From positions 39,144-103,143 of the forward strand of contig JAVZLK010000005.1 in assembly GCA_038883795.1 (NCBI GenBank): DNA of 64,000 nucleotides, given 5' to 3'. The position numbers and the translations under genes are program-made. The DNA is from Candidatus Bathyarchaeia archaeon. Its GTDB lineage: Archaea > Thermoproteota > Bathyarchaeia > Bathyarchaeales > Bathycorpusculaceae. Shown piece by piece: positions 1 through 64,000 of the stretch. Below the pieces are notes generated by a model that had not been told where the DNA came from, made no database searches, and worked only from the letters and a program-made list of their open reading frames with translations. Position 1 is the first letter of the stretch; each line of letters starts with the position of its first letter.

Positions 1-674
1 TATTTTACTGAGGCGTCTATCCCCTCTTTTGTGGCTTCTCCCCTGTGGAATGCCCAGAAGGCTTCGTTAAAAACTGCGCCTAATATTCTGTTCACTATAA
101 AGCCACGAACGTCTTTTCGCACTACTATGGGCGTTTTTCCAAGTTTTTTGGCAAGTTCCACCAGCAAATTTATGGTTTCTTGGCTTGTGCCTTCGCCCTT
201 AATAACTTCAACCAAAGCCATCAGCTGGGGTGGGTTGAAGAAGTGCATTCCAGCCACTTTTTCTGGACGTTTTGTTGCTTTTCCCATTTCTGTTATGCTT
301 AATGTTGAAGTGTTAGATGCAAATATTGCATGCGAAGGAGCCAACTGATCAAGGGTTGCGAAAACCTTCTTCTTAACCTCAATATTTTCCACAACTGCTT
401 CTACAGCTAGGTCTATGTCTTTCGCTGCTTGCTCATAACTTGTTGTCGTATTTATCCGCGCTAAAGTTGCTGCTGCATCTTCTGTCCTTATCCGTTTTTT
501 CTCCACAAATTTATCTAAACTCCATTTAATTTTCTCCATCCCCTTTCGCAGAAGTTCATCGCTTATATCCACCATCGCAACCTCGTAGCCAGCCATTGCC
601 AAAAGCTGAGCAATTCCATGACCCATTGCTCCAGAACCTATAACTGCCGCTTTTTTCAAATTTTCAATAGTCAC
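1..674 (-). CDS. 3-hydroxyacyl-CoA dehydrogenase, N-terminal part (runs off the window edge)
   Basis: Not in the ORF track. Translated by hand from GTG at 674: MTIENLKKAAVIGSGAMGHGIAQ...EAVVENIEVKKKVF...ASNTSTLSITEM...GMHFFNPP...GFIVNRIL. Shows Rossmann GxGxxG and the HFFNP motif, with a GGAGGA RBS upstream. Confidence 0.93.
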   Translation of the reverse strand, partial: MTIENLKKAAVIGSGAMGHGIAQLLAMAGYEVAMVDISDELLRKGMEKIKWSLDKFVEKKRIRTEDAAATLARINTTTSYEQAAKDIDLAVEAVVENIEVKKKVFATLDQLAPSHAIFASNTSTLSITEMGKATKRPEKVAGMHFFNPPQLMALVEVIKGEGTSQETINLLVELAKKLGKTPIVVRKDVRGFIVNRILGAVFNEAFWAFHRGEATKEGIDASVK

Positions 675-795
675 AAATTTTCCTCCTTTCTAATGCGTAA
701 TGTTGAAGTGGCAAAGGTAATAAGATTTTTGAAAAGAAAAAGCGGAATTTCCTTAAAACTCACTGGATTTATCGAAAATAAAGAAGGAGAAACGG

Positions 796-1950
796 CTAAG
801 TTTGTTTTTGTAGGAAATTGATTATGGTAAGTTTTTGAATTTCGCTTGTTCCTTCGTAAATTTCAGTTATCTTTGCGCAGCGGTGAAAACGTTCCACATG
901 ATAGTCTGCCAAATAGCCGTATCCTCCAAAGATTTGGATAGCCTCATCCGTGACTTCCATGGCTACTCGGCTGGCGTAAGCTTTTGCCATAGAAGTTGCC
1001 ATCGGGTTTGGTTTTTCCTTATCGTAGAGCCATGCTGCCTTATATGTCATTAAGCGGGCTGCCTCTATTTTCATAGCCATTTCAGCAAGTTTGAAGGATA
1101 CCCCCTGGAAGTTTATTAGTGGTTGGCCAAATTGTTTGCGAGTTTTAGCATAGTTCAGGGCTCTTTCAAAGGCTCCTTGAGCCATTCCGACTGCTTGGGC
1201 TGCAACAGTAATGCGGGTTCCATCAAAAAGCTCTAGCGCATAATAAAAGCCCTTGTTTAATTCGCCAACCAAGTTTGCTTCTGGCACTCTTAAATCGCTT
1301 AGAGAAAGCGAACCAGTAACGCATGGTTTTATTCCCATCTTTCCATGCAATTTTGTGGCTTCTAATCCTGGCATGCCCTTTTCTGCTAGGAATAGGCTTT
1401 GTCCTCTATGGGGTGGTGTTGCATTTGGGTCTGTCTGGCACAATATTATGAAGGTGTCTGCTATAGGAGCGTTTGTAATGAATTGTTTATCGCCATTAAT
1501 AACCCACTCATTTCCATCTTTGATGGCTGTGGTATCCATTCGTGTTATGTCGCTTCCATGTTCTGGTTCTGTGAAGGCGGCTGCAGCAATTTTCTCTCCT
1601 TTCGCAAGGGGCGGAATGTATTTTTCTTTTTGCTCTTCGCTGCCATGTTTTAGAAGCACATCCGGCACCATAAGGTTTCCAAGAGAAACAGCCACGCCTA
1701 AACCGGGATCCACTCGGCACATTTCTTCGACAACTATGCACTCTTCTAGGACGCCGTAGCCTTGTCCGCCATATTCTGTTGGTATCCTCATGCTTGTAAA
1801 TCCGAGTTGGGCTGCCTTTTTGTAAAGTGCCATTGGAAAATCTTCTTTTTTGTCGTATTCTAAAGCGAGTTCTGGTGTGAACTCTTTTTCGCAGAATTCT
1901 CGGACGGCACGCTTTATTTCTTGTTGTTCCTCGTTTAGTTTAAACTCCAT
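796..1950 (-). CDS. Acyl-CoA dehydrogenase
   Basis: FTEPEHGSD, NGDKQFITN, QFGQPL..FQ, QIFGGYGY and IYEGTSEIQ motifs; directly downstream of etfBA. Confidence 0.95.
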   Translation of the reverse strand: MEFKLNEEQQEIKRAVREFCEKEFTPELALEYDKKEDFPMALYKKAAQLGFTSMRIPTEYGGQGYGVLEECIVVEEMCRVDPGLGVAVSLGNLMVPDVLLKHGSEEQKEKYIPPLAKGEKIAAAAFTEPEHGSDITRMDTTAIKDGNEWVINGDKQFITNAPIADTFIILCQTDPNATPPHRGQSLFLAEKGMPGLEATKLHGKMGIKPCVTGSLSLSDLRVPEANLVGELNKGFYYALELFDGTRITVAAQAVGMAQGAFERALNYAKTRKQFGQPLINFQGVSFKLAEMAMKIEAARLMTYKAAWLYDKEKPNPMATSMAKAYASRVAMEVTDEAIQIFGGYGYLADYHVERFHRCAKITEIYEGTSEIQKLTIINFLQKQT

Positions 1951-1982
1951 TTTCAGTTTTCTCCTTTCAAGGTTTTAGAAGT

Positions 1983-2972
1983 TTAGGCTTTCTGTCCCTT
2001 CAACTCATAAATCTTGTTCTTCAAAGACGGCACAATTTTAAACAAGTCTTCAACAACGCCATAGTCTGCGAAACTGAATATCGGCGCATTTGGGTCTTTG
2101 TTTATGGCTATTATCAAATCAGAGTTTTTCATCCCCAAAACATGCTGAAAGGCACCACTTATTCCAACAGCAATATAAAGCTTCGGTTTTACGGTTTTTC
2201 CTGAACTTCCAACTTGGCGGTCATTGGGAAGCCAGCCCTTATCCACTATTGGACGTGAGCAGGCGAGAACTGCGCCTATGCTTTTGGCAAAATCCTCTAT
2301 TAGGGGTATGTTGCTTTGGTCTTTTATTCCTCGACCTATTCCAACAAGTTTTTCTGCGGCGGTTATGTCAACTCCGCCAGGAGGCGGCAATACATACTGA
2401 ATGAAGCGTTTCGTGATTACCTCTTCCGTGAGAGGCGATGGTTTTTCTATTATTTCTCCATTTAGTGGCGTGGCTGGTTTTTGGGCTGTAAATGCTGCTT
2501 GGCGAACTGTTACCATGTAGCTTTCTGCTTTGCGCATGGTTGCTTTTACGTTCACTTTTCCTCCATACATTTGCCTAGTAACACTCAGCGTGTCACCTTC
2601 CCATGTGAGGTCTATGCAGTCAGTGGCAAGTGGAATATTCAAGGCTGCAGCAAGTCTTGGAGCCAACTCAATGCCATAAGACGTATGCCCAATCATTGTT
2701 AAGATCGGCTTATATTCCTTAATGAGGTTTGTTAGCACTTTTTGATAAGCTTCAGAATTAAAGTTTTCAAGTTTTGCGTCTTCAACAACCAAAACTTTTT
2801 TGGCATATTCAGTTAATGCCTTCGCTTTTTCCTTAACTTCTTTGCCAAGAATCACCGCAGTTAATTCCATGCCTGCCTTTTCTGCAGTTTCTCTAGCTTT
2901 TGTCAACATTTCATAAGTTATATCGCGGATTTGTCCTTGCCTATGCTCTGCTAAAACAAAAATTTCCGCCAT
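1983..2972 (-). CDS. etfA: Electron transfer flavoprotein alpha subunit
   Basis: RQVGSSGKTVKPKLYIAVGISGAFQHVLGM and AINKDPNAPIF FAD-binding motifs. Confidence 0.96.
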   Translation of the reverse strand: MAEIFVLAEHRQGQIRDITYEMLTKARETAEKAGMELTAVILGKEVKEKAKALTEYAKKVLVVEDAKLENFNSEAYQKVLTNLIKEYKPILTMIGHTSYGIELAPRLAAALNIPLATDCIDLTWEGDTLSVTRQMYGGKVNVKATMRKAESYMVTVRQAAFTAQKPATPLNGEIIEKPSPLTEEVITKRFIQYVLPPPGGVDITAAEKLVGIGRGIKDQSNIPLIEDFAKSIGAVLACSRPIVDKGWLPNDRQVGSSGKTVKPKLYIAVGISGAFQHVLGMKNSDLIIAINKDPNAPIFSFADYGVVEDLFKIVPSLKNKIYELKGQKA

Positions 2973-3761
2973 TTATATCAACCCCCTTGCCTTTAGGATT
3001 TCAGCAATTTTCGCAGCAATCTCGTCTGGGGTTCCTTTGAGAAATTCTGCTTGCTTTTCAGTTGGCGGCACATAAAGCTTCTCTATTTTAAGCCAAGAAC
3101 CAGCATCGCCAACATCAGCCTCAGACAAGCCTGTATCTGCTAATGTCATAACTTTTATTTCTTTTTGCATAGCCTTTCGAATGCCCATTATAGAAACATA
3201 GCGGGGCTCATTAATGCCCGTCTGAACGGAAATTAATGCTGGCAACTTTATTTCAAGCTGCTCTTCTAAACCGCCTTCCAATTCACGGTTAACCTTGGCT
3301 GCTCCAGCCTCCAACTCAATTTTTTTAACCATTGTCGTGTGAGGGATTCCGAGCATTTCAGCCAATATTGGGCCTACCATGGCGTAGCCATCATCGCTAG
3401 CCTGCATGCCAGTCAAAATCAAATCGTAATGAAGCGTTTTGATGACGCTGTGCAAAATTTTTGCTATGGCATAAGCGTCTGAGCCAGCAAATTTTGGGTC
3501 TGTTAGGCGTATGGCTCTGTCTGCTCCACGGGCTAAACACTTGCGCAGTGTGCTGTCTGACTCTTCAGTGCCTATGGTTATGGCTGTAACTGTTCCGCCA
3601 AATTTCTCTTTGATGCGCACAGCCTCTTCCAAAGCATAATCGTCCCACTCATTAATGTCGAAGACCAACCCAGCCTTTTCTATGCCTTTGCCGCTAGCAT
3701 CAATTTTTAGTTCCGCCTCTGCAGTTTCTGGAACATGCTTAACACAAACAATAATATCCAA
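2973..3761 (-). CDS. etfB: Electron transfer flavoprotein beta subunit
   Basis: IIVCVKHVP...INEWDDYALEEA...INEPRY; abuts etfA. Confidence 0.96.
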   Translation of the reverse strand: MDIIVCVKHVPETAEAELKIDASGKGIEKAGLVFDINEWDDYALEEAVRIKEKFGGTVTAITIGTEESDSTLRKCLARGADRAIRLTDPKFAGSDAYAIAKILHSVIKTLHYDLILTGMQASDDGYAMVGPILAEMLGIPHTTMVKKIELEAGAAKVNRELEGGLEEQLEIKLPALISVQTGINEPRYVSIMGIRKAMQKEIKVMTLADTGLSEADVGDAGSWLKIEKLYVPPTEKQAEFLKGTPDEIAAKIAEILKARGLI

Positions 3762-3904
3762 TTCGCTTTGCTCTCCCCATGTTTGAATCCTTCATTTACA
3801 ACCGTTTTTCATAAAACTTTTGCTTCAAAAACGATTTTAACACCATTAAGCTCTTATTTTTGTAAAATTGCCAATAATGTTATAATTGCAAATCTTATTA
3901 TTTA

Positions 3905-4336
3905 TTGGTGCTGATTGGGATGCCAATAAACATTGACCAACTTAAACAAAGAATAAATGAAATTCTCGAATCGGAGACTGAAATTAAACGTTTAACATCA
4001 AAATCTTACACTAAAATGAGCATAGAAGAAAAATACGCTGTTAGATATCATATCATAGTGACTGCGGAAGCTTTAGGAAGCATATGCCTTCAAATAGCCA
4101 TGGAAGACCTTAAACTTGCACCACAGTCATACTCAGAATGCTTCAAAATAATGGAAAAAGAAGGTATCTGTGACTGTGCTAAGGATTTAATCGCACTGAT
4201 GCGTCTCAGAAACCTATTAACACATCGTTATTGGATAACAGACGACGCCAAAATCTACGATTCCATCAAAAACAACTTCAAGGCTGTAGACAGATTCTTA
4301 AAGAGCGTGAAGGAAAAATATGCAATCAACGTATGA
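3905..4336 (+). CDS. HEPN (DUF86/HepT-like) RNase toxin
   Basis: Rx4H motif RNLLTHRY and PQSY motif; overlaps the downstream nucleotidyltransferase. The start may be ATG 3920. Confidence 0.85.
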   Translation: MVLIGMPINIDQLKQRINEILESETEIKRLTSKSYTKMSIEEKYAVRYHIIVTAEALGSICLQIAMEDLKLAPQSYSECFKIMEKEGICDCAKDLIALMRLRNLLTHRYWITDDAKIYDSIKNNFKAVDRFLKSVKEKYAINV

Positions 4337-4691
4337 TAAAATACAATTCTACAAGCTTAATCAAAAAGGGAAAGAAGAAATAATCAAAAAAATCAGAAAA
4401 TTATTAGCAAACCAGAAAAGAGTTCAGCTTGCAATACTTTTTGGAAGCATAACGACACGAGAGTACATAAGGGATATAGATTTATGCATACATTCAAACC
4501 CAAAATTAAATTTCGAAGAATTGCTTGACCTAAACGCTAGAATAGAGCTAGCCCTTGGCGTTCCAGTCGACCTTGTGGAGCTGAAAAACCTTTCTCCAAA
4601 TTTTCAAACAAACATCTTAAGAAATGGCATTCTAATAAAAGGACAAAAAACACTATTGAATAAGCTTCTAAACCAAGCAACCATTCAATAG
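4320..4691 (+). CDS. Minimal nucleotidyltransferase (MntA-like) antitoxin
   Basis: LFGS...RDIDL and VDLV motifs of the MNT family; paired with the HEPN gene. Confidence 0.85.
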   Translation: MQSTYDKIQFYKLNQKGKEEIIKKIRKLLANQKRVQLAILFGSITTREYIRDIDLCIHSNPKLNFEELLDLNARIELALGVPVDLVELKNLSPNFQTNILRNGILIKGQKTLLNKLLNQATIQ

Positions 4692-4745
4692 GCTTATGGC
4701 TAATTTATAATAAATTTATCTCTAGAAGTGGGAAGCGCTATTGGC

Positions 4746-6976
<2,231 letters not shown>

Positions 6977-6984
<8 letters not shown>

Positions 6985-8206
6985 TTGCTTTCGCCTCCAC
7001 AGCTTCAATTTTTAACGGCGACATAGCAGCTATCTTTTTGAAAAATTCTTCAAATTTTTGATTAAATTCTCCTACACATCTGGGCGAAACTGTAAAAAGC
7101 TCAAACCGTTCAAGTAGTCCAGTCTTTTTTAGGAAGTTTTTAAGCACATCCATATTCCTATCGGCTGTTTCCCTTCCCTCTTGAAGTTTGCAGTCTTCTG
7201 CCGAACAAACAACAGCCATGACACCGTCAAAACCGCTGTGTAAGGCTTCTACAACGTGAACCGGGTCTAGAGCCTTGAAGCATGGAATTTCCATGACTAC
7301 TGCCTTCTTCTTAAAAAGTAGGCATTCTGGGTCGTCTAAACAAGAAAATTCTGACCATTGACAGCAGAAAATAAGTATGGATGGAAAGCTGGCTTCAGTT
7401 TTCATTTTTCTAGCTGCTTCTCCGTAAAGTCTCACTAATTTGCTAATGTTTTCGAATTCGAAACCTTTAACCTGAATTGCCAAATGTGGACAAACAAGTG
7501 CGCATGCTCCACAACCCATGCACGCTTCCTGAATTATTCGTGGTGTTGCAAACTCTTCAGCTTCTATGGCGCCGTATGGGCATATAAAAACGCATTTGTC
7601 GCAGCCAACACATTTTTCTGTGTCATAAACAGCCTTATGTGAATACTTAATAACTTTCAACGCTTCTTTGCTGAAGCCTAACTGCTCCAGAACAGCTTGG
7701 CTAAGCATAAGCCTTCTAGTGTTAATTTTTGTTCCCCTTTTGAAGCGGCAAAACTCGTCCTCACATTGTATGGAAACAATGTTTTTTATGCCAGAATTTA
7801 ACGCTTTGAAAATGAATTCTGTGGGCACTCTTCCAGAGCATGGTAAACGTAATGGTATGTAGCTTTTTATGTTTAAACCTTGACTTTCAAGAATATCCTC
7901 AATTTCACATGTGGCGGGAGAGTTTCCCCTACACATGAGAACAAGCGTATCGCCCTTCTCCTTTTCCCTCATACAATTAACATAGTTTAGTAAACTTTCA
8001 TAATTGTAATAGACAATTTCTATCGCCAAAGACGGACATGCGCTATAACATATTCCGCAAACTTGGCATTTTTGAAGGTCTATTTCTACCTTTCCCGTTT
8101 CAGCGTCACGTTTTATAGCCTCGTAAGGACATATGGAATGGCATATTGAACATCTGCTACAATAGTCTTGGTTAATGGTTACTGCGGCAGCGCAAGGTTC
8201 ACTCAT
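6977..8206 (-). CDS. Tandem (2x[4Fe-4S] ferredoxin + MvhD-like) x2 iron-sulfur protein
   Basis: Four CxxCxxCxxxCP motifs in two pairs, each followed by an MvhD-like segment (LRLPCSGRVP...QCEDEFC; FCCQW...EIPCFKALDP...GFDGVMAVVCSAEDC). Confidence 0.8.
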
Positions 8207-8314
8207 CTACATTCCTCCAACGCTTTGCGGTTAAACGATTTTGCTTCAAATTTGCGTTAAGGTTTAGAATTCTTGAAAAGAGTGTTCCAAAAATATAATG
8301 ATTTTGGAATGGGT

Positions 8315-9250
8315 TTACGGTTTATAATAGTAAGGTCTTCGGATGTAACCATAAGCCTCTAGAGCTGCAGTTATACCTTGCCCCACAGCAGTTCCAACTT
8401 GCTTAACCGGATGATTTGTGACGTCGCCGGCAGCATAAACCCCTGGAATGTTTGTTCTTTGGCGAATGTCAACCATAATATAACCATCCTCATCAACAGC
8501 GACGCCCGCTTCCTTAGCTAGTTGACTGTTTGGGTCTTCTCCAACCTGAACAAAAACGCCGTCAACAAGCAACTCCTCAGTTTCCCTAGTCTTATTGTTA
8601 AAAATTATAACTTTGTTAACTAACCTTTCGCCCTTAATTTCACTAATTTCCGTGTTCCACAAAATTTCAACATTCCCCCTAGCCTTTAAGGCTTTAACAA
8701 GCGCCTCCTCTGCTCTAAATTCTTCTCTGCGATGGGCAATCTTAACTTCTGAAGCCAAATCTGCTAAGTATAAGGCTGTTATGACAGCAGAGTTTCCGCC
8801 ACCAATAACAAGCACACGTTTTCCCTTAAACAAAGGTCCATCACAAATGCCACAGTAACTAACGCCTCTACCACGAAATTCTTTCTCTCCTCGAACGCCC
8901 AATTCACGGTAATGCGAGCCGGAAGCGATTATAACGGCCTTTGCTTCATATGTGGTTTTATTTGTCTTTATAATTTTTTTATCGCCTTTAAGGTTCATTT
9001 CAACAACTTTTTCAAATTCGTGGACTGTGGCGCCGGCTTTTCTGCAGTGAGTCACCATTTTTTGGGCTAATTCCATTCCGTTTATAGTTTGAAATCCTGG
9101 ATAATTCTCAATTATAGGCGCATCAGCCGTTGTTCCTCCGGCCAATTTCTCGTCTAAAACAAGTGTTTTTAGTCCGCTTCTTGCGCCATAAATTCCGGCG
9201 GCTAAGCCTGCAGCGCCTCCGCCGATTATTATTAGGTCCCAGTTTTCCAT
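8315..9250 (-). CDS. trxB: Thioredoxin-disulfide reductase
   Basis: GGGAAG, IENYPG, GVSYCGICDG redox CxxC, GGGNSA and AAGD. Probable ATG start at 9250; the ORF track extends to 9259. Confidence 0.93.
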   Translation of the reverse strand: MENWDLIIIGGGAAGLAAGIYGARSGLKTLVLDEKLAGGTTADAPIIENYPGFQTINGMELAQKMVTHCRKAGATVHEFEKVVEMNLKGDKKIIKTNKTTYEAKAVIIASGSHYRELGVRGEKEFRGRGVSYCGICDGPLFKGKRVLVIGGGNSAVITALYLADLASEVKIAHRREEFRAEEALVKALKARGNVEILWNTEISEIKGERLVNKVIIFNNKTRETEELLVDGVFVQVGEDPNSQLAKEAGVAVDEDGYIMVDIRQRTNIPGVYAAGDVTNHPVKQVGTAVGQGITAALEAYGYIRRPYYYKP

Positions 9251-9300
9251 GTTCAGCAACCTTGAAACAAATAGTTTGGTATTGTTTAAATGGGTTATGC

Positions 9301-9444
9301 CTAATATTCTTCGTCTTCGTAATCCATGTCCGCTATTTCTATTTCATAACATTCTTGGCATAAGCCATCAAAGGTTTCATACTCTTCTTTTGTGATTCTC
9401 TTGCCACACATTATACACTCATAAACTTCCTCTTTCTCATTCAT
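9301..9444 (-). CDS. 47-aa acidic CxxC...CxxC microprotein
   Basis: Hand-translated: MNEKEEVYECIMCGKRITKEEYETFDGLCQECYEIEIADMDYEDEEY*. The ATG begins 1 nt after the stop of the upstream paralog. Confidence 0.75.
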   Translation of the reverse strand: MNEKEEVYECIMCGKRITKEEYETFDGLCQECYEIEIADMDYEDEEY

Positions 9445-9445
9445 T

Positions 9446-9610
9446 TTACATAACGTCTCCAAACATCATAAGCGATTCTTCAGTCATCTGGTCGTCCCAG
9501 CATTCCCAGCACATTTCATCATACGCTTCATACTCTTCTCGGCTAATTTCTCGACCGCAAACAGAACAATAATACTTTTCTTCCTTTTTCTTCTTTTTCT
9601 GTTTCTTCAA
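9446..9610 (-). CDS. 54-aa CxxC...CxxC microprotein with a basic N-terminus
   Basis: Hand-translated from TTG: MKKQKKKKKEEKYYCSVCGREISREEYEAYDEMCWECWDDQMTEESLMMFGDVM*. Clearly paralogous to 9301..9444. Confidence 0.72.
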   Translation of the reverse strand: MKKQKKKKKEEKYYCSVCGREISREEYEAYDEMCWECWDDQMTEESLMMFGDVM

Positions 9611-9667
9611 ATGGAATCGCTAACACATTTACAAAAATTAGAAATAATAGCCTAAAAACATTATGAA

Positions 9668-10789
9668 TTACAAAGCAAGCGTTAACAATTCTGCTATGTC
9701 CATTACTTGAATTTTGCCTTCATTTCCAGTCGTCTTAACCGCATCTTCGATAGTTAATAAGCAGAAGGGGCATGCCACAGCCAAAATTTCTGCACCAGCA
9801 GCAACAGCATCCTTAACGCGAATTTCTGCTAAACGTGGTCCTGGAATGTCAACCCACATTCTTCCGCCGCCACCTTCGCAGCACAAACTACGAGCTCTTG
9901 AACGGTCAAACTCCAACAATGTTACGCCTGGTATGCTTTCAATGACTTTTCTAGGCTCTTCATAAATGTTGTTTTGTTTTCCAAGGAAACATGGGTCATG
10001 ATAGATAACTTTCTTTTTCACTTCTTTCGAGAACGTTAGTTTTTTGTCGTCAATTAGTTTTGCCAATAATTGTGTGTGATGTTGAACTTCAAAGCTTGTT
10101 TGGTTGTAACGGTTTTTGAAGGCATGAAACCCATGGGGACAATTTGTAACAGTCTGTTTTATGTTGTATTTGTTGAATATTTTCATGTTCTCTTCTACAA
10201 GAAATTCGAATAAGCCCTTCTCGCCCATACCATAAACTTCGCTTCCACAACAACTTTCTTCATCGCCTAAAACGCCGAAGTTTAAGCCCGCTTTCTGGAA
10301 GCAATTTACAAGCGCTTTGGCTACGTTTTGAACTCTTGGGTCGTAGGCTGAAGTGCAACCCACATAATATAGGGTTTCTGCGCCTTGAGAAACATGCTTG
10401 ACATTTAAGCCTTGAAGCCACTCGGAACGTTTGCTGCGAATTCTAGCCCATGGATTGCCATTTTTGAATATGCTTTCAAGAGCATCACGGATTGTTGGAG
10501 AAATTTGTCCCTCTTCAACTGCCATGCTGCGAATATCAATCAAAAATTCGTATGGGTTAAGGTCTTTTGGACATCGAACGCCGCAGGTGGAGCATGTTGT
10601 GCAACTCCACAACTCATTTTGCGGATGTATTGTTAACTTGCCCAGAGCGGAGACTTCCCGCATATATCGCCTAATATTCAAATTAGCCTTCTTTGAAACT
10701 GGACAAGCGCCAGTGCACATTCCACATTGAATACATTCAAGAAGCTTATGCTTTTGGATGAGTTCTTGAACGTTCATTTTATACATCAC
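9668..10789 (-). CDS. HdrD/GlpC-like Fe-S oxidoreductase (2x[4Fe-4S] + two CCG domains)
   Basis: CIQCGMCTGACP, CTTCSTCGVRCP, ESCCG, YHDPCFLG, CCEGGGG and ACPFC. Confidence 0.88.
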   Translation of the reverse strand: MMYKMNVQELIQKHKLLECIQCGMCTGACPVSKKANLNIRRYMREVSALGKLTIHPQNELWSCTTCSTCGVRCPKDLNPYEFLIDIRSMAVEEGQISPTIRDALESIFKNGNPWARIRSKRSEWLQGLNVKHVSQGAETLYYVGCTSAYDPRVQNVAKALVNCFQKAGLNFGVLGDEESCCGSEVYGMGEKGLFEFLVEENMKIFNKYNIKQTVTNCPHGFHAFKNRYNQTSFEVQHHTQLLAKLIDDKKLTFSKEVKKKVIYHDPCFLGKQNNIYEEPRKVIESIPGVTLLEFDRSRARSLCCEGGGGRMWVDIPGPRLAEIRVKDAVAAGAEILAVACPFCLLTIEDAVKTTGNEGKIQVMDIAELLTLAL

Positions 10790-10877
10790 TTTTGTTGCCT
10801 CTTAGAGGTAAGATTTTTAATAAGTCTTATCCTTTCTATCAATCCAAACAGACCATGAAAACTGGAGATTAATACCG

Positions 10878-13244
10878 ATGGAAAAGAAAATGCCAAGAAT
10901 TGGAATTTTCGTCTGCGAATGCGGCGGAAACATAGGCGATGTCGTGGATATTAAGGCTGTTGTTGACGCAGTTAAAAACTGGGAAGGCGTAGTCACAGCA
11001 AAATACCACAAATATTTATGCAGCAAACCAGCCCAAGAAATGATACTCGAAGCCATAAAAAAAGAGAACCTTGACAGAGTTGTTGTCGCCAGCTGCACCC
11101 CAAGAATGCATTTAGCAACATTCCAGAACGTTCTGGAAAGGGCTGGCTTAAACCCCTACATGCTCGAATTTGTAAACATAAGAGAGCAAGACTCATGGGT
11201 TCATGGAACCCATGGATTATCCACGGAAGCGACAAAGAAGGCTATAAGCCTAATAAGAGGCGGATATGAGCGAAGCTTAGAGCTTGAGCCTCTCCAGCCC
11301 ATAAGCGAAAAAGGTTCAAGGGAAATTCTCATAATCGGCGGAGGAATAGCTGGCATAACCGCTGCCCTCGAGCTTGGCTATTTAGGCTTTAAAGTGCACT
11401 TGGTGGAGAGAAAACCAAGCATAGGCGGCAACATGGCAAAATTAACAAAAGTTTTTCCAACATTAGATTGCGCCCAATGCATACTCACACCGAGAATGGC
11501 GGAAGTGGGAAGAAACCCAAACGTGAACTTGCTGACCTTTTCCGAAGTGCAAGAAGTCAGCGGAAGACCAGGCAATTATACAGTTAAAGTTTTCATGAAA
11601 CCCCGCGGCGTAGATGTCGAAAAGTGCAGAAGCTGTGGAGTATGCGCAAAAGTTTGCCCTATCTCTGTTCCAGACGAATTTAATGAGGGCTTATCCCAGC
11701 GAAAAGCAGCTTACATAGAATTTCCACAAGCCGTCCCATCTGCTTACGCCATAGACTTTAATGCATGCACCAAATGCCGAAAATGCGAACAGCTTTGTCC
11801 AGCTAAAGCCATAAACATAGATGACCCGGGCAAAATTGTTGAATTAAATGTTGGAGCAATAATTTTGGCTACTGGATATGAGCTTTATGATGCACGTAAT
11901 TTGGAAATTTATGGTTATGGTAATTATAAAGACGTTATAACAATGATGGATTTGGAAAGGCTTACTTCTGCTACTGGACCAACAGGCGGCTATGTTAAGC
12001 GTGCAGATGGAAGCGATGTGCGCAAAATGGCTATTGTTCTATGTGCTGGTTCAAGGGACAAGAATTACATTCCCTATTGCAGTCGAATCTGCTGCATGTA
12101 CTCATTAAAGCAAGCTTTTGTGCTTAAGAAAATGTTAGGAATAGACGTTACAGTTTACTATATTGACATAAGGGCTACGGGAAAAGGCTACGAGGATTTG
12201 TACTGGCGAGACCAAGAAGCTGGTGTAATTTTTGTGAAGGGGAAAGTGGCTGAAATTTACAAGAACAATAATGGTAAGCTTGTTGTTTTGGCTGAGGACA
12301 CATTAACTGGCGAGATGCGGGAAGACGAATATGACATGGTGGCCTTAGCCACGCCCATGGTTCCGCCAAAAGGATTGAAGGAGTTGGCTGAAAAACTAAA
12401 AGTTCCATTAGGCGAGGATGGCTTTATTACAGAAAAGCATCCAAAACTTGACCCAGTGGATACGCTTGTTACTGGAATATTTGCCGGCGGCTGCGCCCTC
12501 AGCCCAAAAGATGTGCGTGACACGGTTTCTGACGGTTTAGGAGCTGCTGCTAAAGCATCATTATTCCTTAAAAGCGATTATGTAACAACAAGCCCAGAAA
12601 AAGCCTTTGTAATTGCTGATTTATGCAATGGCTGCAAAGCCTGCGTTCCAATTTGCCCAGTAAACGCCATAAGCATGCAGGAAGACAAAGCGAAAATTGA
12701 CCCATTCCAATGTATTGGTTGTGGCGCATGCATCCCAGTCTGTCCACAAGAGGCTATTGATTTCAAGAATTCAACAAGTAGACAGATTATTGCTGAACTG
12801 CGAGGTGTTTTGGCTGATAAGGCAGCAGACGAAGTTAGGATTATAGCTTTTGTGGATAAGAATGTGGGTTATACGGGCATGGACTTTTTAGGGCTTGACC
12901 GAGCAGTTTACCCAGAAAACGTGCGAATTGTGGCTGTTCCATCCACCGCAATCTTGGGTTTAAAGCACCTGCTAGCTGCGTTTGCTTTCGGCGCCGATGG
13001 CATTCTAGTCATCGAAGGAAGCGAAGAAATCGATGAAAAATTCACTAAAAAAAGAATGATTGACATGACAAGAGAATTAGCCAAATATGGCGTTGAAAGC
13101 ATGCGAGTACGTTACAGTTACGTGCCCCTACCAGTTTATAAAAAAGCGGCTGAACTCTTCAACATGTTCGCAGAGAGAATCAAAAAATTCGGTCCATTAA
13201 CGGATGAAAAACGCAACACAATAAGACAGCAAATCAAAATCTAA
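10878..13244 (+). CDS. hdrA: Heterodisulfide reductase subunit A with a degenerate C-terminal MvhD-like domain (HdrA-1)
   Basis: VCECGGNI, ASCTPR, GGGIAG, FPTLDCAQC, inserted ferredoxin, CAGSRD...CSRICC, C-terminal ferredoxin, then an MvhD-like tail without cysteines. Confidence 0.92.
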   Translation: MEKKMPRIGIFVCECGGNIGDVVDIKAVVDAVKNWEGVVTAKYHKYLCSKPAQEMILEAIKKENLDRVVVASCTPRMHLATFQNVLERAGLNPYMLEFVNIREQDSWVHGTHGLSTEATKKAISLIRGGYERSLELEPLQPISEKGSREILIIGGGIAGITAALELGYLGFKVHLVERKPSIGGNMAKLTKVFPTLDCAQCILTPRMAEVGRNPNVNLLTFSEVQEVSGRPGNYTVKVFMKPRGVDVEKCRSCGVCAKVCPISVPDEFNEGLSQRKAAYIEFPQAVPSAYAIDFNACTKCRKCEQLCPAKAINIDDPGKIVELNVGAIILATGYELYDARNLEIYGYGNYKDVITMMDLERLTSATGPTGGYVKRADGSDVRKMAIVLCAGSRDKNYIPYCSRICCMYSLKQAFVLKKMLGIDVTVYYIDIRATGKGYEDLYWRDQEAGVIFVKGKVAEIYKNNNGKLVVLAEDTLTGEMREDEYDMVALATPMVPPKGLKELAEKLKVPLGEDGFITEKHPKLDPVDTLVTGIFAGGCALSPKDVRDTVSDGLGAAAKASLFLKSDYVTTSPEKAFVIADLCNGCKACVPICPVNAISMQEDKAKIDPFQCIGCGACIPVCPQEAIDFKNSTSRQIIAELRGVLADKAADEVRIIAFVDKNVGYTGMDFLGLDRAVYPENVRIVAVPSTAILGLKHLLAAFAFGADGILVIEGSEEIDEKFTKKRMIDMTRELAKYGVESMRVRYSYVPLPVYKKAAELFNMFAERIKKFGPLTDEKRNTIRQQIKI

Positions 13245-13328
13245 ATAAGCATGTTAAAATTGTAGTTTCGAGTCGCAAAGTTTAATTTTCATGTCAAACT
13301 CAACATTCACAAAAGAGGCTATCCTACC

Positions 13329-16124
13329 ATGGTTACTTTGTATTTAGATAAAATTTTTAATCCCCGAAGCGTTGCCATAATCGGCGCCAGCGACGAGGAA
13401 GGAAGCGTAGGCTATGCTTTAATGAGAAATTTTATTGATTTAGGCTTTGATGGAAAAGTTTATGCTGTTAACATTCGCAAAAATGAAATTTTAGGTTTAA
13501 AAGCTTACCAATCTGTAGACCAAATTCCAGAACCAGTAGACCTTGCAGTGATTGCAACTCCAGCCAAAACTGTTCCAGACATTGTGGAACAATGTGGAAA
13601 GGCTGGGATAAAAGGTATAATCATAATTAGTGCGGGCTTTAAGGAAATTGGATCAGAAGGCAAAGCCTTAGAGGATAGGATTCTTGAAATAAAAAACAAG
13701 TATGGTTTGCGCATTATTGGACCAAACTGTCTGGGCATAATCCGTCCAAGCATAAAACTTAACGCCACATTTATTAATAAAACGCCAAAGCCGGGCAACA
13801 TAGCCTTCATAAGCCAGTCTGGAGCCTTGGGCTCGGCAATTTTAGACTGGGCTATTCGGGAAAATATCGGCTTCAGCAACTTCGTATCTGTAGGTTCAAT
13901 GCTGGATGTGGATTTCGGCGATTTAATAGACTATTTCGGCACAGACCCACAAACAAGAAGCATACTAATGTACATAGAAGGCTTAACAGACGCCAGAAAA
14001 TTCCTCTCAGCCGCCCGCCACTTCGCAAGAACAAAACCAATAATCGTAGTTAAGGCTGGAAAATTCTCGGAAAGCGCAAAGGCTGCAGCTAGTCATACGG
14101 GTTCTCTTACGGGTGAAGATGTTGTTTATGATGCTGCTTTTAAGCGTGCTGGAATTGTTCGCGTTGAAGAAATCGCCGACTTATTTAATTGCGCCGAAGT
14201 TTTGGGCATGCAACCACTGCCGAAAGGTCCAAACCTTGTCATAATAACTAATGCTGGTGGACCAGGAGTTATGGCTACAGACGCTCTCATAGCGAGGGGC
14301 GGAAAACTGGCGAAGCTTAGCCCGAAAACAATGGAATACCTTAACAGCATTCTCCCCCATTATTGGAGTAGGGGAAACCCCGTTGACATTTTGGGGGATG
14401 CCAAAGCAGACCGTTATAGGGCGGTTTTGGAAGCTTGTCTGGACGACGAGAATGTTGATGGTGTATTAATTATTTATACTGCTCAAGCTGTGGCGGAACC
14501 AGTAGAAATTGCAAAAAGCACAGTTGAAGTATGCAAAAACAGGGGTTACCAAAGTAAAACAGTTTTAACCTCTTTTATGGGTAGTGGAGCAGTGGAAGAA
14601 GCTAACAGAATTTTTAATCAAAACAGCATTCCCACATACGCCACTCCGGAGCAAGCGGTTAAAACATATCTTTACATGTACCAATACAAACGCAACCTTG
14701 AGCTTCTTTATGAGACACCGGAAGAGTTGCCGGTTGATGCTGCTCCGCCGAAGCGTCCCATAATGGTGATAATGAGAAACGCTGCCCTGGAAAATCGTGA
14801 ACTCTTGAACGAAGCGGAAGCCAAAAAACTATTGGAATATTATGATTTCCCAGTTATAAAAACTGCGGTGGCTAAAACACCGGATGAAGCGGCAAATGTA
14901 GCCATGCAAATTGGCTATCCAGTCGTTCTTAAAATTTTGTCGCCCCAGATAATTCATAAAACCGAGGCTGGTGGCGTAATTCTTGACATAAATTCTGAGG
15001 TTGAGCTTAGAGAGGCTTTTGAATGTATCATGGAAAGAGCGAAAAAGTATAATCCAAATGCTGAAATTTTGGGCGTCACGGTTCAGAAAATGGTAAAGAA
15101 GCGTGGATATGAAATAATAATTGGGGCAAAGACAGATCCACTTTTTGGTCCAGTTATCTTGTTCGGGATGGGCGGAATTGGCGTAGAACTCTTTAAAGAT
15201 TTTTCCGTTGGGCTTCCGCCTTTGAATCAGACATTAGTTAGAAGGCTTATGGAAGAAACTAAGGTTTACCAGCTTTTAAAAGGCTATAGAAATGTGCCTC
15301 CTGCCAACCTTAAACTTCTTGAAGAATTAATAGTTCGTTTCTCTCAGCTTCTTATAGACTTTCCGCAACTGAAAGAAGTCGACATTAACCCACTATTTAT
15401 AGATGAAAACGACGCTGTAATCATAGACGCCAGAATTGTCATCGATAAAGAAAAAGTATTCCAAAAACTTGAGCCTCACCAGCATCTGGTAATAAGCCCC
15501 TATCCTAAGAAGTATGAAACTTTGTGGAGGATGCGGAACGGACGCACGGTTTTGCTTAGGCCAATAAAACCCGAAGATGAGCCTTTATGGTTGGAGATGT
15601 TTAGGAATTTCTCTGAGGAATCCATACGTTTTAGGTTCTTCCAAATAATTAAAGACACGCCTCATGAGGTGCGGGTGAGATATTGCAATATTGATTATGA
15701 TAGGGAAATAGCCATAGTTGCAGAACTAACAGAAAATGGGCAAAGAAAAATCCTCGGCGTGGCGAGAGTAAGCTTAGAACCAGACAGAAAAAGTGGCGAA
15801 ATAGCCTTTATTGTGGCTGATCCATGGCAAGGTTTGGGCTTGGGAACAAAAATGGTGGATTATACAATTGAAATTTGCAAAGAAGTTGGAGTTGAAACCC
15901 TTTACGCCATAATGCTTCCAGACAATCATAGAGCAATAAACCTCACAAAGAAAATGGGGTTTACGCTTAAGTATCAAGAGGACGGCACAGTTAAAGGAAT
16001 TTTAAACTTGAAGGAAGAATCAATACGAAGTCAAGAAGAAAAGCTTCAAGAAAAAGCGCAGGTTGTGGCAGCACCTTCTGAACAAAAAGAGCAAAGAAGA
16101 GAAGCAGAAACCGTTAGCAGTTAA
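13329..16124 (+). CDS. ADP-forming acyl-CoA synthetase alpha-beta fusion with C-terminal GNAT domain (Pat/YfiQ-like architecture)
   Basis: IGAS, GPNCLG, SQSGA, SHTGSL, NAGGPG, NPVD, IHKTEAGGV and DINPL, followed by GNAT (LRPIKPED...YCNIDYDRE...WQGLGLG). Confidence 0.9.
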   Translation: MVTLYLDKIFNPRSVAIIGASDEEGSVGYALMRNFIDLGFDGKVYAVNIRKNEILGLKAYQSVDQIPEPVDLAVIATPAKTVPDIVEQCGKAGIKGIIIISAGFKEIGSEGKALEDRILEIKNKYGLRIIGPNCLGIIRPSIKLNATFINKTPKPGNIAFISQSGALGSAILDWAIRENIGFSNFVSVGSMLDVDFGDLIDYFGTDPQTRSILMYIEGLTDARKFLSAARHFARTKPIIVVKAGKFSESAKAAASHTGSLTGEDVVYDAAFKRAGIVRVEEIADLFNCAEVLGMQPLPKGPNLVIITNAGGPGVMATDALIARGGKLAKLSPKTMEYLNSILPHYWSRGNPVDILGDAKADRYRAVLEACLDDENVDGVLIIYTAQAVAEPVEIAKSTVEVCKNRGYQSKTVLTSFMGSGAVEEANRIFNQNSIPTYATPEQAVKTYLYMYQYKRNLELLYETPEELPVDAAPPKRPIMVIMRNAALENRELLNEAEAKKLLEYYDFPVIKTAVAKTPDEAANVAMQIGYPVVLKILSPQIIHKTEAGGVILDINSEVELREAFECIMERAKKYNPNAEILGVTVQKMVKKRGYEIIIGAKTDPLFGPVILFGMGGIGVELFKDFSVGLPPLNQTLVRRLMEETKVYQLLKGYRNVPPANLKLLEELIVRFSQLLIDFPQLKEVDINPLFIDENDAVIIDARIVIDKEKVFQKLEPHQHLVISPYPKKYETLWRMRNGRTVLLRPIKPEDEPLWLEMFRNFSEESIRFRFFQIIKDTPHEVRVRYCNIDYDREIAIVAELTENGQRKILGVARVSLEPDRKSGEIAFIVADPWQGLGLGTKMVDYTIEICKEVGVETLYAIMLPDNHRAINLTKKMGFTLKYQEDGTVKGILNLKEESIRSQEEKLQEKAQVVAAPSEQKEQRREAETVSS

Positions 16125-16265
16125 AACATTATACTACAATTTAAATTAAACGTAACGCAAAAAATTTTATAGTCTTTTTTCTATTTACGAATGGCTAAAT
16201 TTAAATTATAGAAATGCGATTATCTTTCTCTTTCATTGAAAAGCTTCACTTAGTTTGGTGATGAG

Positions 16266-17204
16266 ATGGAGAAGTTAAAAGTAGCCTTTTACTGGGCTGC
16301 AAGCTGTGGAGGCTGCGAAATAGCTGTTTTAGATATAAACGAAAAAATTCTCGATGTAGTAGCAAAAGCAGACATTGTCTTCTGGCCCGTGGCAATGGAC
16401 ATAAAATATAAAGATGTTGAGGCTATGCCAGACAAAAGCATCTATGCCTGTTTCTTTAATGGCGCAATACGCAACAGCGAACAAGAGTATTTGGCAAAAC
16501 TGTTGAGACAAAAATCAAAAATTCTCGTGGCTTTCGGCTCATGCGCTTGTGACGGATGCGTTGTGGGATTAGGAAACCTTTGGAATAAGAAAGCAATATT
16601 TGAACGTGCATACTTTGAAACTCCTTCCACTAAAAATCCGCAATCAGTAACGCCTCAAACCAGCCTCAAAGTGAAAGAGGGAGAGCTTGAACTTCCAGAA
16701 TTCTACGACACTGTAAAAACTTTAGCCCAAACAGTTGAAGTGGACTATTTCATTTCAGGCTGTCCGCCGCCAGTTCCGCGGATAATTGAAGCTTTTGATG
16801 CAATACTAAGTGGTAAGCTGCCTCCAAAAGGCTTAAGTTTCCTATTAAACAAGTCAATATGCGACGAATGCTCCAGAGAAAAGAAGGATAGAAAAGTTAC
16901 CCAAGTAAAGAGAATCTACGAAATAGAAGACGATTTTAAAACATGCTTCTTAGACCAAGGCGTCGTATGCATGGGTCCAGCAACCCGCGGCGGATGCGGC
17001 GCCCAATGTTTGAAGGCGAACATTCCATGCACTGGCTGTGGCGGTCCAGCCCCAAGAGTGACAGACCAAGGCGCAGCCATGATAAGCGCCTTTGCCTCCA
17101 TCGCAACAGAGCCAAAAGTCATAGAACAAGTCGTAGACCCCGTTGGAACCTTTTACAAGTATTCCCTTGCAAATTCCATTCTACGAAGGAGAGTGATTAA
17201 ATGA
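16266..17204 (+). CDS. mvhG: Group 3c [NiFe]-hydrogenase small subunit (copy 1)
   Basis: ASCGGCE, FGSCA, GCPP and CMGPATRGGCGAQC...PCTGCGG. Confidence 0.9.
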   Translation: MEKLKVAFYWAASCGGCEIAVLDINEKILDVVAKADIVFWPVAMDIKYKDVEAMPDKSIYACFFNGAIRNSEQEYLAKLLRQKSKILVAFGSCACDGCVVGLGNLWNKKAIFERAYFETPSTKNPQSVTPQTSLKVKEGELELPEFYDTVKTLAQTVEVDYFISGCPPPVPRIIEAFDAILSGKLPPKGLSFLLNKSICDECSREKKDRKVTQVKRIYEIEDDFKTCFLDQGVVCMGPATRGGCGAQCLKANIPCTGCGGPAPRVTDQGAAMISAFASIATEPKVIEQVVDPVGTFYKYSLANSILRRRVIK

Positions 17205-18664
17205 AAGAAATAGTAATAAACCCAATCACAAGACTTGAAGGCCACGGAAAAATAACAATCTTCTTAAACGAAGAGGGAAATGTGGAAGAAGCCTACTTCC
17301 AAGTCCCAGAACTCAGAGGCTTCGAAAAATTCTGTGAAGGAAGAAGGGCTGAAGACTTACCAATAATAACCACAAGAATTTGCGGCGTCTGCCCAGTAGC
17401 CCACCACATGGCTGGAGCCAAAGCCTTAGACGCAGCATTTAACGTAGAACCTCCAGAAACAGCCAAAAAACTTAGGGAGCTCATGTATTGCGGTTATTAC
17501 CTTTACGACCACACATTACACTTCTACTATTTAGGAGCCCCAGACTTTGTAGTTGGACCCGACGCCCCTCCAGCCAAAAGAAACGTTCTCGGAGTGATAG
17601 AAAAAGTTGGTCTCGAAATCGGCAAGGAAGTTATAAAGCATAGGGCTTATGGACAAAAGATAACAGAAATATTGGGCGGCAAGGCAACCCACCCCGTGAG
17701 CGCTTGTGTTCCAGGCGGAATTGCAAAATCCTTGTCTGAAGAGGAGAGGCAAGAGATTGAGAAAATGGTGAGAAGCTTCATAGAATTCGCAAAATTCACC
17801 CTCAAAATCTTTGATGACGTTGTCCTAAAAAACACTAATTATGTGAACCTAATTAAAAGCGAACCCTACACCCTAAAAACCTATTATATGGGAACAGTTG
17901 ACAAAAACAACAAAGTAAACTTCTACGACGGCAAAGTCCGCGTTGTAGACCCACAAGGAAAAGAGTTCGTCAAATTTTCTCCAAAAGAATACTTGGATGT
18001 TATTGAAGAGCATGTTGAACCATGGACATATGTTAAACTGCCCTACCTAAAAAAGGTTGGATGGAAAGGACTTGTAGGCGGACAAGACAGTGGACTATAC
18101 AGGGTTGGTCCCCTTGGAAGACTTAACGCTGCAGAGGGTATGGCGACACCCATAGCCCAAGCAGAATACGAAAGAATGTATAAAACCTTAGGAGGAAAAC
18201 CGGTTCATCATACTTTGGCTTATCATTGGGCTAGGGTGATAGAGCTAATGTATGCGGCTGAAAGAGCATTAGAATTGGTAACGGACCCGGAAATAACTGG
18301 AAAGGACATTAGAAACAAGCCTGGAAAACCAGGCGAAGGCGTCGGCATAGTGGAAGCAGCAAGAGGAACACTTATTCACCACTATCAACTTGATGAAAAC
18401 GCCTTAGCCAAAAAAGTCAACCTGATAGTAGCCACAACCCACAATGCGCCGAGTATTTGTATATCCGTAAAAAATGCAGCAAAAAGCCTCATACGAAACG
18501 GCAAAGTCAACGATGGAATATTAAACATGGTTGAAATGGCGTTTAGAGCCTATGACCCATGCTTTGCTTGTGCAACCCACATGGCTATTGGGGAGATGCC
18601 ATTAAAAATTGAAATTTACAATCATGAAAGGCAACTGTTAAAAACTATAAGGAGAGGGGGATGA
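17201..18664 (+). CDS. mvhA: Group 3c [NiFe]-hydrogenase large subunit (copy 1)
   Basis: TRLEGH, RGFE, L1 RICGVC and L2 YDPCFACATH followed by a cleavable C-terminal tail. Confidence 0.93.
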   Translation: MKEIVINPITRLEGHGKITIFLNEEGNVEEAYFQVPELRGFEKFCEGRRAEDLPIITTRICGVCPVAHHMAGAKALDAAFNVEPPETAKKLRELMYCGYYLYDHTLHFYYLGAPDFVVGPDAPPAKRNVLGVIEKVGLEIGKEVIKHRAYGQKITEILGGKATHPVSACVPGGIAKSLSEEERQEIEKMVRSFIEFAKFTLKIFDDVVLKNTNYVNLIKSEPYTLKTYYMGTVDKNNKVNFYDGKVRVVDPQGKEFVKFSPKEYLDVIEEHVEPWTYVKLPYLKKVGWKGLVGGQDSGLYRVGPLGRLNAAEGMATPIAQAEYERMYKTLGGKPVHHTLAYHWARVIELMYAAERALELVTDPEITGKDIRNKPGKPGEGVGIVEAARGTLIHHYQLDENALAKKVNLIVATTHNAPSICISVKNAAKSLIRNGKVNDGILNMVEMAFRAYDPCFACATHMAIGEMPLKIEIYNHERQLLKTIRRGG

Positions 18665-21084
18665 AAATGGATAAGGTTAAGGTTGGTGTGTTCCTTTCCG
18701 ACTGTGGAAATCAACTGTCCCAAATCCTCGACTTCGACGCCCTAATCGGTTTCGTAAAGGGAGTTTCTGGAGTTGCGCTTGTTGCCAGAGCCAGCGAATT
18801 TTGGCGTGGCGAAGGACTAAAAACCATCGTTGACGCTGTTAAAGGCAAAAAGGTAAACCGTGTTGTTGTTGCAGAAACAATTCCAAAACTAAGCGAAATA
18901 AACATTCTTGAGGCTGTGGAAAAAGCTGGGCTTAACCCATATTTAACAGAGATAATAGACTTAAAAGACCATTGCGCTTGGCCTCATAAAGACTCGCCTA
19001 AAGAAGCTACGGAAAAGGCTAAAGCAATGCTTTTGGCTGCCATTGAGCGGGTCAAACTTCTTGAGCCCATAGAGAAGCTTGAGTTTCCGGCAACCAAATC
19101 CGTTTTGGTCATAGGCGGTGGCATAGCTGGAATGCAAGCAGCAGAAGACTTGGCAGAAATGGGATTTGAAGTGTACTTAATCGAGAAAGAGCCATTTCTT
19201 GGAGGCTTGGCTGCTCGAGCTGGGCGCTTCTTCCCAACAGACGATTGCGCCATATGCATTCAATCTCCAGCTTCAGACGTGAAAAATGTGACACATACTT
19301 CTCGAAAATGCGTTTACCGCTCAGGTTTTACGGAAATTCCAAACCTCAACGTGCTAACAAATTCGAAGGTTTTAAAAGTTGAAGGCGTGCCGGGAAACTA
19401 TAAGGTTACAATAGAGAAGAAGCCAAGATATGTGAATGAAGAAAAATGTGTTGCCTGCGATTTATGCACAACCGTTTGCCCTGTAGAAGTTCCAGACACA
19501 TATAATGCTAATCTCAAAAAACGCAAAGCCATATACATAAACACGCCAATAGTTTATCCACCAGTCTACGTTATCGATGCCAGCGCCTGCAAATTTGACG
19601 AATGCGCCAAATGCGTGGAAGTTTGCCCAACAAAAGCCATAGAATTAAACCAAAAAAGCAAGAAAATGACGTTAAACGTTGGCAGCATAATAGTTGCCAC
19701 GGGCTTTAAAGAATATGACCCAAGCGTGATAAAGGAATACCATTACGGTGAATACCCAGACGTTATAACACAGCTTGAACTGGCAAGGATGATTGATGGT
19801 TTTGGTCCCACAAAGGGCATGATAATTAGACCTTCTGATGGGAAACCAGCCAAAAGAATAGTCTTCGTGCAATGTGTTGGTTCTAGAGATAGGCGTTGGA
19901 ACCCATGGTGTTCAAGCATCTGCTGCATGATATCGCTAAAACATGCTACGCTAATTAAATCGGCCTATCCAGACACTGATGTGACAATATGCTATATTGA
20001 CATAAGAACCACTGGAAGAGAACACGAATACTATTATGAACGAGCAAGAGAGATGGGAGTAAAATTCGTGAAGGGCAGACCGACAGAAATTTTGCATGAT
20101 CCAGAAGCGAATGTTTTAGTTGTTGATGTTGAAGATGAGCTTCTGCGCAGATTCTTAGAATTGGAAGCTGACTTGGTAGTTTTGGCGCCTTCCATGGTTC
20201 CAGCGGATGGCACAAAGGAGCTTGCTGAAATTTTAGGTTTAGAATTTGAAGAGGATGGTTTCTTTAAGGAATATAACGCCAAGCTTAGGCCAACAGAAAC
20301 CAAAAAGAGGGGGATTTTCCTCTGCGGCGGAGCCACATTTCCAAAAGATGCTCCAACAACATCCCTTCAAGCCCATTCAGCGGCTATGAAAGCCGCCAAG
20401 TTTCTTAACATGGGCAAAATAGTTAAAGACCAAAGGACCGCCATTGTAAACGAAGAATATTGTGGCGACTGCGAATTTTGTCCAGTCACTTGTCCTTATG
20501 GCGCCATAACTTTGACGCCTAAAGGTGATGGACATTTTGTTGCAAAAATATCAGACCTCCTATGTGAAGGATGTGGCGTCTGTGTTGGCACATGTCCAGT
20601 TAACGCCATTGAACTCAGACATTTCAAACAAAACCAAATTTTAGCCCAAATGAGAGCTTTGCTTTCAATAAATGGAACATCAAAACCCCTAGTTCTGGCA
20701 ATAACCTGCTCAGAATGCGGGAACGCAGCTGTGGATTCTTCTGGCATGGCTATGATGCAGTATCCAGCCAATGTGAGAATAATGAGGGTTCCATGCACTG
20801 GAATTTTACAAGTTCAGCAAATCCTTGAAGCCTTTAGGGCGGGCGCCCAAGGCGTTATGGTTGTGGGATGCAAAACTGATGGCTGCCACTATGAGGTTGG
20901 GAGTCAAATAGCCCAGAGAAAAGTGGAATTGGCGAAAATGTTGCTTAAAGAGTATGGCATAGAACCCGAACGACTGGAAATGTTCAACATGGTTTACATA
21001 GAAGGAGACAAATTTGCCGAAGCTGCAAAAATGATGACTGAAAGAGTAGAGAAACTCGGTTTCATCCAATTACCATTCTCATGA
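18661..21084 (+). CDS. hdrA: HdrA-MvhD fusion with a degenerate N-terminal domain (HdrA-2)
   Basis: GGGIAG, FPTDDCAIC, CVGSRD..CSSICC, ferredoxin domains, and an intact MvhD tail (CSEC, VPCTG, GCKTDGCHY). Confidence 0.92.
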   Translation: MKMDKVKVGVFLSDCGNQLSQILDFDALIGFVKGVSGVALVARASEFWRGEGLKTIVDAVKGKKVNRVVVAETIPKLSEINILEAVEKAGLNPYLTEIIDLKDHCAWPHKDSPKEATEKAKAMLLAAIERVKLLEPIEKLEFPATKSVLVIGGGIAGMQAAEDLAEMGFEVYLIEKEPFLGGLAARAGRFFPTDDCAICIQSPASDVKNVTHTSRKCVYRSGFTEIPNLNVLTNSKVLKVEGVPGNYKVTIEKKPRYVNEEKCVACDLCTTVCPVEVPDTYNANLKKRKAIYINTPIVYPPVYVIDASACKFDECAKCVEVCPTKAIELNQKSKKMTLNVGSIIVATGFKEYDPSVIKEYHYGEYPDVITQLELARMIDGFGPTKGMIIRPSDGKPAKRIVFVQCVGSRDRRWNPWCSSICCMISLKHATLIKSAYPDTDVTICYIDIRTTGREHEYYYERAREMGVKFVKGRPTEILHDPEANVLVVDVEDELLRRFLELEADLVVLAPSMVPADGTKELAEILGLEFEEDGFFKEYNAKLRPTETKKRGIFLCGGATFPKDAPTTSLQAHSAAMKAAKFLNMGKIVKDQRTAIVNEEYCGDCEFCPVTCPYGAITLTPKGDGHFVAKISDLLCEGCGVCVGTCPVNAIELRHFKQNQILAQMRALLSINGTSKPLVLAITCSECGNAAVDSSGMAMMQYPANVRIMRVPCTGILQVQQILEAFRAGAQGVMVVGCKTDGCHYEVGSQIAQRKVELAKMLLKEYGIEPERLEMFNMVYIEGDKFAEAAKMMTERVEKLGFIQLPFS

Positions 21085-21093
21085 TGGAGATAA

Positions 21094-21609
21094 TTGGAAA
21101 TGGCACAAGAAAAAACCTCTCCAAAAGATTTTTCCAAAGAGATAACAAGCCGACTTGGCGGCGAAACAATAACCTTTTGCTATCAATGCGGAACATGCGC
21201 CAGCAGCTGCCCAGTTGCCAAAATTACGGAAAAGTTCAATCCAAGAGAAGTTATTAGACTGGCGCTTTTGGGAATGAGGGACGAGGTTTTATCCGGCGAT
21301 GCCATTTGGCTCTGTTCCTCATGCTACAACTGTCAAGAACGTTGTCCCCAAAAGGTTGAAATAGCCGACGTCATCTACGCATTGAGAAATCTAGCCATTC
21401 GAGAAGGACACATTCCAAACATCTATTCAGAGTTTGCAGCTGGACTAATGAGTGAAGGGCGCATAGTTCCAATTTCTAAATTTTTAGAAAAGAAAAGACC
21501 AGAATACGGTTTGCCGCCCCTAAAACCAGCAGGCGTTGAAGCGATAAAAAAGATTCTTTCCGCCACGGGTTTTGATAAAATTCAATTCAAAAAGGGTGAG
21601 ACCCAATGA
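21094..21609 (+). CDS. hdrC: Heterodisulfide reductase subunit C (copy 1)
   Basis: CYQCGTCASSCP and WLCSSCYNCQERCP. Confidence 0.93.
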   Translation: MEMAQEKTSPKDFSKEITSRLGGETITFCYQCGTCASSCPVAKITEKFNPREVIRLALLGMRDEVLSGDAIWLCSSCYNCQERCPQKVEIADVIYALRNLAIREGHIPNIYSEFAAGLMSEGRIVPISKFLEKKRPEYGLPPLKPAGVEAIKKILSATGFDKIQFKKGETQ

Positions 21610-22481
21610 CAACATATGCTTTATTCCTTGGCTGCACCATACCCGCCCGCCAACCACATTATGAATTGTCTGCAAGAAAAGCCTTAACAAAATTAGGAAT
21701 AGAACTTGTCGACTTAGATAATATGACATGCTGTGCTCCTCCACCGCTGCAGTCAATAGATTTGGAAACAAGCTTAGCTATTGCTGCCCACAATATTTGT
21801 ATAGCCGAAGAGGCAGACCTTAACATAGTTACTCTTTGCACGGGTTGTTTCGAATCCCTGGCAATGGCGAATGCCATTTTAAAAAAGAATGAAGAACTGA
21901 AAGCGAAAGTGAACAAAATCCTTTCCAGCGTTGGGAAAGAGTTTAAGGGCAATAAAGAAGTTAGGCATTACCTTCAAGTTTTGATGAATGACGTGGGCTT
22001 AAAACGCTTAGAAAAGAGCGTAGTTAAAAAATTAAATAACTTGAAAGTGGCATCCTTTTCTGGTTGCCACCTCCTTAGACCTAGCGCTCTCTTAAAATTT
22101 GACGACCCAGAACGCCCACGAATCTTCGATAACCTAATTGAAGCCTTAGGCGCAAAAAGCATTTGGTATCGAAACAAGCTAAAATGTTGTGGAGGACTTT
22201 TGAGAGGCTATGCTGATGATGTTGCCTTAGCCATTGCGAAAGATAAAATTGTAAACGCTACTAGGGCTGGTGCTGATTGCATATCAACCCTTTGTCCCTT
22301 CTGCTTCTTAACATTAGACTTGGGACAGATGCTCATAAAATCCACTTACAAAGAAGAATACAACATGCCAATCATCCACTATTCTGAACTTCTAAGCCTA
22401 AGTTTGGGAATAGACCCAAAAGAGCTTGCCCTTGACTTTCACAAGGTAAAAGTGGACCCAGTACTGAACAAGATAGGTTAA
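21606..22481 (+). CDS. hdrB: Heterodisulfide reductase subunit B (copy 1)
   Basis: FLGC, TCCA, CTGC, GCHLLRP, CCGG and CPFC (CCG domains). Confidence 0.93.
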   Translation: MTTYALFLGCTIPARQPHYELSARKALTKLGIELVDLDNMTCCAPPPLQSIDLETSLAIAAHNICIAEEADLNIVTLCTGCFESLAMANAILKKNEELKAKVNKILSSVGKEFKGNKEVRHYLQVLMNDVGLKRLEKSVVKKLNNLKVASFSGCHLLRPSALLKFDDPERPRIFDNLIEALGAKSIWYRNKLKCCGGLLRGYADDVALAIAKDKIVNATRAGADCISTLCPFCFLTLDLGQMLIKSTYKEEYNMPIIHYSELLSLSLGIDPKELALDFHKVKVDPVLNKIG

Positions 22482-22520
22482 GCCAAAAATTTCGTCTTAT
22501 AGACGGAAAGCGTTAATAGT

Positions 22521-22751
22521 TTGAAGCTTCACCCAATTTTTGGGAAGCCTAAAATGAAAATAGTTGCTTTAAAAGAGCATACTTGCTATTGTTGTGGAGA
22601 AACAATAAAAAAGGGTGAAGAATGCATCGCCTTATTTGTAAATCCTTCTAACCCAGCCAAAAATGAATTTGATGTGATTTATACATGCCTAAAATGTTTC
22701 GGAGAAGAAGCTTGCAAGATTAGGATAGAGAAAAGAAAAGCAGCTCCATAA
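22521..22751 (+). CDS. Small zinc-finger-like protein
   Basis: HTCYCCGETIKKGE...YTCLKC cysteine pairs. Confidence 0.55.
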   Translation: MKLHPIFGKPKMKIVALKEHTCYCCGETIKKGEECIALFVNPSNPAKNEFDVIYTCLKCFGEEACKIRIEKRKAAP

Positions 22752-22755
22752 TGTT

Positions 22756-23229
22756 TTAACTATTATTGTTTAATTTTGGAATGTAAACTTCAAAAGCCTC
22801 ATTATTATTACACTTCACAACCATATCTTCAATCTTTAAACGCTCAACTGGAAGGTTTAATTTTTGACATTCGTCAACGCAAACTTCTATTCCATTCAAG
22901 TCTTTGTGGCATTTTTTCTTGCAGATCTCTAAACCATCCACACCTGTATGAACTGTAACTTTTTGGTCTCTACAGCGGCATTGCATCAATATCCTAACGT
23001 AATTTTCATTTTCGAAAACATCAATTAATGGTTCTTCCAACTGCGGAAGCGGAATAAAATGTTTAACTGGGCTTGATTCAACTTGTTCACTTATTATGTA
23101 TTTTCTGTAAAGAAGCCTTTCCATCGGTTCCACAACAACATCGCTCTTTTCTTCCTCTTCAGCAATTTTCTTAGCTAAGACCTTGCAGAAAACATCGATA
23201 TTTCGTAATGCTTCTTCAAAATCATCCAA
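22756..23229 (-). CDS. Cys-rich Hsp20/alpha-crystallin-like protein
   Basis: EEPLIDVFENENYVRI...KLNLP...NNEAFEVYIPK resembles the archaeal small heat-shock protein core; 8 cysteines. Confidence 0.5.
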   Translation of the reverse strand: MDDFEEALRNIDVFCKVLAKKIAEEEEKSDVVVEPMERLLYRKYIISEQVESSPVKHFIPLPQLEEPLIDVFENENYVRILMQCRCRDQKVTVHTGVDGLEICKKKCHKDLNGIEVCVDECQKLNLPVERLKIEDMVVKCNNNEAFEVYIPKLNNNS

Positions 23230-23313
23230 GGTCTCGACGCCTCTGTATTTATATTATTTACTTTTATCCTTAAAAGGCTTCTTATGTTATAAATAACGCA
23301 TAAATGATTTAGT

Positions 23314-24390
23314 TTACGCCTTCTTTTTCACCGGCAATGGTGTGGTTCGAACGTGCTTCACTACCCGAATAATATGCTCTACATCTTTTCTCGGCTGCTC
23401 CAACGCTCTGTTTATTGCTATATCCGCAATTGTCGCTCCTTTATCTGCAATCTTGTTCAAACAAGAAATGTTCGCCCTTAAATACGGAATTTCAGGAGCT
23501 TCTCGCATAAGTTTTTCTGCTTCCATTTCTAGCACGTTCTTCATTTCCAACACCCCATTGGCAACTTTAAGATCTCTTGTGAAGATGCAGTCTAAGGCTT
23601 TCTGGAAAATAGTCTGTGTCAACTCGCCCATATGATAAATCCTTTCCACAATCTCTTTTGGAATTCTATCTCTGTAAGGTTCTAACTCGATAATTTTTTT
23701 CGCTATGTCTTCAGAATAGTCTGCGATCAACTCTAAATATTGCAATATTAAACGGGTGGCGGGAATAAAGAGGATATCCGTTGCTCCTACTTGCTCTGCC
23801 ACCGCAGGTTTTGCTTGTGCAGAAAGGAGCAAACGCACCGCCAAATAATAAATAGTGTCTGCTTCATCTTCTCGGCTGACTGCCTCATTGGCTAAAGAAT
23901 AGTTTTTCTCTAAGAAAGCTTGCATAGCCTCAGACAAAATTGTTGAAGCAATCAAGGACAATCGTCTAATAAGCATGTCAATTTTAAACTTGGCTGGGTC
24001 CACGGAGCATTGCAACAAAATATTGTTTGGCGTTTCTTCCAGAATACCTAAACCAATGAGTTTGCGAACAATTCTCCGAATTTCATCCACATGCATCTTC
24101 CCTATTCTACTGGAAGAAGTTACCCTTATAACATCTCGTCCAAGAATATAGCTTCCGACAATTATTCTTTCCAGCATGCCATGCTCATCGCATGCATCTG
24201 CATTTATTATGTATTCTTCTGCTTCCTCTTTCAGCGCCATCTGACTTGGCACGATTTTTAATGTGCCGTCTCTTTCTGGTATGAGGAAGACAAGGTCTCC
24301 TGGGTTGATGTTGTTTTGTTTTGCCCATTCGCTTGGTAGTGAAACTGTCATAGTTGAGTATCCTACTTTTTGAACTTTTCTGCTTTCCAA
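23314..24390 (-). CDS. AbrB-PhoU phosphate uptake regulator (archaeal type)
   Basis: RKVQKVGYSTMTVSLPSEWA AbrB domain followed by PhoU repeats (EDEAD, ELIADY). Probable TTG start at 24390; the ORF track extends to 24444. Confidence 0.88.
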   Translation of the reverse strand: MESRKVQKVGYSTMTVSLPSEWAKQNNINPGDLVFLIPERDGTLKIVPSQMALKEEAEEYIINADACDEHGMLERIIVGSYILGRDVIRVTSSSRIGKMHVDEIRRIVRKLIGLGILEETPNNILLQCSVDPAKFKIDMLIRRLSLIASTILSEAMQAFLEKNYSLANEAVSREDEADTIYYLAVRLLLSAQAKPAVAEQVGATDILFIPATRLILQYLELIADYSEDIAKKIIELEPYRDRIPKEIVERIYHMGELTQTIFQKALDCIFTRDLKVANGVLEMKNVLEMEAEKLMREAPEIPYLRANISCLNKIADKGATIADIAINRALEQPRKDVEHIIRVVKHVRTTPLPVKKKA

Positions 24391-24405
24391 AATAGATTCC
24401 TTCGG

Positions 24406-24439
24406 ATGGTATTTACTATTATTTGTTTTATATGCATTA
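24406..24439. repeat. 34-bp imperfect direct repeat, copy A
   Basis: ATGGTATTTACTATTATTTGTTTTATATGCATTA; 28/34 identical to 24782..24815, with the first 17 bp identical. Confidence 0.8.
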
Positions 24440-24505
24440 CGCATATCTCTTCTATTATGTTATGTATTAGCTAAATATTAAGGAAAGGAAAAATGATGAA
24501 AGGTT

Positions 24506-24748
24506 GTGAAATTTTTGGAGGCATCAATGATGGAAAAGCCTATTAGGAGTTTGGTTAAAGCTATTTCTTGGCGAATTGTTGCAACCCTCACTACGATACT
24601 TTTGGTTGTTGTGTTTAGTAAAGATTTGGTTTTAGGCACAGTTGTGGGGATCACGGAACTTATAGTGAAGACTGTTGTCTATTACGTTCATGAACGTGTT
24701 TGGAATTTATCCAACTTCGGTAGAGAAGTCAAAAGCAAAGTGCAGTAA
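24506..24748 (+). CDS. DUF2061-like small membrane protein
   Basis: RSLVKAISWRIVAT...KTVVYYVHERVW signature. The start is probably ATG 24527 or 24530 after GGAGG. Confidence 0.85.
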   Translation: MKFLEASMMEKPIRSLVKAISWRIVATLTTILLVVVFSKDLVLGTVVGITELIVKTVVYYVHERVWNLSNFGREVKSKVQ

Positions 24749-24781
24749 TCATTTCGGTGTCGATGTGGGGGCGCTCTAAAT

Positions 24782-24815
24782 ATGGTATTTACTATTATAA
24801 TTTATAAATGCACTA
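24782..24815. repeat. 34-bp imperfect direct repeat, copy B
   Basis: ATGGTATTTACTATTATAATTTATAAATGCACTA, upstream of the RHH-GcvH gene. Confidence 0.8.
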
Positions 24816-24873
24816 AGTATATATTTAATTCTTCAACTATATATAACTCAAGATTAAAGGAGGTTGATAAAAA

Positions 24874-25476
24874 ATGACCGAAAAAACATCAGAATGGAAA
24901 ACTGTAAGCATAAGACAAGAACTCATAAAAGAAATAGAAGAAGCTATAAAAACAGGACGCTACCGAAGCATTTCAGAATTTGTCTCAGAAGCCATCCGAC
25001 TACGCTTAGAAGACTTGATGAGAGCAGAAGGAATTCCAATTGAAAAACGCAAAGAACTTTTAGCAAAGCCAGAACTGTTGCTCTACACGCCTAAACACAC
25101 ATGGGCTCAAATCACTCCTGAAGGAAACATAAGAGTCGGCGTTTCCGAATATGCCCAAAAACACTTGAAAAGCATAGTTCGCGTACTTACAGAGCCTGTT
25201 GGAAAGGAAATCAATAAGATGGAGCCTTTCGGAGTTGCCGAAACTTGGATGTTCATGTTCGACCTTTACGCTCCAGTCAGCGGCAAAATAGTCAAAGTCA
25301 ACGAGAAATTAAAGAACGAACCCAACATCATAAACGAAGACCCATACAACGAAGGATGGATCATTGAGATAAAACCCAAAAACTCTTTGGTTTTGGAAGA
25401 GGAACTTAAAAAGCTACTTAGCGCAAGAGAGTACAACAAGTGGATAAGCAAGCTTGAAGGAAGATTACGCGAATAA
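24874..25476 (+). CDS. Ribbon-helix-helix (CopG-like) domain fused to a GcvH-like domain lacking the lipoyl lysine
   Basis: N-terminal WKTVSIRQELIKEIE...YRSISEFVSEAIR (RHH). C-terminal YTPKHTWA...RVGVSEYAQ...DLYAPVSGKIVKVNE...INEDPYNEGWI (H-protein fold), with ETWM in place of ESVK. Confidence 0.85.
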   Translation: MTEKTSEWKTVSIRQELIKEIEEAIKTGRYRSISEFVSEAIRLRLEDLMRAEGIPIEKRKELLAKPELLLYTPKHTWAQITPEGNIRVGVSEYAQKHLKSIVRVLTEPVGKEINKMEPFGVAETWMFMFDLYAPVSGKIVKVNEKLKNEPNIINEDPYNEGWIIEIKPKNSLVLEEELKKLLSAREYNKWISKLEGRLRE

Positions 25477-25599
25477 CCCCCTAATTTCCCCTTTTTATTT
25501 GCTGCATTTTTTTGATGTGTTATGTTTGTGTTAAGCTTAACTTAGGTGGCTTAATATATTCGGCTTATAAAACTTTACATAGGTAAAGCTGGTTCCATA

Positions 25600-27312
25600 A
25601 TGACAGCTAAAACCGAAACAAAAGTGAGAAAACTTCCACCATGCCGCGCGGCATGCCCAGCCCATGTCAACGTTCAAGGATATGTAGCTCTGTTGCAAAT
25701 GGGAAAATTTAAGGAAGCTGTTGAAATTATCAGAAAAGATATGCCCTTTCCAGCAATATGCGGAAGAGTCTGTTTCAGCCCATGCGAAGATGCTTGTGCA
25801 AGAACCAACGTGGACCAAGCAGTAGCCATACGCGCCCTAAAAAGACTTGTAGCAGACATTGAAAGAGAAACTGGAAGAGTGAAGCCAGAACCCATACCGA
25901 AAAAATACAGCGAAAAAATAGCCATAATAGGCGCGGGTCCAGCAGGTTTAACAGCAGCTTACGAACTCGCGAAGCTTGGTTATCCAGTAACAGTTTTTGA
26001 GCGGATGAGCGAAGCCGGTGGAATGATGCGGTATTGCATACCAGAATTTCGCCTTGAAAAATTTGTGGTGGCCAACGAAATAGCCTACATAAAAGATTTA
26101 GGCGTAGAAATTAAAACGGGGGTAGAATTTGGAAAAGACATAACCATCCAAAGTCTACAAGACGAAGGTTATAAGGCTATTTTCTTAGCCATCGGAACAC
26201 AACTTGGCATGAAGCTAAACGTTCCAGGCGAAGATTTGGAAGGCGTAATAAACGCCGTTGACTTCTTAAAAGCCGTGAATTTGGGAGAACCTGTTAAGGT
26301 TGGAGAAAAAGTTGCGGTTGTCGGAGGTGGAAACACTGCTATTGATGCTGCACGTACTGCGAAAAAGTTCGGCGCAAAAGAAGTTATGATATTGTATAGG
26401 CGTTCCCGAGAAGAAATGCCAGCCTTGCCCCATGAAGTTGAATTGGCTGAGAAGGATGGAATAAAGTTCTATTTTCTTGTTGCGCCAAAGCAGATTATAG
26501 GTGAAAATGGTAGGGTTAAAGCCATCGAATGCTTAAGAATGCGGTTAGGCGAACCGGACGAAAGCGGAAGAAGACGCCCAATACCCATAAGCTTTTCTGA
26601 ACACCAATACGAAGTTGACATGGTGATTCCAGCCCTTGGACAAATGGCAGAAATTTCATGCATACCAAAAGAACTTCTAGACAAAGAAGCAAGAGCCCCA
26701 TCACTAAAAGTTGACCCAACAACCCTAGAAACAAATATGCCTGGCGTTTTTGCAGGAGGCGACATAGCCACTGGACCAGCTAGCATAATTGAGGCTGTGG
26801 GTGCTGGGAAAAAGGCGGTTGTTTCAATTCACCGTTATCTTCAAGGAATGGATTTGCGAAGTGGAAGAGAGGAAGTTGAGGAGACAACTTGGGTTAAAAA
26901 CTGGGGATACATTAACAAAAAAGAACGCAGATATGAGCCTCCAGTGGAGAAGCCTAGGCTGAGTTTTGAGGAGGCAAGGGAATATTTAGAGAAGATAAAG
27001 CAGCAAGCCATGTTTGAAGCCTTTCGCTGCTTGGGATGCGGACCATGTGCTGAGTGCCTAGCTAACTTAGAATTGTGCGAAGGCGACAAGGCGGTTGTTG
27101 ACGAAACGCTTTGCATAGGCTGTAATGTCTGCGCTGTTGTCTGTCCATTTGGGGCAATTAAAAAGAATGAAAAGGAAATTGCACAAGTAAACGAAGATCT
27201 TTGCAAGGGCTGTGGAATTTGCGCGGCAAGATGCCCAGAACAAGCCATAACAATGAAGAAACTGCCAAACGAGAAAATCCTAAGCCTCGCTTTGACAACA
27301 GTTAAGGGGTGA
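25600..27312 (+). CDS. GltD/NfnB-like NAD(P)H flavoprotein with HdrA-type C-terminal ferredoxin (HdrL-like module)
   Basis: PPCRAACP, CGRVCFSPCEDAC, GAGPAG, GGGNTAID, AGGD and EAFRCLGCGPC, then two CxxCxxCxxxCP motifs. Confidence 0.85.
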   Translation: MTAKTETKVRKLPPCRAACPAHVNVQGYVALLQMGKFKEAVEIIRKDMPFPAICGRVCFSPCEDACARTNVDQAVAIRALKRLVADIERETGRVKPEPIPKKYSEKIAIIGAGPAGLTAAYELAKLGYPVTVFERMSEAGGMMRYCIPEFRLEKFVVANEIAYIKDLGVEIKTGVEFGKDITIQSLQDEGYKAIFLAIGTQLGMKLNVPGEDLEGVINAVDFLKAVNLGEPVKVGEKVAVVGGGNTAIDAARTAKKFGAKEVMILYRRSREEMPALPHEVELAEKDGIKFYFLVAPKQIIGENGRVKAIECLRMRLGEPDESGRRRPIPISFSEHQYEVDMVIPALGQMAEISCIPKELLDKEARAPSLKVDPTTLETNMPGVFAGGDIATGPASIIEAVGAGKKAVVSIHRYLQGMDLRSGREEVEETTWVKNWGYINKKERRYEPPVEKPRLSFEEAREYLEKIKQQAMFEAFRCLGCGPCAECLANLELCEGDKAVVDETLCIGCNVCAVVCPFGAIKKNEKEIAQVNEDLCKGCGICAARCPEQAITMKKLPNEKILSLALTTVKG

Positions 27313-28076
27313 TAATAGGAATGGAAGCAGACAAATACAATATTGTTTGCTTCATGTGTAACTGGGCTTTTTGCCAAGAGAAATTGCAAATTCCATCAGA
27401 TGTGAATGTTGTCCGCGTAATGTGTATTGGAAGAATAGACCCAGCTATGGTTCTGGAAACCTTTGAAAAGGGTGTAGACGGCGTCATGCTTGTGGGTTGC
27501 AAGCCACCAGACTGCCATTATATTGAAGGAAACCTTCAAGCAGAACGTGCCGTGAAAATGTTAAGGAAACTTCTTAAACTGACTGGATTAGAGACAGAGC
27601 GCATAAAACTCCTTTGGTATTCTCCTACGGATGAGAAAAGTTTTGAAAGCTGTGCTAAAAAATTCTTAAAGGAAATAAAAGAAATCGGCTTTTCTCCATT
27701 AAAAAGCGAAGCGCCGAATTCTAGACTTTTGGTTAATGTTTTAGCAGCCAAAAATGCTGCCTCAGACTTTAGGCTTAGGGTTTTGCTTGGGAGAGAAAAG
27801 GAGTTAACAGAAGGCGTTAACGTTTACGGCGAAAAATTGTCAGCAGAGGAATTTGATGCCTTATTGGATGAAATTGTCACGGAAGAATTTGTTCGACATA
27901 AAATCCATGTATTAACCAAAACTGAACCGCTCTCAGTAAAGGCTTTGGCTGACACTCTTGGAATGAAAACCGCAAATGTTCTCAAGCACATTGTGAACAT
28001 GCGAAGGAAAAATATGATAGCCCTAGACCACGTGGAGGGCACAACTCCCCTTTACAGAGCGTTGGAGGTTAAATAA
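27309..28076 (+). CDS. MvhD-like [2Fe-2S] domain fused to a C-terminal winged helix-turn-helix
   Basis: FMCNW, VMCIGRIDP and GCKPPDCHY; tail PLSVKALADTLGMKTANVLKHIVNMRRKNMI. The start may be ATG 27321. Confidence 0.78.
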   Translation: MIIGMEADKYNIVCFMCNWAFCQEKLQIPSDVNVVRVMCIGRIDPAMVLETFEKGVDGVMLVGCKPPDCHYIEGNLQAERAVKMLRKLLKLTGLETERIKLLWYSPTDEKSFESCAKKFLKEIKEIGFSPLKSEAPNSRLLVNVLAAKNAASDFRLRVLLGREKELTEGVNVYGEKLSAEEFDALLDEIVTEEFVRHKIHVLTKTEPLSVKALADTLGMKTANVLKHIVNMRRKNMIALDHVEGTTPLYRALEVK

Positions 28077-31000
28077 ATGGCGGAAGAAAGAGTTGGAGCA
28101 GTTCTTGTAGTTGGCGGAGGAGTAGCCGGAATACAAGCGTCGCTGGATTTGGCTGATTCCGGCTTTAAAGTGTATTTAATTGATGAAGGAGCAAGCATTG
28201 GTGGAGTGATGGCTCAGCTTGACAAAACATTTCCAACAAACGACTGTTCAATGTGCATTTTATCGCCCAAACTTGTGGCTACCGGGAGACACCCAAACAT
28301 CACAATCTTGACGAACACGGAAATATTAGGTTTGAAGGGTGAAGCTGGAAATTTCGAAGTGAAACTTCGAAAACGTAGCCGTTACATAATCGAAGAGAAA
28401 TGCAACGGATGTGGTTTATGCGCACAAAAATGCCCCATTGAAGCCGTGGACATGTATAATGAGGGGTTAAGCGAAAGAAGCGCAATTTATGTGGATTATC
28501 CCCAAGCGGTTCCACTAAAATACAAAATTGACCGTGAAAAATGCATTGGCTGCGGAACATGCTACGAAATTTGTAAAGCAAAGGCTGTAGCCTACGACCA
28601 ACAAGACAGCGAAGCAACATTAAAAGTTGGCTCAATAATCCTTGCGCCGGGATTTGAACCCTTCGACGCCAAATTGAAAAGCGAATACGGTTATGGACGC
28701 TACCCAAACGTTGTTACAAGCATAGAATTTGAGCGCATCCTAAGCGCTTCTGGACCTTACGGTGGACTTGTTTTAAGACCTTCGGATGGCGAAATTCCGA
28801 AAAAGATAGCGTTTATTCAATGTGTTGGTTCCCGCGATTATAAGCTTGGAAATAATTATTGTTCTGCTGCATGTTGCATGTATGGAATAAAAGAGGCAGT
28901 AATAGCCAAAGAACACACGCCGACAAAGTTGGACGCCACAATTTTCTACATGGATTTGAGGGCTTATGGAAAAGAATTTGATGCATACTATAATAGGGCA
29001 AAGGAAGAATGGGGCATACGCTTTGTAAGGTCAAGAGTGGCCTCAATAACAGAAGACCCGTCTACTGGAAACCTTTTCGTTCATTACGTGGAGGACGAAC
29101 AGCCTAAAACAGAAGAATTTGACATGGTTGTCTTATCCATAGGCATGCAGCCTCCAAAAAATGTTGAAAAAATAGCCAAAGTTTTAGGCATAGAACTTAA
29201 CAAGTACAAGTTTTGTGAAACAAAAACCTTTTCGCCATTAGAAACATCAAAACCAGGCATCTTCGTCTGCGGAGCATTCAGCGCACCAAAGGATATCCCA
29301 GAAAGCGTTGCCCAAGCAAGCGGTGCAGCAGCAAAGGCAATGAGCATAATCGCCAGTGAAAGAGGAAAGCTTGTAACAGTTAAGGAATACCCGCCAGAAA
29401 GAGATATCAGTCAAGAAGAACCCCGCATAGGCGTTTTTGTCTGCCACTGCGGAATCAACATAGGCGGAGTTGTTAATGTTCCAGAAGTAGTGGAGTACGC
29501 AAAAACTTTGCCAAACGTGGTTTACGCCGAAGCCAACCTATACACATGCTCTCAAGACACTCAGAAGCTGATTAGAGAAAAAATCCAACAATACAATCTT
29601 AACCGTGTTGTTGTGGCTTCTTGCACGCCGCGAACGCATGAGCCATTATTTAGGGAAACTGTTCAAGAGGCTGGCTTAAACCCCTATCTGTTTGAGATGG
29701 CAAACATAAGAGATCAGTGTAGTTGGGTGCATATGCACGAACCAAAGGAGGCAACAGAAAAAGCAAAAGACCTTGTCCGCTCGGTTGTGGCAAAAGCCAA
29801 ACTTCTCAAACCACTGAAAAAGCCAGAGATAAGCGTAACACCAGTAGGCTTAATCATAGGCGGCGGCGTTGCTGGAATGACTGCAGCCTTAGAACTGGCA
29901 AAACAAGGGTTTGAGGCGCATCTTGTTGAAAGAGAAAAGGAGTTGGGTGGGCACTTACGCAAAATTTACTATTTGTTGGAAGGCGATAATCCAAGAGAAA
30001 GGTTGAATGCGTTAATTAACGATGTTATGGAAAATGCTAGGATACATGTTCACTTAAACTCGGAAGTGGTAGAAATCAGCGGATTTGTTGGCAACTTCAA
30101 ATCAAAAATAAAACATAATGACGGCAAGGAAGAGGAGGTTAAACATGGCATAATAATAGTTGCCACTGGCGCAACAGAATACAAACCCACAGAATATCTT
30201 TACGGCAAAGACCCACGGGTTATGACACAGCACGAGTTAGAGGAAAAAATTGCAAAAGGCGATTTTAAAGCAAAAAATGTTGTTATGATTCAATGTGTTG
30301 GAGCAAGAAACGAGGAAAGACCAAACTGCGCAAGAATCTGCTGTGGACAAGCAATAAAAAACGCTTTAAAAATTAAGGAGATAAGCCCAGAAACAGAAGT
30401 TTACATATTGTACAAGGATATTCGCTCATATGGCTTTAAGGAAGACTATTACCGCAAAGCCTCAGAAAAAGGCGTCCTATTCATAAACTACGAGGATAGC
30501 GGAAAACCACAAGTTAGAAATGAAAAAGGAAAATTGGAAGTAACCTTTTGGGAGCCCGTAATAAAGCAAGAATTAACTATTGAACCAGACCTTGTAATTT
30601 TAAGCGCTGCTACAATCCCAAATCCAGACAACAAACGTGTAGCAGAAATGCTCAAGGTGCCTCTAACAAAAGATGGCTTCTTCTTGGAAGCGCATATGAA
30701 ACTTAGACCTGTGGACTTTGCGACAGAGGGCGTTTTTCTCTGCGGAATGGCGCACTCGCCAAAATACATAGACGAAAGCATAGCGCAGGCGTGCGCTGCA
30801 GCAGCAAGAGCCACAACAATACTTTCAAAACCAACCCTTGAAATGGAGGGAATAGTGGCAAACGTGAACGAAGATTTATGTAGTGGTTGTAGAATTTGTG
30901 AATATCTATGCCCATACGGGGCAATAGAAATGAAGCAAAAAGACGATAGGCTAATCGCACATGTAATCGAAGCCTTATGCAAAGGCTGCGGCGCCTGCGG

Positions 31001-31097
31001 AACAGCATGTCCAACAAAAGCCATCACCATGGGGCATTTCACAACAGAAGAAATCCTAGCCCAGGTCAAGACTGCATTGTTGGAGGTTAAGGCATGA
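28077..31097 (+). CDS. hdrA: Large tandem heterodisulfide reductase subunit A with two FAD domains (HdrA-3)
   Basis: Two GGGVAG FAD domains, FPTNDCSMC, CVGSRD..CSAACC, internal VCHCGINI/ASCTPR domain, CVGAR..CARICC and C-terminal ferredoxin. Confidence 0.93.
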   Translation: MAEERVGAVLVVGGGVAGIQASLDLADSGFKVYLIDEGASIGGVMAQLDKTFPTNDCSMCILSPKLVATGRHPNITILTNTEILGLKGEAGNFEVKLRKRSRYIIEEKCNGCGLCAQKCPIEAVDMYNEGLSERSAIYVDYPQAVPLKYKIDREKCIGCGTCYEICKAKAVAYDQQDSEATLKVGSIILAPGFEPFDAKLKSEYGYGRYPNVVTSIEFERILSASGPYGGLVLRPSDGEIPKKIAFIQCVGSRDYKLGNNYCSAACCMYGIKEAVIAKEHTPTKLDATIFYMDLRAYGKEFDAYYNRAKEEWGIRFVRSRVASITEDPSTGNLFVHYVEDEQPKTEEFDMVVLSIGMQPPKNVEKIAKVLGIELNKYKFCETKTFSPLETSKPGIFVCGAFSAPKDIPESVAQASGAAAKAMSIIASERGKLVTVKEYPPERDISQEEPRIGVFVCHCGINIGGVVNVPEVVEYAKTLPNVVYAEANLYTCSQDTQKLIREKIQQYNLNRVVVASCTPRTHEPLFRETVQEAGLNPYLFEMANIRDQCSWVHMHEPKEATEKAKDLVRSVVAKAKLLKPLKKPEISVTPVGLIIGGGVAGMTAALELAKQGFEAHLVEREKELGGHLRKIYYLLEGDNPRERLNALINDVMENARIHVHLNSEVVEISGFVGNFKSKIKHNDGKEEEVKHGIIIVATGATEYKPTEYLYGKDPRVMTQHELEEKIAKGDFKAKNVVMIQCVGARNEERPNCARICCGQAIKNALKIKEISPETEVYILYKDIRSYGFKEDYYRKASEKGVLFINYEDSGKPQVRNEKGKLEVTFWEPVIKQELTIEPDLVILSAATIPNPDNKRVAEMLKVPLTKDGFFLEAHMKLRPVDFATEGVFLCGMAHSPKYIDESIAQACAAAARATTILSKPTLEMEGIVANVNEDLCSGCRICEYLCPYGAIEMKQKDDRLIAHVIEALCKGCGACGTACPTKAITMGHFTTEEILAQVKTALLEVKA

Positions 31098-31534
31098 GTG
31101 AAAAAACAGAATTTGAACCGAAAATAATTGGTTTCTTGTGTAATTGGTGCGCTTATGCAGGCGCAGACCTAGCAGGAGTGAGCAGGATCCAATATCCTCC
31201 AAACATTAGGATAATCCGTGTCATGTGCAGCGGCAGAATTGACCCCATATTTATTCTCGAAGCTTTGAAGGATGGCGCCGATGGAGTGCTTGTTGCTGGA
31301 TGTCACTTGCCATCAGACTGCCACTATATTAGTGGGAACTTCAAAGCTTTAAGAAGGATAACTCTATTAAAGAAGGTTCTAAAAGATTTCGGAATTGAAC
31401 CTGAACGTGTGCGGTTGGAATGGGTCTCTGCAAGCGAAGGAGACAGATTCGCCGCCATAGTTCGGGATATGGTTGAGCAAATTAAAAAGTTGGGACCAAA
31501 CCCATTGAAAACGGGAGGAAAAAGGAATGAGTGA
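31094..31534 (+). CDS. mvhD: Methyl-viologen-reducing hydrogenase subunit D
   Basis: Canonical FLCNWCAYAGADLAG...RVMCSGRIDP...GCHLPSDCHY...WVSASEG. Confidence 0.96.
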   Translation: MSEKTEFEPKIIGFLCNWCAYAGADLAGVSRIQYPPNIRIIRVMCSGRIDPIFILEALKDGADGVLVAGCHLPSDCHYISGNFKALRRITLLKKVLKDFGIEPERVRLEWVSASEGDRFAAIVRDMVEQIKKLGPNPLKTGGKRNE

Positions 31535-32081
31535 AACACAAGAATACGTGCCCAGCGTTATAAAAGCTGAGGAAATGAACCCCAAATTCAAGTATGAAAT
31601 TAGCAAGAAGCATGGCGCAGAAAGGCTAATGCTTTGCTTCCAATGTGGAACCTGCACCGCTGACTGCCCAATCTCAAGATTCAGTGACTTCTACAGACCT
31701 AGAAAAATAGCGAGGATGGTGCAGTTGGGACTGAAAGATAGGCTTCTGTCAGACGAAGCTCTTTGGCTGTGCTCATCATGTTTCACATGCGTCGACCACT
31801 GTCCGCAAGGGGTGGAAATCGCTGGCATAGTGCGGGTTTTACGAAACCTTTCAGTGAAAGAAAAGGGTGTCATGCCATTAGTTTACAAGGAACTCGCCTC
31901 CAACCTCTTGAAAGGAGGATACGTATACGAAATTGTGGAGTCACGCCACAAAAAGAGAGCAGAACTTGGACTTCCGCCATTACCAAAGCCTAACCTTGAA
32001 GAAATTGCCAAAATCTTCGAAATTACTGGTTCCTCAAAAATGCTTGAAAATGTGAAAACTTTTGAGAAGGTGAAGAGTTAA
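31527..32081 (+). CDS. hdrC: Heterodisulfide reductase subunit C (copy 2)
   Basis: CFQCGTCTADCP and WLCSSCFTCVDHCP. Confidence 0.93.
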   Translation: MSETQEYVPSVIKAEEMNPKFKYEISKKHGAERLMLCFQCGTCTADCPISRFSDFYRPRKIARMVQLGLKDRLLSDEALWLCSSCFTCVDHCPQGVEIAGIVRVLRNLSVKEKGVMPLVYKELASNLLKGGYVYEIVESRHKKRAELGLPPLPKPNLEEIAKIFEITGSSKMLENVKTFEKVKS

Positions 32082-32969
32082 ATGCCAAAATATCTGATAT
32101 TTTTGGGATGCGTCATCCCATATAGGCTTTCAAGTTACGAAATTTCTGCAAGAAAAGTCCTCGAAAAATTGGACGTGGAATTGGTTGAGATGCCAACGTA
32201 TAACTGTTGTGGATACCCCATGGACGCAATAAACCACGATTTAATGCTGACTTTGGCGGCGCGAAACCTCTGTGTGGCAGAACAGCAGAACCTAAACATT
32301 TTAACCCTCTGCAATGGATGCTTCTGCAGTTTGAATGAAACAAACAAGATGCTGAAAGAAGACAAGAAATTACGGGAAGAAGTGAACGCTCATTTAAAGG
32401 AGATTGGCATGGAGTTTAAAGGAACAATAGAAGTTAAACACCTCGTCCATGTGCTGGCTGAGGATGTTGGCTTCGAGAAGATAAAAAATGCAGTTTCGAG
32501 ACCATTAACAAACCTTTCTGTAGCTCAACATTCAGGATGCCACCTAGTTCGCCCAGCAAAATATGTTGGTCACGGCGATGACCCAGAAAATCCCACAATG
32601 CTTAAAAACTTGATTAGACTAACTGGCGCTGAATGTTTGGATTATATGGATGAGACTCAATGTTGTGGAAATCCAATAATTGGCGTAAACGAAGAAGTTC
32701 CATTCCAGATGGCTAAAGAAAAACTTGACCACGTTAGAGCGGTGAAGGCTCAAGCATTAATTACGGCTTGTCCCTTCTGCCACATGATGTTTGACATGAA
32801 CCAACCAAGAATAGAAAGAGCCTTCAACGAAAAATTTGGTATACCCGTGCTGCATTATCCCCAACTGTTGGGCTTGGCCATGGGCTTTTCACCAGAAGAG
32901 CTTGGAATAAACGAGCTTAGGGTTAAACCATCCGAACTTTTAAACCAAATTCAAAAAGGAGAAAGCTAG
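32082..32969 (+). CDS. hdrB: Heterodisulfide reductase subunit B (copy 2)
   Basis: FLGC, CCGYP, CNGC, GCHLVRP, CCG and CPFC. Confidence 0.93.
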   Translation: MPKYLIFLGCVIPYRLSSYEISARKVLEKLDVELVEMPTYNCCGYPMDAINHDLMLTLAARNLCVAEQQNLNILTLCNGCFCSLNETNKMLKEDKKLREEVNAHLKEIGMEFKGTIEVKHLVHVLAEDVGFEKIKNAVSRPLTNLSVAQHSGCHLVRPAKYVGHGDDPENPTMLKNLIRLTGAECLDYMDETQCCGNPIIGVNEEVPFQMAKEKLDHVRAVKAQALITACPFCHMMFDMNQPRIERAFNEKFGIPVLHYPQLLGLAMGFSPEELGINELRVKPSELLNQIQKGES

Positions 32970-32971
32970 AA

Positions 32972-33955
32972 ATGGCTAAAGAAAAATTAAAATTCGCCTT
33001 CTACTGGGCTGCAAGCTGTGGAGGCTGCGAAATAGCTGTTTTAGATATAAATGAGAAAATTTTGGACGTTTTACAATTGGCTGACATAGTTTTTTGGCCC
33101 GTGGCTATGGACATAAAATACAAGGACGTCGAAAACATGCCAGACAAGTACATTGATGTGTGCTTCTTTAACGGCGGAATTCGCAACAGCGAACAGGAAC
33201 ACATGGCTAAACTTTTGAGGCAAAAGTCAAAAATACTTATAGCCTACGGAGCATGCGCCCACCTCGGCGGAGTACCTGGATTAGCGAACATTTCGAACAG
33301 AAGGGAAATTTTTGAAAAAGTTTATGGCACAACATTTTCCACAGTAAATCCAGAAAAAATAACGCCAAAGCCAAAAGTGACGGTTAAAGAGGGCGATCTT
33401 GAAATTCCAGAGTTTTACGACACTGTTAGAACTTTGGACCAAACAGTAGATGTGGACTATTATGTTCCAGGCTGCCCACCAGCCGTTGAGCGCACATTAT
33501 ACGCTGTGGAGGCAATAGCCAAAGGCGAATTGCCGCCAAAGGGCTCTGTGCTTGCCCCATTAAAATCCGTATGCGATGAATGCCCGAGAAAGAAGGAAAA
33601 CAAGAAAATCTCCAAAATATACCGAGTTTATGAAAAGGCTCCAGAACCCGAAAGATGCTTGCTTGAGCAAGGCATTATTTGCATGGGTCCAGCAACCCGC
33701 GGCGGATGTGGCGCCAGATGCTTAAAGGCGGATATGCCATGCACTGGATGTGGTGGACCTTGTCCCAACTCTCCTGAGCAAGGAGCAGCTATGATAAGCG
33801 CATTAGCCTCAATACTTGGTTTGGAAGAGGAAAAGGAAAAGTACACGGCGGAAGAGGTTGAGAAGCTGATAAGCCAAGTGAAAGACCCTCTTGGAACATT
33901 TTACATGTATGCTTTACCCGCCTCAATTCTTAGGAGGAAGGTGATAAGGAAATGA
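32972..33955 (+). CDS. mvhG: Group 3c [NiFe]-hydrogenase small subunit (copy 2)
   Basis: ASCGGCE, YGACA, GCPP and CMGPATRGGCGARC; close paralog of 16266..17204. Confidence 0.9.
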   Translation: MAKEKLKFAFYWAASCGGCEIAVLDINEKILDVLQLADIVFWPVAMDIKYKDVENMPDKYIDVCFFNGGIRNSEQEHMAKLLRQKSKILIAYGACAHLGGVPGLANISNRREIFEKVYGTTFSTVNPEKITPKPKVTVKEGDLEIPEFYDTVRTLDQTVDVDYYVPGCPPAVERTLYAVEAIAKGELPPKGSVLAPLKSVCDECPRKKENKKISKIYRVYEKAPEPERCLLEQGIICMGPATRGGCGARCLKADMPCTGCGGPCPNSPEQGAAMISALASILGLEEEKEKYTAEEVEKLISQVKDPLGTFYMYALPASILRRKVIRK

Positions 33956-35406
33956 AGAATATAATCATTGACCCAATAACGAGGCTTGAAGGCCACGGGA
34001 AAATCTCCATATTTTTAAATGATGCTGGAGAAGTTGAAAATGCTTATCTGCAAATTCCAGAGCTTCGAGGCTTCGAAAGATTCTGCATCGGAAGAAAAGC
34101 CGAGGACATGCCTCTTTTAACAAGCAGAATATGCGGAGTCTGCCCAGTAGCCCACCACATGGCTGGAACCAAAGCCTTAGACGCAGCCTTCAACGTGGAA
34201 CCGCCATCCACAGCGAAAAAACTTAGGGAACTCATGTACTGCGGCTACTACATTTACGACCATACACTACACTTTTACTATCTTGGCGGTCCAGACTTTG
34301 TGGTTGGTCCAGATGCACCGCCAGAGAAAAGGAATATTATTGGTGTTATTGAAAAAGCTGGATTAGACATTGGCAAAGAAGTTATAAAGCATAGGGCTTA
34401 CGGGCAAAGAATAACGGAAATAATTGGCGGAAAAGCTACGCATCCCGTCTGCGGAATTCCCGGCGGGATCTCTAAGCCTTTAAGTGAAGAGGATAGGCAA
34501 GAAATTGAGAAGATGGCTTCTTCTGCTGTAAATTTTGCCAAGTTTTCGCTGAAACTTTTTCACGACATCGTGCTTGGAAATAGTAAATATGTCGACCTAA
34601 TTAAGAGCGACACCTACACGCTGAAGACTTATTATATGGGTTTGGTTGATGAAAACAACAAAGTAAACTTTTACGACGGCAAAATTAGAGTAGTGGACCC
34701 AAATGGTAAGGAATTCGTAAGGTTCGAAGCAAAAGATTATCTTGACCAAATAGCCGAACATGTTGAAGAATGGACTTATGTCAAATTTCCATACTTGAAG
34801 AAAATTGGCTGGAAAGGCTTTGTGGATGGCCCAGAAAGTGGAGCATACCGTGTTGGACCCCTCGGAAGGCTTAACGCTTCAGACGGTATGGCTACACCAT
34901 CTGCACAAGAAGAATACGAGTTTATGTATAAAACCCTTGGCGGAAAACCAGTTCACTCGACACTGGCCTACCATTGGGCCAGACTCATTGAACTTCTTTA
35001 TGCCGCTGAAAGAGCTTTGGAATTAAGCAAAGACCCGGAAATAACAAGCAAGGATGTGCGCAACAAGCCTAGCGAACCCGGCGAGGGCATAGGGGTTGTT
35101 GAAGCTGCTAGGGGAACCCTAATTCATCATTATGTTTTGGATGAGAATGCACTAATAAAAGACGTTAACCTTATAGTGGCGACGGTTAACAATAGTCCAT
35201 CCATAAACATGTCCATTCGGAATGCGGCTAAAGGCTTAATTCACGGCGATAAAGTTGACCATGGAATACTCAATATGGTTGAGATGGCTTTTAGGGCTTA
35301 TGACCCATGCTTTGGATGCGCAACCCATTTCGCATTTGGACAAATGCCGCTATCCATTGAAATTTATGATAGCGATAAGAAGCTTTTGAAAACTGTGCAG
35401 AGATAA
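33952..35406 (+). CDS. mvhA: Group 3c [NiFe]-hydrogenase large subunit (copy 2)
   Basis: TRLEGH, RICGVC and YDPCFGCATH plus tail. Confidence 0.93.
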   Translation: MKNIIIDPITRLEGHGKISIFLNDAGEVENAYLQIPELRGFERFCIGRKAEDMPLLTSRICGVCPVAHHMAGTKALDAAFNVEPPSTAKKLRELMYCGYYIYDHTLHFYYLGGPDFVVGPDAPPEKRNIIGVIEKAGLDIGKEVIKHRAYGQRITEIIGGKATHPVCGIPGGISKPLSEEDRQEIEKMASSAVNFAKFSLKLFHDIVLGNSKYVDLIKSDTYTLKTYYMGLVDENNKVNFYDGKIRVVDPNGKEFVRFEAKDYLDQIAEHVEEWTYVKFPYLKKIGWKGFVDGPESGAYRVGPLGRLNASDGMATPSAQEEYEFMYKTLGGKPVHSTLAYHWARLIELLYAAERALELSKDPEITSKDVRNKPSEPGEGIGVVEAARGTLIHHYVLDENALIKDVNLIVATVNNSPSINMSIRNAAKGLIHGDKVDHGILNMVEMAFRAYDPCFGCATHFAFGQMPLSIEIYDSDKKLLKTVQR

Positions 35407-35432
35407 ACCATTTCTCTCTATCTCACTTTTGT

Positions 35433-35945
35433 TTGATGGCGTTTCTTTTGGGCAAAAGAAAAAGCGAAATAAAAAAACAGTTGGAAAAATGGTTTTCAAA
35501 CGCTGAAAGAGTTGTTGTGGCTGGGATTGGAAATCCCATTCGCATGGACGATTATGTGGGAGTATTTGTTGTTCAGAGTTTGCGTGGAAAAGTTTCTGGT
35601 GGGGTTTTGTTGATTGAATGTGAGACTGTTCCTGAAAGTTATATACAACAAATTATAGATTTCAACCCAACACATGTTCTTTTAATAGATGCTGCAATCT
35701 TGGGATTAGAACCAGGAGAAACGAAACTTTTAAACCCACAAGAATTAGTGAATTTTCCCGCCTTGACGACGCACATGCTTCCTTTAAGGATTTTCTGCGA
35801 ATATTTGATCAAAATGACAAGGGCAAAAATCTCTTTGCTTTTAATAGAACCCCAAAAAACCGATTTTGGAGAGGGATTAACTGCTAAGGTTGCAGTTTCC
35901 GCAAAAGAGATTATAAAGGCATTATCTGAGCTGCTAAGGTTATAA
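35433..35945 (+). CDS. Hydrogenase maturation endopeptidase (HycI-like)
   Basis: GIGNPIRMDDYVG, ETVPES, LIDAA and TTHMLPL; follows mvhA. Confidence 0.9.
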   Translation: MMAFLLGKRKSEIKKQLEKWFSNAERVVVAGIGNPIRMDDYVGVFVVQSLRGKVSGGVLLIECETVPESYIQQIIDFNPTHVLLIDAAILGLEPGETKLLNPQELVNFPALTTHMLPLRIFCEYLIKMTRAKISLLLIEPQKTDFGEGLTAKVAVSAKEIIKALSELLRL

Positions 35946-36467
35946 TCGCCTTCTTTTGCTCTTTCCTTCGGTGGGTACATATTTAACATGGAGGGTTTTA
36001 GCTAGCTTTTTCAAATCTTCTTCGCTCATCCATTCAGTTTTAAGATATTGAAGGATTCGCTCGTCGCTTAGTCCTAAACGCTTTGCCTCTTCAACTGCAA
36101 CACGATAGGCTTCGATTTCTGTTGGCCTTTCAACATAACTGAAGTTGTCGTCGAAGAGTTTTTTCCCTTCCATAAACTGTTTCACATGCACAAGCTCATG
36201 GATAATGTCAAGGTAAATGTCAACTAAATCGCCATTGTTAAGATAGTCTGCGCTTATAAACAAGTGTCCATCTTCTTCGCTGACACCCATGTAGCCTCTC
36301 CTTCCAAAAAACTCAATTCGAAGATTACGAAGAACTTCCTCGGTTTTCTCGCCAAAAATGCGCCTAACCGCCTCAACATTTTCAAAGCCTTTGAAGTAAT
36401 CGGTGAAGGGATAAGTTGTTATTTTGGCTTTGCGGACCACTTCAACATTTAGTTTTACTTCGTTCAC
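35940..36467 (-). CDS. Zincin-like (HExxH) putative metallopeptidase
   Basis: IIHELVHVKQ with downstream PTEIEAY. Confidence 0.65.
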   Translation of the reverse strand: MNEVKLNVEVVRKAKITTYPFTDYFKGFENVEAVRRIFGEKTEEVLRNLRIEFFGRRGYMGVSEEDGHLFISADYLNNGDLVDIYLDIIHELVHVKQFMEGKKLFDDNFSYVERPTEIEAYRVAVEEAKRLGLSDERILQYLKTEWMSEEDLKKLAKTLHVKYVPTEGKSKRRRL

Positions 36468-36575
36468 TTTATCTGTTTCTCCACAGCAACAACGCCTTAT
36501 TTTTATAGAAAAATAACCCTTGAATTATAAGGCTTTTTATAACCACTCCAATTTTAGATACACTAAGGGAATGGC

Positions 36576-37421
36576 ATGTTCTTTATAAGGAAAATGTCCA
36601 AAGAAGACTTGGACTTCGCTATCCGTCTCACTGACACTAAAAATTGGGGCTTAACTGAAGAGGATTTCCTCTTCATGATGAAGTTGGAGCCTAATGGTTG
36701 TTTTACATTATGGGAAAATTCTGAAAGAGCTGGCATTGTAACGTCAATAAATTATGGAAGAATTGGTTGGCTTGGAAACCTTATAGTAGAGGAAAAGCAT
36801 CGCCGAAAAGGAGCAGCCTCCCTATTAGTCAAACAAGTTATTAATTGCTTGATGAGCAAGGGGGCAGAAACAGTTGGCTTATACTCTTACATAGACGCTG
36901 TAACGTTTTACAGAAGATTAGGTTTCCAAAGAGATGAAGAGTTTACTGTTATGGAAGGAAAAGCCTCAAAATCCGAAATCAAAGCTTCCGAAATTAAAAA
37001 GGCGAAGGAAAAGGATGAACTACAAAAAATTATCGAATACGACAACTCTTGCCTTAATATTTCAAGGAAAAAACTGCTTGAAACCATATTTTATCAACCC
37101 AAAAACTTATGCTATTTTTCAATAGAAAAGGGCGAAGTTTGTGGGTATGTTATGGCGAAAGTCTATGAAGGTTTCGCTGAAGTTGGGCCTCTAATCTGCA
37201 ATAGGGAAAACCATGAAGTGGCGCTTAATCTTATTAAAACCGTTTTGAACAAGGTTGAAGGCTCTTTTGTGACATTATGCCTTCCAAAAAAGGAGTTAAC
37301 ATTAAGAAAAGCGTTTAACCAGTTGGGAATTAGAGAGAGTTTTGATGTCACTAGAATGTTTTTTAGACCAATAAACCTTAAAGACTGTATTTACATTGCC
37401 GAATCTTTAGAGAGGGGATGA
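36576..37421 (+). CDS. Tandem GNAT acetyltransferase
   Basis: GWLGNLIVEEKHRRKGAA...FYRRLGF, plus a second GNAT-like half with EVGPL. Confidence 0.85.
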   Translation: MFFIRKMSKEDLDFAIRLTDTKNWGLTEEDFLFMMKLEPNGCFTLWENSERAGIVTSINYGRIGWLGNLIVEEKHRRKGAASLLVKQVINCLMSKGAETVGLYSYIDAVTFYRRLGFQRDEEFTVMEGKASKSEIKASEIKKAKEKDELQKIIEYDNSCLNISRKKLLETIFYQPKNLCYFSIEKGEVCGYVMAKVYEGFAEVGPLICNRENHEVALNLIKTVLNKVEGSFVTLCLPKKELTLRKAFNQLGIRESFDVTRMFFRPINLKDCIYIAESLERG

Positions 37422-38809
37422 CCACCTTGTCCAATATGGATTTAGCAAAATTATTAGTTACAGATTTTCTTAAAAGTTCATGGAATTGTGTGGAAACCCT
37501 TGTTAAAGATTTGACAAGCTTTAAAGAAAGAGGAGATGCAAGCAAACGGAAGGATGTTAAACTATTCTACTTCAAAAATGGAAAAAGAAACGATGTGACC
37601 GTTGGAGGACGGCATTATTTCCTCAGAACCTCTGTTGAGTATTCAAACCCTCAGCTAACAGTAGAAGAAGCTCAAGGAATTATTGCTGCCCGATTATTGG
37701 AGGCTTGTGCCAATCACTTCTATACAGCAGGGATTCATGAAGCCACTAGTAAAGATGTGGATGAAATATGTGAAAAATTGAGGAAACCTCCAGAAGGCTT
37801 GATCGTCCCTTTTCTGATTAACACAGATGATATTGAACCAGATAGGTACTCAATGAATCCGCTTAAAGAATCAATAGTTAGTAGTGGACAAAGCGCATTT
37901 CCCGTAGCCACCGTGACTACGGAAAAGCTTGAGGTAGACCAGAGATTTGTTCAGAAATATGAAGGTTCATTAATTTGTAGGGGTGACATTGAGCTTGTTA
38001 AAAATTATCTTGAGAGATACAAGTGTTACATGGATATGGCAGATGCGGTCAAATATGATCTTTTAGAAAAATTTTCAGAAATTTTTGGAATAAACCTTAG
38101 CTTGTATGCAATGCGAATGCCGCTTACGGTTATGAAAAATGAAACTTCGGACGGGCTTTTACATCACATCATACGGGAAGTGCATAAAGACTATGCCTCC
38201 ATCGAAAGCATTTATAAGTGTATAGGTAGAAGCCTCAAAAGTCGAACAACACTGTTGACAATACCTCATTCGTCAAAGGGTTATGGTTCAAAAAGGGCGG
38301 CGAAAGGCAAGATATACTTTGAAAATGATGTGCTAAAGGAAGTGAAGGTGGATTATGAAACGACTTTGCTTTATCCAAACGCCATCGATCCAGCAGACGT
38401 GAGTATCGCTAAAGCTGACGACCATTTTAGAATTAAGAGAGAAAAATTCGTTAATTATAGTTATACTGAAACGCCCTCCTCTCCACAGTTCTTTTTGTAT
38501 ATGTTGGCTTCGCCTGAAAATGCTGCGTTATGGCATGGTATTGGAGCTTTTGGGGCTTCGCAGCTTGTTAAAAGCTACGTTACAGTTCGATTCATGTGCG
38601 GTAAGGGTTTGTTGATAAGGAATCTTGAAACTTATGGCGTGTCCACGAGAATTCCTTTGCAATTTAATCTTATGCCTGAACACATGTGGGCGCATCCAAT
38701 ACATCATAACATTGATGCAAGTATAGGCTGCGTTGAAAATTTAAACTATTTTACACAATTGGGCATGAAAGTGGAAACGCTTCCAGCAGCAAGTTTTATC
38801 CGAGAATAA
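37418..38809 (+). CDS. Hypothetical protein (463 aa)
   Basis: Long ORF overlapping the GNAT stop (ATGA); no motif I recognise. Confidence 0.8.
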   Translation: MTTLSNMDLAKLLVTDFLKSSWNCVETLVKDLTSFKERGDASKRKDVKLFYFKNGKRNDVTVGGRHYFLRTSVEYSNPQLTVEEAQGIIAARLLEACANHFYTAGIHEATSKDVDEICEKLRKPPEGLIVPFLINTDDIEPDRYSMNPLKESIVSSGQSAFPVATVTTEKLEVDQRFVQKYEGSLICRGDIELVKNYLERYKCYMDMADAVKYDLLEKFSEIFGINLSLYAMRMPLTVMKNETSDGLLHHIIREVHKDYASIESIYKCIGRSLKSRTTLLTIPHSSKGYGSKRAAKGKIYFENDVLKEVKVDYETTLLYPNAIDPADVSIAKADDHFRIKREKFVNYSYTETPSSPQFFLYMLASPENAALWHGIGAFGASQLVKSYVTVRFMCGKGLLIRNLETYGVSTRIPLQFNLMPEHMWAHPIHHNIDASIGCVENLNYFTQLGMKVETLPAASFIRE

Positions 38810-38824
38810 CGGGAGTGCTTTAAA

Positions 38825-39436
38825 ATGTTCTTTAGGCAAGTAAAACAACATGGCGACAACTTCTCTTATATAATCGCAGATGAAATAACAAAGGAAGCAG
38901 CTGTTGTTGACCCAAGTTTTAATGCCAAAAATTTAACAAAACTTTTGAAGGAAAAGAATTTTCGCTTAAAATATATCGTTAACACGCACGGTCACGGTGA
39001 CCATACGGCGGGAAATGAAGAAATGAAAAAGGCTTTTAATGCGAAGATAGTCGCCCACAAACTCGCAAGGATGAACAAGGATAGAAGCGTAGGAGACGGT
39101 GACCTCTTAATGGTTGGTAAAATTCCAATAAAAATCATTCACACTCCAGGGCATACGCCAGATAGTATATGTCTCCTTGTGAACGATAAACTGCTGCTTA
39201 CCGGCGATACGCTCTTTGTTGGTGAGTGTGGCAGAACCGATCTGCCGGGCGGAAGTCCAAAAGAAATGTACCATAGCCTTTTCCATAAGTTAATGAAACT
39301 TGATGATAACATTGAAGTTTATCCAGGACATGATTATGGACCAAAACCACATTCAACAATCGGAATTGAAAGAAGAACAAATTACACTTTAGAAAAGCGC
39401 ACAATTGAGGAATTTATAGAATTTATGGAAAGTTAA
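38825..39436 (+). CDS. Metallo-beta-lactamase-fold hydrolase (glyoxalase II/ETHE1-like)
   Basis: THGHGDH, HTPGHT, TGDTLF..CGRTD and YPGHDY. Confidence 0.9.
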   Translation: MFFRQVKQHGDNFSYIIADEITKEAAVVDPSFNAKNLTKLLKEKNFRLKYIVNTHGHGDHTAGNEEMKKAFNAKIVAHKLARMNKDRSVGDGDLLMVGKIPIKIIHTPGHTPDSICLLVNDKLLLTGDTLFVGECGRTDLPGGSPKEMYHSLFHKLMKLDDNIEVYPGHDYGPKPHSTIGIERRTNYTLEKRTIEEFIEFMES

Positions 39437-39475
39437 TAAGCGGCAATGAAGGAAAAATTGGGAGGTTAAGGAACG

Positions 39476-39976
39476 TTATATAGTTTTCAAGGCTTCTTGG
39501 AAAAGTTTCTTTGTGGCGGCAATCCTCGCCTTTTGAGCTAGAACATCGCTGGTAACAAGGTCCAAGGCTTCTTCTGGACACCATTTGACACACTGGGGTT
39601 CGCCCTTATCTTTGCATAAGTCGCAGACAAAAACAACTTTCCGATCCGGATGTATCATAATTGCCCCATAATCACAAGCTTCAATGCACCATCCACAGCC
39701 ATTGCATTTGTCCTCATCAACCATTATTATGCCCGTTTCCTCGGACTGCGTTAGGGCGTCTCTTGGACATGCAGCAACACATGGCGGATCCTCACAGAGT
39801 CTGCAAGCGATTGAAACGTTTACCAGCGGGTTTAATCGCACCACTCTTATTCTTGATTTTAATGGGTTGAAGGCTTTTTCTTTCTCAAAAGAGCATATGT
39901 ACTCGCAAACTTGGCATCCAACACATTTATCCGGGTCGGCTGTAACAAATTTTCTTTCATGCACCTTAACCATCAT
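39476..39976 (-). CDS. 4x[4Fe-4S] electron transfer subunit (CooF/DmsB-like) associated with AOR
   Basis: CVGCQVCEYIC, CRLCEDPPCVAACP, CNGCGWCIEAC and CDLC...PQCVKWCP. Confidence 0.88.
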   Translation of the reverse strand: MMVKVHERKFVTADPDKCVGCQVCEYICSFEKEKAFNPLKSRIRVVRLNPLVNVSIACRLCEDPPCVAACPRDALTQSEETGIIMVDEDKCNGCGWCIEACDYGAIMIHPDRKVVFVCDLCKDKGEPQCVKWCPEEALDLVTSDVLAQKARIAATKKLFQEALKTI

Positions 39977-41845
39977 CTATTCCTCCGTCTTCTTCGTTTT
40001 CTCTTCAACTATGTAGATGAGATCTTCCATGCCAAGCTCTTTCAGTTTCGCTATGGTAGGTATGCCTTCCCTGTTCCATCCGCGAGCCATGTAATAATCA
40101 TCCAATAACAAGTCAAGCTCTTCTTGAGAAACGTAAGCTCCTTTTGACGGTCCTTCATCCGGAATTGGTTGGTGCATTACTTTGTAGGGTAGGGTATCAT
40201 CCTTTCTGCCTAAGCCTTCTCTGATGTTGAATAGTCTGGCGACATTGTTTATTCTCTCGCCGCATCGCCTTATTTCTTCAGGCGTTGTTTCAAATCCGGT
40301 AACCAACGAGTAAAGTTTAGCCAAGTCTTCCGCTTCTTTGTAGTATGTTCCCCTTGAGAACTTACAAATGATTAAAGAGTCGATAATGGTGTACATGTCC
40401 TCCATGTCCTTAACCATTCTTCCTCTGCCCTTCTCAGCTACTAAACGGTTAACTTTGCCCTTCACATCAAAAGCGTAGGCTCCATGTCTATTGTGGTCTG
40501 CCCCTCGGAAGGAAACGGCAAAGCCTAAAGCGGCTGTTTTTAAGGCTCTCAGGTCATAGCCTGTAACTTCCACTCCTTTAATGTGTTGGGCTAGTTTTTC
40601 TGCACCTTTACCAATTTTCTCCCCAGCAATCTTTACTCCTTCAGCTAGTATGTCGCCTATTCCATCCCGTTTTCCTATTTTTTCGATGAGTTTGACTAGG
40701 GCTTCGTGATTGCCGAAGCATGCTTCTATTCCATCCATGTCTTTTTGGGTTAGTATGCCGTTTTCGTAACAGTCCATGGCGAAACCGACAATTACACCAG
40801 CGCTTATGGAGTCTATGCCATAATAGTTGCATAGTTCGCATCCTTTTATTATGGCGTCAAGGCGATCTACTCCACAGTATGGTCCCAATGCCCATAAGGG
40901 TTCATATTCCACTCTTGACATAGCGCCCTTATATGGGCCTTCTGGAACAACACAGACGTGTTCGCATCGCATCGCGCAGGAGCTGCATCCTATAATTTTT
41001 GCAACAAACCTTTCGTTTAAGGCTTCTCCGCTTACTTTTTCTGCTGCTTCAAAGCGTGAGTTGTTGTAGTTTCTTGTTGGCATACATGAAAGCGCGTTGT
41101 GAACCAAAACGTTTTCCGGTGTGCCTAAAGTTCTGTATTTCTGTGTGGCTGGGCCCTTCATTCTTTCATGGAATTCCTTAACAAATTCCATAAATTCTTC
41201 AGGTTTTGCCACGGTGATGTCATGGGTTCCGCGAACGGCAATTGCCTTAAGATTTTTTGAACCCATAACTGCGCCTAATCCACATCTTCCAGCAGCCCTT
41301 GTCTTTTCATTAATTATGCATGCTATTCTAACGAGTTTTTCTCCTGCGGGTCCTATAGCTGCAACGCGGATGTAATAGTCGCCTAACTCTTCTTTTATGG
41401 CGTCTTCTGTTTCTGCTGGTGATTTACCCCAGAGGTGTGAGGCATCTAAAATTTGAACTGAATCATCGTCAATCCAAACGTAAACAGGTTTCTCAGCTTT
41501 GCCCTTAAAAATCACTGCATCATATCCAGCCCTTTTTAGTTCCGTCCCAAAAGATCCGTGGGACTTCGACTCTCCGACTCCATAGCTTTGGGGAGATTTT
41601 GAAACAAAAGCATGTCCGTTTCCGCCGGTTGGCCAAACCGTTCCTGATATGGGTCCTGTCGTTAGGATTAGGGGGTTTTCTGGGCTGAAGGGGTCTACGC
41701 CAGCTTTTGAGTGGTCAAGCCAGAGGCGCATTCCTAAGCCTATGCCGCCTATGTATTTTTTGGCGTGGTCTTCATTTAAGGGTTCAACATGGGTTTTTCC
41801 TGTTGTTAAGTCTATGTGCAGCACTCTTCCAGCATATCCGTACAA
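39977..41845 (-). CDS. aor: Tungsten-type aldehyde:ferredoxin oxidoreductase family enzyme
   Basis: GYAGRVLHIDL, SKSP, IGPAGE, AAGRCGLGAVMGSKNLKAI, CSSCAMRC, EYEP and RGADH. Confidence 0.92.
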   Translation of the reverse strand: MYGYAGRVLHIDLTTGKTHVEPLNEDHAKKYIGGIGLGMRLWLDHSKAGVDPFSPENPLILTTGPISGTVWPTGGNGHAFVSKSPQSYGVGESKSHGSFGTELKRAGYDAVIFKGKAEKPVYVWIDDDSVQILDASHLWGKSPAETEDAIKEELGDYYIRVAAIGPAGEKLVRIACIINEKTRAAGRCGLGAVMGSKNLKAIAVRGTHDITVAKPEEFMEFVKEFHERMKGPATQKYRTLGTPENVLVHNALSCMPTRNYNNSRFEAAEKVSGEALNERFVAKIIGCSSCAMRCEHVCVVPEGPYKGAMSRVEYEPLWALGPYCGVDRLDAIIKGCELCNYYGIDSISAGVIVGFAMDCYENGILTQKDMDGIEACFGNHEALVKLIEKIGKRDGIGDILAEGVKIAGEKIGKGAEKLAQHIKGVEVTGYDLRALKTAALGFAVSFRGADHNRHGAYAFDVKGKVNRLVAEKGRGRMVKDMEDMYTIIDSLIICKFSRGTYYKEAEDLAKLYSLVTGFETTPEEIRRCGERINNVARLFNIREGLGRKDDTLPYKVMHQPIPDEGPSKGAYVSQEELDLLLDDYYMARGWNREGIPTIAKLKELGMEDLIYIVEEKTKKTEE

Positions 41846-41921
41846 GATTTTTCCTCCAAGCTTAGCTTAAGAAAAGTATAAGGTGTAAAGCTAATTATAT
41901 TAATTTAATGGTTCGCTTCGC

Positions 41922-43496
41922 TTAAACTGCTTCTTTCAAGAACTCTGATACGTCTTTCACTACAACCTTGCCTTCCACATCCAAAACTTTCACAGCATCC
42001 TCCAAAGTTGTTACACAGAACGGGCAAGCAGTGGCTATAACTTCAACATCTAAGGCTAATGCTTCTTTAAGCCGCTCTACACTGGGTCTCTTTTCTGGGA
42101 TCGCATCTTCAGTCCAAACTCTTCCAGCTCCTCCTCCACAACAGAAGCTGTTTTGCTTTGTCCTTTTCATTTCTATAAGTTTTAAGCCGTTTATGGATTG
42201 TAAGATTTGTCTGGGTGCATCGTATATGTTGTTTCGTTTTCCGAGGAAGCATGGGTCATGGTATGTGACTCTTTTCTTTATTGTTTTAGTGGGTTTCAGT
42301 TTGCCCTTGTTTATGGCTTCTGCCAAAAATTCAGTGTAATGTTGAACATTTAATCCAGCATCCTTGTATGGCTGGTCATTCTTGAAAGTATTATAGCAGT
42401 GAGGCGATAAAACCACAATTTTCTCTGCATTAAACTTCTTGAAAAAGTCAATATTGTGTGTTGCTAGTTCTTCGAAAAGTCCCTTTTCGCCTAATCTGAG
42501 AATGTGGTCTCCACAGCACCACTCTTCAAAACCCAAAGTTGCATAGTTAATGCCCATTTTATCCATTAATGAAGCCATGGCTTTAGCCATCTCTTGATTT
42601 CTCATATCATAAGCAGCGGAACAACAAACGAAATATAAAATGTCAGCCTTTGCCACTTCTGGAAAAGTTTTAACGTTTAAGCCTTTAGCCCATTCCATTC
42701 TCTTGCTTTGATGGGTTCCCATGGGGTTATGATATTTGATTACGCTTTCTAAAACATCCTTAACAGTCCTTGGTATAACTCCGGATTCTACGAGGAGGCT
42801 GCGATTGTCAACTATGGCATTGGAGCAGTTAACAAGCTTTGGACAGAACATTGTGCATGAATTGCATGAAGTGCAAAGCCAAACGTTGTCCGCTATAGGC
42901 TTTAAACGTTCATCTAAGCCCTCATCTCTGGAATCTGCTATAAAGCGGTAGTTAGCAGTTAATGTGGAAGGACCAAGGAATTTTTGGTCTATAGCTGCTG
43001 GACAAGCAGAATAGCAAATTGAACATTTCGTGCAAAGTGTAAGGTCCCAATACTTCTTTAGGTCCAATGGAGTTTGCACAAATTCCACAAGCTTGTTAAG
43101 CTCCACTTCGGGTTTTATCAAAAACTTCTTAATTTTCTTGAAAGTGTCAAAGAAGGGTTCAATGTCAACAATTAAATCTTTTATAACTGGCAAGTTTGAC
43201 AATGGCGCTAACTCTATTGTGTCAACGCCAAGGTCGAGAACCTGCGTGTAACATGCTAGCATGGGTTGTCCATTAACGTTGATTCCGCAGCTTCCACAAA
43301 TTCCCATTCTGCAAGAATGTCTGAAAGAAAGTGTCTCATCAATGTTGTCTCTAATGTATTGAAGGGCTTCGAGAATGCTTGTTCCTTTACGAATAGGCAC
43401 TTTATATGTGGATACGTAATGCCTTTTAGTTTGAGGGTCAAAACGGTTTATCCTAAACTCAACAATCTTCTCCACTTCAGAGTTCATAACACTCAA
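41922..43496 (-). CDS. Fumarate reductase/succinate dehydrogenase Fe-S subunit fused to CCG domains (TfrB-like)
   Basis: SCRMGICGSCG...LAC [2Fe-2S], CTKCSICYSACP and CTSCNSCTMFCP, then CCGD, YHDPC, CCGGG and ACPFC. Confidence 0.9.
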   Translation of the reverse strand: MSVMNSEVEKIVEFRINRFDPQTKRHYVSTYKVPIRKGTSILEALQYIRDNIDETLSFRHSCRMGICGSCGINVNGQPMLACYTQVLDLGVDTIELAPLSNLPVIKDLIVDIEPFFDTFKKIKKFLIKPEVELNKLVEFVQTPLDLKKYWDLTLCTKCSICYSACPAAIDQKFLGPSTLTANYRFIADSRDEGLDERLKPIADNVWLCTSCNSCTMFCPKLVNCSNAIVDNRSLLVESGVIPRTVKDVLESVIKYHNPMGTHQSKRMEWAKGLNVKTFPEVAKADILYFVCCSAAYDMRNQEMAKAMASLMDKMGINYATLGFEEWCCGDHILRLGEKGLFEELATHNIDFFKKFNAEKIVVLSPHCYNTFKNDQPYKDAGLNVQHYTEFLAEAINKGKLKPTKTIKKRVTYHDPCFLGKRNNIYDAPRQILQSINGLKLIEMKRTKQNSFCCGGGAGRVWTEDAIPEKRPSVERLKEALALDVEVIATACPFCVTTLEDAVKVLDVEGKVVVKDVSEFLKEAV

Positions 43497-43500
43497 CCTC

Positions 43501-45204
43501 CTAATACGTTCTTGCTGCAGGCTGCCACTTAGTTATCGTGACAGGAATATACTCTAGCCTCGGTCCCTCCTTTGTATAATATGCTAACGTATGCTTCAAC
43601 CAGTTTACGTCATCCCGTTTTGGATAGTCAATTCTTGTGTGGGCTCCTCTGGATTCCGTTCTGGCAAGCGCACTGACTATGGTTACTTCAGCGAGTTCCA
43701 ACATGAAATCAAGCTGCAAGGCATCCACCAAACCAGTGTTAAATGGTCCGCCTTTATCCTGAACCTTTATACGCTTAAACCTCTCCTTAAGCGCCCTTAC
43801 CTCTTTTAAGGCGCTTTCGAGCTGGTCGCCTCTTCTAAATATCCAAACTTTCTCGTTCATAACACGCCTCATCTCATCTCTAATAGCTGGAACCCTTTCA
43901 CTGCCTTCACTGCCCAAAATTCCATCAAAAACCCTCTTTTCCTCTGCCAAAAGTTTCTCTTGTGACATTTCTTTTAGACTGTTTGATAAGGCATGTTTAG
44001 CCGCTTCTTCTCCAGCCACCGCTCCAAAAACGAGACATTCCGCTGTAGAGTTTGTGCCAAGCCTGTTGGCTCCGTGAAGGCTTAGGCATGAGCATTCACC
44101 GGCAGCATACAACCCAGCAATTGGCGTTTCAGTTTTTATGTCAGCCTTTATTCCACCCATAGAATAGTGGGCTGCAGGCCTTATTGGAATGGGCTCTTTA
44201 ACGGGGTCGACTCCACCGAGTTTTATGGCGACTTCCCGTATGAGCGGCAACCTCTCGTTTATTTTTTCCTCCCCCAAATGCCTCAGATCTAAGGCTATAT
44301 AAGGACCGTAGGGGCCTTCTAATCCACGGCCTTCATTAATTTCTGTCTGTTCAGCCCTTGAAACCACATCTCGGGGGGCCAACTCCATTTTTTCTGGGGC
44401 ATAATTTTTCATGAAACGTTCGCCTTTTGCGTTAATTAAGTATCCGCCTTCGCCTCGGGCCCCTTCAGTTATTAAAGCGCCAGATGGAACCAAACCTGTC
44501 GGGTGGAATTGGACAAATTCCATATCCATTAATGGAGCTCCTGCACGGTAAGCCATAGCCATTCCATCACCAGTGGTTGTGTAGGAGAAGGTCGTAAACT
44601 CGTATATGCGCTCGTGACCTCCAGTTGCTATTACAAGAGCTTTAGTTTGAAAAGCGTGCATCTCGCCAGTCTTCAATTCTATGGCTGTTAAGCCAGCCGC
44701 CGTATTATTTTCAACCATTATGGACGTGGCGAACCATTCATCATAAAATTTAATGTTATCGTATGAGGTGGCTTTTCCGTAAAGCGTGTGCATTTCATGA
44801 AAACCCGTCATATCAGCTGCAAAGCAAGCCCTTGGGTAAGTGTGACCCCCAAAGGGGCGTTGATCTATTTTCCCATCCGTTGTGCGGCTCCAGGGGAGCC
44901 CCCAATGTTCTGTTAAAACTATTTCCCTCGGCGCTTGTCTTACAAAAAATTCTACAACATCTTGATCTGCTAAATAATCAGCTCCTTTAATTGTGTCGAA
45001 AGCATGCAAATCATACGAGTCCTTTTCTCGCATTACTGCCGCTGTGCCGCCTTGAGCGCAAACAGAGTGTGAGCGTAGAGGATGAAGTTTTGATATTACT
45101 GCAATGTCAAGCTTATTGCTTACCTCAGCCGCTGCAATGGCAGCTCTCAAGCCAGCCAAGCCAGCTCCAACAATAATTATGTCGTGGGTATACTTCTCCA
45201 TCAA
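43501..45204 (-). CDS. Fumarate reductase/succinate dehydrogenase flavoprotein subunit (SdhA/FrdA/TfrA-like)
   Basis: [16 protein letters not shown] (covalent-FAD His), [40 protein letters not shown] and ESRGAH. Confidence 0.93.
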
Positions 45205-45341
45205 TATTCACCCGTTAAGAGACTACGTAAGTTTTACAATCCAGCCTTTATATTTTTCTGGTTTTTGTACGAAAATCTTATTTTCAACTGAAATTAAGTG
45301 CTGGTAAATTAAAATGTGCAATTCCGAGGAGGCTTGAAGGA

Positions 45342-47246
45342 GTGCAAAAGATGCCTAAAATTGAAATTTCGCCTAAATTGAAATTAATGCTTAAGAAGGC
45401 TTTAGAAAACCCTGAAGATTTCTGGGGTGAAGTAGCTGGGGAGCTGCATTGGTTTAAGAGGTGGGATAAGGTTTTCGAATGGAACTATCCAAACTTCACT
45501 TGGTTTAAGGGTGGAATAACAAATCTTTCTTACAACTGCACAGAATATCATGTAAAAAATGGAAAGGGTAACCGTACTGCAATAATATGGGAGAACGGTG
45601 AAGGATTACCAGCCCGCAAATTAACTTACCAGCAACTTCTAGATGAAGTTAAAAAATTTGCCGCTGGCTTAAAAGCGTTAGGAGTTGAAAAAGGCGATAG
45701 AGTAACAATTTACATGCCCATGGTTCCCGAGGCAGCAGTTGCCATGTTAGCAACCACAAGGATTGGGGCAATCCACTCAGTTGTTTTTGGGGGTTTTGGT
45801 TATAGTGCTTTAGCAGATAGAATCGCTGATGCAGAGCCAAAAGTTGTTGTTACAGCTGATGTGGGGCTAAGACGTGGAGAAACCATTAATCTTAAGAGTG
45901 TTGTGGATGAAGCTCTTAAAATTTCTGGAAAAAGCGTGCAAAAGGTCATTGTCTTGAAAAGAGGTGAAAAGGATCCACCAATGACCTCCGGGAGAGATAT
46001 GCTTTGGGAAGAGGGCATCGAAAAAGGAGAAGGCTTAAATGTGGAGGCTGAAAATATGCGGGCAGATGAGTTGGCTTTTATCCTTTACACCTCTGGAACA
46101 ATGGCTAAGCCTAAGGGAACAGTTCAACCTCATGGAAGCTATCAAGTTTACATATACGCCATGGGCAAATGGGTTTACGACTTAAATGAAAATGACGTTT
46201 GGTGGTCAACCTCAGACATAGGCTGGATTGTTGGTCACAGCTATGTCGTTTATGCACCATTACTTTTCGGCTGTACAACAATAATGTATGAAGGAGTTCC
46301 GGACCACCCCACACCCGACGTTTGGTGGCAGATAATTGAAAGGAATCACGCTACAAAACTTTGGATATCGCCCACGGGCGTACGCACTTTAATGAAGTAT
46401 GGCGATGAATGGCCTAAAAAGCATGATTTAGGCTCTGTCAAACTTGTAGTTTGTGCAGGAGAAGTTTTGAACCCACCAGCTTGGGAATGGCTTCAAAAGA
46501 AAGTCTTTCAAGATAAGGTTCCGGTCATTGACCACATGTGGCAAACCGAAAGCAGCGGACCAATGGTTGGCAACCCCTACGGCATCGAGTTGCTGCCCAC
46601 AAAACCCGGTTCCGCAACCATTCCGCTTCCTGGAATCGACGCAGAAATAGTTGATGAAAGCGGGAAACCTGTCCCAGAAGGCGTTGAAGGAATATTCGTA
46701 TGCAAAAAACCTTTTCCGGGTTTGACGCCTACCCTTTGGCGGGATCATGAACGTTACGTGCAGGATTATTGGAATAGAATTCCAGGCTTTTATTATACTG
46801 GCGACGCAGCAATTAAAGATGAGGATGGCTACATCTGGTTTTTGGGGAGAGTGGATGAAGTCATCAAGATTTCAGGGCATAGAATTGGCACTATTGAAAT
46901 TGAAAGCGCTTTACTTGAGCATCCAGCAGTTGCTGAAGCAGCCGTTGTTGGACGCCCAGATCCTTTGAGAGGCGAAGTCGCCTGTGCATTTATTGTTTTG
47001 AAGCGTGGATACGAGCCAAACAGCGTCTTAAAGGATGCATTAATAAATTTGGTTAGGAAAACTTTGGGGCCAATAGTGATTGTTGGCGACATATTCTTTG
47101 TCGCTAGACTTCCTAAAACAAGAAGTGGTAAGATAATGCGTCGCCTTATTGGAGCTTTGATTGCTGGCAAACCTTTAGGAGATTATTCAACAATTGAAGA
47201 TGAGACAGCCATAGAAGAGATTAAGAAAGCTATAAGCCAATATTAG
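45342..47246 (+). CDS. AMP-forming acetate/propionate--CoA ligase (Acs/PrpE family)
   Basis: YTSGTMAKPKG, SDIGWIVGHSY, AGE, WQTE, YYTGD, SGHRIG and LPKTRSGKIMRR. Confidence 0.92.
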   Translation: MQKMPKIEISPKLKLMLKKALENPEDFWGEVAGELHWFKRWDKVFEWNYPNFTWFKGGITNLSYNCTEYHVKNGKGNRTAIIWENGEGLPARKLTYQQLLDEVKKFAAGLKALGVEKGDRVTIYMPMVPEAAVAMLATTRIGAIHSVVFGGFGYSALADRIADAEPKVVVTADVGLRRGETINLKSVVDEALKISGKSVQKVIVLKRGEKDPPMTSGRDMLWEEGIEKGEGLNVEAENMRADELAFILYTSGTMAKPKGTVQPHGSYQVYIYAMGKWVYDLNENDVWWSTSDIGWIVGHSYVVYAPLLFGCTTIMYEGVPDHPTPDVWWQIIERNHATKLWISPTGVRTLMKYGDEWPKKHDLGSVKLVVCAGEVLNPPAWEWLQKKVFQDKVPVIDHMWQTESSGPMVGNPYGIELLPTKPGSATIPLPGIDAEIVDESGKPVPEGVEGIFVCKKPFPGLTPTLWRDHERYVQDYWNRIPGFYYTGDAAIKDEDGYIWFLGRVDEVIKISGHRIGTIEIESALLEHPAVAEAAVVGRPDPLRGEVACAFIVLKRGYEPNSVLKDALINLVRKTLGPIVIVGDIFFVARLPKTRSGKIMRRLIGALIAGKPLGDYSTIEDETAIEEIKKAISQY

Positions 47247-47324
47247 AGTGTGTCTTCACTTGTGGGCAAACGCTTTATAATGTGTCTAGCATGACATTTA
47301 AAACTCTATGAGGGGTGAAAGCGC

Positions 47325-47726
47325 ATGTTTGTGGGCGTTGACCATGTTGGCGTTGCAGTTAAAAATCTGGATGAAGCTATTAGCCTATACCAAAACGTTT
47401 TAGGCTTTAAGCTTGAAGGTGTTCACGTTTTAAATGAGAGGAAGGTTAAGGTCGCTTTTCTCTCCACTGGCGGCGAAACCCGAATTGAACTTTTAGAACC
47501 TCTCGGCACTGATAGTCCAGTTGCCAAGTTTCTTGATAGTCGAGGTGAAGGCATCCACCATATCGCTGTAAGAGTTGATAACATTGATGCAGTGCTGGAG
47601 GATTTCAAGCGTAAAGCCGTGATTTTGGTTGATGAAAAGCCCAGAGTTGGCGCTGAAGGCGCAAAAATTGCCTTTGTTCACCCCAAAAGCACTAAGGGAG
47701 TGCTTTTAGAGTTAATTATGAAGTAG
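47325..47726 (+). CDS. mce: Methylmalonyl-CoA epimerase
   Basis: VDHVGVAV...IELLEP...GEGIHHIA...[15 protein letters not shown] (VOC fold), in a methylmalonyl-CoA context. Confidence 0.92.
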
Positions 47727-47733
47727 TGATGGT

Positions 47734-48852
47734 TTGAATCAAACTAGAATTGTGCTTTCCATCCAATTTTTCCATTCCCTTGTCAGCGGCATCCTTGGAG
47801 TCACCATACCATTAATGATGAAAGAAAGAAATGTAGACGTTGTCGTTATAGGACTTGTCTTCGCAGCCATGCCATTAATTATGCAGTTTGGGCGAATGTT
47901 TTTTGCGACACTTTCAGATTTTTTGGGCAGAAAACTCTTCTTTACCGCTAATGGAGTTTTGGGCGTAATTTCAAGCCTAATTTATTATGTTGCACGGACC
48001 CCACTAGAATTCTTATTCGGCAAGCTTATGGAGGGAACCAAGGAAGGCTCAATATGGGCTGTCAACAGAGCTTTTCTTTTGGAGAGGGAAGGAGGGCACT
48101 GGAGAATTTTAGTTTACTTAAGAACAGTGGTTTATGTTGGTTTTGCCCTTGGAAGTCTGCTTACTGGCTTTTTGGTTGCTTGGCTATTTTTCGATGGAAC
48201 AATGATGTTATGCGCTATTCTTGGAATTTTTGTACTCTTGTTGGCACTTTTGCTACCTAAAGAAAGAAAAGAACAGTTCAGTATGGTAAAAGCTTTGCAG
48301 TTTCTAGACTTCAGAAAGAAAAAAGGGGTTTTCAAGATTTTCCTCTTTTTATTTTTTATAATAGGTTTGTCTTATGGGTTTCACGGAGGCTTCGTAATAC
48401 CACTTTTTCTAGACATGAATGGCTTCGATGCTGAGATGATTGGACTAATTATTGGAGTGCAGATTTTGTTTGCTGGTGTTTCTTCATACTTTCTTTCGAA
48501 AACCACTAAATTAAGGCAGATGATTCTTTTGCAAGGAATCCTTTTTTCCGCAGTCTTCTCTTTGCTTGGTTTTTTGAGTTCCATAACGGCTGGAGTCCTT
48601 TTAGTTGTTTATGGCTTTATTGAGGGGATGTCAAGCATTGGCCAAGAAGGAATTTTGTCCAAAATCTGCGATAAAGAATCTTATGGAACTGATATTGGCT
48701 TGTTAATGTTTGGGTTGCATGTTGGCGAAACCCTAAGTTTGGCTTTGTCGGGCTTTCTTATTGAAATGTGGGGTTTCTTTGTTCCTTTCCTATTGGCAGC
48801 CTCCACCTACGCAATTTTCTACATACCCTCATACATGATTTTGAAAGAGTGA
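47734..48852 (+). CDS. MFS transporter
   Basis: Multiple hydrophobic helices and MFS motif A-like LSDFLGRK. Confidence 0.85.
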   Translation: MNQTRIVLSIQFFHSLVSGILGVTIPLMMKERNVDVVVIGLVFAAMPLIMQFGRMFFATLSDFLGRKLFFTANGVLGVISSLIYYVARTPLEFLFGKLMEGTKEGSIWAVNRAFLLEREGGHWRILVYLRTVVYVGFALGSLLTGFLVAWLFFDGTMMLCAILGIFVLLLALLLPKERKEQFSMVKALQFLDFRKKKGVFKIFLFLFFIIGLSYGFHGGFVIPLFLDMNGFDAEMIGLIIGVQILFAGVSSYFLSKTTKLRQMILLQGILFSAVFSLLGFLSSITAGVLLVVYGFIEGMSSIGQEGILSKICDKESYGTDIGLLMFGLHVGETLSLALSGFLIEMWGFFVPFLLAASTYAIFYIPSYMILKE

Positions 48853-48858
48853 ACCATA

Positions 48859-49647
48859 TTGAAAATAGATGAAATCCAAGAATACCTTCAAACCAAAAAA
48901 CTTGGCAAAAAAATACTCTTCCTGCATAAAACTGACTCCACAAACGACATAGCCAAAAAATTAGCCAACTATGAGGCTTCTGAAGGAACAATTGTTGTAG
49001 CGGAAACTCAAACCGCTGGGCGAGGAAGACTTGGTAGGGAATGGTTTTCGCCAAAGGGTGGACTCTACTTTTCCACGATTCTGAAGCCAAAAATAACCGT
49101 AAAAGAATCTGTTAAACTCGTTTTCGTGGCTGGTTTGGCTGTAGCAGAAGTTTTGCATGAAAAGTATGGGTTGCACGTGGAAACCAAGTGGCCAAACGAT
49201 GTTTTAGTAGGGGGACGTAAGATTTGTGGAATACTAAGTGAAATGAAGACAAGAGGCGAAAAAGTAGACTATGCGATAATAGGTGTTGGCATAAACGCGA
49301 ATGTTAAAGTCAAGAAGGAATTTCCAGAAGAACTGAAAACTGTTGCAACATCCATTGAGGATGAGTTGGGCAGAAAAATTAAGCTGGAAGAACTGCTTAG
49401 ATTGTTGCTTGAAAATTTGGAAAACGTTTATGAACAATTTATGAAGGAAGGATTCACTCAAGTTTTAAAGAAATGGAAAAGGTATGCAAGTTTTATAGGC
49501 AAAAAGGTGGAGATTATAAATGAGGTTGGAAGATTGCATTGTTTGGCCTTAGATGTCGATGATGATGGAGCATTGGTTGTTAGGCTTGAAGATGGAACAG
49601 TAAAGCATGTGTTTTTCGGAGATGTTTCTCTCCAGATAAATAAATGA
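48859..49647 (+). CDS. birA: Biotin--protein ligase (no HTH domain)
   Basis: DSTN, QTAGRGRLGREWFSP and KWPND...KICGIL...GVGIN. Confidence 0.95.
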   Translation: MKIDEIQEYLQTKKLGKKILFLHKTDSTNDIAKKLANYEASEGTIVVAETQTAGRGRLGREWFSPKGGLYFSTILKPKITVKESVKLVFVAGLAVAEVLHEKYGLHVETKWPNDVLVGGRKICGILSEMKTRGEKVDYAIIGVGINANVKVKKEFPEELKTVATSIEDELGRKIKLEELLRLLLENLENVYEQFMKEGFTQVLKKWKRYASFIGKKVEIINEVGRLHCLALDVDDDGALVVRLEDGTVKHVFFGDVSLQINK

Positions 49648-49772
49648 ATCTTGTGAAAACTTCATTTTAATGGATTTAAACCATCAGCGAAGACAGAACC
49701 TTAACATTATCTTTAGCCTTTCCGTATATTCTAAATATTTGAGTTATATTACCTAAAAGCGAGAGGATCGAA

Positions 49773-51341
49773 ATGGCTTTCATAAAAGAGCCTAGCGTTG
49801 ATGAGAAGATTAGGCGTTTGCGGGAATTGAATGAACAAGCCAAACTTGGTGGTGGGCAAAAGCGCATTGAGGAGCAACACGCTAAAGGCAAATTAACAGC
49901 TCGAGAACGTATTGAATTGTTGCTGGATCCTGGTAGTTTTAATGAGCTTGACCGTTTTGTGGTTCATCAATGCACAGAATTTGGCATGGCGGAACGCAAA
50001 TATCTCGGCGACGGCGTCGTAACTGGCTATGGCACAATTGATGGCAGACTCGTCTACGTTTTCAGCCAAGACTTTACTGTTTTTGGTGGTTCATTAGGTG
50101 AAATGTTTGCAAAAAAGGTTTGTAAAATAATGGATTTAGCCCTAAAGGCTGGAGCGCCAGTCATAGGCTTAAATGATAGTGGTGGTGCACGCATACAAGA
50201 AGGTGTGGCAAGCCTTGCTGGTTATGGGGATATTTTCTTCAGAAACGTCATAAGCTCAGGCGTAATTCCACAAATAAGCGCTATAATGGGTCCATGCGCT
50301 GGAGGAGCCGTTTATTCTCCAGCCCTAACAGACTTCATAATCATGGTTGACAAAACAAGCCACATGTTTATCACTGGTCCAGATGTGGTTAAAGCTGCTT
50401 TGGGGCAAGAGGTTACTTTTGAAGAGCTGGGCGGCGCCATGGTGCATAGCACAACAAGCGGCGTAGCCCATTTTATAGCCCAAAGTGAGGAGCATTGCAT
50501 GCAGATTATTAAGAAACTTTTGAGCTATTTGCCGAGCAATTATCTTGAAGACCCGCCCGCAGTGGAGCCTACGGATGATCCAGATCGCACTGATGAAGAT
50601 TTAGCCAGGATTCTTCCAGATGACCCAGATAAGCCCTATGATGTTAAAGAGATTATTACCCGCGTGGTTGATAATGGTGAATTCTTTGAAATTCAGCCGT
50701 TATGGGCGCAGAACATTGTTATTGGTTTTGCAAGGTTGAATGGCAAAACAGTTGGCATAGTGGCGAATCAACCATTACATTATGCTGGAGCCCTAGACAT
50801 AAACAGCAGCATGAAAGCGGGACGATTCATACGTTTCTGTGATTGCTTTAACATTCCAATAATAACATTTGTGGATGTGCCGGGCTTTTTGCCAGGTTTG
50901 GAGCAGGAACATGGCGGCATAATAAGGCATGGCTCAAAACTTTTATACGCTTATTGTGAGGCTACCGTGCCAAAAATAACCACTATATTGCGCAAATCTT
51001 ATGGCGGAGCTTATGATGTTATGGGTTCTAAACATTCGGGTGCGGACATAAACTATGCTTGGCCCACGGCCGAAATTGCCGTAATGGGACCTCAAGGCGC
51101 CATAAACATCATTTTCCGAAAGGAAATAGCTGAGGCTGAAAATCCGGAGCAAAAGCGGATGGAACTTGTAAGCGAGTATCGCCGAAAATTTGCAAATCCC
51201 TATGTGGCAGCCCAGAAGGGCTACATAGATGAGGTAATTGAACCAGCAGAAACCAGACCAAAACTCATCAGCGCCTTAGAAAGCTTAATCACAAAAAAAG
51301 AGCCTAGACCGTCTAGAAAGCATGGAAATATCCCATTATAA
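49773..51341 (+). CDS. Acyl-CoA carboxyltransferase (PccB/MmdA/transcarboxylase 12S-like)
   Basis: [43 protein letters not shown] and KHGNIPL. Confidence 0.95.
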
Positions 51342-51364
51342 ATTATTGTTAGGGCTAGAGGTAA

Positions 51365-52192
51365 ATGGAAAGAACTAAACTTAAGCCCATCACAAAAAGT
51401 AGGCTAATAACTGATTTAAATAAACTTGGAGTTAGTTCAGGCGACACTATCATGCTCCATGCTTCCGTTAAGGCTATAGGCTGGATTGTAGGCGGTCCAA
51501 ATGTCGTCATTCAAGCATTGCTCGAAGTTTTGGGCAGAGAAGGGACGTTGATGATGCTTGCAAGCTGGGAAGACTCGCCTTGGGGAGCACCTTACAAGTT
51601 TGCTGAATGGCCAGAGGAATGGCAGAAGGCGTACTTGGAAGAGTTTCCTCCTTTTGACCCAGCCACATCCCGAGCTCATGTAAAATGGAGTATCCTAACC
51701 GAATATTTACGCACATGGCCAGGCGCTTACAGAAGCAGCAATCCAGAAGCTTCATGTGTAGCCGTTGGCGCAAAAGCAAAGTGGCTGACTGAAAACCACC
51801 CCCTTCAATATGGGTATGGACCGGGTTCACCGTTTGCCAAGTTATGTGAAGCTAAAGGTAAGGTTTTGCTTTTAGGTGCTCCTTTTGGCTCCATCACGCT
51901 TATGCATTACGCTGAACACTTGGCTAATGTGCCTAACAAGCTTGTCATACGCTATAAAGTGCCGATTTTACAAGATGGCAGAAAGGTGTGGGTTCAGGTT
52001 GAAGAGTTTGACACTTGTGGAAATGTTTTGCCAAATGCTGTAGAATATTTTGAGGCTATTCCGAGAGAGTTTTTGGCTTCTGGCAAGGGGCGCTCTGGAA
52101 AGGTTGGAGAAGCCCAATCTTACCTTTTTGATGCTGCAGAATTTGTCAGGTTTGCTGTTGAGTGGCTTGAGAAGAAATATGGCACAAAATAA
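51365..52192 (+). CDS. Aminoglycoside 3-N-acetyltransferase (AAC(3)/Antibiotic_NAT) family protein
   Basis: MLHASVKAIG..VGG, GTLMM, PFDPATS, RSSNP..S..AVG, GPGSP and LLLG..ITLMHYAE. Confidence 0.88.
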   Translation: MERTKLKPITKSRLITDLNKLGVSSGDTIMLHASVKAIGWIVGGPNVVIQALLEVLGREGTLMMLASWEDSPWGAPYKFAEWPEEWQKAYLEEFPPFDPATSRAHVKWSILTEYLRTWPGAYRSSNPEASCVAVGAKAKWLTENHPLQYGYGPGSPFAKLCEAKGKVLLLGAPFGSITLMHYAEHLANVPNKLVIRYKVPILQDGRKVWVQVEEFDTCGNVLPNAVEYFEAIPREFLASGKGRSGKVGEAQSYLFDAAEFVRFAVEWLEKKYGTK

Positions 52193-52279
52193 TCTGAAAA
52201 GAGCTTAAGCTTACCATTACAAATTAATAGTGGCTTAACCATTTTTCAACTCTAAAATACTAGAGAGGGTAGGCAATTT

Positions 52280-53821
52280 ATGGCTTCGAAACCAGTTAAA
52301 ATCACTGACACAACATTTAGAGATGCTCATCAATCGCTTATGGCTACAAGAATGCGCACAGACGCCATGCTTCCAATAGCTGAAAAAATCGACCAAGTTG
52401 GCTTTTTCTCTTTGGAGATGTGGGGAGGAGCCACATTCGATGTTTGCATACGCTATTTAGGCGAAGACCCTTGGGAGAGAATACGCCAGCTAAAGCGTCG
52501 CATAAAAAGGACACCGCTTCAGATGCTTTTGCGTGGACAAAACATTGTTGGCTATCGCAATTATCCAGATGATGTTCTCATAAAATTTGTTGAAAAGGCA
52601 GCTGAAAATGGCATTGACATATTTCGAGTTTTTGACGCCTTGAACGACATAAGAAACATGGAAGTAGCCATAAAAACCGTTAAAAAGGTCGGCAAACATG
52701 CTCAAGGAACCATTTGCTACACCATAAGCCCGGTCCACACAATACAATATTATGTTAAAGTTGCCAAGAAATTGGCAGAACTTGACTGTGATTCCATATG
52801 CATAAAAGACATGGCTGGAATGCTTGCACCACAACCAGCCTATGAGCTTATAACCGCCTTAAAAAAGGAGGTAAGCCTACCCATACACTTGCACAGTCAC
52901 AGCACAAGCGGCATGGTTATGATGACATACCTCCGCGCATGCGAAGCCGGAGTAGACATAATCGACACAGCTTTTTCACCATTAGCATGGGGCACCTCAC
53001 AACCGCCAGTGGAATCTATCGTAGCTGCCTTAAAGGGAACACCATACGACCCTGGACTAAACTTGGAACTTTTAAGCGAAATTGCAGATTACTTCAGAGA
53101 ATTGCGAGAAAAATATTATGACCCTTTAAAATTGATAGACCAAAAAGCTGAACGGGTTGACCCATCCATCATTGTGCATCAAATTCCGGGCGGAATGTTC
53201 TCCAACCTCCTTGAACAGTTAAGGGAGCAAAAAGCCCTTGACAAGTTAAGAGATGTTTTAGAAGAGGTTCCGAGGGTTAGGAAAGAGTTGGGTTATCCTC
53301 CCTTAGTTACGCCTACAAGTCAGCTTGTGGGTATACAAGCCGTTTTTAATGTTATTTCTGGTAAACGTTACAGCATAGTGCCGAAAGAGATAAAGGATTA
53401 TGTGAAGGGCCTATATGGAAAACCGCCAGCTCCCATAGACCCTAAAGTTAAAAAGAAGATAATAGGCGATGAAAAACCAATAACTTGTCGTCCAGCCGAC
53501 CTTTTAGAAAGCGCCCTTGACAAAATTCCAGAGGAAGTAAAACCCTATATTGAAAGCGAAGAGGATAAGATAACGTATGCGCTTTTTCCACAAGTAGCCC
53601 TAGAATTCTTCAAAAAGAGAAAAGCAAAAAGGGAAGAAACCAAAGTTGAAATTCCACCAGAAAAGGCTGCAGAGTTGGAGGATGTTGCCGCAGTTTCCGT
53701 GGCTGTTGCCACCTACATAAAAAGTTTAGGAAAAGCCAAAGCATTAATACCTTTGCGAACAAAGAGTGCAGCATCTGCTTGGGTTTTGGCTGGTCGAAAA
53801 AGCTTGGAACTTGGTGTTTAA
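52280..53821 (+). CDS. Pyruvate/oxaloacetate carboxyltransferase (PycB/OadA/transcarboxylase 5S-like) without a biotin domain
   Basis: RDAHQSL, WGGATFD, QMLLRG, IKDMAG, HLHSH, HQIPGGM and GYPPLVTPTSQ; no AMKM; short amphipathic tail. Confidence 0.93.
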   Translation: MASKPVKITDTTFRDAHQSLMATRMRTDAMLPIAEKIDQVGFFSLEMWGGATFDVCIRYLGEDPWERIRQLKRRIKRTPLQMLLRGQNIVGYRNYPDDVLIKFVEKAAENGIDIFRVFDALNDIRNMEVAIKTVKKVGKHAQGTICYTISPVHTIQYYVKVAKKLAELDCDSICIKDMAGMLAPQPAYELITALKKEVSLPIHLHSHSTSGMVMMTYLRACEAGVDIIDTAFSPLAWGTSQPPVESIVAALKGTPYDPGLNLELLSEIADYFRELREKYYDPLKLIDQKAERVDPSIIVHQIPGGMFSNLLEQLREQKALDKLRDVLEEVPRVRKELGYPPLVTPTSQLVGIQAVFNVISGKRYSIVPKEIKDYVKGLYGKPPAPIDPKVKKKIIGDEKPITCRPADLLESALDKIPEEVKPYIESEEDKITYALFPQVALEFFKKRKAKREETKVEIPPEKAAELEDVAAVSVAVATYIKSLGKAKALIPLRTKSAASAWVLAGRKSLELGV

Positions 53822-53822
53822 A

Positions 53823-54377
53823 ATGCCAGTTTACGAAGTTTTCATCGACGGCAAACCAAGAAAAATTGAGTTAACAAAAACTGGAGAGAACACTTTTACA
53901 GTGAACTTGGATGGAAAACCTTTAAAAGTGGAGTTACACGCGGAAAGGCTTACGTTGGAAAAGGGTTTTTCCATAAACATTGATGGCAAAACATACGGGG
54001 TAAGTTTGCCAGAACTAAAAAGGGAAGGGCCTTTTTCAGTTAAAGTTGAAGAGGCAGTTTTTAAAGCTGAAGTTAAAATACCAACGAGAAAACCTACATT
54101 GACAACTTTCGAACCTACCACGGTAACGCCTACGATAAGACCTGTGGAAACAAGGGCAGCAGTAGAAGGAGCTGTGACTGCACCCATGACTGGGAAAATT
54201 CTTTCAATAAAAGTTAAAAAGGGAGAACAAGTGAAAGCTGGACAAGTTCTTTGTATTCTTGAAGCTATGAAGATGGAAAATGAGATTGCAGCCCCAAAAA
54301 GTGGGGCCGTTCAAGAAATACTTGTTTCTGAGGGTTCCTCGGTCAGCGAAGGCGAAGCCCTTTTCATTATCGCCTAG
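53823..54377 (+). CDS. Biotin carboxyl carrier protein with N-terminal beta-rich (BT-like) domain
   Basis: APMTG...EAMKMEN biotinylation motif. ATG at 53823 follows the upstream stop; the ORF-track start 53766 is likely too early. Confidence 0.92.
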
Positions 54378-56068
54378 AAAATGGAAGGCGGTTTATACTC
54401 TCCGAAAACCTCCCGTAGGGTGTCGCAGATTTCGCCTATAGTCGCGTATTCTTTTACTGCCTGAATTATGAATGGCATGAGATTCACATTTTCTTTCTCA
54501 GCCGCCAAGCGTAACTTATTCAAAGCTTCTTTAACTTTCAGCTGGTTTCTTTGCTGTTTTATTTGTTTTAGGCGTTCTACAAGCGTCTTTTCTATTTCTG
54601 GGTCTATTTGCAAAATTTTTATTGGCGTTTCCTCGCGTGTTACAAACTCGTTCACTCCAACAATTATGCGCTTTTTTGTTTCCACCTCCATTTGGAAGCG
54701 ATAAGCACTTTCCACAATTTCTCTTTGCATGAAACCCTTTTCGATGGCTGCAACAGCCCCTCCCATCTCATCAATTTTTTCAATGTATTTTGCCGCGCGT
54801 TCTTCTATCTCGTTTGTCAAATATTCTACATAATATGCGCCTGCAAGAGGGTCTATAGTTTCGGCTACACCACTTTCATAGGCTATTATCTGCTGGGTCC
54901 TAAGCGCGATAGTTACGGCTTGTTCGCTTGGCAAGGCATAAGCCTCATCAAAAGAGTTCGTATGCAAAGACTGCGTTCCGCCCAAAACTGCAGCCAAAGC
55001 TTGAAGGGCAACCCTAACTATATTATTGTAAGGTTGCTGCGCCGTTAGAGAAACACCAGAAGTTTGCGTGTGAAAACGCAACATCCATGACGCGGGGTTT
55101 TTGGCTTTAAAGCGTTCCCGCATTATTTTAGCCCACAACCTTCTAGCAGCTCTAAATTTGGCTATTTCTTCAAAGAAGTTGTTGTGAGCTGCAAAAAAGA
55201 AGGATAACCTGCCCGCAAACCTATCCAAGTCTAAGCCCCTTTCGATGGCTGCTTGCACATAGGCTATGCCATTTGCCAGCGTGAAGGCTACTTCTTGAAC
55301 GGCTGTTGCTCCAGCCTCGCGAATGTGGTAACCACTTATGCTTATAGTGTTCCATAGAGGCATGTGTTGAGAGCAATACTCAAATATGTCTGTGACCAAG
55401 CGCATGGATGGTTTAGGCGGAAAAATGTACATGCCTCTGGCTGCATACTCCTTCAAAATATCATTCTGCACCGTTCCTCCAAGCTGAGATGGCTCGGCGC
55501 CTTGTTTTTGTCCGACAGCTATGTACATGGCAAGCAAAACGGTTGCTGGAGCATTAATGGTCATGGAAGTGGTAATTTCTTTTAGGGGAATCCCGTCGAA
55601 AACTATTTCCACATCCTTTAACGTGCTAACGCTTACGCCAGCCCTTCCAACCTCGCCTCGTGCCATGGGATGATCACAGTCATAACCCACTTGTGTTGGA
55701 AAGTCAAAAGCTACGCTTAAACCTCTTTGCCCTTGCTGGAGGAGATATTTAAAGCGCTGATTTGTTTGTTCAGCCGTGCCAAAACCAGCATACTGCCTCA
55801 TAGTCCACAATCTAGCCCTATACATAGTTGGATAAACGCCACGAGTGAAGGGATACTCGCCTGGAAAGCCTAAATCTCTTAAATAGTCAAGTTTTTCAAT
55901 ATCAACGGGCGTGTAAACCCTACTTATTGGAATCTCCGAACTCGTTAAAAACTCACCCCTCTCGGGAAGCTTATCAAAACTTCTTGCTACGGTTTCTTTT
56001 TCCCACCTTTCTCTACGGTGCTTGATTTCCTCTATTCTTTGCTTGTCAAACACCATTGAAAACACCAA
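54374..56068 (-). CDS. Methylmalonyl-CoA mutase, substrate-binding large subunit (no B12-binding domain)
   Basis: [18 protein letters not shown] (Tyr of MCM specificity), [29 protein letters not shown] and GGTQSLHTN. Confidence 0.95.
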
Positions 56069-56214
56069 CCAAACCTGCTTTAGGCATCTTCAATTGTTTC
56101 ATATATTTAGATATTTTCTTAGGTAGATGCTTTTTATAAAAAGAATTTTAGAATCTAACAGTCTTTAACGCTTTCCTACCATAAAGCCAATCAAAACTAT
56201 TCATGAGAGACAAA

Positions 56215-56979
56215 TCACTTCCGTCCAACAACAAAAACAAACTTATTAATCTGTTTTATCCGGTTGCCATATTTTCTTTTGACCCTTTCCTGAAATATCT
56301 TAAATCCTTTTTGAAAAGAGTCTTCGCTGAGCAAGGTTAGGGTTGATACGTATTTGTTTCTAACTCTTTTCAAATACTCATCTGTAGCGATGTATCCCCT
56401 ATCATATCTGAGGATGTGATAATGAACGTCCCTGAAACCGGCCATTTTCATCATTTTCTTTAGCGAAGGAATTGTTGGAAACCGTTTCAGGTCTATCGCT
56501 AGCACTCCTGGAAAATGACGGAGAACGTGCTCTCTAATTCGAGCATGTGAGTTCGTCAAAATAACACATTTTCCTTCTTTCTTTAAGACGCGGTGAATTT
56601 CTTGCAGAGCCAGCTTTTTATCTTCTATATGATGAATAACCAAAGTCATGTAAACGCAATTAAAAACGCTGTCTCTAAAAGGCAATCTTTGTCCATCCCC
56701 TCTAATCCACAGAATAAGTTTAGATTTATCTTTCGCTAGGGCTTGTTTAAGCATTTCAACCGAAGGGTCCAAAGCAAAGAGCAAGCAGTTTTTCGCAACC
56801 GATATGCCCAGCGAAAATCAGCCAGTGCCGCATCCCACGTCTAAAACAATACATTTCGGTTCAATTTTTCCATATTCAATAATTTTTGAAAGCCAATAAT
56901 CAACGTCACTCATTCTAAATCTATCATAATATTTCGCAATCTGCGAATAATCAGTCTTCGGAATCCCAGATTTATACAT
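56215..56979 (-). pseudogene. Class I SAM-dependent methyltransferase interrupted by an in-frame TGA at 56818..56820
   Basis: The frame continues upstream of the ORF-track call: MYKSGIPKTDYSQIAKYYDRFR...IVLDVGCGTG*FSLGISVAKNCLLFALDPSVEML. The stop lies right after SAM motif I. Confidence 0.8.
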
Positions 56980-57013
56980 GACGTTCTTTCCAAGTTCCTA
57001 CTTTTATTGTCAC

Positions 57014-57466
57014 TTAATATTTATTTTCGCTATCTGATGAGTCTTCCTTCATTATTTTTACAGCTTCTTTTAGAAACTTTTCAAAGAAACTTCTTTTTAG
57101 TTTTGGTCCTTTGCCAATGTTTGGGCACTCAGTTGTGTATGTGAATTTGAATTTACCATTTTTGGCATTTTCAAGTTGGAAGGGGTAGAATTTGCATATC
57201 AACGGTCTTATCCTATAAATGGAGCATAGATTATCTTTAAGGAATACGCATTTTCCTTCTGCAGTTTTTCTCATCAGATAAACGTAAGGCTTAGCACCTT
57301 CAATCTTTTCGGCAAATTCCCCAATATTTTTTGAAGTTTTCTTCGCTATGCGTTCAACTTCTACCTCTAAAAGAAGAATATGCCTAACTTTTTCTTTGGT
57401 GTTGCCACAGCATAGGGCGCATCTTTCGCATTTGAAACGAATATTTTTGGGATATTCAAAATCCAA
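57014..57466 (-). CDS. YkgJ/FliB-family CxxCxxCC protein
   Basis: FKCERCALCCG...CVFL...CSIY..RPLICKFYPF...CP. Probable TTG start at 57466; the ORF track extends into the upstream gene. Confidence 0.85.
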   Translation of the reverse strand: MDFEYPKNIRFKCERCALCCGNTKEKVRHILLLEVEVERIAKKTSKNIGEFAEKIEGAKPYVYLMRKTAEGKCVFLKDNLCSIYRIRPLICKFYPFQLENAKNGKFKFTYTTECPNIGKGPKLKRSFFEKFLKEAVKIMKEDSSDSENKY

Positions 57467-57489
57467 TTGTTGTCTCTCAAAAATTGCGT

Positions 57490-58020
57490 TTAGTATTTGC
57501 CTATTTCCTCTCCAACTTTGTAAAAGAAACCGTCTTCGCCTATCCATTTATACAGCAAACCCTCATTCCACTTGTAGCCTTTGCGAACATGAGCAGCAAC
57601 CACCTCGCTTATAAACCAAACGTGGTCGCCAACCTCCACCTCTTTAACAACCTTACATTCAATGCTAACAGGACTTTCCTTAATTAGAGGCGCATTTACT
57701 TTGCTTCCCTTTTCTGGAGTAAGCTTAGCCGCTTCAAATTTGTCCACTTCTCGCCCTGATTTCTTCCCGCAGATTCTTACAGCTTCGATAAGGTTTTCAT
57801 CCACCGCATTTACTACATACTCTTTGCTTTGGCGAATTAGTTCATAAGAGTATCTTGAAGGGGCTATGCCAACACCGACGAGAGTTGGTTTTCCAGAGAA
57901 TAAAGCGAACATGCCAATGGTTATGATGTTCTTTTTGCCTTTATGTTCCATGGAAACCAAATAAACTGACCTTATGGGAAATTGCCTCAACCCTTCAGAA
58001 ACTGAAACTTCCTCCTTCAT
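57490..58020 (-). CDS. Flavin reductase-like (flavoredoxin) protein
   Basis: KNIITIG...SRYSYELI...SGREVDKF...IECKV..GDH. Confidence 0.88.
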   Translation of the reverse strand: MKEEVSVSEGLRQFPIRSVYLVSMEHKGKKNIITIGMFALFSGKPTLVGVGIAPSRYSYELIRQSKEYVVNAVDENLIEAVRICGKKSGREVDKFEAAKLTPEKGSKVNAPLIKESPVSIECKVVKEVEVGDHVWFISEVVAAHVRKGYKWNEGLLYKWIGEDGFFYKVGEEIGKY

Positions 58021-58152
58021 CCTACAAACTTCCTAAAGGCGTAAAAATGTTAACAGCTCAACCCGATATTAATCTAGCGATTAAAAATGCAAAAATGATT
58101 TTATTAATGAGTTTGAACCATGATATTATAGAAGTCTTCGGGGGGTTCACCA

Positions 58153-58443
58153 TTGAAGGTTAAGGTGGAATACTTCGGCCACGTGAGAAACATCATAAAA
58201 AGTGGTCGAGAAGAAGAAATAGAGATTAAAGAAGACGCTTCCATAGCGGACTTACTGCTTAGGCTTTCTGAAAAATATGGCGAACCCTTCCAAAAGGCTT
58301 TTTACGAACCAAAGGGCAAGGATGTGAAAACAAACTACATAATAACAGTGAATGGTTACCTACTTAATCAGTTGGATGGCATAAAAACAAAGCTTAAAAA
58401 CGGAGACCACGTGGCTTTACTTCCCATAGTCAGTGGCGGATAA
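58153..58443 (+). CDS. MoaD/ThiS/SAMP ubiquitin-like sulfur carrier
   Basis: Beta-grasp pattern VKVEYFG...VNG...LKNGDHVALLPIVSGG with C-terminal GG. Confidence 0.92.
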   Translation: MKVKVEYFGHVRNIIKSGREEEIEIKEDASIADLLLRLSEKYGEPFQKAFYEPKGKDVKTNYIITVNGYLLNQLDGIKTKLKNGDHVALLPIVSGG

Positions 58444-58513
58444 AAACCAACTCTTTTGCAAAAGATTTTAAACTAAACGCTAACCTATGATTGGTTTCTG
58501 GAAAGTGAAATAA

Positions 58514-59587
58514 ATGAATAGAATAGAAGCTTTAAAACAGAAAGCTTTTGAAGAAAAAGGCTTTGATGGATTTTTAATTGCAAATGAAATTAACGCTTTA
58601 TATTTCTCCCACTGCCCTGGGTTAGCTTGCTTACTAATACCAAAAAGTGGCGAGAACAAAGCCTATGTTTACAATGTCAACTACGAACAGGCAAAAGCTG
58701 AAGCTAAAGATTTTAAGGTTGAGCTGGTGAAGCGCAACGAGAATTTGATGGCAAAGATTGCCCAACAAGCAAAGGCTTTCAAGATTAAAAAGTTAGCCAT
58801 AGACACGCTTAACGTTGAAAATTACCGCAAACTTGCTAAAGAATTGAGGGGCAAAATAAAGCTAAAGGTTAGAGGAAATCTTGTCTGGGAACTGCGAAAG
58901 GTTAAGGATGAAGATGAGCTTGAGTTTATGCGGAAAGCCGGAAAAATAACAAATGAGGGAATGAAAGTTGCCTACGAAGTAATTAGGCCTGGAATGAAAG
59001 AGATTGAAGCTGCTGCAGAAATAGAATATGCCATGCGAAAAAGGGGTTCTTGGGGAACAGCCTTCGAAACCATAGTGGCTTCTGGTGTTCGTTCAGCCTT
59101 TCCCCATGGTGGCTGCACAGACAAAGAAATTAAAAACAGCGACTTAGTTGTTGTTGACGTAGGAGCAGCTTACAAATATTATCGCTCAGACATGACAAGA
59201 ACCCTTGTAGCTGGAAAACCATCCAATAAGCAACTCAAAATTTACGAAATTGTTAAAGAGGCACAAGAAAAAGCCTTCCGAGCAGTAAAACCAAAAGCAA
59301 AAGCAAAGGAAATAGACGATGCCGCAAGAAAAATCATAGAAAAGGCTGGATACGGAGAATATTTCGTCCACGGACTAGGCCACGGCGTAGGCTTAGAAGT
59401 TCATGAACCACCAACACTGAATCCGGAAAGCAAGGATAGGCTGGCAATTGGAAATGTGGTGACAATAGAGCCTGGCATATACGTTATTGGTTTTGGAGGT
59501 GTTCGCATAGAAGACACGGTTTTAGTGAAAAGGGATGGAGCAGAGAAATTCACGGAAGGCTTCTATACTCTAGAGAGTGTGAGATGA
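58514..59587 (+). CDS. Xaa-Pro aminopeptidase/prolidase (M24B)
   Basis: SAFPHG, VDVG...SDMTRT, HGLGHGVGLEVHE, IEPGIY and GVRIED. Confidence 0.93.
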   Translation: MNRIEALKQKAFEEKGFDGFLIANEINALYFSHCPGLACLLIPKSGENKAYVYNVNYEQAKAEAKDFKVELVKRNENLMAKIAQQAKAFKIKKLAIDTLNVENYRKLAKELRGKIKLKVRGNLVWELRKVKDEDELEFMRKAGKITNEGMKVAYEVIRPGMKEIEAAAEIEYAMRKRGSWGTAFETIVASGVRSAFPHGGCTDKEIKNSDLVVVDVGAAYKYYRSDMTRTLVAGKPSNKQLKIYEIVKEAQEKAFRAVKPKAKAKEIDDAARKIIEKAGYGEYFVHGLGHGVGLEVHEPPTLNPESKDRLAIGNVVTIEPGIYVIGFGGVRIEDTVLVKRDGAEKFTEGFYTLESVR

Positions 59588-59613
59588 TTAGTTTAAATAT
59601 GACGTAAGGCATA

Positions 59614-60204
59614 ATGGACTGTCGAAGGTGGAGCGCCTTGAATAAAAGCGCCGTAATAATAATTGATATGCTGAATGATTTTGTTACTGGAGACCTAAAA
59701 TGTGAAAGAGCAAAACATATAATTCCAAATCTTAAGAGGCTTGTGGAGGCTGCCCGCAAACACGGCGTTCCAGTCATTTACAGCAACGACGCCCACTACC
59801 CCAACGACTTCGAAGTCATTCATAGGTGGGGAAAACATGCCATAAAAGGAACAAAAGGAGCAGAAGTAATCCCAGAACTTAAGCCTACAGAGAAGGATTT
59901 TATTGTGGAAAAAAGAACCTATAGCGGCTTTTACGAGACTGGTTTGGACCCGTTGCTCAGAAGCCTATACAACGGAGAGGGAGCAAAAACAGTGATTTTG
60001 GGTGGACTGCACACACATATATGTGTGAGGCATACGGCAGCAGATGCCTTCTTTAGAGGATACAAAATAATAATAGCGAAGGATGGGGTGGAATCTTTTA
60101 CGCAAGAAGACCATGAGCAAGGATTGAAGTATTTGGAATATGTTTACAATGCAAAAATAATGACGGTTGACGAAATTATAAAGGAAATGGGCAAAAAAGC
60201 TTAG
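59614..60204 (+). CDS. Isochorismatase/nicotinamidase-family cysteine hydrolase
   Basis: IIDMLNDF, DAH, EKRTYSGF and THICVRHT. Confidence 0.9.
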   Translation: MDCRRWSALNKSAVIIIDMLNDFVTGDLKCERAKHIIPNLKRLVEAARKHGVPVIYSNDAHYPNDFEVIHRWGKHAIKGTKGAEVIPELKPTEKDFIVEKRTYSGFYETGLDPLLRSLYNGEGAKTVILGGLHTHICVRHTAADAFFRGYKIIIAKDGVESFTQEDHEQGLKYLEYVYNAKIMTVDEIIKEMGKKA

Positions 60205-60215
60205 GTGAAAATTGA

Positions 60216-61016
60216 GTGCAAGAAAAAGTGAGAATTGAAAATCTTCAAGAGTCAAACATAGAAGACCTCATTTACGTTTGCTCTTCCAAAAGGCTTAGCG
60301 ACCCAATCCATCAACAAGGCATGGCATTAAAAAGACAATGGCTGCATGAAATGCTTAACACTTGGAGATCTTGCGCAAAAATCGCCTACTACAACGGAAA
60401 ACCTGCGGCGCAAATACTCTATTACCCAGAAGAGGCTGATATAACAAAAGGGTTTAGGCGGGAAGGCGTTCTAATAATAAACTGCATTTATAATCCCACA
60501 TCAGAAGCGCAGAAAATTGGAATAGGCTCTAGATTATTGCGGGAAGTAATTTTAGATGTTAAAAGGAAGAAATCGTGTTTGGGCAATAAGCCATGCAAAT
60601 TTATTTTGGCAAAAGCTTTCAACACTGGCGAATTGCTTCCAATGCCAGAATTTTACAAGAAAAATGGTTTTCTCCCAACCACCGAAGGAGGCATGCTATA
60701 CCTTCCAATTGAGGGCAAATATGAGCCTACTCCAAAAGTAAAGTATGAACCTTTAAAAGAGGATAAGGGCAAAGCTACAATATTTTATGGACCAGTATGC
60801 CAATTCTCTTATTCATTCGCAAGAAGAATAGAGCAAATTATCAGAGAAGTTTTGCCAAACATAAAAATTGAAATGATAAACGAGTGGGAAAAGCCAGAGG
60901 AATCAATAAAACGCAATTGGTGGTTGATAGTTAATGCCAAGCCGATACAAACTTTCTTCATGGACACAGAAAATTTCAAAAAGGAAGTGAAAGAAGCGGC
61001 AAGCCAAAACCTCTAA
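60216..61016 (+). CDS. GNAT acetyltransferase with a thioredoxin-like C-terminus (YoaP-like)
   Basis: INCIY...QKIGIGSRLL...FYKKNGF; C-terminal YGPVCQFS. Confidence 0.7.
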   Translation: MQEKVRIENLQESNIEDLIYVCSSKRLSDPIHQQGMALKRQWLHEMLNTWRSCAKIAYYNGKPAAQILYYPEEADITKGFRREGVLIINCIYNPTSEAQKIGIGSRLLREVILDVKRKKSCLGNKPCKFILAKAFNTGELLPMPEFYKKNGFLPTTEGGMLYLPIEGKYEPTPKVKYEPLKEDKGKATIFYGPVCQFSYSFARRIEQIIREVLPNIKIEMINEWEKPEESIKRNWWLIVNAKPIQTFFMDTENFKKEVKEAASQNL

Positions 61017-61054
61017 TTACCCATGCAATTAATAATGAATGGTTGTGACGTGGT

Positions 61055-61498
61055 ATGGCCAAGCTTCTTATTCTTTATTATAGCCGAACTGGGAATACTG
61101 AGAAAATGGCTAAGGCTATGGCAGAAGGCGCCAAAACAGTTCAAGGGGTTGATGTGGAAATAGCCTATTACGTGGCTGTTGAAAATTTAACAAGTTTTGA
61201 CGCTTTAGCCTTTGGAGTTCCAACTTATCATCATGACATGCCTTTGAACATAAAGAATCTTTTGGAGGAGGCTGCTGTTAAGAAAATAGTTTTGAAAGGG
61301 AAGATTGGAGCAGCTTTTGGTTCTTATGGTTGGAGCGGTGAAGCCCCACGTTTAGTTCTTGAAATTTTGAAGAACAAGTTTGAAATGGAAGTTATTGAAC
61401 CGCCACTCCTAATTAAGTACACGCCAGACAATGATGGCTTAGAAAAATGTAGAGAGTTTGGAAGGAAAGTTGCCGAAAGACTTATGCACGTAAGCTAA
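61055..61498 (+). CDS. Flavodoxin
   Basis: YYSRTGNTEKMA, GVPTY and AFGSYGWSGEA. Confidence 0.9.
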   Translation: MAKLLILYYSRTGNTEKMAKAMAEGAKTVQGVDVEIAYYVAVENLTSFDALAFGVPTYHHDMPLNIKNLLEEAAVKKIVLKGKIGAAFGSYGWSGEAPRLVLEILKNKFEMEVIEPPLLIKYTPDNDGLEKCREFGRKVAERLMHVS

Positions 61499-61507
61499 CA
61501 TGTTTTA

Positions 61508-62002
61508 GTGAAGGCGAATATTATGAAAACAAAAAATGAATTGATTGAGTTTATGAAGAGGCAGATTAAGGTTGAAAATGATATTGTGGATTCGCTGAAC
61601 AATGCATTGATTGACATGAAAAACCCGCCAGTAAAAGGGGTCTTGAAGGGCATATCCCTCGATTCGCTGAAGCATGCGGAAATGTATGCAGCTGCCACAG
61701 AATTATTGACAAGGGTTTCCCAAGCCATAACGCAAGAGCAACTGGACAAGCAGAAAGCGGTTGTGGAAAAGCACATACGTATAGAAGCTGAGCTTATCAA
61801 GAAAATTAGTAAAGTTTTGCCAACAGTTGAAGATGAGAAGGTTAAGCTTCTTTTGAGCGCCATTTTAGAGGATGAGAAAAGGCATCATGCACTGCTGAAA
61901 ATGGTTTTGGAGATTCTTGTTCGCGGTGAAGCCATAACGGAAGCTGACTGGTGGGATTTGCTCTGGAAGAACGTTCCGTTTCATGGCGCTCCTGGAGGAT
62001 AA
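61508..62002 (+). CDS. Ferritin-like (rubrerythrin-type) four-helix protein
   Basis: Two E...DS/ExxH repeats (VE...DSLKH; IE...DEKRH). The start may be ATG 61523. Confidence 0.75.
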   Translation: MKANIMKTKNELIEFMKRQIKVENDIVDSLNNALIDMKNPPVKGVLKGISLDSLKHAEMYAAATELLTRVSQAITQEQLDKQKAVVEKHIRIEAELIKKISKVLPTVEDEKVKLLLSAILEDEKRHHALLKMVLEILVRGEAITEADWWDLLWKNVPFHGAPGG

Positions 62003-62102
62003 GATCACAAAGTTAACTGAAACTCGCTTTTTTGTTTTATTAACCGATAAGCTTTTATGACGTATGGCATACTTAACAATTACATACCACCAAAGTGAGA
62101 AA

Positions 62103-64000
62103 ATGCACCATCAACACCACGCCCACCATATCCAAGAATTCAAAAACAAGTTCTGGATTTCCCTCATCCTCACAATACCAATTCTGCTTCTATCAGAAAT
62201 GATACAAACATGGTTTCCAATTCTCCAAACATTACAAGTACCCTTCAAAAAAGAAATCCTACTATTTCTATCCATAATCGTTTACATCTATGGCGGATTG
62301 CCCTTTCTAAAAGGATTAGTGGATGAGATAAGGGCTCGGCAGCCTGGGATGATGACGCTTGTAGGAACAGCCATAACAGTAGCCTTTCTATATTCGGCTG
62401 GAACAGTTTTCATGCCTTTAGGCATGGACTTCTTTTGGGAACTTGCCACGCTTATAGATGTTATGCTTTTGGGGCATTGGATAGAAGCCAAAAGTGTCAT
62501 GGGGGCTTCAATGGCGCTGGAAGAACTTGTTAGGATAATGCCAACCACAGCCCATAGGCTAAAGGACGGTGAAGTTGAAGAAGTTCCAGTTTCAGAGTTA
62601 CGTGTCGGCGATAAGGTTCTTGTCCGTCCGGGCGAGAAAATACCATCAGACGGCGTTGTGGTTGAAGGCGAATCCTCAGTCAACGAGGCTTTGTTAACTG
62701 GAGAATCCAAACCCATCCCAAAAAGCGTGATGGACAAAGTTATTGGTGGCTCAATAAATGGCGAAGGCGTTTTGAAAGTGCGCATAGAAAAAACTGGAGA
62801 AGAAACCTACCTATCTCAAGTGGTAAAGCTTGTTAGGCAAGCTCAAGAAAGCAAATCGCGAACTCAGGATTTAGCGAATAGGGCTGCAGCGCTCCTCTTT
62901 TATGTGGCTCTTGGAGTTGCAATAATAACCTACGCTGTTTGGTCTTTTCTCGGATTTAGTGAAATAGCCCTCGAAAGAACAGTAACAGTTTTAGTCATTG
63001 CTTGTCCTCATGCCCTCGGCTTAGCAATTCCTTTGGTTGTTGCCCTTTCAACCTCAATAACCGCCAAAAGTGGGATACTAATCCGTGACAGAAAAGCCTT
63101 TGAAATGGTTAAGGATGTAAACGCCATAGTCTTCGACAAAACTGGAACATTAACCATGGGCAACTTCGGCGTCACTGACATAGTTTCCTTCATTCCCAAA
63201 AATGAACTTTTAAAACTAACATCAAGCGTTGAATTGAATTCGGAGCACATAATAGCCAAAGCCATTGTAGAATATGCAAAGGAAAATGGCATACAAATTC
63301 CAAAAGCCAAAGAGTTTAAGGCATTGCCAGGAAAGGGTGCTTACGGAAAAGTTGGTAAAAGCGAAGTTTACGTTGGAAGCGTAAACCTTCTCAATGAAAT
63401 GAAAATAAACGTAAATGATGAAAGAATAAAAGGGCTGCAAGAACAGGGAAAAACCGTAGTTTTCACGGTGGTTGATGGGATGCTTGCTGGTGCCTTGGCA
63501 CTTTCCGACAGAATAAGGGAGGAATCCTTCGAGGCGGTTAGAAAGCTGAAGGAAAGGGGGTTAAAGGTTTACATGCTCACGGGTGATTCTGAAGATGTTG
63601 CCCGTTGGGTTGCAAAAGAGCTTGGCATAGATGATTATTTCGCCCAGGTTTTGCCAGACAAAAAAGCCGAAAAAATAGCATACTTAAAAGAAAATGGTTA
63701 TAAGGTGGCAGTGGTTGGCGACGGCATAAACGACGCCCCAGCCCTTGTCACAGCGGATGTGGGCATAGCAATAGGCGCAGGCACAGACGTAGCCATTGAA
63801 AGCGCAGACATAATCCTAGTAAGAAACGACCCTAGGGATGTTCCAAAGGTCATAGACCTTTCAAAAAAGACATATTCAAAGATGGTTCAGAATTTGTGGT
63901 GGGCAGCAGGCTACAACATCATAACATTGCCATTAGCAGCCAGCAGCGTAAATCTGAACCCAGCAATAGGAGCAATAGTTATGTCTTTAAGCACAGTTAT
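62103..64000 (+). CDS. copB: Copper-transporting P1B-3 ATPase (CopB-like), runs off the window edge
   Basis: Not in the ORF track. Hand-translated from ATG 62103: MHHQHHAHH..., PGMMTL, TGES, IACPHALGLAIP (CPH), DKTGT, GDGINDAPAL and YN...MSLS. Confidence 0.9.
   Translation, partial: MHHQHHAHHIQEFKNKFWISLILTIPILLLSEMIQTWFPILQTLQVPFKKEILLFLSIIVYIYGGLPFLKGLVDEIRARQPGMMTLVGTAITVAFLYSAGTVFMPLGMDFFWELATLIDVMLLGHWIEAKSVMGASMALEELVRIMPTTAHRLKDGEVEEVPVSELRVGDKVLVRPGEKIPSDGVVVEGESSVNEALLTGESKPIPKSVMDKVIGGSINGEGVLKVRIEKTGEETYLSQVVKLVRQAQESKSRTQDLANRAAALLFYVALGVAIITYAVWSFLGFSEIALERTVTVLVIACPHALGLAIPLVVALSTSITAKSGILIRDRKAFEMVKDVNAIVFDKTGTLTMGNFGVTDIVSFIPKNELLKLTSSVELNSEHIIAKAIVEYAKENGIQIPKAKEFKALPGKGAYGKVGKSEVYVGSVNLLNEMKINVNDERIKGLQEQGKTVVFTVVDGMLAGALALSDRIREESFEAVRKLKERGLKVYMLTGDSEDVARWVAKELGIDDYFAQVLPDKKAEKIAYLKENGYKVAVVGDGINDAPALVTADVGIAIGAGTDVAIESADIILVRNDPRDVPKVIDLSKKTYSKMVQNLWWAAGYNIITLPLAASSVNLNPAIGAIVMSLSTV

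What the first reader, a model, noticed from the sequence alone, without database searches (positions are those of the whole stretch)
41922..56068. Candidate cytoplasmic archaeal propionate/succinate (methylmalonyl-CoA, Wood-Werkman-like) pathway linked to a CCG-domain fumarate reductase
Seen: a divergent locus with sdhA/frdA-like + sdhB-CCG genes on one side. On the other side lie a CoA ligase, methylmalonyl-CoA epimerase, MFS transporter, BirA, two carboxyltransferases and a biotin carrier, converging on methylmalonyl-CoA mutase. Known: these enzymes cover most steps linking propionate, propionyl-CoA, methylmalonyl-CoA, succinyl-CoA, succinate and fumarate in propionibacteria and syntrophic propionate oxidisers, which use a membrane quinone-linked SDH/FRD. 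Inference: the succinate/fumarate step has no membrane anchor gene and would exchange electrons with a thiol/disulfide pool. That pool could be recycled by the two HdrABC-MvhADG complexes in this window. The result would be quinone-free propionate oxidation to H2 by confurcation, or H2-driven propionate formation with bifurcation to ferredoxin. I do not know of such an integrated route being characterised in archaea. Direction cannot be fixed from sequence.
Basis: partly seen in the sequence, partly recalled or inferred. Interest (0 to 1): 0.85.

Follow-up and report, generated by a model that had tools for sequence, protein, structure and literature searches.

The report
Anchor-less fumarate reductase beside methylmalonyl-CoA genes
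A hot-spring Bathyarchaeia genome places a soluble, methanogen-style fumarate reductase next to the genes that turn succinate into propionyl-CoA, which suggests a propionate-type pathway that needs no membrane quinones, although one essential vitamin-B12 subunit is missing from the assembly and nothing has been tested biochemically.

Summary
The genes are real and mostly as described.

SdhB is co-linear with thiol:fumarate reductase TfrB but scores below NCBIfam's cut-off. I found no SdhC, menaquinone (Mqn), CoM (ComA), Mcr or DsrC genes.

I found no biotin carboxylase and no Na+-pump beta subunit. The 12S/5S/BCCP set can therefore act only as a methylmalonyl-CoA:pyruvate transcarboxylase.

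The mutase has the methylmalonyl-CoA signature residues. Its B12 subunit, MeaB and adenosyltransferase are absent from this 87%-complete assembly. In relatives these three sit beside a second paralog that looks like an isobutyryl-CoA mutase.

Synteny partly supports a link. In relative G233 succinyl-CoA synthetase, TfrAB and the methylmalonyl-CoA genes form one cluster. TfrAB lies next to fumarase in 8 of 20 loci and next to Hdr/Mvh or ETF-HdrA-HdrD genes in 7 of 20. Against this, 7 of 26 Tfr-bearing relatives lack the Mvh hydrogenase.

The reductive direction is favoured and propionate oxidation is unlikely. Papers have already speculated about Tfr-like enzymes working with Hdr in non-methanogens. 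Verdict: a new variant of a known kind, partly supported, of moderate interest.

The parts
43501..45204 (-). SdhA/FrdA-type flavoprotein (TfrA-like), 567 aa
   Evidence: PF00890 and PF02910. NF004724 scores 890 bits, above its cut-off of 826. The TfrA model NF004900 scores 501 bits, below its cut-off of 718. Aligned to E. coli FrdA, the His of the RSH motif (the covalent-FAD site, recalled) is conserved, and Gln sits at the FrdA Glu49 position.
41922..43496 (-). SdhB fused to an HdrD-like module (TfrB-like), 524 aa
   Evidence: PF13085, Fer4_8 and two CCG stretches. Co-linear with TfrB model NF004898 at 321 bits, below the cut-off of 385. Cysteines: C62/67/70/82; two complete CxxCxxCxxxCP motifs; and 5+5 Cys in the two CCG domains. 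Residues 152-524 are 42% identical to the stand-alone HdrD-like protein at 9668-10789.
39476..41845 (-). Aldehyde:ferredoxin oxidoreductase (39977-41845) and a 166-aa 4Fe-4S protein (39476-39976), downstream of sdhAB on the same strand
   Evidence: AFOR_N/AFOR_C and Fer4_11. The same order, SdhA-SdhB(CCG)-AFOR-FeS, is kept in L013, L014 and L018.
45342..47246 (+). AMP-forming acetyl/propionyl-CoA synthetase (Acs type)
   Evidence: TIGR02188 scores 784 bits, above its cut-off of 725; the PrpE models fall below cut-off. Motif MWQTES is present. It occupies the place that biotin carboxylase plus a second BCCP hold in G077, G233 and G008.
47325..47726 (+). Methylmalonyl-CoA epimerase
   Evidence: TIGR03081 scores 167 bits, above its cut-off of 115.
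47734..48852 (+). MFS transporter, substrate unknown
   Evidence: PF07690. It is absent between Epi and BirA in L015, L016, L048 and L049.
48859..49647 (+). Biotin-protein ligase (BirA, no HTH domain)
   Evidence: TIGR00121 scores 240 bits, above its cut-off of 83.
49773..51341 (+). 12S-type acyl-CoA carboxyltransferase
   Evidence: PF01039 scores 700 bits. TIGR01117 (mmdA) scores 873 bits, below its cut-off of 999.
51365..52192 (+).
   Evidence: PF02522. NF033082 scores 369 bits, above its cut-off of 270. In relatives 12S is followed directly by 5S.
52280..53821 (+). 5S-type pyruvate/oxaloacetate carboxyltransferase
   Evidence: PF00682 and PF02436. NF008985 scores 743 bits, above its cut-off of 718. 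The transcarboxylase 5S model NF008984 scores 573 bits, below its cut-off of 827.
53823..54377 (+). Biotin carboxyl carrier protein (1.3S-like), 184 aa from the internal Met
   Evidence: PF00364. EAMKM motif and Met20 start. Orthologues of 184 aa occur in L015, L048 and L049.
54374..56068 (-). Methylmalonyl-CoA mutase large (substrate-binding) subunit, paralog 'a'
   Evidence: TIGR00641 scores 839 bits. Tyr and Arg sit at the positions of the P. shermanii and human MCM chains, where the HCM chain has Ile and Gln. The same Tyr/Arg pair is present in all 6 type-a sequences aligned.

Best explanation
What it is. The locus belongs to an uncultured hot-spring Bathyarchaeia archaeon and joins two modules.

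Module 1 is sdhA, sdhB(CCG), aor and fes on the minus strand. It encodes a soluble fumarate reductase without a membrane anchor, of the TfrAB type. The C-terminal two thirds of its iron-sulfur subunit is an HdrD-like unit: two [4Fe-4S] clusters plus two non-cubane-cluster (CCG) domains.

Module 2 is acs, epimerase, MFS, birA, 12S, 5S and BCCP on the plus strand, with the convergent mutase. It is the methylmalonyl-CoA branch. This genome shows neither a biotin carboxylase nor a membrane decarboxylase subunit, so the biotin enzyme can only shuttle carboxyl groups: methylmalonyl-CoA + pyruvate <-> propionyl-CoA + oxaloacetate.

Most likely working (inferred). A quinone-free cycle of the Wood-Werkman type runs in the reductive direction as an electron sink:
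1. pyruvate to oxaloacetate (5S/BCCP);
2. to malate, then fumarate (Mdh and class I fumarase, encoded elsewhere in the genome);
3. to succinate (TfrAB);
4. to succinyl-CoA (SucCD, encoded elsewhere);
5. to (R)- then (S)-methylmalonyl-CoA (mutase, epimerase);
6. to propionyl-CoA (12S/BCCP).

Electrons enter TfrB at its CCG clusters from a dithiol carrier that is not CoM/CoB. That carrier is re-reduced by the Hdr systems of the same window. These are HdrABC-MvhADG working with H2, or ETF-HdrA/MvhD-HdrD-like working with acyl-CoA or other flavoprotein dehydrogenases.

Shown: gene identities, domain and cysteine patterns, mutase signature residues, gene content of this genome and its relatives, and synteny.

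Inferred: transcarboxylase activity, direction of flux, the thiol relay, the coupling to Hdr, and that the missing B12 subunit lies in the unassembled 13% of the genome.
For: -
- Architecture and clusters: the TfrB-type layout and all 10 CCG cysteines are present. In the alignment to the closest solved chain, 9ojn_A, that chain has CTG in its first CCG domain where this protein keeps CCG. I take 9ojn_A to be the M. smegmatis EMO/EtfD, but did not verify this. A 2026 preprint (passages read) says that 10 Cys is the pattern of catalytic heterodisulfide reductases, and describes the non-cubane clusters of EMOs as electron-transfer centres.
- No anchor and no quinone route: PF01127 found nothing in G000 or in 5 relatives; Mqn genes were found in 0 of 41 genomes.
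- No biotin carboxylase or OAD_beta in G000. 13 of 27 relatives with 5S also lack biotin carboxylase, including single-contig G226 and G235 and 100%-complete G072. OAD_beta is absent from 5 relatives.
- The mutase has Tyr/Arg at the methylmalonyl-CoA signature positions.
- 5S and the type-a mutase share a contig within 20 kb in 17 of 27 relatives with 5S.
- G233 carries SucD-SucC-SdhB(CCG)-SdhA next to the methylmalonyl-CoA genes.
- TfrB-like and mutase genes co-occur: both in 22 relatives, Tfr only in 4, mutase only in 8, neither in 46, out of 80. Relatives are not independent of one another.
- A second TfrAB copy on contig C26 follows a DASS dicarboxylate symporter, fumarase and a fumarate-releasing lyase. 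Fumarase lies next to TfrAB in 8 of 20 loci. Both point to fumarate reduction.
- Hdr/Mvh set 2 lies next to TfrAB in 3 of 20 loci, and ETF-HdrA/MvhD-HdrD-like in 4 of 20.
- No citrate synthase, archaeal PEPC or GTP-PEPCK was found in G000.
Against: - The mutase small subunit, MeaB and the adenosyltransferase were not found in G000. Without a B12 domain the mutase cannot work.
- Biotin carboxylase is present in 14 of 27 relatives with 5S, often inside the cluster (G077, G233, G008). The ancestral cluster therefore looks like ATP-dependent propionyl-CoA and pyruvate carboxylases. G000 is 87% complete, so a biotin carboxylase encoded elsewhere cannot be excluded.
- The neighbouring Acs is AMP-forming, which suits acid activation and not propionate release.
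- TfrB and TfrA score below NCBIfam's equivalog cut-offs.
- No carrier thiol could be named. ComA occurs in 3 of 41 genomes and not in G000. Mcr occurs in 0 of 41. DsrC occurs in 4 of 81 and not in G000. The nearby GcvH-like protein lacks the lipoyl lysine.
- 7 of 26 Tfr-bearing relatives have no Mvh large subunit, and Mvh is not enriched among Tfr-bearing genomes.
- Adjacency of TfrAB to the methylmalonyl-CoA genes was seen only in the window, G077, G184 and G233.
- The CCG half is far closer in sequence to 9ojn_A (E 7e-58) than to HdrB, which gave no hit at E 1e-5. I presume 9ojn_A is an EMO, whose clusters only pass electrons on.
- No propionyl-CoA:succinate CoA-transferase, 2-oxoglutarate oxidoreductase, malic enzyme or ATP-PEPCK was searched for.
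- There are no expression data.
Confidence: 0.35

Rival explanations
1. Two ordinary functions meet at succinyl-CoA and do not form a propionate-producing cycle. First, TfrAB with fumarase, Mdh and SucCD is the anabolic reductive branch of an incomplete TCA cycle, as in Methanothermobacter and Methanococcus, supplying succinyl-CoA and 2-oxoglutarate. Second, the carboxylase, epimerase and mutase genes feed propionyl-CoA from amino-acid or odd-chain breakdown, or from propionate taken up through Acs, into the same pool.
For: - Established knowledge (recalled): Tfr was discovered as an anabolic enzyme of methanogens.
- No citrate synthase was found in G000.
- G077, G233 and G008 carry biotin carboxylase plus a second BCCP inside the cluster. 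That gives ATP-dependent propionyl-CoA and pyruvate carboxylases.
- In G233, SucCD follows TfrAB on the same strand.
- Acs is AMP-forming, which suits assimilation.
Against: - G000 itself shows no biotin carboxylase, and a transcarboxylase alone gives no net C4 synthesis.
- G000 has two TfrAB copies, one behind a dicarboxylate symporter.
- TfrAB is repeatedly next to energy-metabolism Hdr/Mvh/ETF genes, in 7 of 20 loci.
- 2-oxoglutarate:ferredoxin oxidoreductase was not searched for.
Confidence: 0.3
2. The pathway is the same, but there is no thiol pool. The HdrD-like (non-cubane cluster) half of SdhB is only an electron-transfer and docking module, as in ETF:menaquinone oxidoreductases. It would take electrons directly from a protein partner (reduced ETF, the HdrA/MvhD fusion, the stand-alone HdrD-like protein or the AFOR-linked 4Fe-4S protein) and pass them to fumarate.
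For: - The best solved match of residues 203-507 is 9ojn_A, at E 7e-58. I presume this is M. smegmatis EMO/EtfD. HdrB is not hit at E 1e-5.
- The preprint read states that in EMOs these clusters act in electron transfer.
- ETFa-ETFb-HdrA/MvhD lies divergent from HdrD-like-SdhA-SdhB(CCG) in L020, L021 and L023, and nearby in L022.
- No CoM, DsrC or lipoyl carrier was found.
Against: - Both CCG doublets and all 10 Cys are kept, whereas the 9ojn_A chain has lost one Cys of the first doublet.
- The whole protein is co-linear with TfrB, for which thiol oxidation was shown (Heim 1998, seen only in reference lists).
- A separate HdrD-like paralog beside TfrAB fits two enzymes that share a diffusible substrate.
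Confidence: 0.2
3. Syntrophic propionate oxidation. Propionate is activated by Acs, carboxylated by the transcarboxylase and converted to succinate. Succinate is oxidised by SdhAB(CCG) to a disulfide/thiol pool, and electrons leave as H2 through confurcating HdrABC-MvhADG.
For: - An AMP-forming acyl-CoA synthetase lies next to the cluster.
- SdhA has Gln at the position where E. coli FrdA has Glu49. The link of Gln to succinate oxidation is recalled, not tested.
- The full enzyme list of the methylmalonyl-CoA pathway is present, apart from the B12 subunit.
Against: - Inference from standard potentials: succinate/fumarate (+33 mV) to a thiol/disulfide couple (about -140 mV or lower) is uphill by at least 33 kJ/mol, with no membrane coupling available.
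- AMP-forming activation costs two ATP equivalents, against two substrate-level ATP gained.
- The second TfrAB copy sits with uptake and fumarate-forming genes.
- 7 of 26 Tfr-bearing relatives lack Mvh.
Confidence: 0.05
4. The methylmalonyl-CoA branch is crippled in this organism. The operon carrying the B12 subunit, MeaB and the adenosyltransferase has really been lost, so the mutase is inactive. Only TfrAB, and perhaps the transcarboxylase, still work.
For: - None of the three genes was found with families or by tblastn.
- The cluster shows lineage-specific remodelling: Acs replaces BC-BCCP, and MFS and AAC(3)-like genes are inserted.
- G201 (98% complete) also has only the type-a mutase and no small subunit.
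Against: - The 564-aa mutase frame is intact, keeps its catalytic residues and is 85% identical to that of G008.
- The assembly is 87% complete in 81 contigs.
- The three missing genes form one block of about 4 kb in relatives, so a single assembly gap would hide them all.
- 28 of 30 mutase-bearing relatives have the small subunit.
Confidence: 0.1

Closest known systems
Thiol:fumarate reductase TfrAB of Methanothermobacter (EC 1.3.4.1; Heim et al. 1998, seen only in reference lists)
   Same: - Two subunits and no membrane anchor.
- The B subunit is an SdhB-type [2Fe-2S] domain, then two [4Fe-4S] motifs, then two CCG domains. It is co-linear over the whole TfrB model.
- 22 of 24 full-length cluster representatives of this protein family have TfrB as their only NCBIfam match at E 1e-80.
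   Different: - Scores lie below the equivalog cut-offs: TfrB 321 bits against 385, TfrA 501 against 718. The A subunit scores better as classical SdhA/FrdA.
- The host shows no Mcr (0 of 41 genomes) and no ComA, so CoM-SH plus CoB-SH is unlikely to be the donor.
- The gene neighbours are fumarase, Hdr/ETF and methylmalonyl-CoA genes.
Wood-Werkman cycle and the 12S/5S/1.3S transcarboxylase of Propionibacterium (EC 2.1.3.1)
   Same: - 12S, 5S and a small biotinyl subunit, with epimerase, mutase, fumarase, Mdh and a fumarate reductase.
- No biotin carboxylase in the genome.
   Different: - The fumarate reductase is soluble and CCG-linked, not a menaquinone-linked membrane enzyme.
- The 5S subunit scores below the transcarboxylase equivalog cut-off, 573 bits against 827.
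- The biotin carrier has 184 aa. The 123-aa length of the Propionibacterium 1.3S subunit is recalled.
- A CoA-transferase was not looked for.
- Half of the relatives keep a biotin carboxylase.
- It is archaeal.
Methylmalonyl-CoA pathway of syntrophic propionate oxidisers (Syntrophobacter, Pelotomaculum)
   Same: The same list of enzymes, including a pyruvate carboxyltransferase (legend read in PMC13248872).
   Different: Those organisms oxidise succinate with a membrane, menaquinone-linked enzyme and reverse electron transport. Here no anchor and no Mqn genes were found, and the oxidative direction is energetically implausible.
ETF:(methyl)menaquinone oxidoreductase EMO/EtfD and HdrD (bioRxiv 10.64898/2026.08.18.745454, passages read; PDB 9ojn)
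   Same: - An HdrC-like dicluster domain plus a non-cubane-cluster (CCG) domain in one chain.
- The best solved-structure match of residues 203-507 is 9ojn_A, at E 7e-58.
- ETF genes lie next to the HdrD-like/TfrAB genes in 4 of 20 loci.
   Different: - No heme-b membrane domain.
- It is fused to SdhB instead.
- It keeps both CC doublets, where the 9ojn chain has CTG in the first.
Cytoplasmic Tfr-like genes reported from MAGs of non-methanogenic archaea (Mnemosynellales, PMC9635834; Hermodarchaeota, PMC8163825)
   Same: An anchor-less fumarate reductase annotated as Tfr, discussed together with Hdr-like complexes and Mvh in organisms without Mcr (passages read).
   Different: - Those are different lineages.
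- Those papers assume CoM/CoB or leave the question open.
- Neither describes a link to a transcarboxylase-based methylmalonyl-CoA cluster, or the recurrent adjacency to ETF-HdrA-HdrD.

Membership tests
Thiol:fumarate reductase TfrAB | B subunit built as SdhB-type [2Fe-2S], then two [4Fe-4S], then two CCG domains in one chain | tested here: met
   Pfam domains. Co-linear with NF004898 over model positions 2-487 of 488. Cysteine map.
Thiol:fumarate reductase TfrAB | Scores above NCBIfam equivalog cut-offs for TfrB (385 bits) and TfrA (718 bits) | tested here: not met
   321 and 501 bits. Only 3 of 24 family representatives exceed the TfrB cut-off.
Thiol:fumarate reductase TfrAB | No membrane anchor subunit | tested here: met
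   PF01127 found nothing in G000 or in G233, G226, G235, G077 and G072. Other anchor families (FrdC/D, SdhF) were not searched.
Thiol:fumarate reductase TfrAB | Electron donors CoM-SH and CoB-SH available in the cell | tested here: not met
   ComA was not found in G000 and occurs in 3 of 41 genomes. McrA occurs in 0 of 41. CoB biosynthesis is not testable by family search.
Thiol:fumarate reductase TfrAB | Fumarate reduction by thiols, measured | not testable with these tools
   Needs purified enzyme.
Methylmalonyl-CoA:pyruvate transcarboxylase (12S/5S/1.3S) | 12S carboxyltransferase, 5S carboxyltransferase and a small biotinyl subunit encoded together | tested here: met
   EAMKM motif. The 5S equivalog model NF008984 scores 573 bits, below its cut-off of 827.
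Methylmalonyl-CoA:pyruvate transcarboxylase (12S/5S/1.3S) | No ATP-dependent biotin carboxylase and no Na+-pumping beta subunit serving these subunits | tested here: inconclusive
   Neither was found in G000, but the assembly is 87% complete. Biotin carboxylase is absent from 13 of 27 relatives with 5S, including two single-contig genomes, and present in 14. OAD_beta is absent from 5 relatives.
Adenosylcobalamin-dependent methylmalonyl-CoA mutase | Substrate-binding subunit with Tyr89 and Arg207 equivalents (P. shermanii numbering, recalled) | tested here: met
   RQYAGF and EYAAR aligned to 1req and 2xij. The HCM chain 4r3u has Ile and Gln at these positions. All 6 type-a sequences carry Tyr/Arg and all 5 type-b sequences carry Phe/Gln.
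Adenosylcobalamin-dependent methylmalonyl-CoA mutase | B12-binding small subunit or domain, with MeaB chaperone | tested here: not met
   PF02310 hits are corrinoid-methyltransferase proteins, a radical-SAM protein and a fragment. MeaB scores below its cut-off. TIGR00640 found nothing in G000. tblastn with the G233 proteins found nothing. The assembly is 87% complete.
Type E succinate:quinone oxidoreductase (SdhABEF of Sulfolobales) | CCG domains on a separate SdhE subunit, working with a membrane quinone | tested here: not met
   The CCG domains are fused to SdhB. MqnA/D genes were found in 0 of 41 genomes, while the control rang in Sulfolobus. SdhF was not searched.

The most novel reading that the evidence does not exclude
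Bathyarchaeia of this order run a soluble respiratory chain without quinones. A still unidentified dithiol/disulfide carrier, which is not CoM/CoB, DsrC or a lipoyl protein, plays the part of the quinone pool. It is reduced by HdrABC-MvhADG with H2, which bifurcates electrons to ferredoxin, or by ETF-HdrA/MvhD-HdrD-like with electrons from acyl-CoA oxidation. It is re-oxidised by TfrAB with fumarate as the terminal acceptor. The succinate is then disposed of as propionate through an archaeal Wood-Werkman cycle that uses a transcarboxylase and has no biotin carboxylase. If this is right, TfrAB and the HdrD-like paralog are a defined enzyme pair with which to identify the physiological substrate of Hdr-type enzymes in non-methanogens.
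Probability: 0.2. Interest if true: 0.85.

Novelty: new variant of a known kind. Interest (0 to 1): 0.58.

Why it matters
What Hdr-type enzymes reduce in the many archaea and bacteria that make no CoM or CoB is a long-standing open question. Here a TfrB-type fumarate reductase keeps the full set of catalytic-type cysteines. In different lineages it sits beside HdrABC-Mvh, beside ETF-HdrA-HdrD, beside fumarase and beside succinyl-CoA synthetase with the methylmalonyl-CoA genes. That gives a concrete enzyme pair and a concrete acceptor (fumarate) to test.

If the reductive reading holds, abundant sediment and hot-spring Bathyarchaeia would have a fermentative or H2-consuming sink that yields succinate or propionate. 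That would bear on carbon and hydrogen budgets in anoxic habitats. It would also be an archaeal transcarboxylase cycle.

If the anabolic reading holds, the locus is ordinary housekeeping. It would still correct database names, because close homologues are named plain 'succinate dehydrogenase iron-sulfur subunit'.

Tried and rejected
- Expression. The look-up of sequencing runs listed no clear RNA holder. Two runs are labelled metatranscriptomic but flagged as probably DNA. Read laying on four runs gave only short contigs from mixed strains covering all 30 bins, with no information on transcripts. No conclusion on co-expression is drawn.\n- Candidate thiol carriers.\n - CoM: ComA in 3 of 41 genomes, not in G000.\n - DsrC: in 4 of 81 genomes, not in G000.\n - Lipoyl protein: the GcvH-like ORF at 24874-25476 has no lysine at the lipoylation site and carries an N-terminal ribbon-helix-helix-like stretch (my reading of the sequence).\n - None of these can be the general carrier.\n- Contamination as the source of the second TfrAB copy. 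Contig C26 has the genome's GC content (0.407) and tetranucleotide pattern (r = 0.966, against a mean of 0.955). A co-binned close relative cannot be excluded.\n- The mutase as a 2-hydroxyisobutyryl-CoA mutase. 4r3u is the best solved hit, but the signature residues are Tyr/Arg and not Ile/Gln.\n- Earlier scan notes. A search by words and one by sequence found nothing.\n- Papers.\n - Searches for Bathyarchae* with methylmalonyl-CoA (36 papers), with fumarate reductase and heterodisulfide (23), and with fumarate reductase and propionate (6), plus archaea with transcarboxylase, propionate, mutase and fumarate reductase (4), gave no paper whose title or read passages describe this pathway in Bathyarchaeia. 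Only listings were seen, apart from the passages cited.\n - Subscription journals and supplements were not seen.\n - The search on 'TfrB' was mostly noise.\n - Jost et al. 2015 (PMC4646380) on mutase specificity is not held, and two searches for the signature residues found nothing usable. The Phe/Gln isobutyryl-CoA mutase signature is therefore recalled.\n- Not done: a named phylogeny of the TfrB-like family, because cluster members carried no organism names; structure prediction; complex prediction.

Full report

- Minus strand:
  - SdhA/FrdA at 43501-45204. NF004724 scores 890 bits, above its cut-off of 826.
  - Four bases downstream, a 524-aa SdhB at 41922-43496. Its C-terminal part carries a 4Fe-4S dicluster domain and two CCG stretches.
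- Plus strand, after a 137-base divergent spacer:
  - an Acs-type AMP-forming CoA ligase;
  - methylmalonyl-CoA epimerase;
  - an MFS transporter;
  - a BirA-type biotin ligase;
  - a 12S carboxyltransferase;
  - a 5S (HMGL-like plus PYC_OADA) carboxyltransferase;
  - a biotin carrier.
- The biotin carrier overlaps by four bases the 3' end of the convergent methylmalonyl-CoA mutase large subunit (54374-56068).

Two corrections:
- An AAC(3)-family acetyltransferase gene (51365-52192) sits between 12S and 5S and was overlooked. NF033082 scores 369 bits, above its cut-off of 270.
- The biotin carrier probably starts at 53823. That gives 184 aa with an EAMKM motif, as in relatives.

In addition it holds an acyl-CoA dehydrogenase/ETF/NfnAB-like/HdrD-like/HdrA-MvhD group at 796-13244.

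The genome has 2.18 Mb in 81 contigs and is 87% complete. Homologues of SdhB at 89-93% identity are named Bathyarchaeota, Bathyarchaeia or Bathycorpusculaceae by their sources. Public runs that hold the stretch are labelled hot springs metagenome.

**The fumarate reductase**

The SdhB fusion is co-linear with the TfrB model of methanogen thiol:fumarate reductase over the model's whole length. It scores 321 bits against a cut-off of 385. SdhA scores 501 bits against 718 on the TfrA model and does better as classical SdhA/FrdA.

The protein has four cysteines for a [2Fe-2S] cluster and two complete CxxCxxCxxxCP motifs. Each of the two CCG domains has five cysteines.

Its last 370 residues are 42% identical to a stand-alone HdrD-like protein in the same window.

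The best solved match of this half is chain 9ojn_A, at E 7e-58. HdrB is not hit at E 1e-5. I take 9ojn_A to be the M. smegmatis EMO/EtfD described in a 2026 preprint, but I did not verify that identification. In the alignment, 9ojn_A has lost one cysteine of the first CC doublet, while this protein keeps both. The preprint (passages read) says that ten cysteines is the pattern of catalytic heterodisulfide reductases, and that in EMOs the clusters only transfer electrons. The sequence therefore leans towards catalytic thiol/disulfide chemistry but does not prove it.

What was not found:
- No SdhC-type anchor in this genome or in five good relatives, three of them single-contig.
- No MqnA/D in 41 genomes.
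- No McrA in 41 genomes.
- ComA in only 3 of 41 genomes, not here.
- DsrC in only 4 of 81 genomes, not here.

The enzyme therefore works like a Tfr but fails two membership tests: the equivalog score and the availability of CoM/CoB. Its donor is unknown.

In SdhA the histidine of the RSH motif is conserved, and Gln stands where E. coli FrdA has Glu49. The functional meaning of both is recalled and weak.

**A second copy and its context**

G000 has a second SdhA/SdhB(CCG) pair on contig C26, at 85% and 74% identity. It lies at the end of a same-strand row: DASS dicarboxylate symporter, PrpD/MmgE-like protein, fumarase beta and alpha, and an adenylosuccinate-lyase-family protein. C26 looks compositionally like the rest of the bin.

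I fetched 20 related loci. They come from 20 of the 21 relatives that show a near-full-length match of at least 42% identity in a sample of 201 genomes of the class. In these loci:
- SdhA is always adjacent where the contig allows.
- Class I fumarase is adjacent in 8 of 20.
- AFOR plus a 4Fe-4S protein, followed by convergent HycI-MvhA-MvhG-HdrB-HdrC, appears in 3 of 20, as in the window.
- ETFa-ETFb-HdrA/MvhD divergent from HdrD-like-SdhA-SdhB(CCG) appears in 3 of 20, with the same genes 5 kb away in a fourth. The HdrD-like protein there is 72% identical to the window's.
- The methylmalonyl-CoA genes are adjacent in 2 of 20.

Many of the remaining contigs are under 9 kb and uninformative. The association with uptake and fumarate-forming genes points to fumarate reduction.

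**The biotin enzyme**

G000 has no Biotin_carb_C match, no OAD_beta match and no tblastn match to the biotin carboxylase of relative G233. With only 12S, 5S and BCCP the enzyme can act only as a methylmalonyl-CoA:pyruvate transcarboxylase.

This is not a mere assembly accident for the clade. In a sample of 80 relatives of the order, 27 have 5S. Thirteen of those 27 lack biotin carboxylase. They include single-contig G226 and G235, and G072, which is 100% complete and in the same family. Fourteen have it, and two more genomes without 5S also have it. OAD_beta is absent from five good relatives.

Where biotin carboxylase is present, it often sits inside the cluster with a second BCCP (G077, G233, G008), exactly where G000 has Acs. 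The likely history is an ancestral cluster of ATP-dependent propionyl-CoA and pyruvate carboxylases that lost its carboxylase in some lines. G000 has in addition acquired MFS and the AAC(3)-like gene. For G000 itself, at 87% completeness, absence of biotin carboxylase is probable but not proven.

**The mutase**

The window protein aligns to P. shermanii and human methylmalonyl-CoA mutase. It has Tyr and Arg at the two positions that bind the substrate carboxylate (the numbering and role are recalled). The 2-hydroxyisobutyryl-CoA mutase chain, which is the best overall hit, has Ile and Gln there.

In the order sample 30 of 80 relatives have mutase large subunits, mostly two paralogs.
- Type a (69-85% identical to the window protein) lies on the same contig within 20 kb of 5S in 17 of the 27 relatives with 5S.
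- Type b (61-69% identical) is followed directly by the B12-binding small subunit, MeaB and a CobA-type adenosyltransferase.
- All six type-a sequences aligned have Tyr/Arg. All five type-b sequences have Phe/Gln, which I recall as the isobutyryl-CoA mutase signature.

The true methylmalonyl-CoA mutase therefore has no small-subunit gene of its own and presumably borrows the single one encoded next to the isobutyryl-CoA-mutase-like paralog.

In G000 the whole type-b block is missing. There is no paralog b, no small subunit, no MeaB and no adenosyltransferase. Twenty-eight of the 30 mutase-bearing relatives have the small subunit; G201 (98% complete) and G238 do not.

The window's mutase frame is intact and conserved, and the missing genes form one block of about 4 kb. 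I therefore judge an assembly gap more likely than loss, at roughly 70:30 (inference).

**Rest of the pathway and links between modules**

Found elsewhere in G000:
- succinyl-CoA synthetase alpha and beta;
- two class I fumarases;
- three Ldh/Mdh-family genes.

Not found:
- citrate synthase, archaeal PEPC and GTP-PEPCK.

Not searched:
- a CoA-transferase, 2-oxoglutarate oxidoreductase, malic enzyme and ATP-PEPCK.

The strongest evidence for a functional link is single-contig G233. There SucD-SucC-SdhB(CCG)-SdhA lie divergent from BC-BCCP-Epi-BirA-12S-5S-BCCP and convergent with the type-a mutase.

Across 80 relatives, TfrB-like and mutase genes co-occur: both in 22, Tfr only in 4, mutase only in 8, neither in 46. 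This follows family lines, so it counts for less than the numbers suggest.

The specific tie to Mvh is weak. The hydrogenase large subunit is found in 19 of 26 Tfr-bearing relatives and in 44 of 54 others. G233, G226, G201 and G020 lack it.

**Direction and mechanism**

A soluble enzyme that couples succinate/fumarate (+33 mV) to a thiol/disulfide couple (about -140 mV for CoM-S-S-CoB, lower for most others) can only run towards succinate. The reverse is uphill by 33 kJ/mol or more, and no membrane potential is available to drive it. These figures are established values and the conclusion is an inference. AMP-forming activation would also use up the ATP yield of propionate oxidation. I therefore rate syntrophic propionate oxidation at about 0.05.

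The reading I commit to, at 0.35 as a whole, is a quinone-free, reductive cycle of the Wood-Werkman type, with TfrAB fed by a non-CoM/CoB dithiol that the window's Hdr systems regenerate.

The main rivals:
- Anabolic/assimilatory, about 0.3. A methanogen-like reductive TCA branch and propionyl-CoA assimilation simply meet at succinyl-CoA. This is well supported in the relatives that have a biotin carboxylase.
- Same pathway without a thiol pool, about 0.2. The CCG half is an EMO-like docking and electron-transfer module.
- A really crippled mutase branch, about 0.1.

**Comparison with what is known, and novelty**

All the parts are known kinds:
- Tfr in methanogens;
- transcarboxylase and the Wood-Werkman cycle in propionibacteria;
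- the methylmalonyl-CoA pathway in syntrophs;
- HdrD/EMO modules.

MAG papers have already noted cytoplasmic Tfr-like genes beside Hdr-like complexes in Mnemosynellales (PMC9635834) and together with HdrABC/MvhADG in Hermodarchaeota (PMC8163825); I read only the matching passages. My searches of the held library found no paper describing this combination in Bathyarchaeia. Subscription journals and supplements were not seen.

What is new here:
- A TfrB-type enzyme with a full cysteine set in hosts without CoM, Mcr, DsrC or Mqn genes.
- Its recurrent adjacency to three different partner modules: Hdr/Mvh, ETF-HdrA-HdrD, and SucCD with the methylmalonyl-CoA genes.
- Archaeal 12S/5S/BCCP sets without a biotin carboxylase.
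- A true methylmalonyl-CoA mutase that shares the B12 subunit of an isobutyryl-CoA-mutase-like paralog.

I class this as a new variant of a known kind, with interest 0.58.

Noticed in passing
window 51365-52192 (+): An AAC(3)-family aminoglycoside N-acetyltransferase homologue sits inside the biotin-enzyme operon of an archaeon. NF033082 scores 369 bits, above its cut-off of 270. In relatives 12S is followed directly by 5S, so this gene is a lineage-specific insertion. Its substrate here is unknown.
   Followed up: partly
L047 (G233:C1:1460000-1472000) 4711-8372; also L046, L050, L051, L053: Relatives carry an operon of a second acyl-CoA mutase large subunit, a B12 small subunit, MeaB and a CobA-type adenosyltransferase. 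The large subunit has Phe/Gln at the substrate positions, which resembles isobutyryl-CoA mutase. It is the only small-subunit gene per genome, so the true methylmalonyl-CoA mutase would have to share it.
   Followed up: partly
G000 contig C26 (L033) 1762-10753 (+): A second SdhA/SdhB(CCG) pair lies at the end of a row: DASS symporter, PrpD/MmgE-like protein, fumarase beta and alpha, and an adenylosuccinate-lyase-family protein. The lyase also scores 460 bits on the CoM-synthesis XcbD model, below its cut-off of 600.
   Followed up: partly
window 796-13244: This stretch holds acyl-CoA dehydrogenase, ETF alpha and beta, NfnAB-like genes, a Fer4+MvhD protein, a TrxR-like protein, an HdrD-like protein and a divergent HdrA-MvhD fusion. 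In families f4 and f2 the ETF/HdrA-MvhD/HdrD-like part lies directly next to TfrAB (L020-L023).
   Followed up: partly
window 13329-16124 (+): A 931-aa protein with NDP-forming acyl-CoA synthetase domains fused to a C-terminal GNAT domain. This is the architecture of Pat-type protein acetyltransferases that regulate Acs in bacteria (recalled). An Acs gene lies 29 kb away.
   Followed up: no
window 24874-25476 (+): A GcvH-like protein with an N-terminal ribbon-helix-helix-like stretch and no lysine at the lipoylation position, just upstream of the second Hdr/Mvh set. It may be a regulator and is not a lipoyl carrier.
   Followed up: partly
window 39476-41845 (-); L013, L014, L018: Aldehyde:ferredoxin oxidoreductase plus a 166-aa 4Fe-4S protein always follow SdhA-SdhB(CCG) on the same strand in this family. 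In G163, Acs precedes them on that strand. A functional tie between aldehyde or acid chemistry and fumarate reduction is possible but untested.
   Followed up: no
G000 contig C15 (L001, L002): Two gene pairs, each an MttB-family methyltransferase with an MtbC-like corrinoid protein. One methyltransferase scores 528 bits on TIGR02369, above its cut-off of 525. These account for the only B12-binding domains found in the assembly apart from a radical-SAM protein and a 67-aa fragment on C29.
   Followed up: no
G000 contig C34 (L034) 9604-12271 (-): A distant SdhA-like flavoprotein (29% identical) lies next to a protein that fuses an SdhB-type [2Fe-2S] domain to an ATC_hydrolase domain, beside an amino-acid permease. 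Its function is unknown.
   Followed up: no
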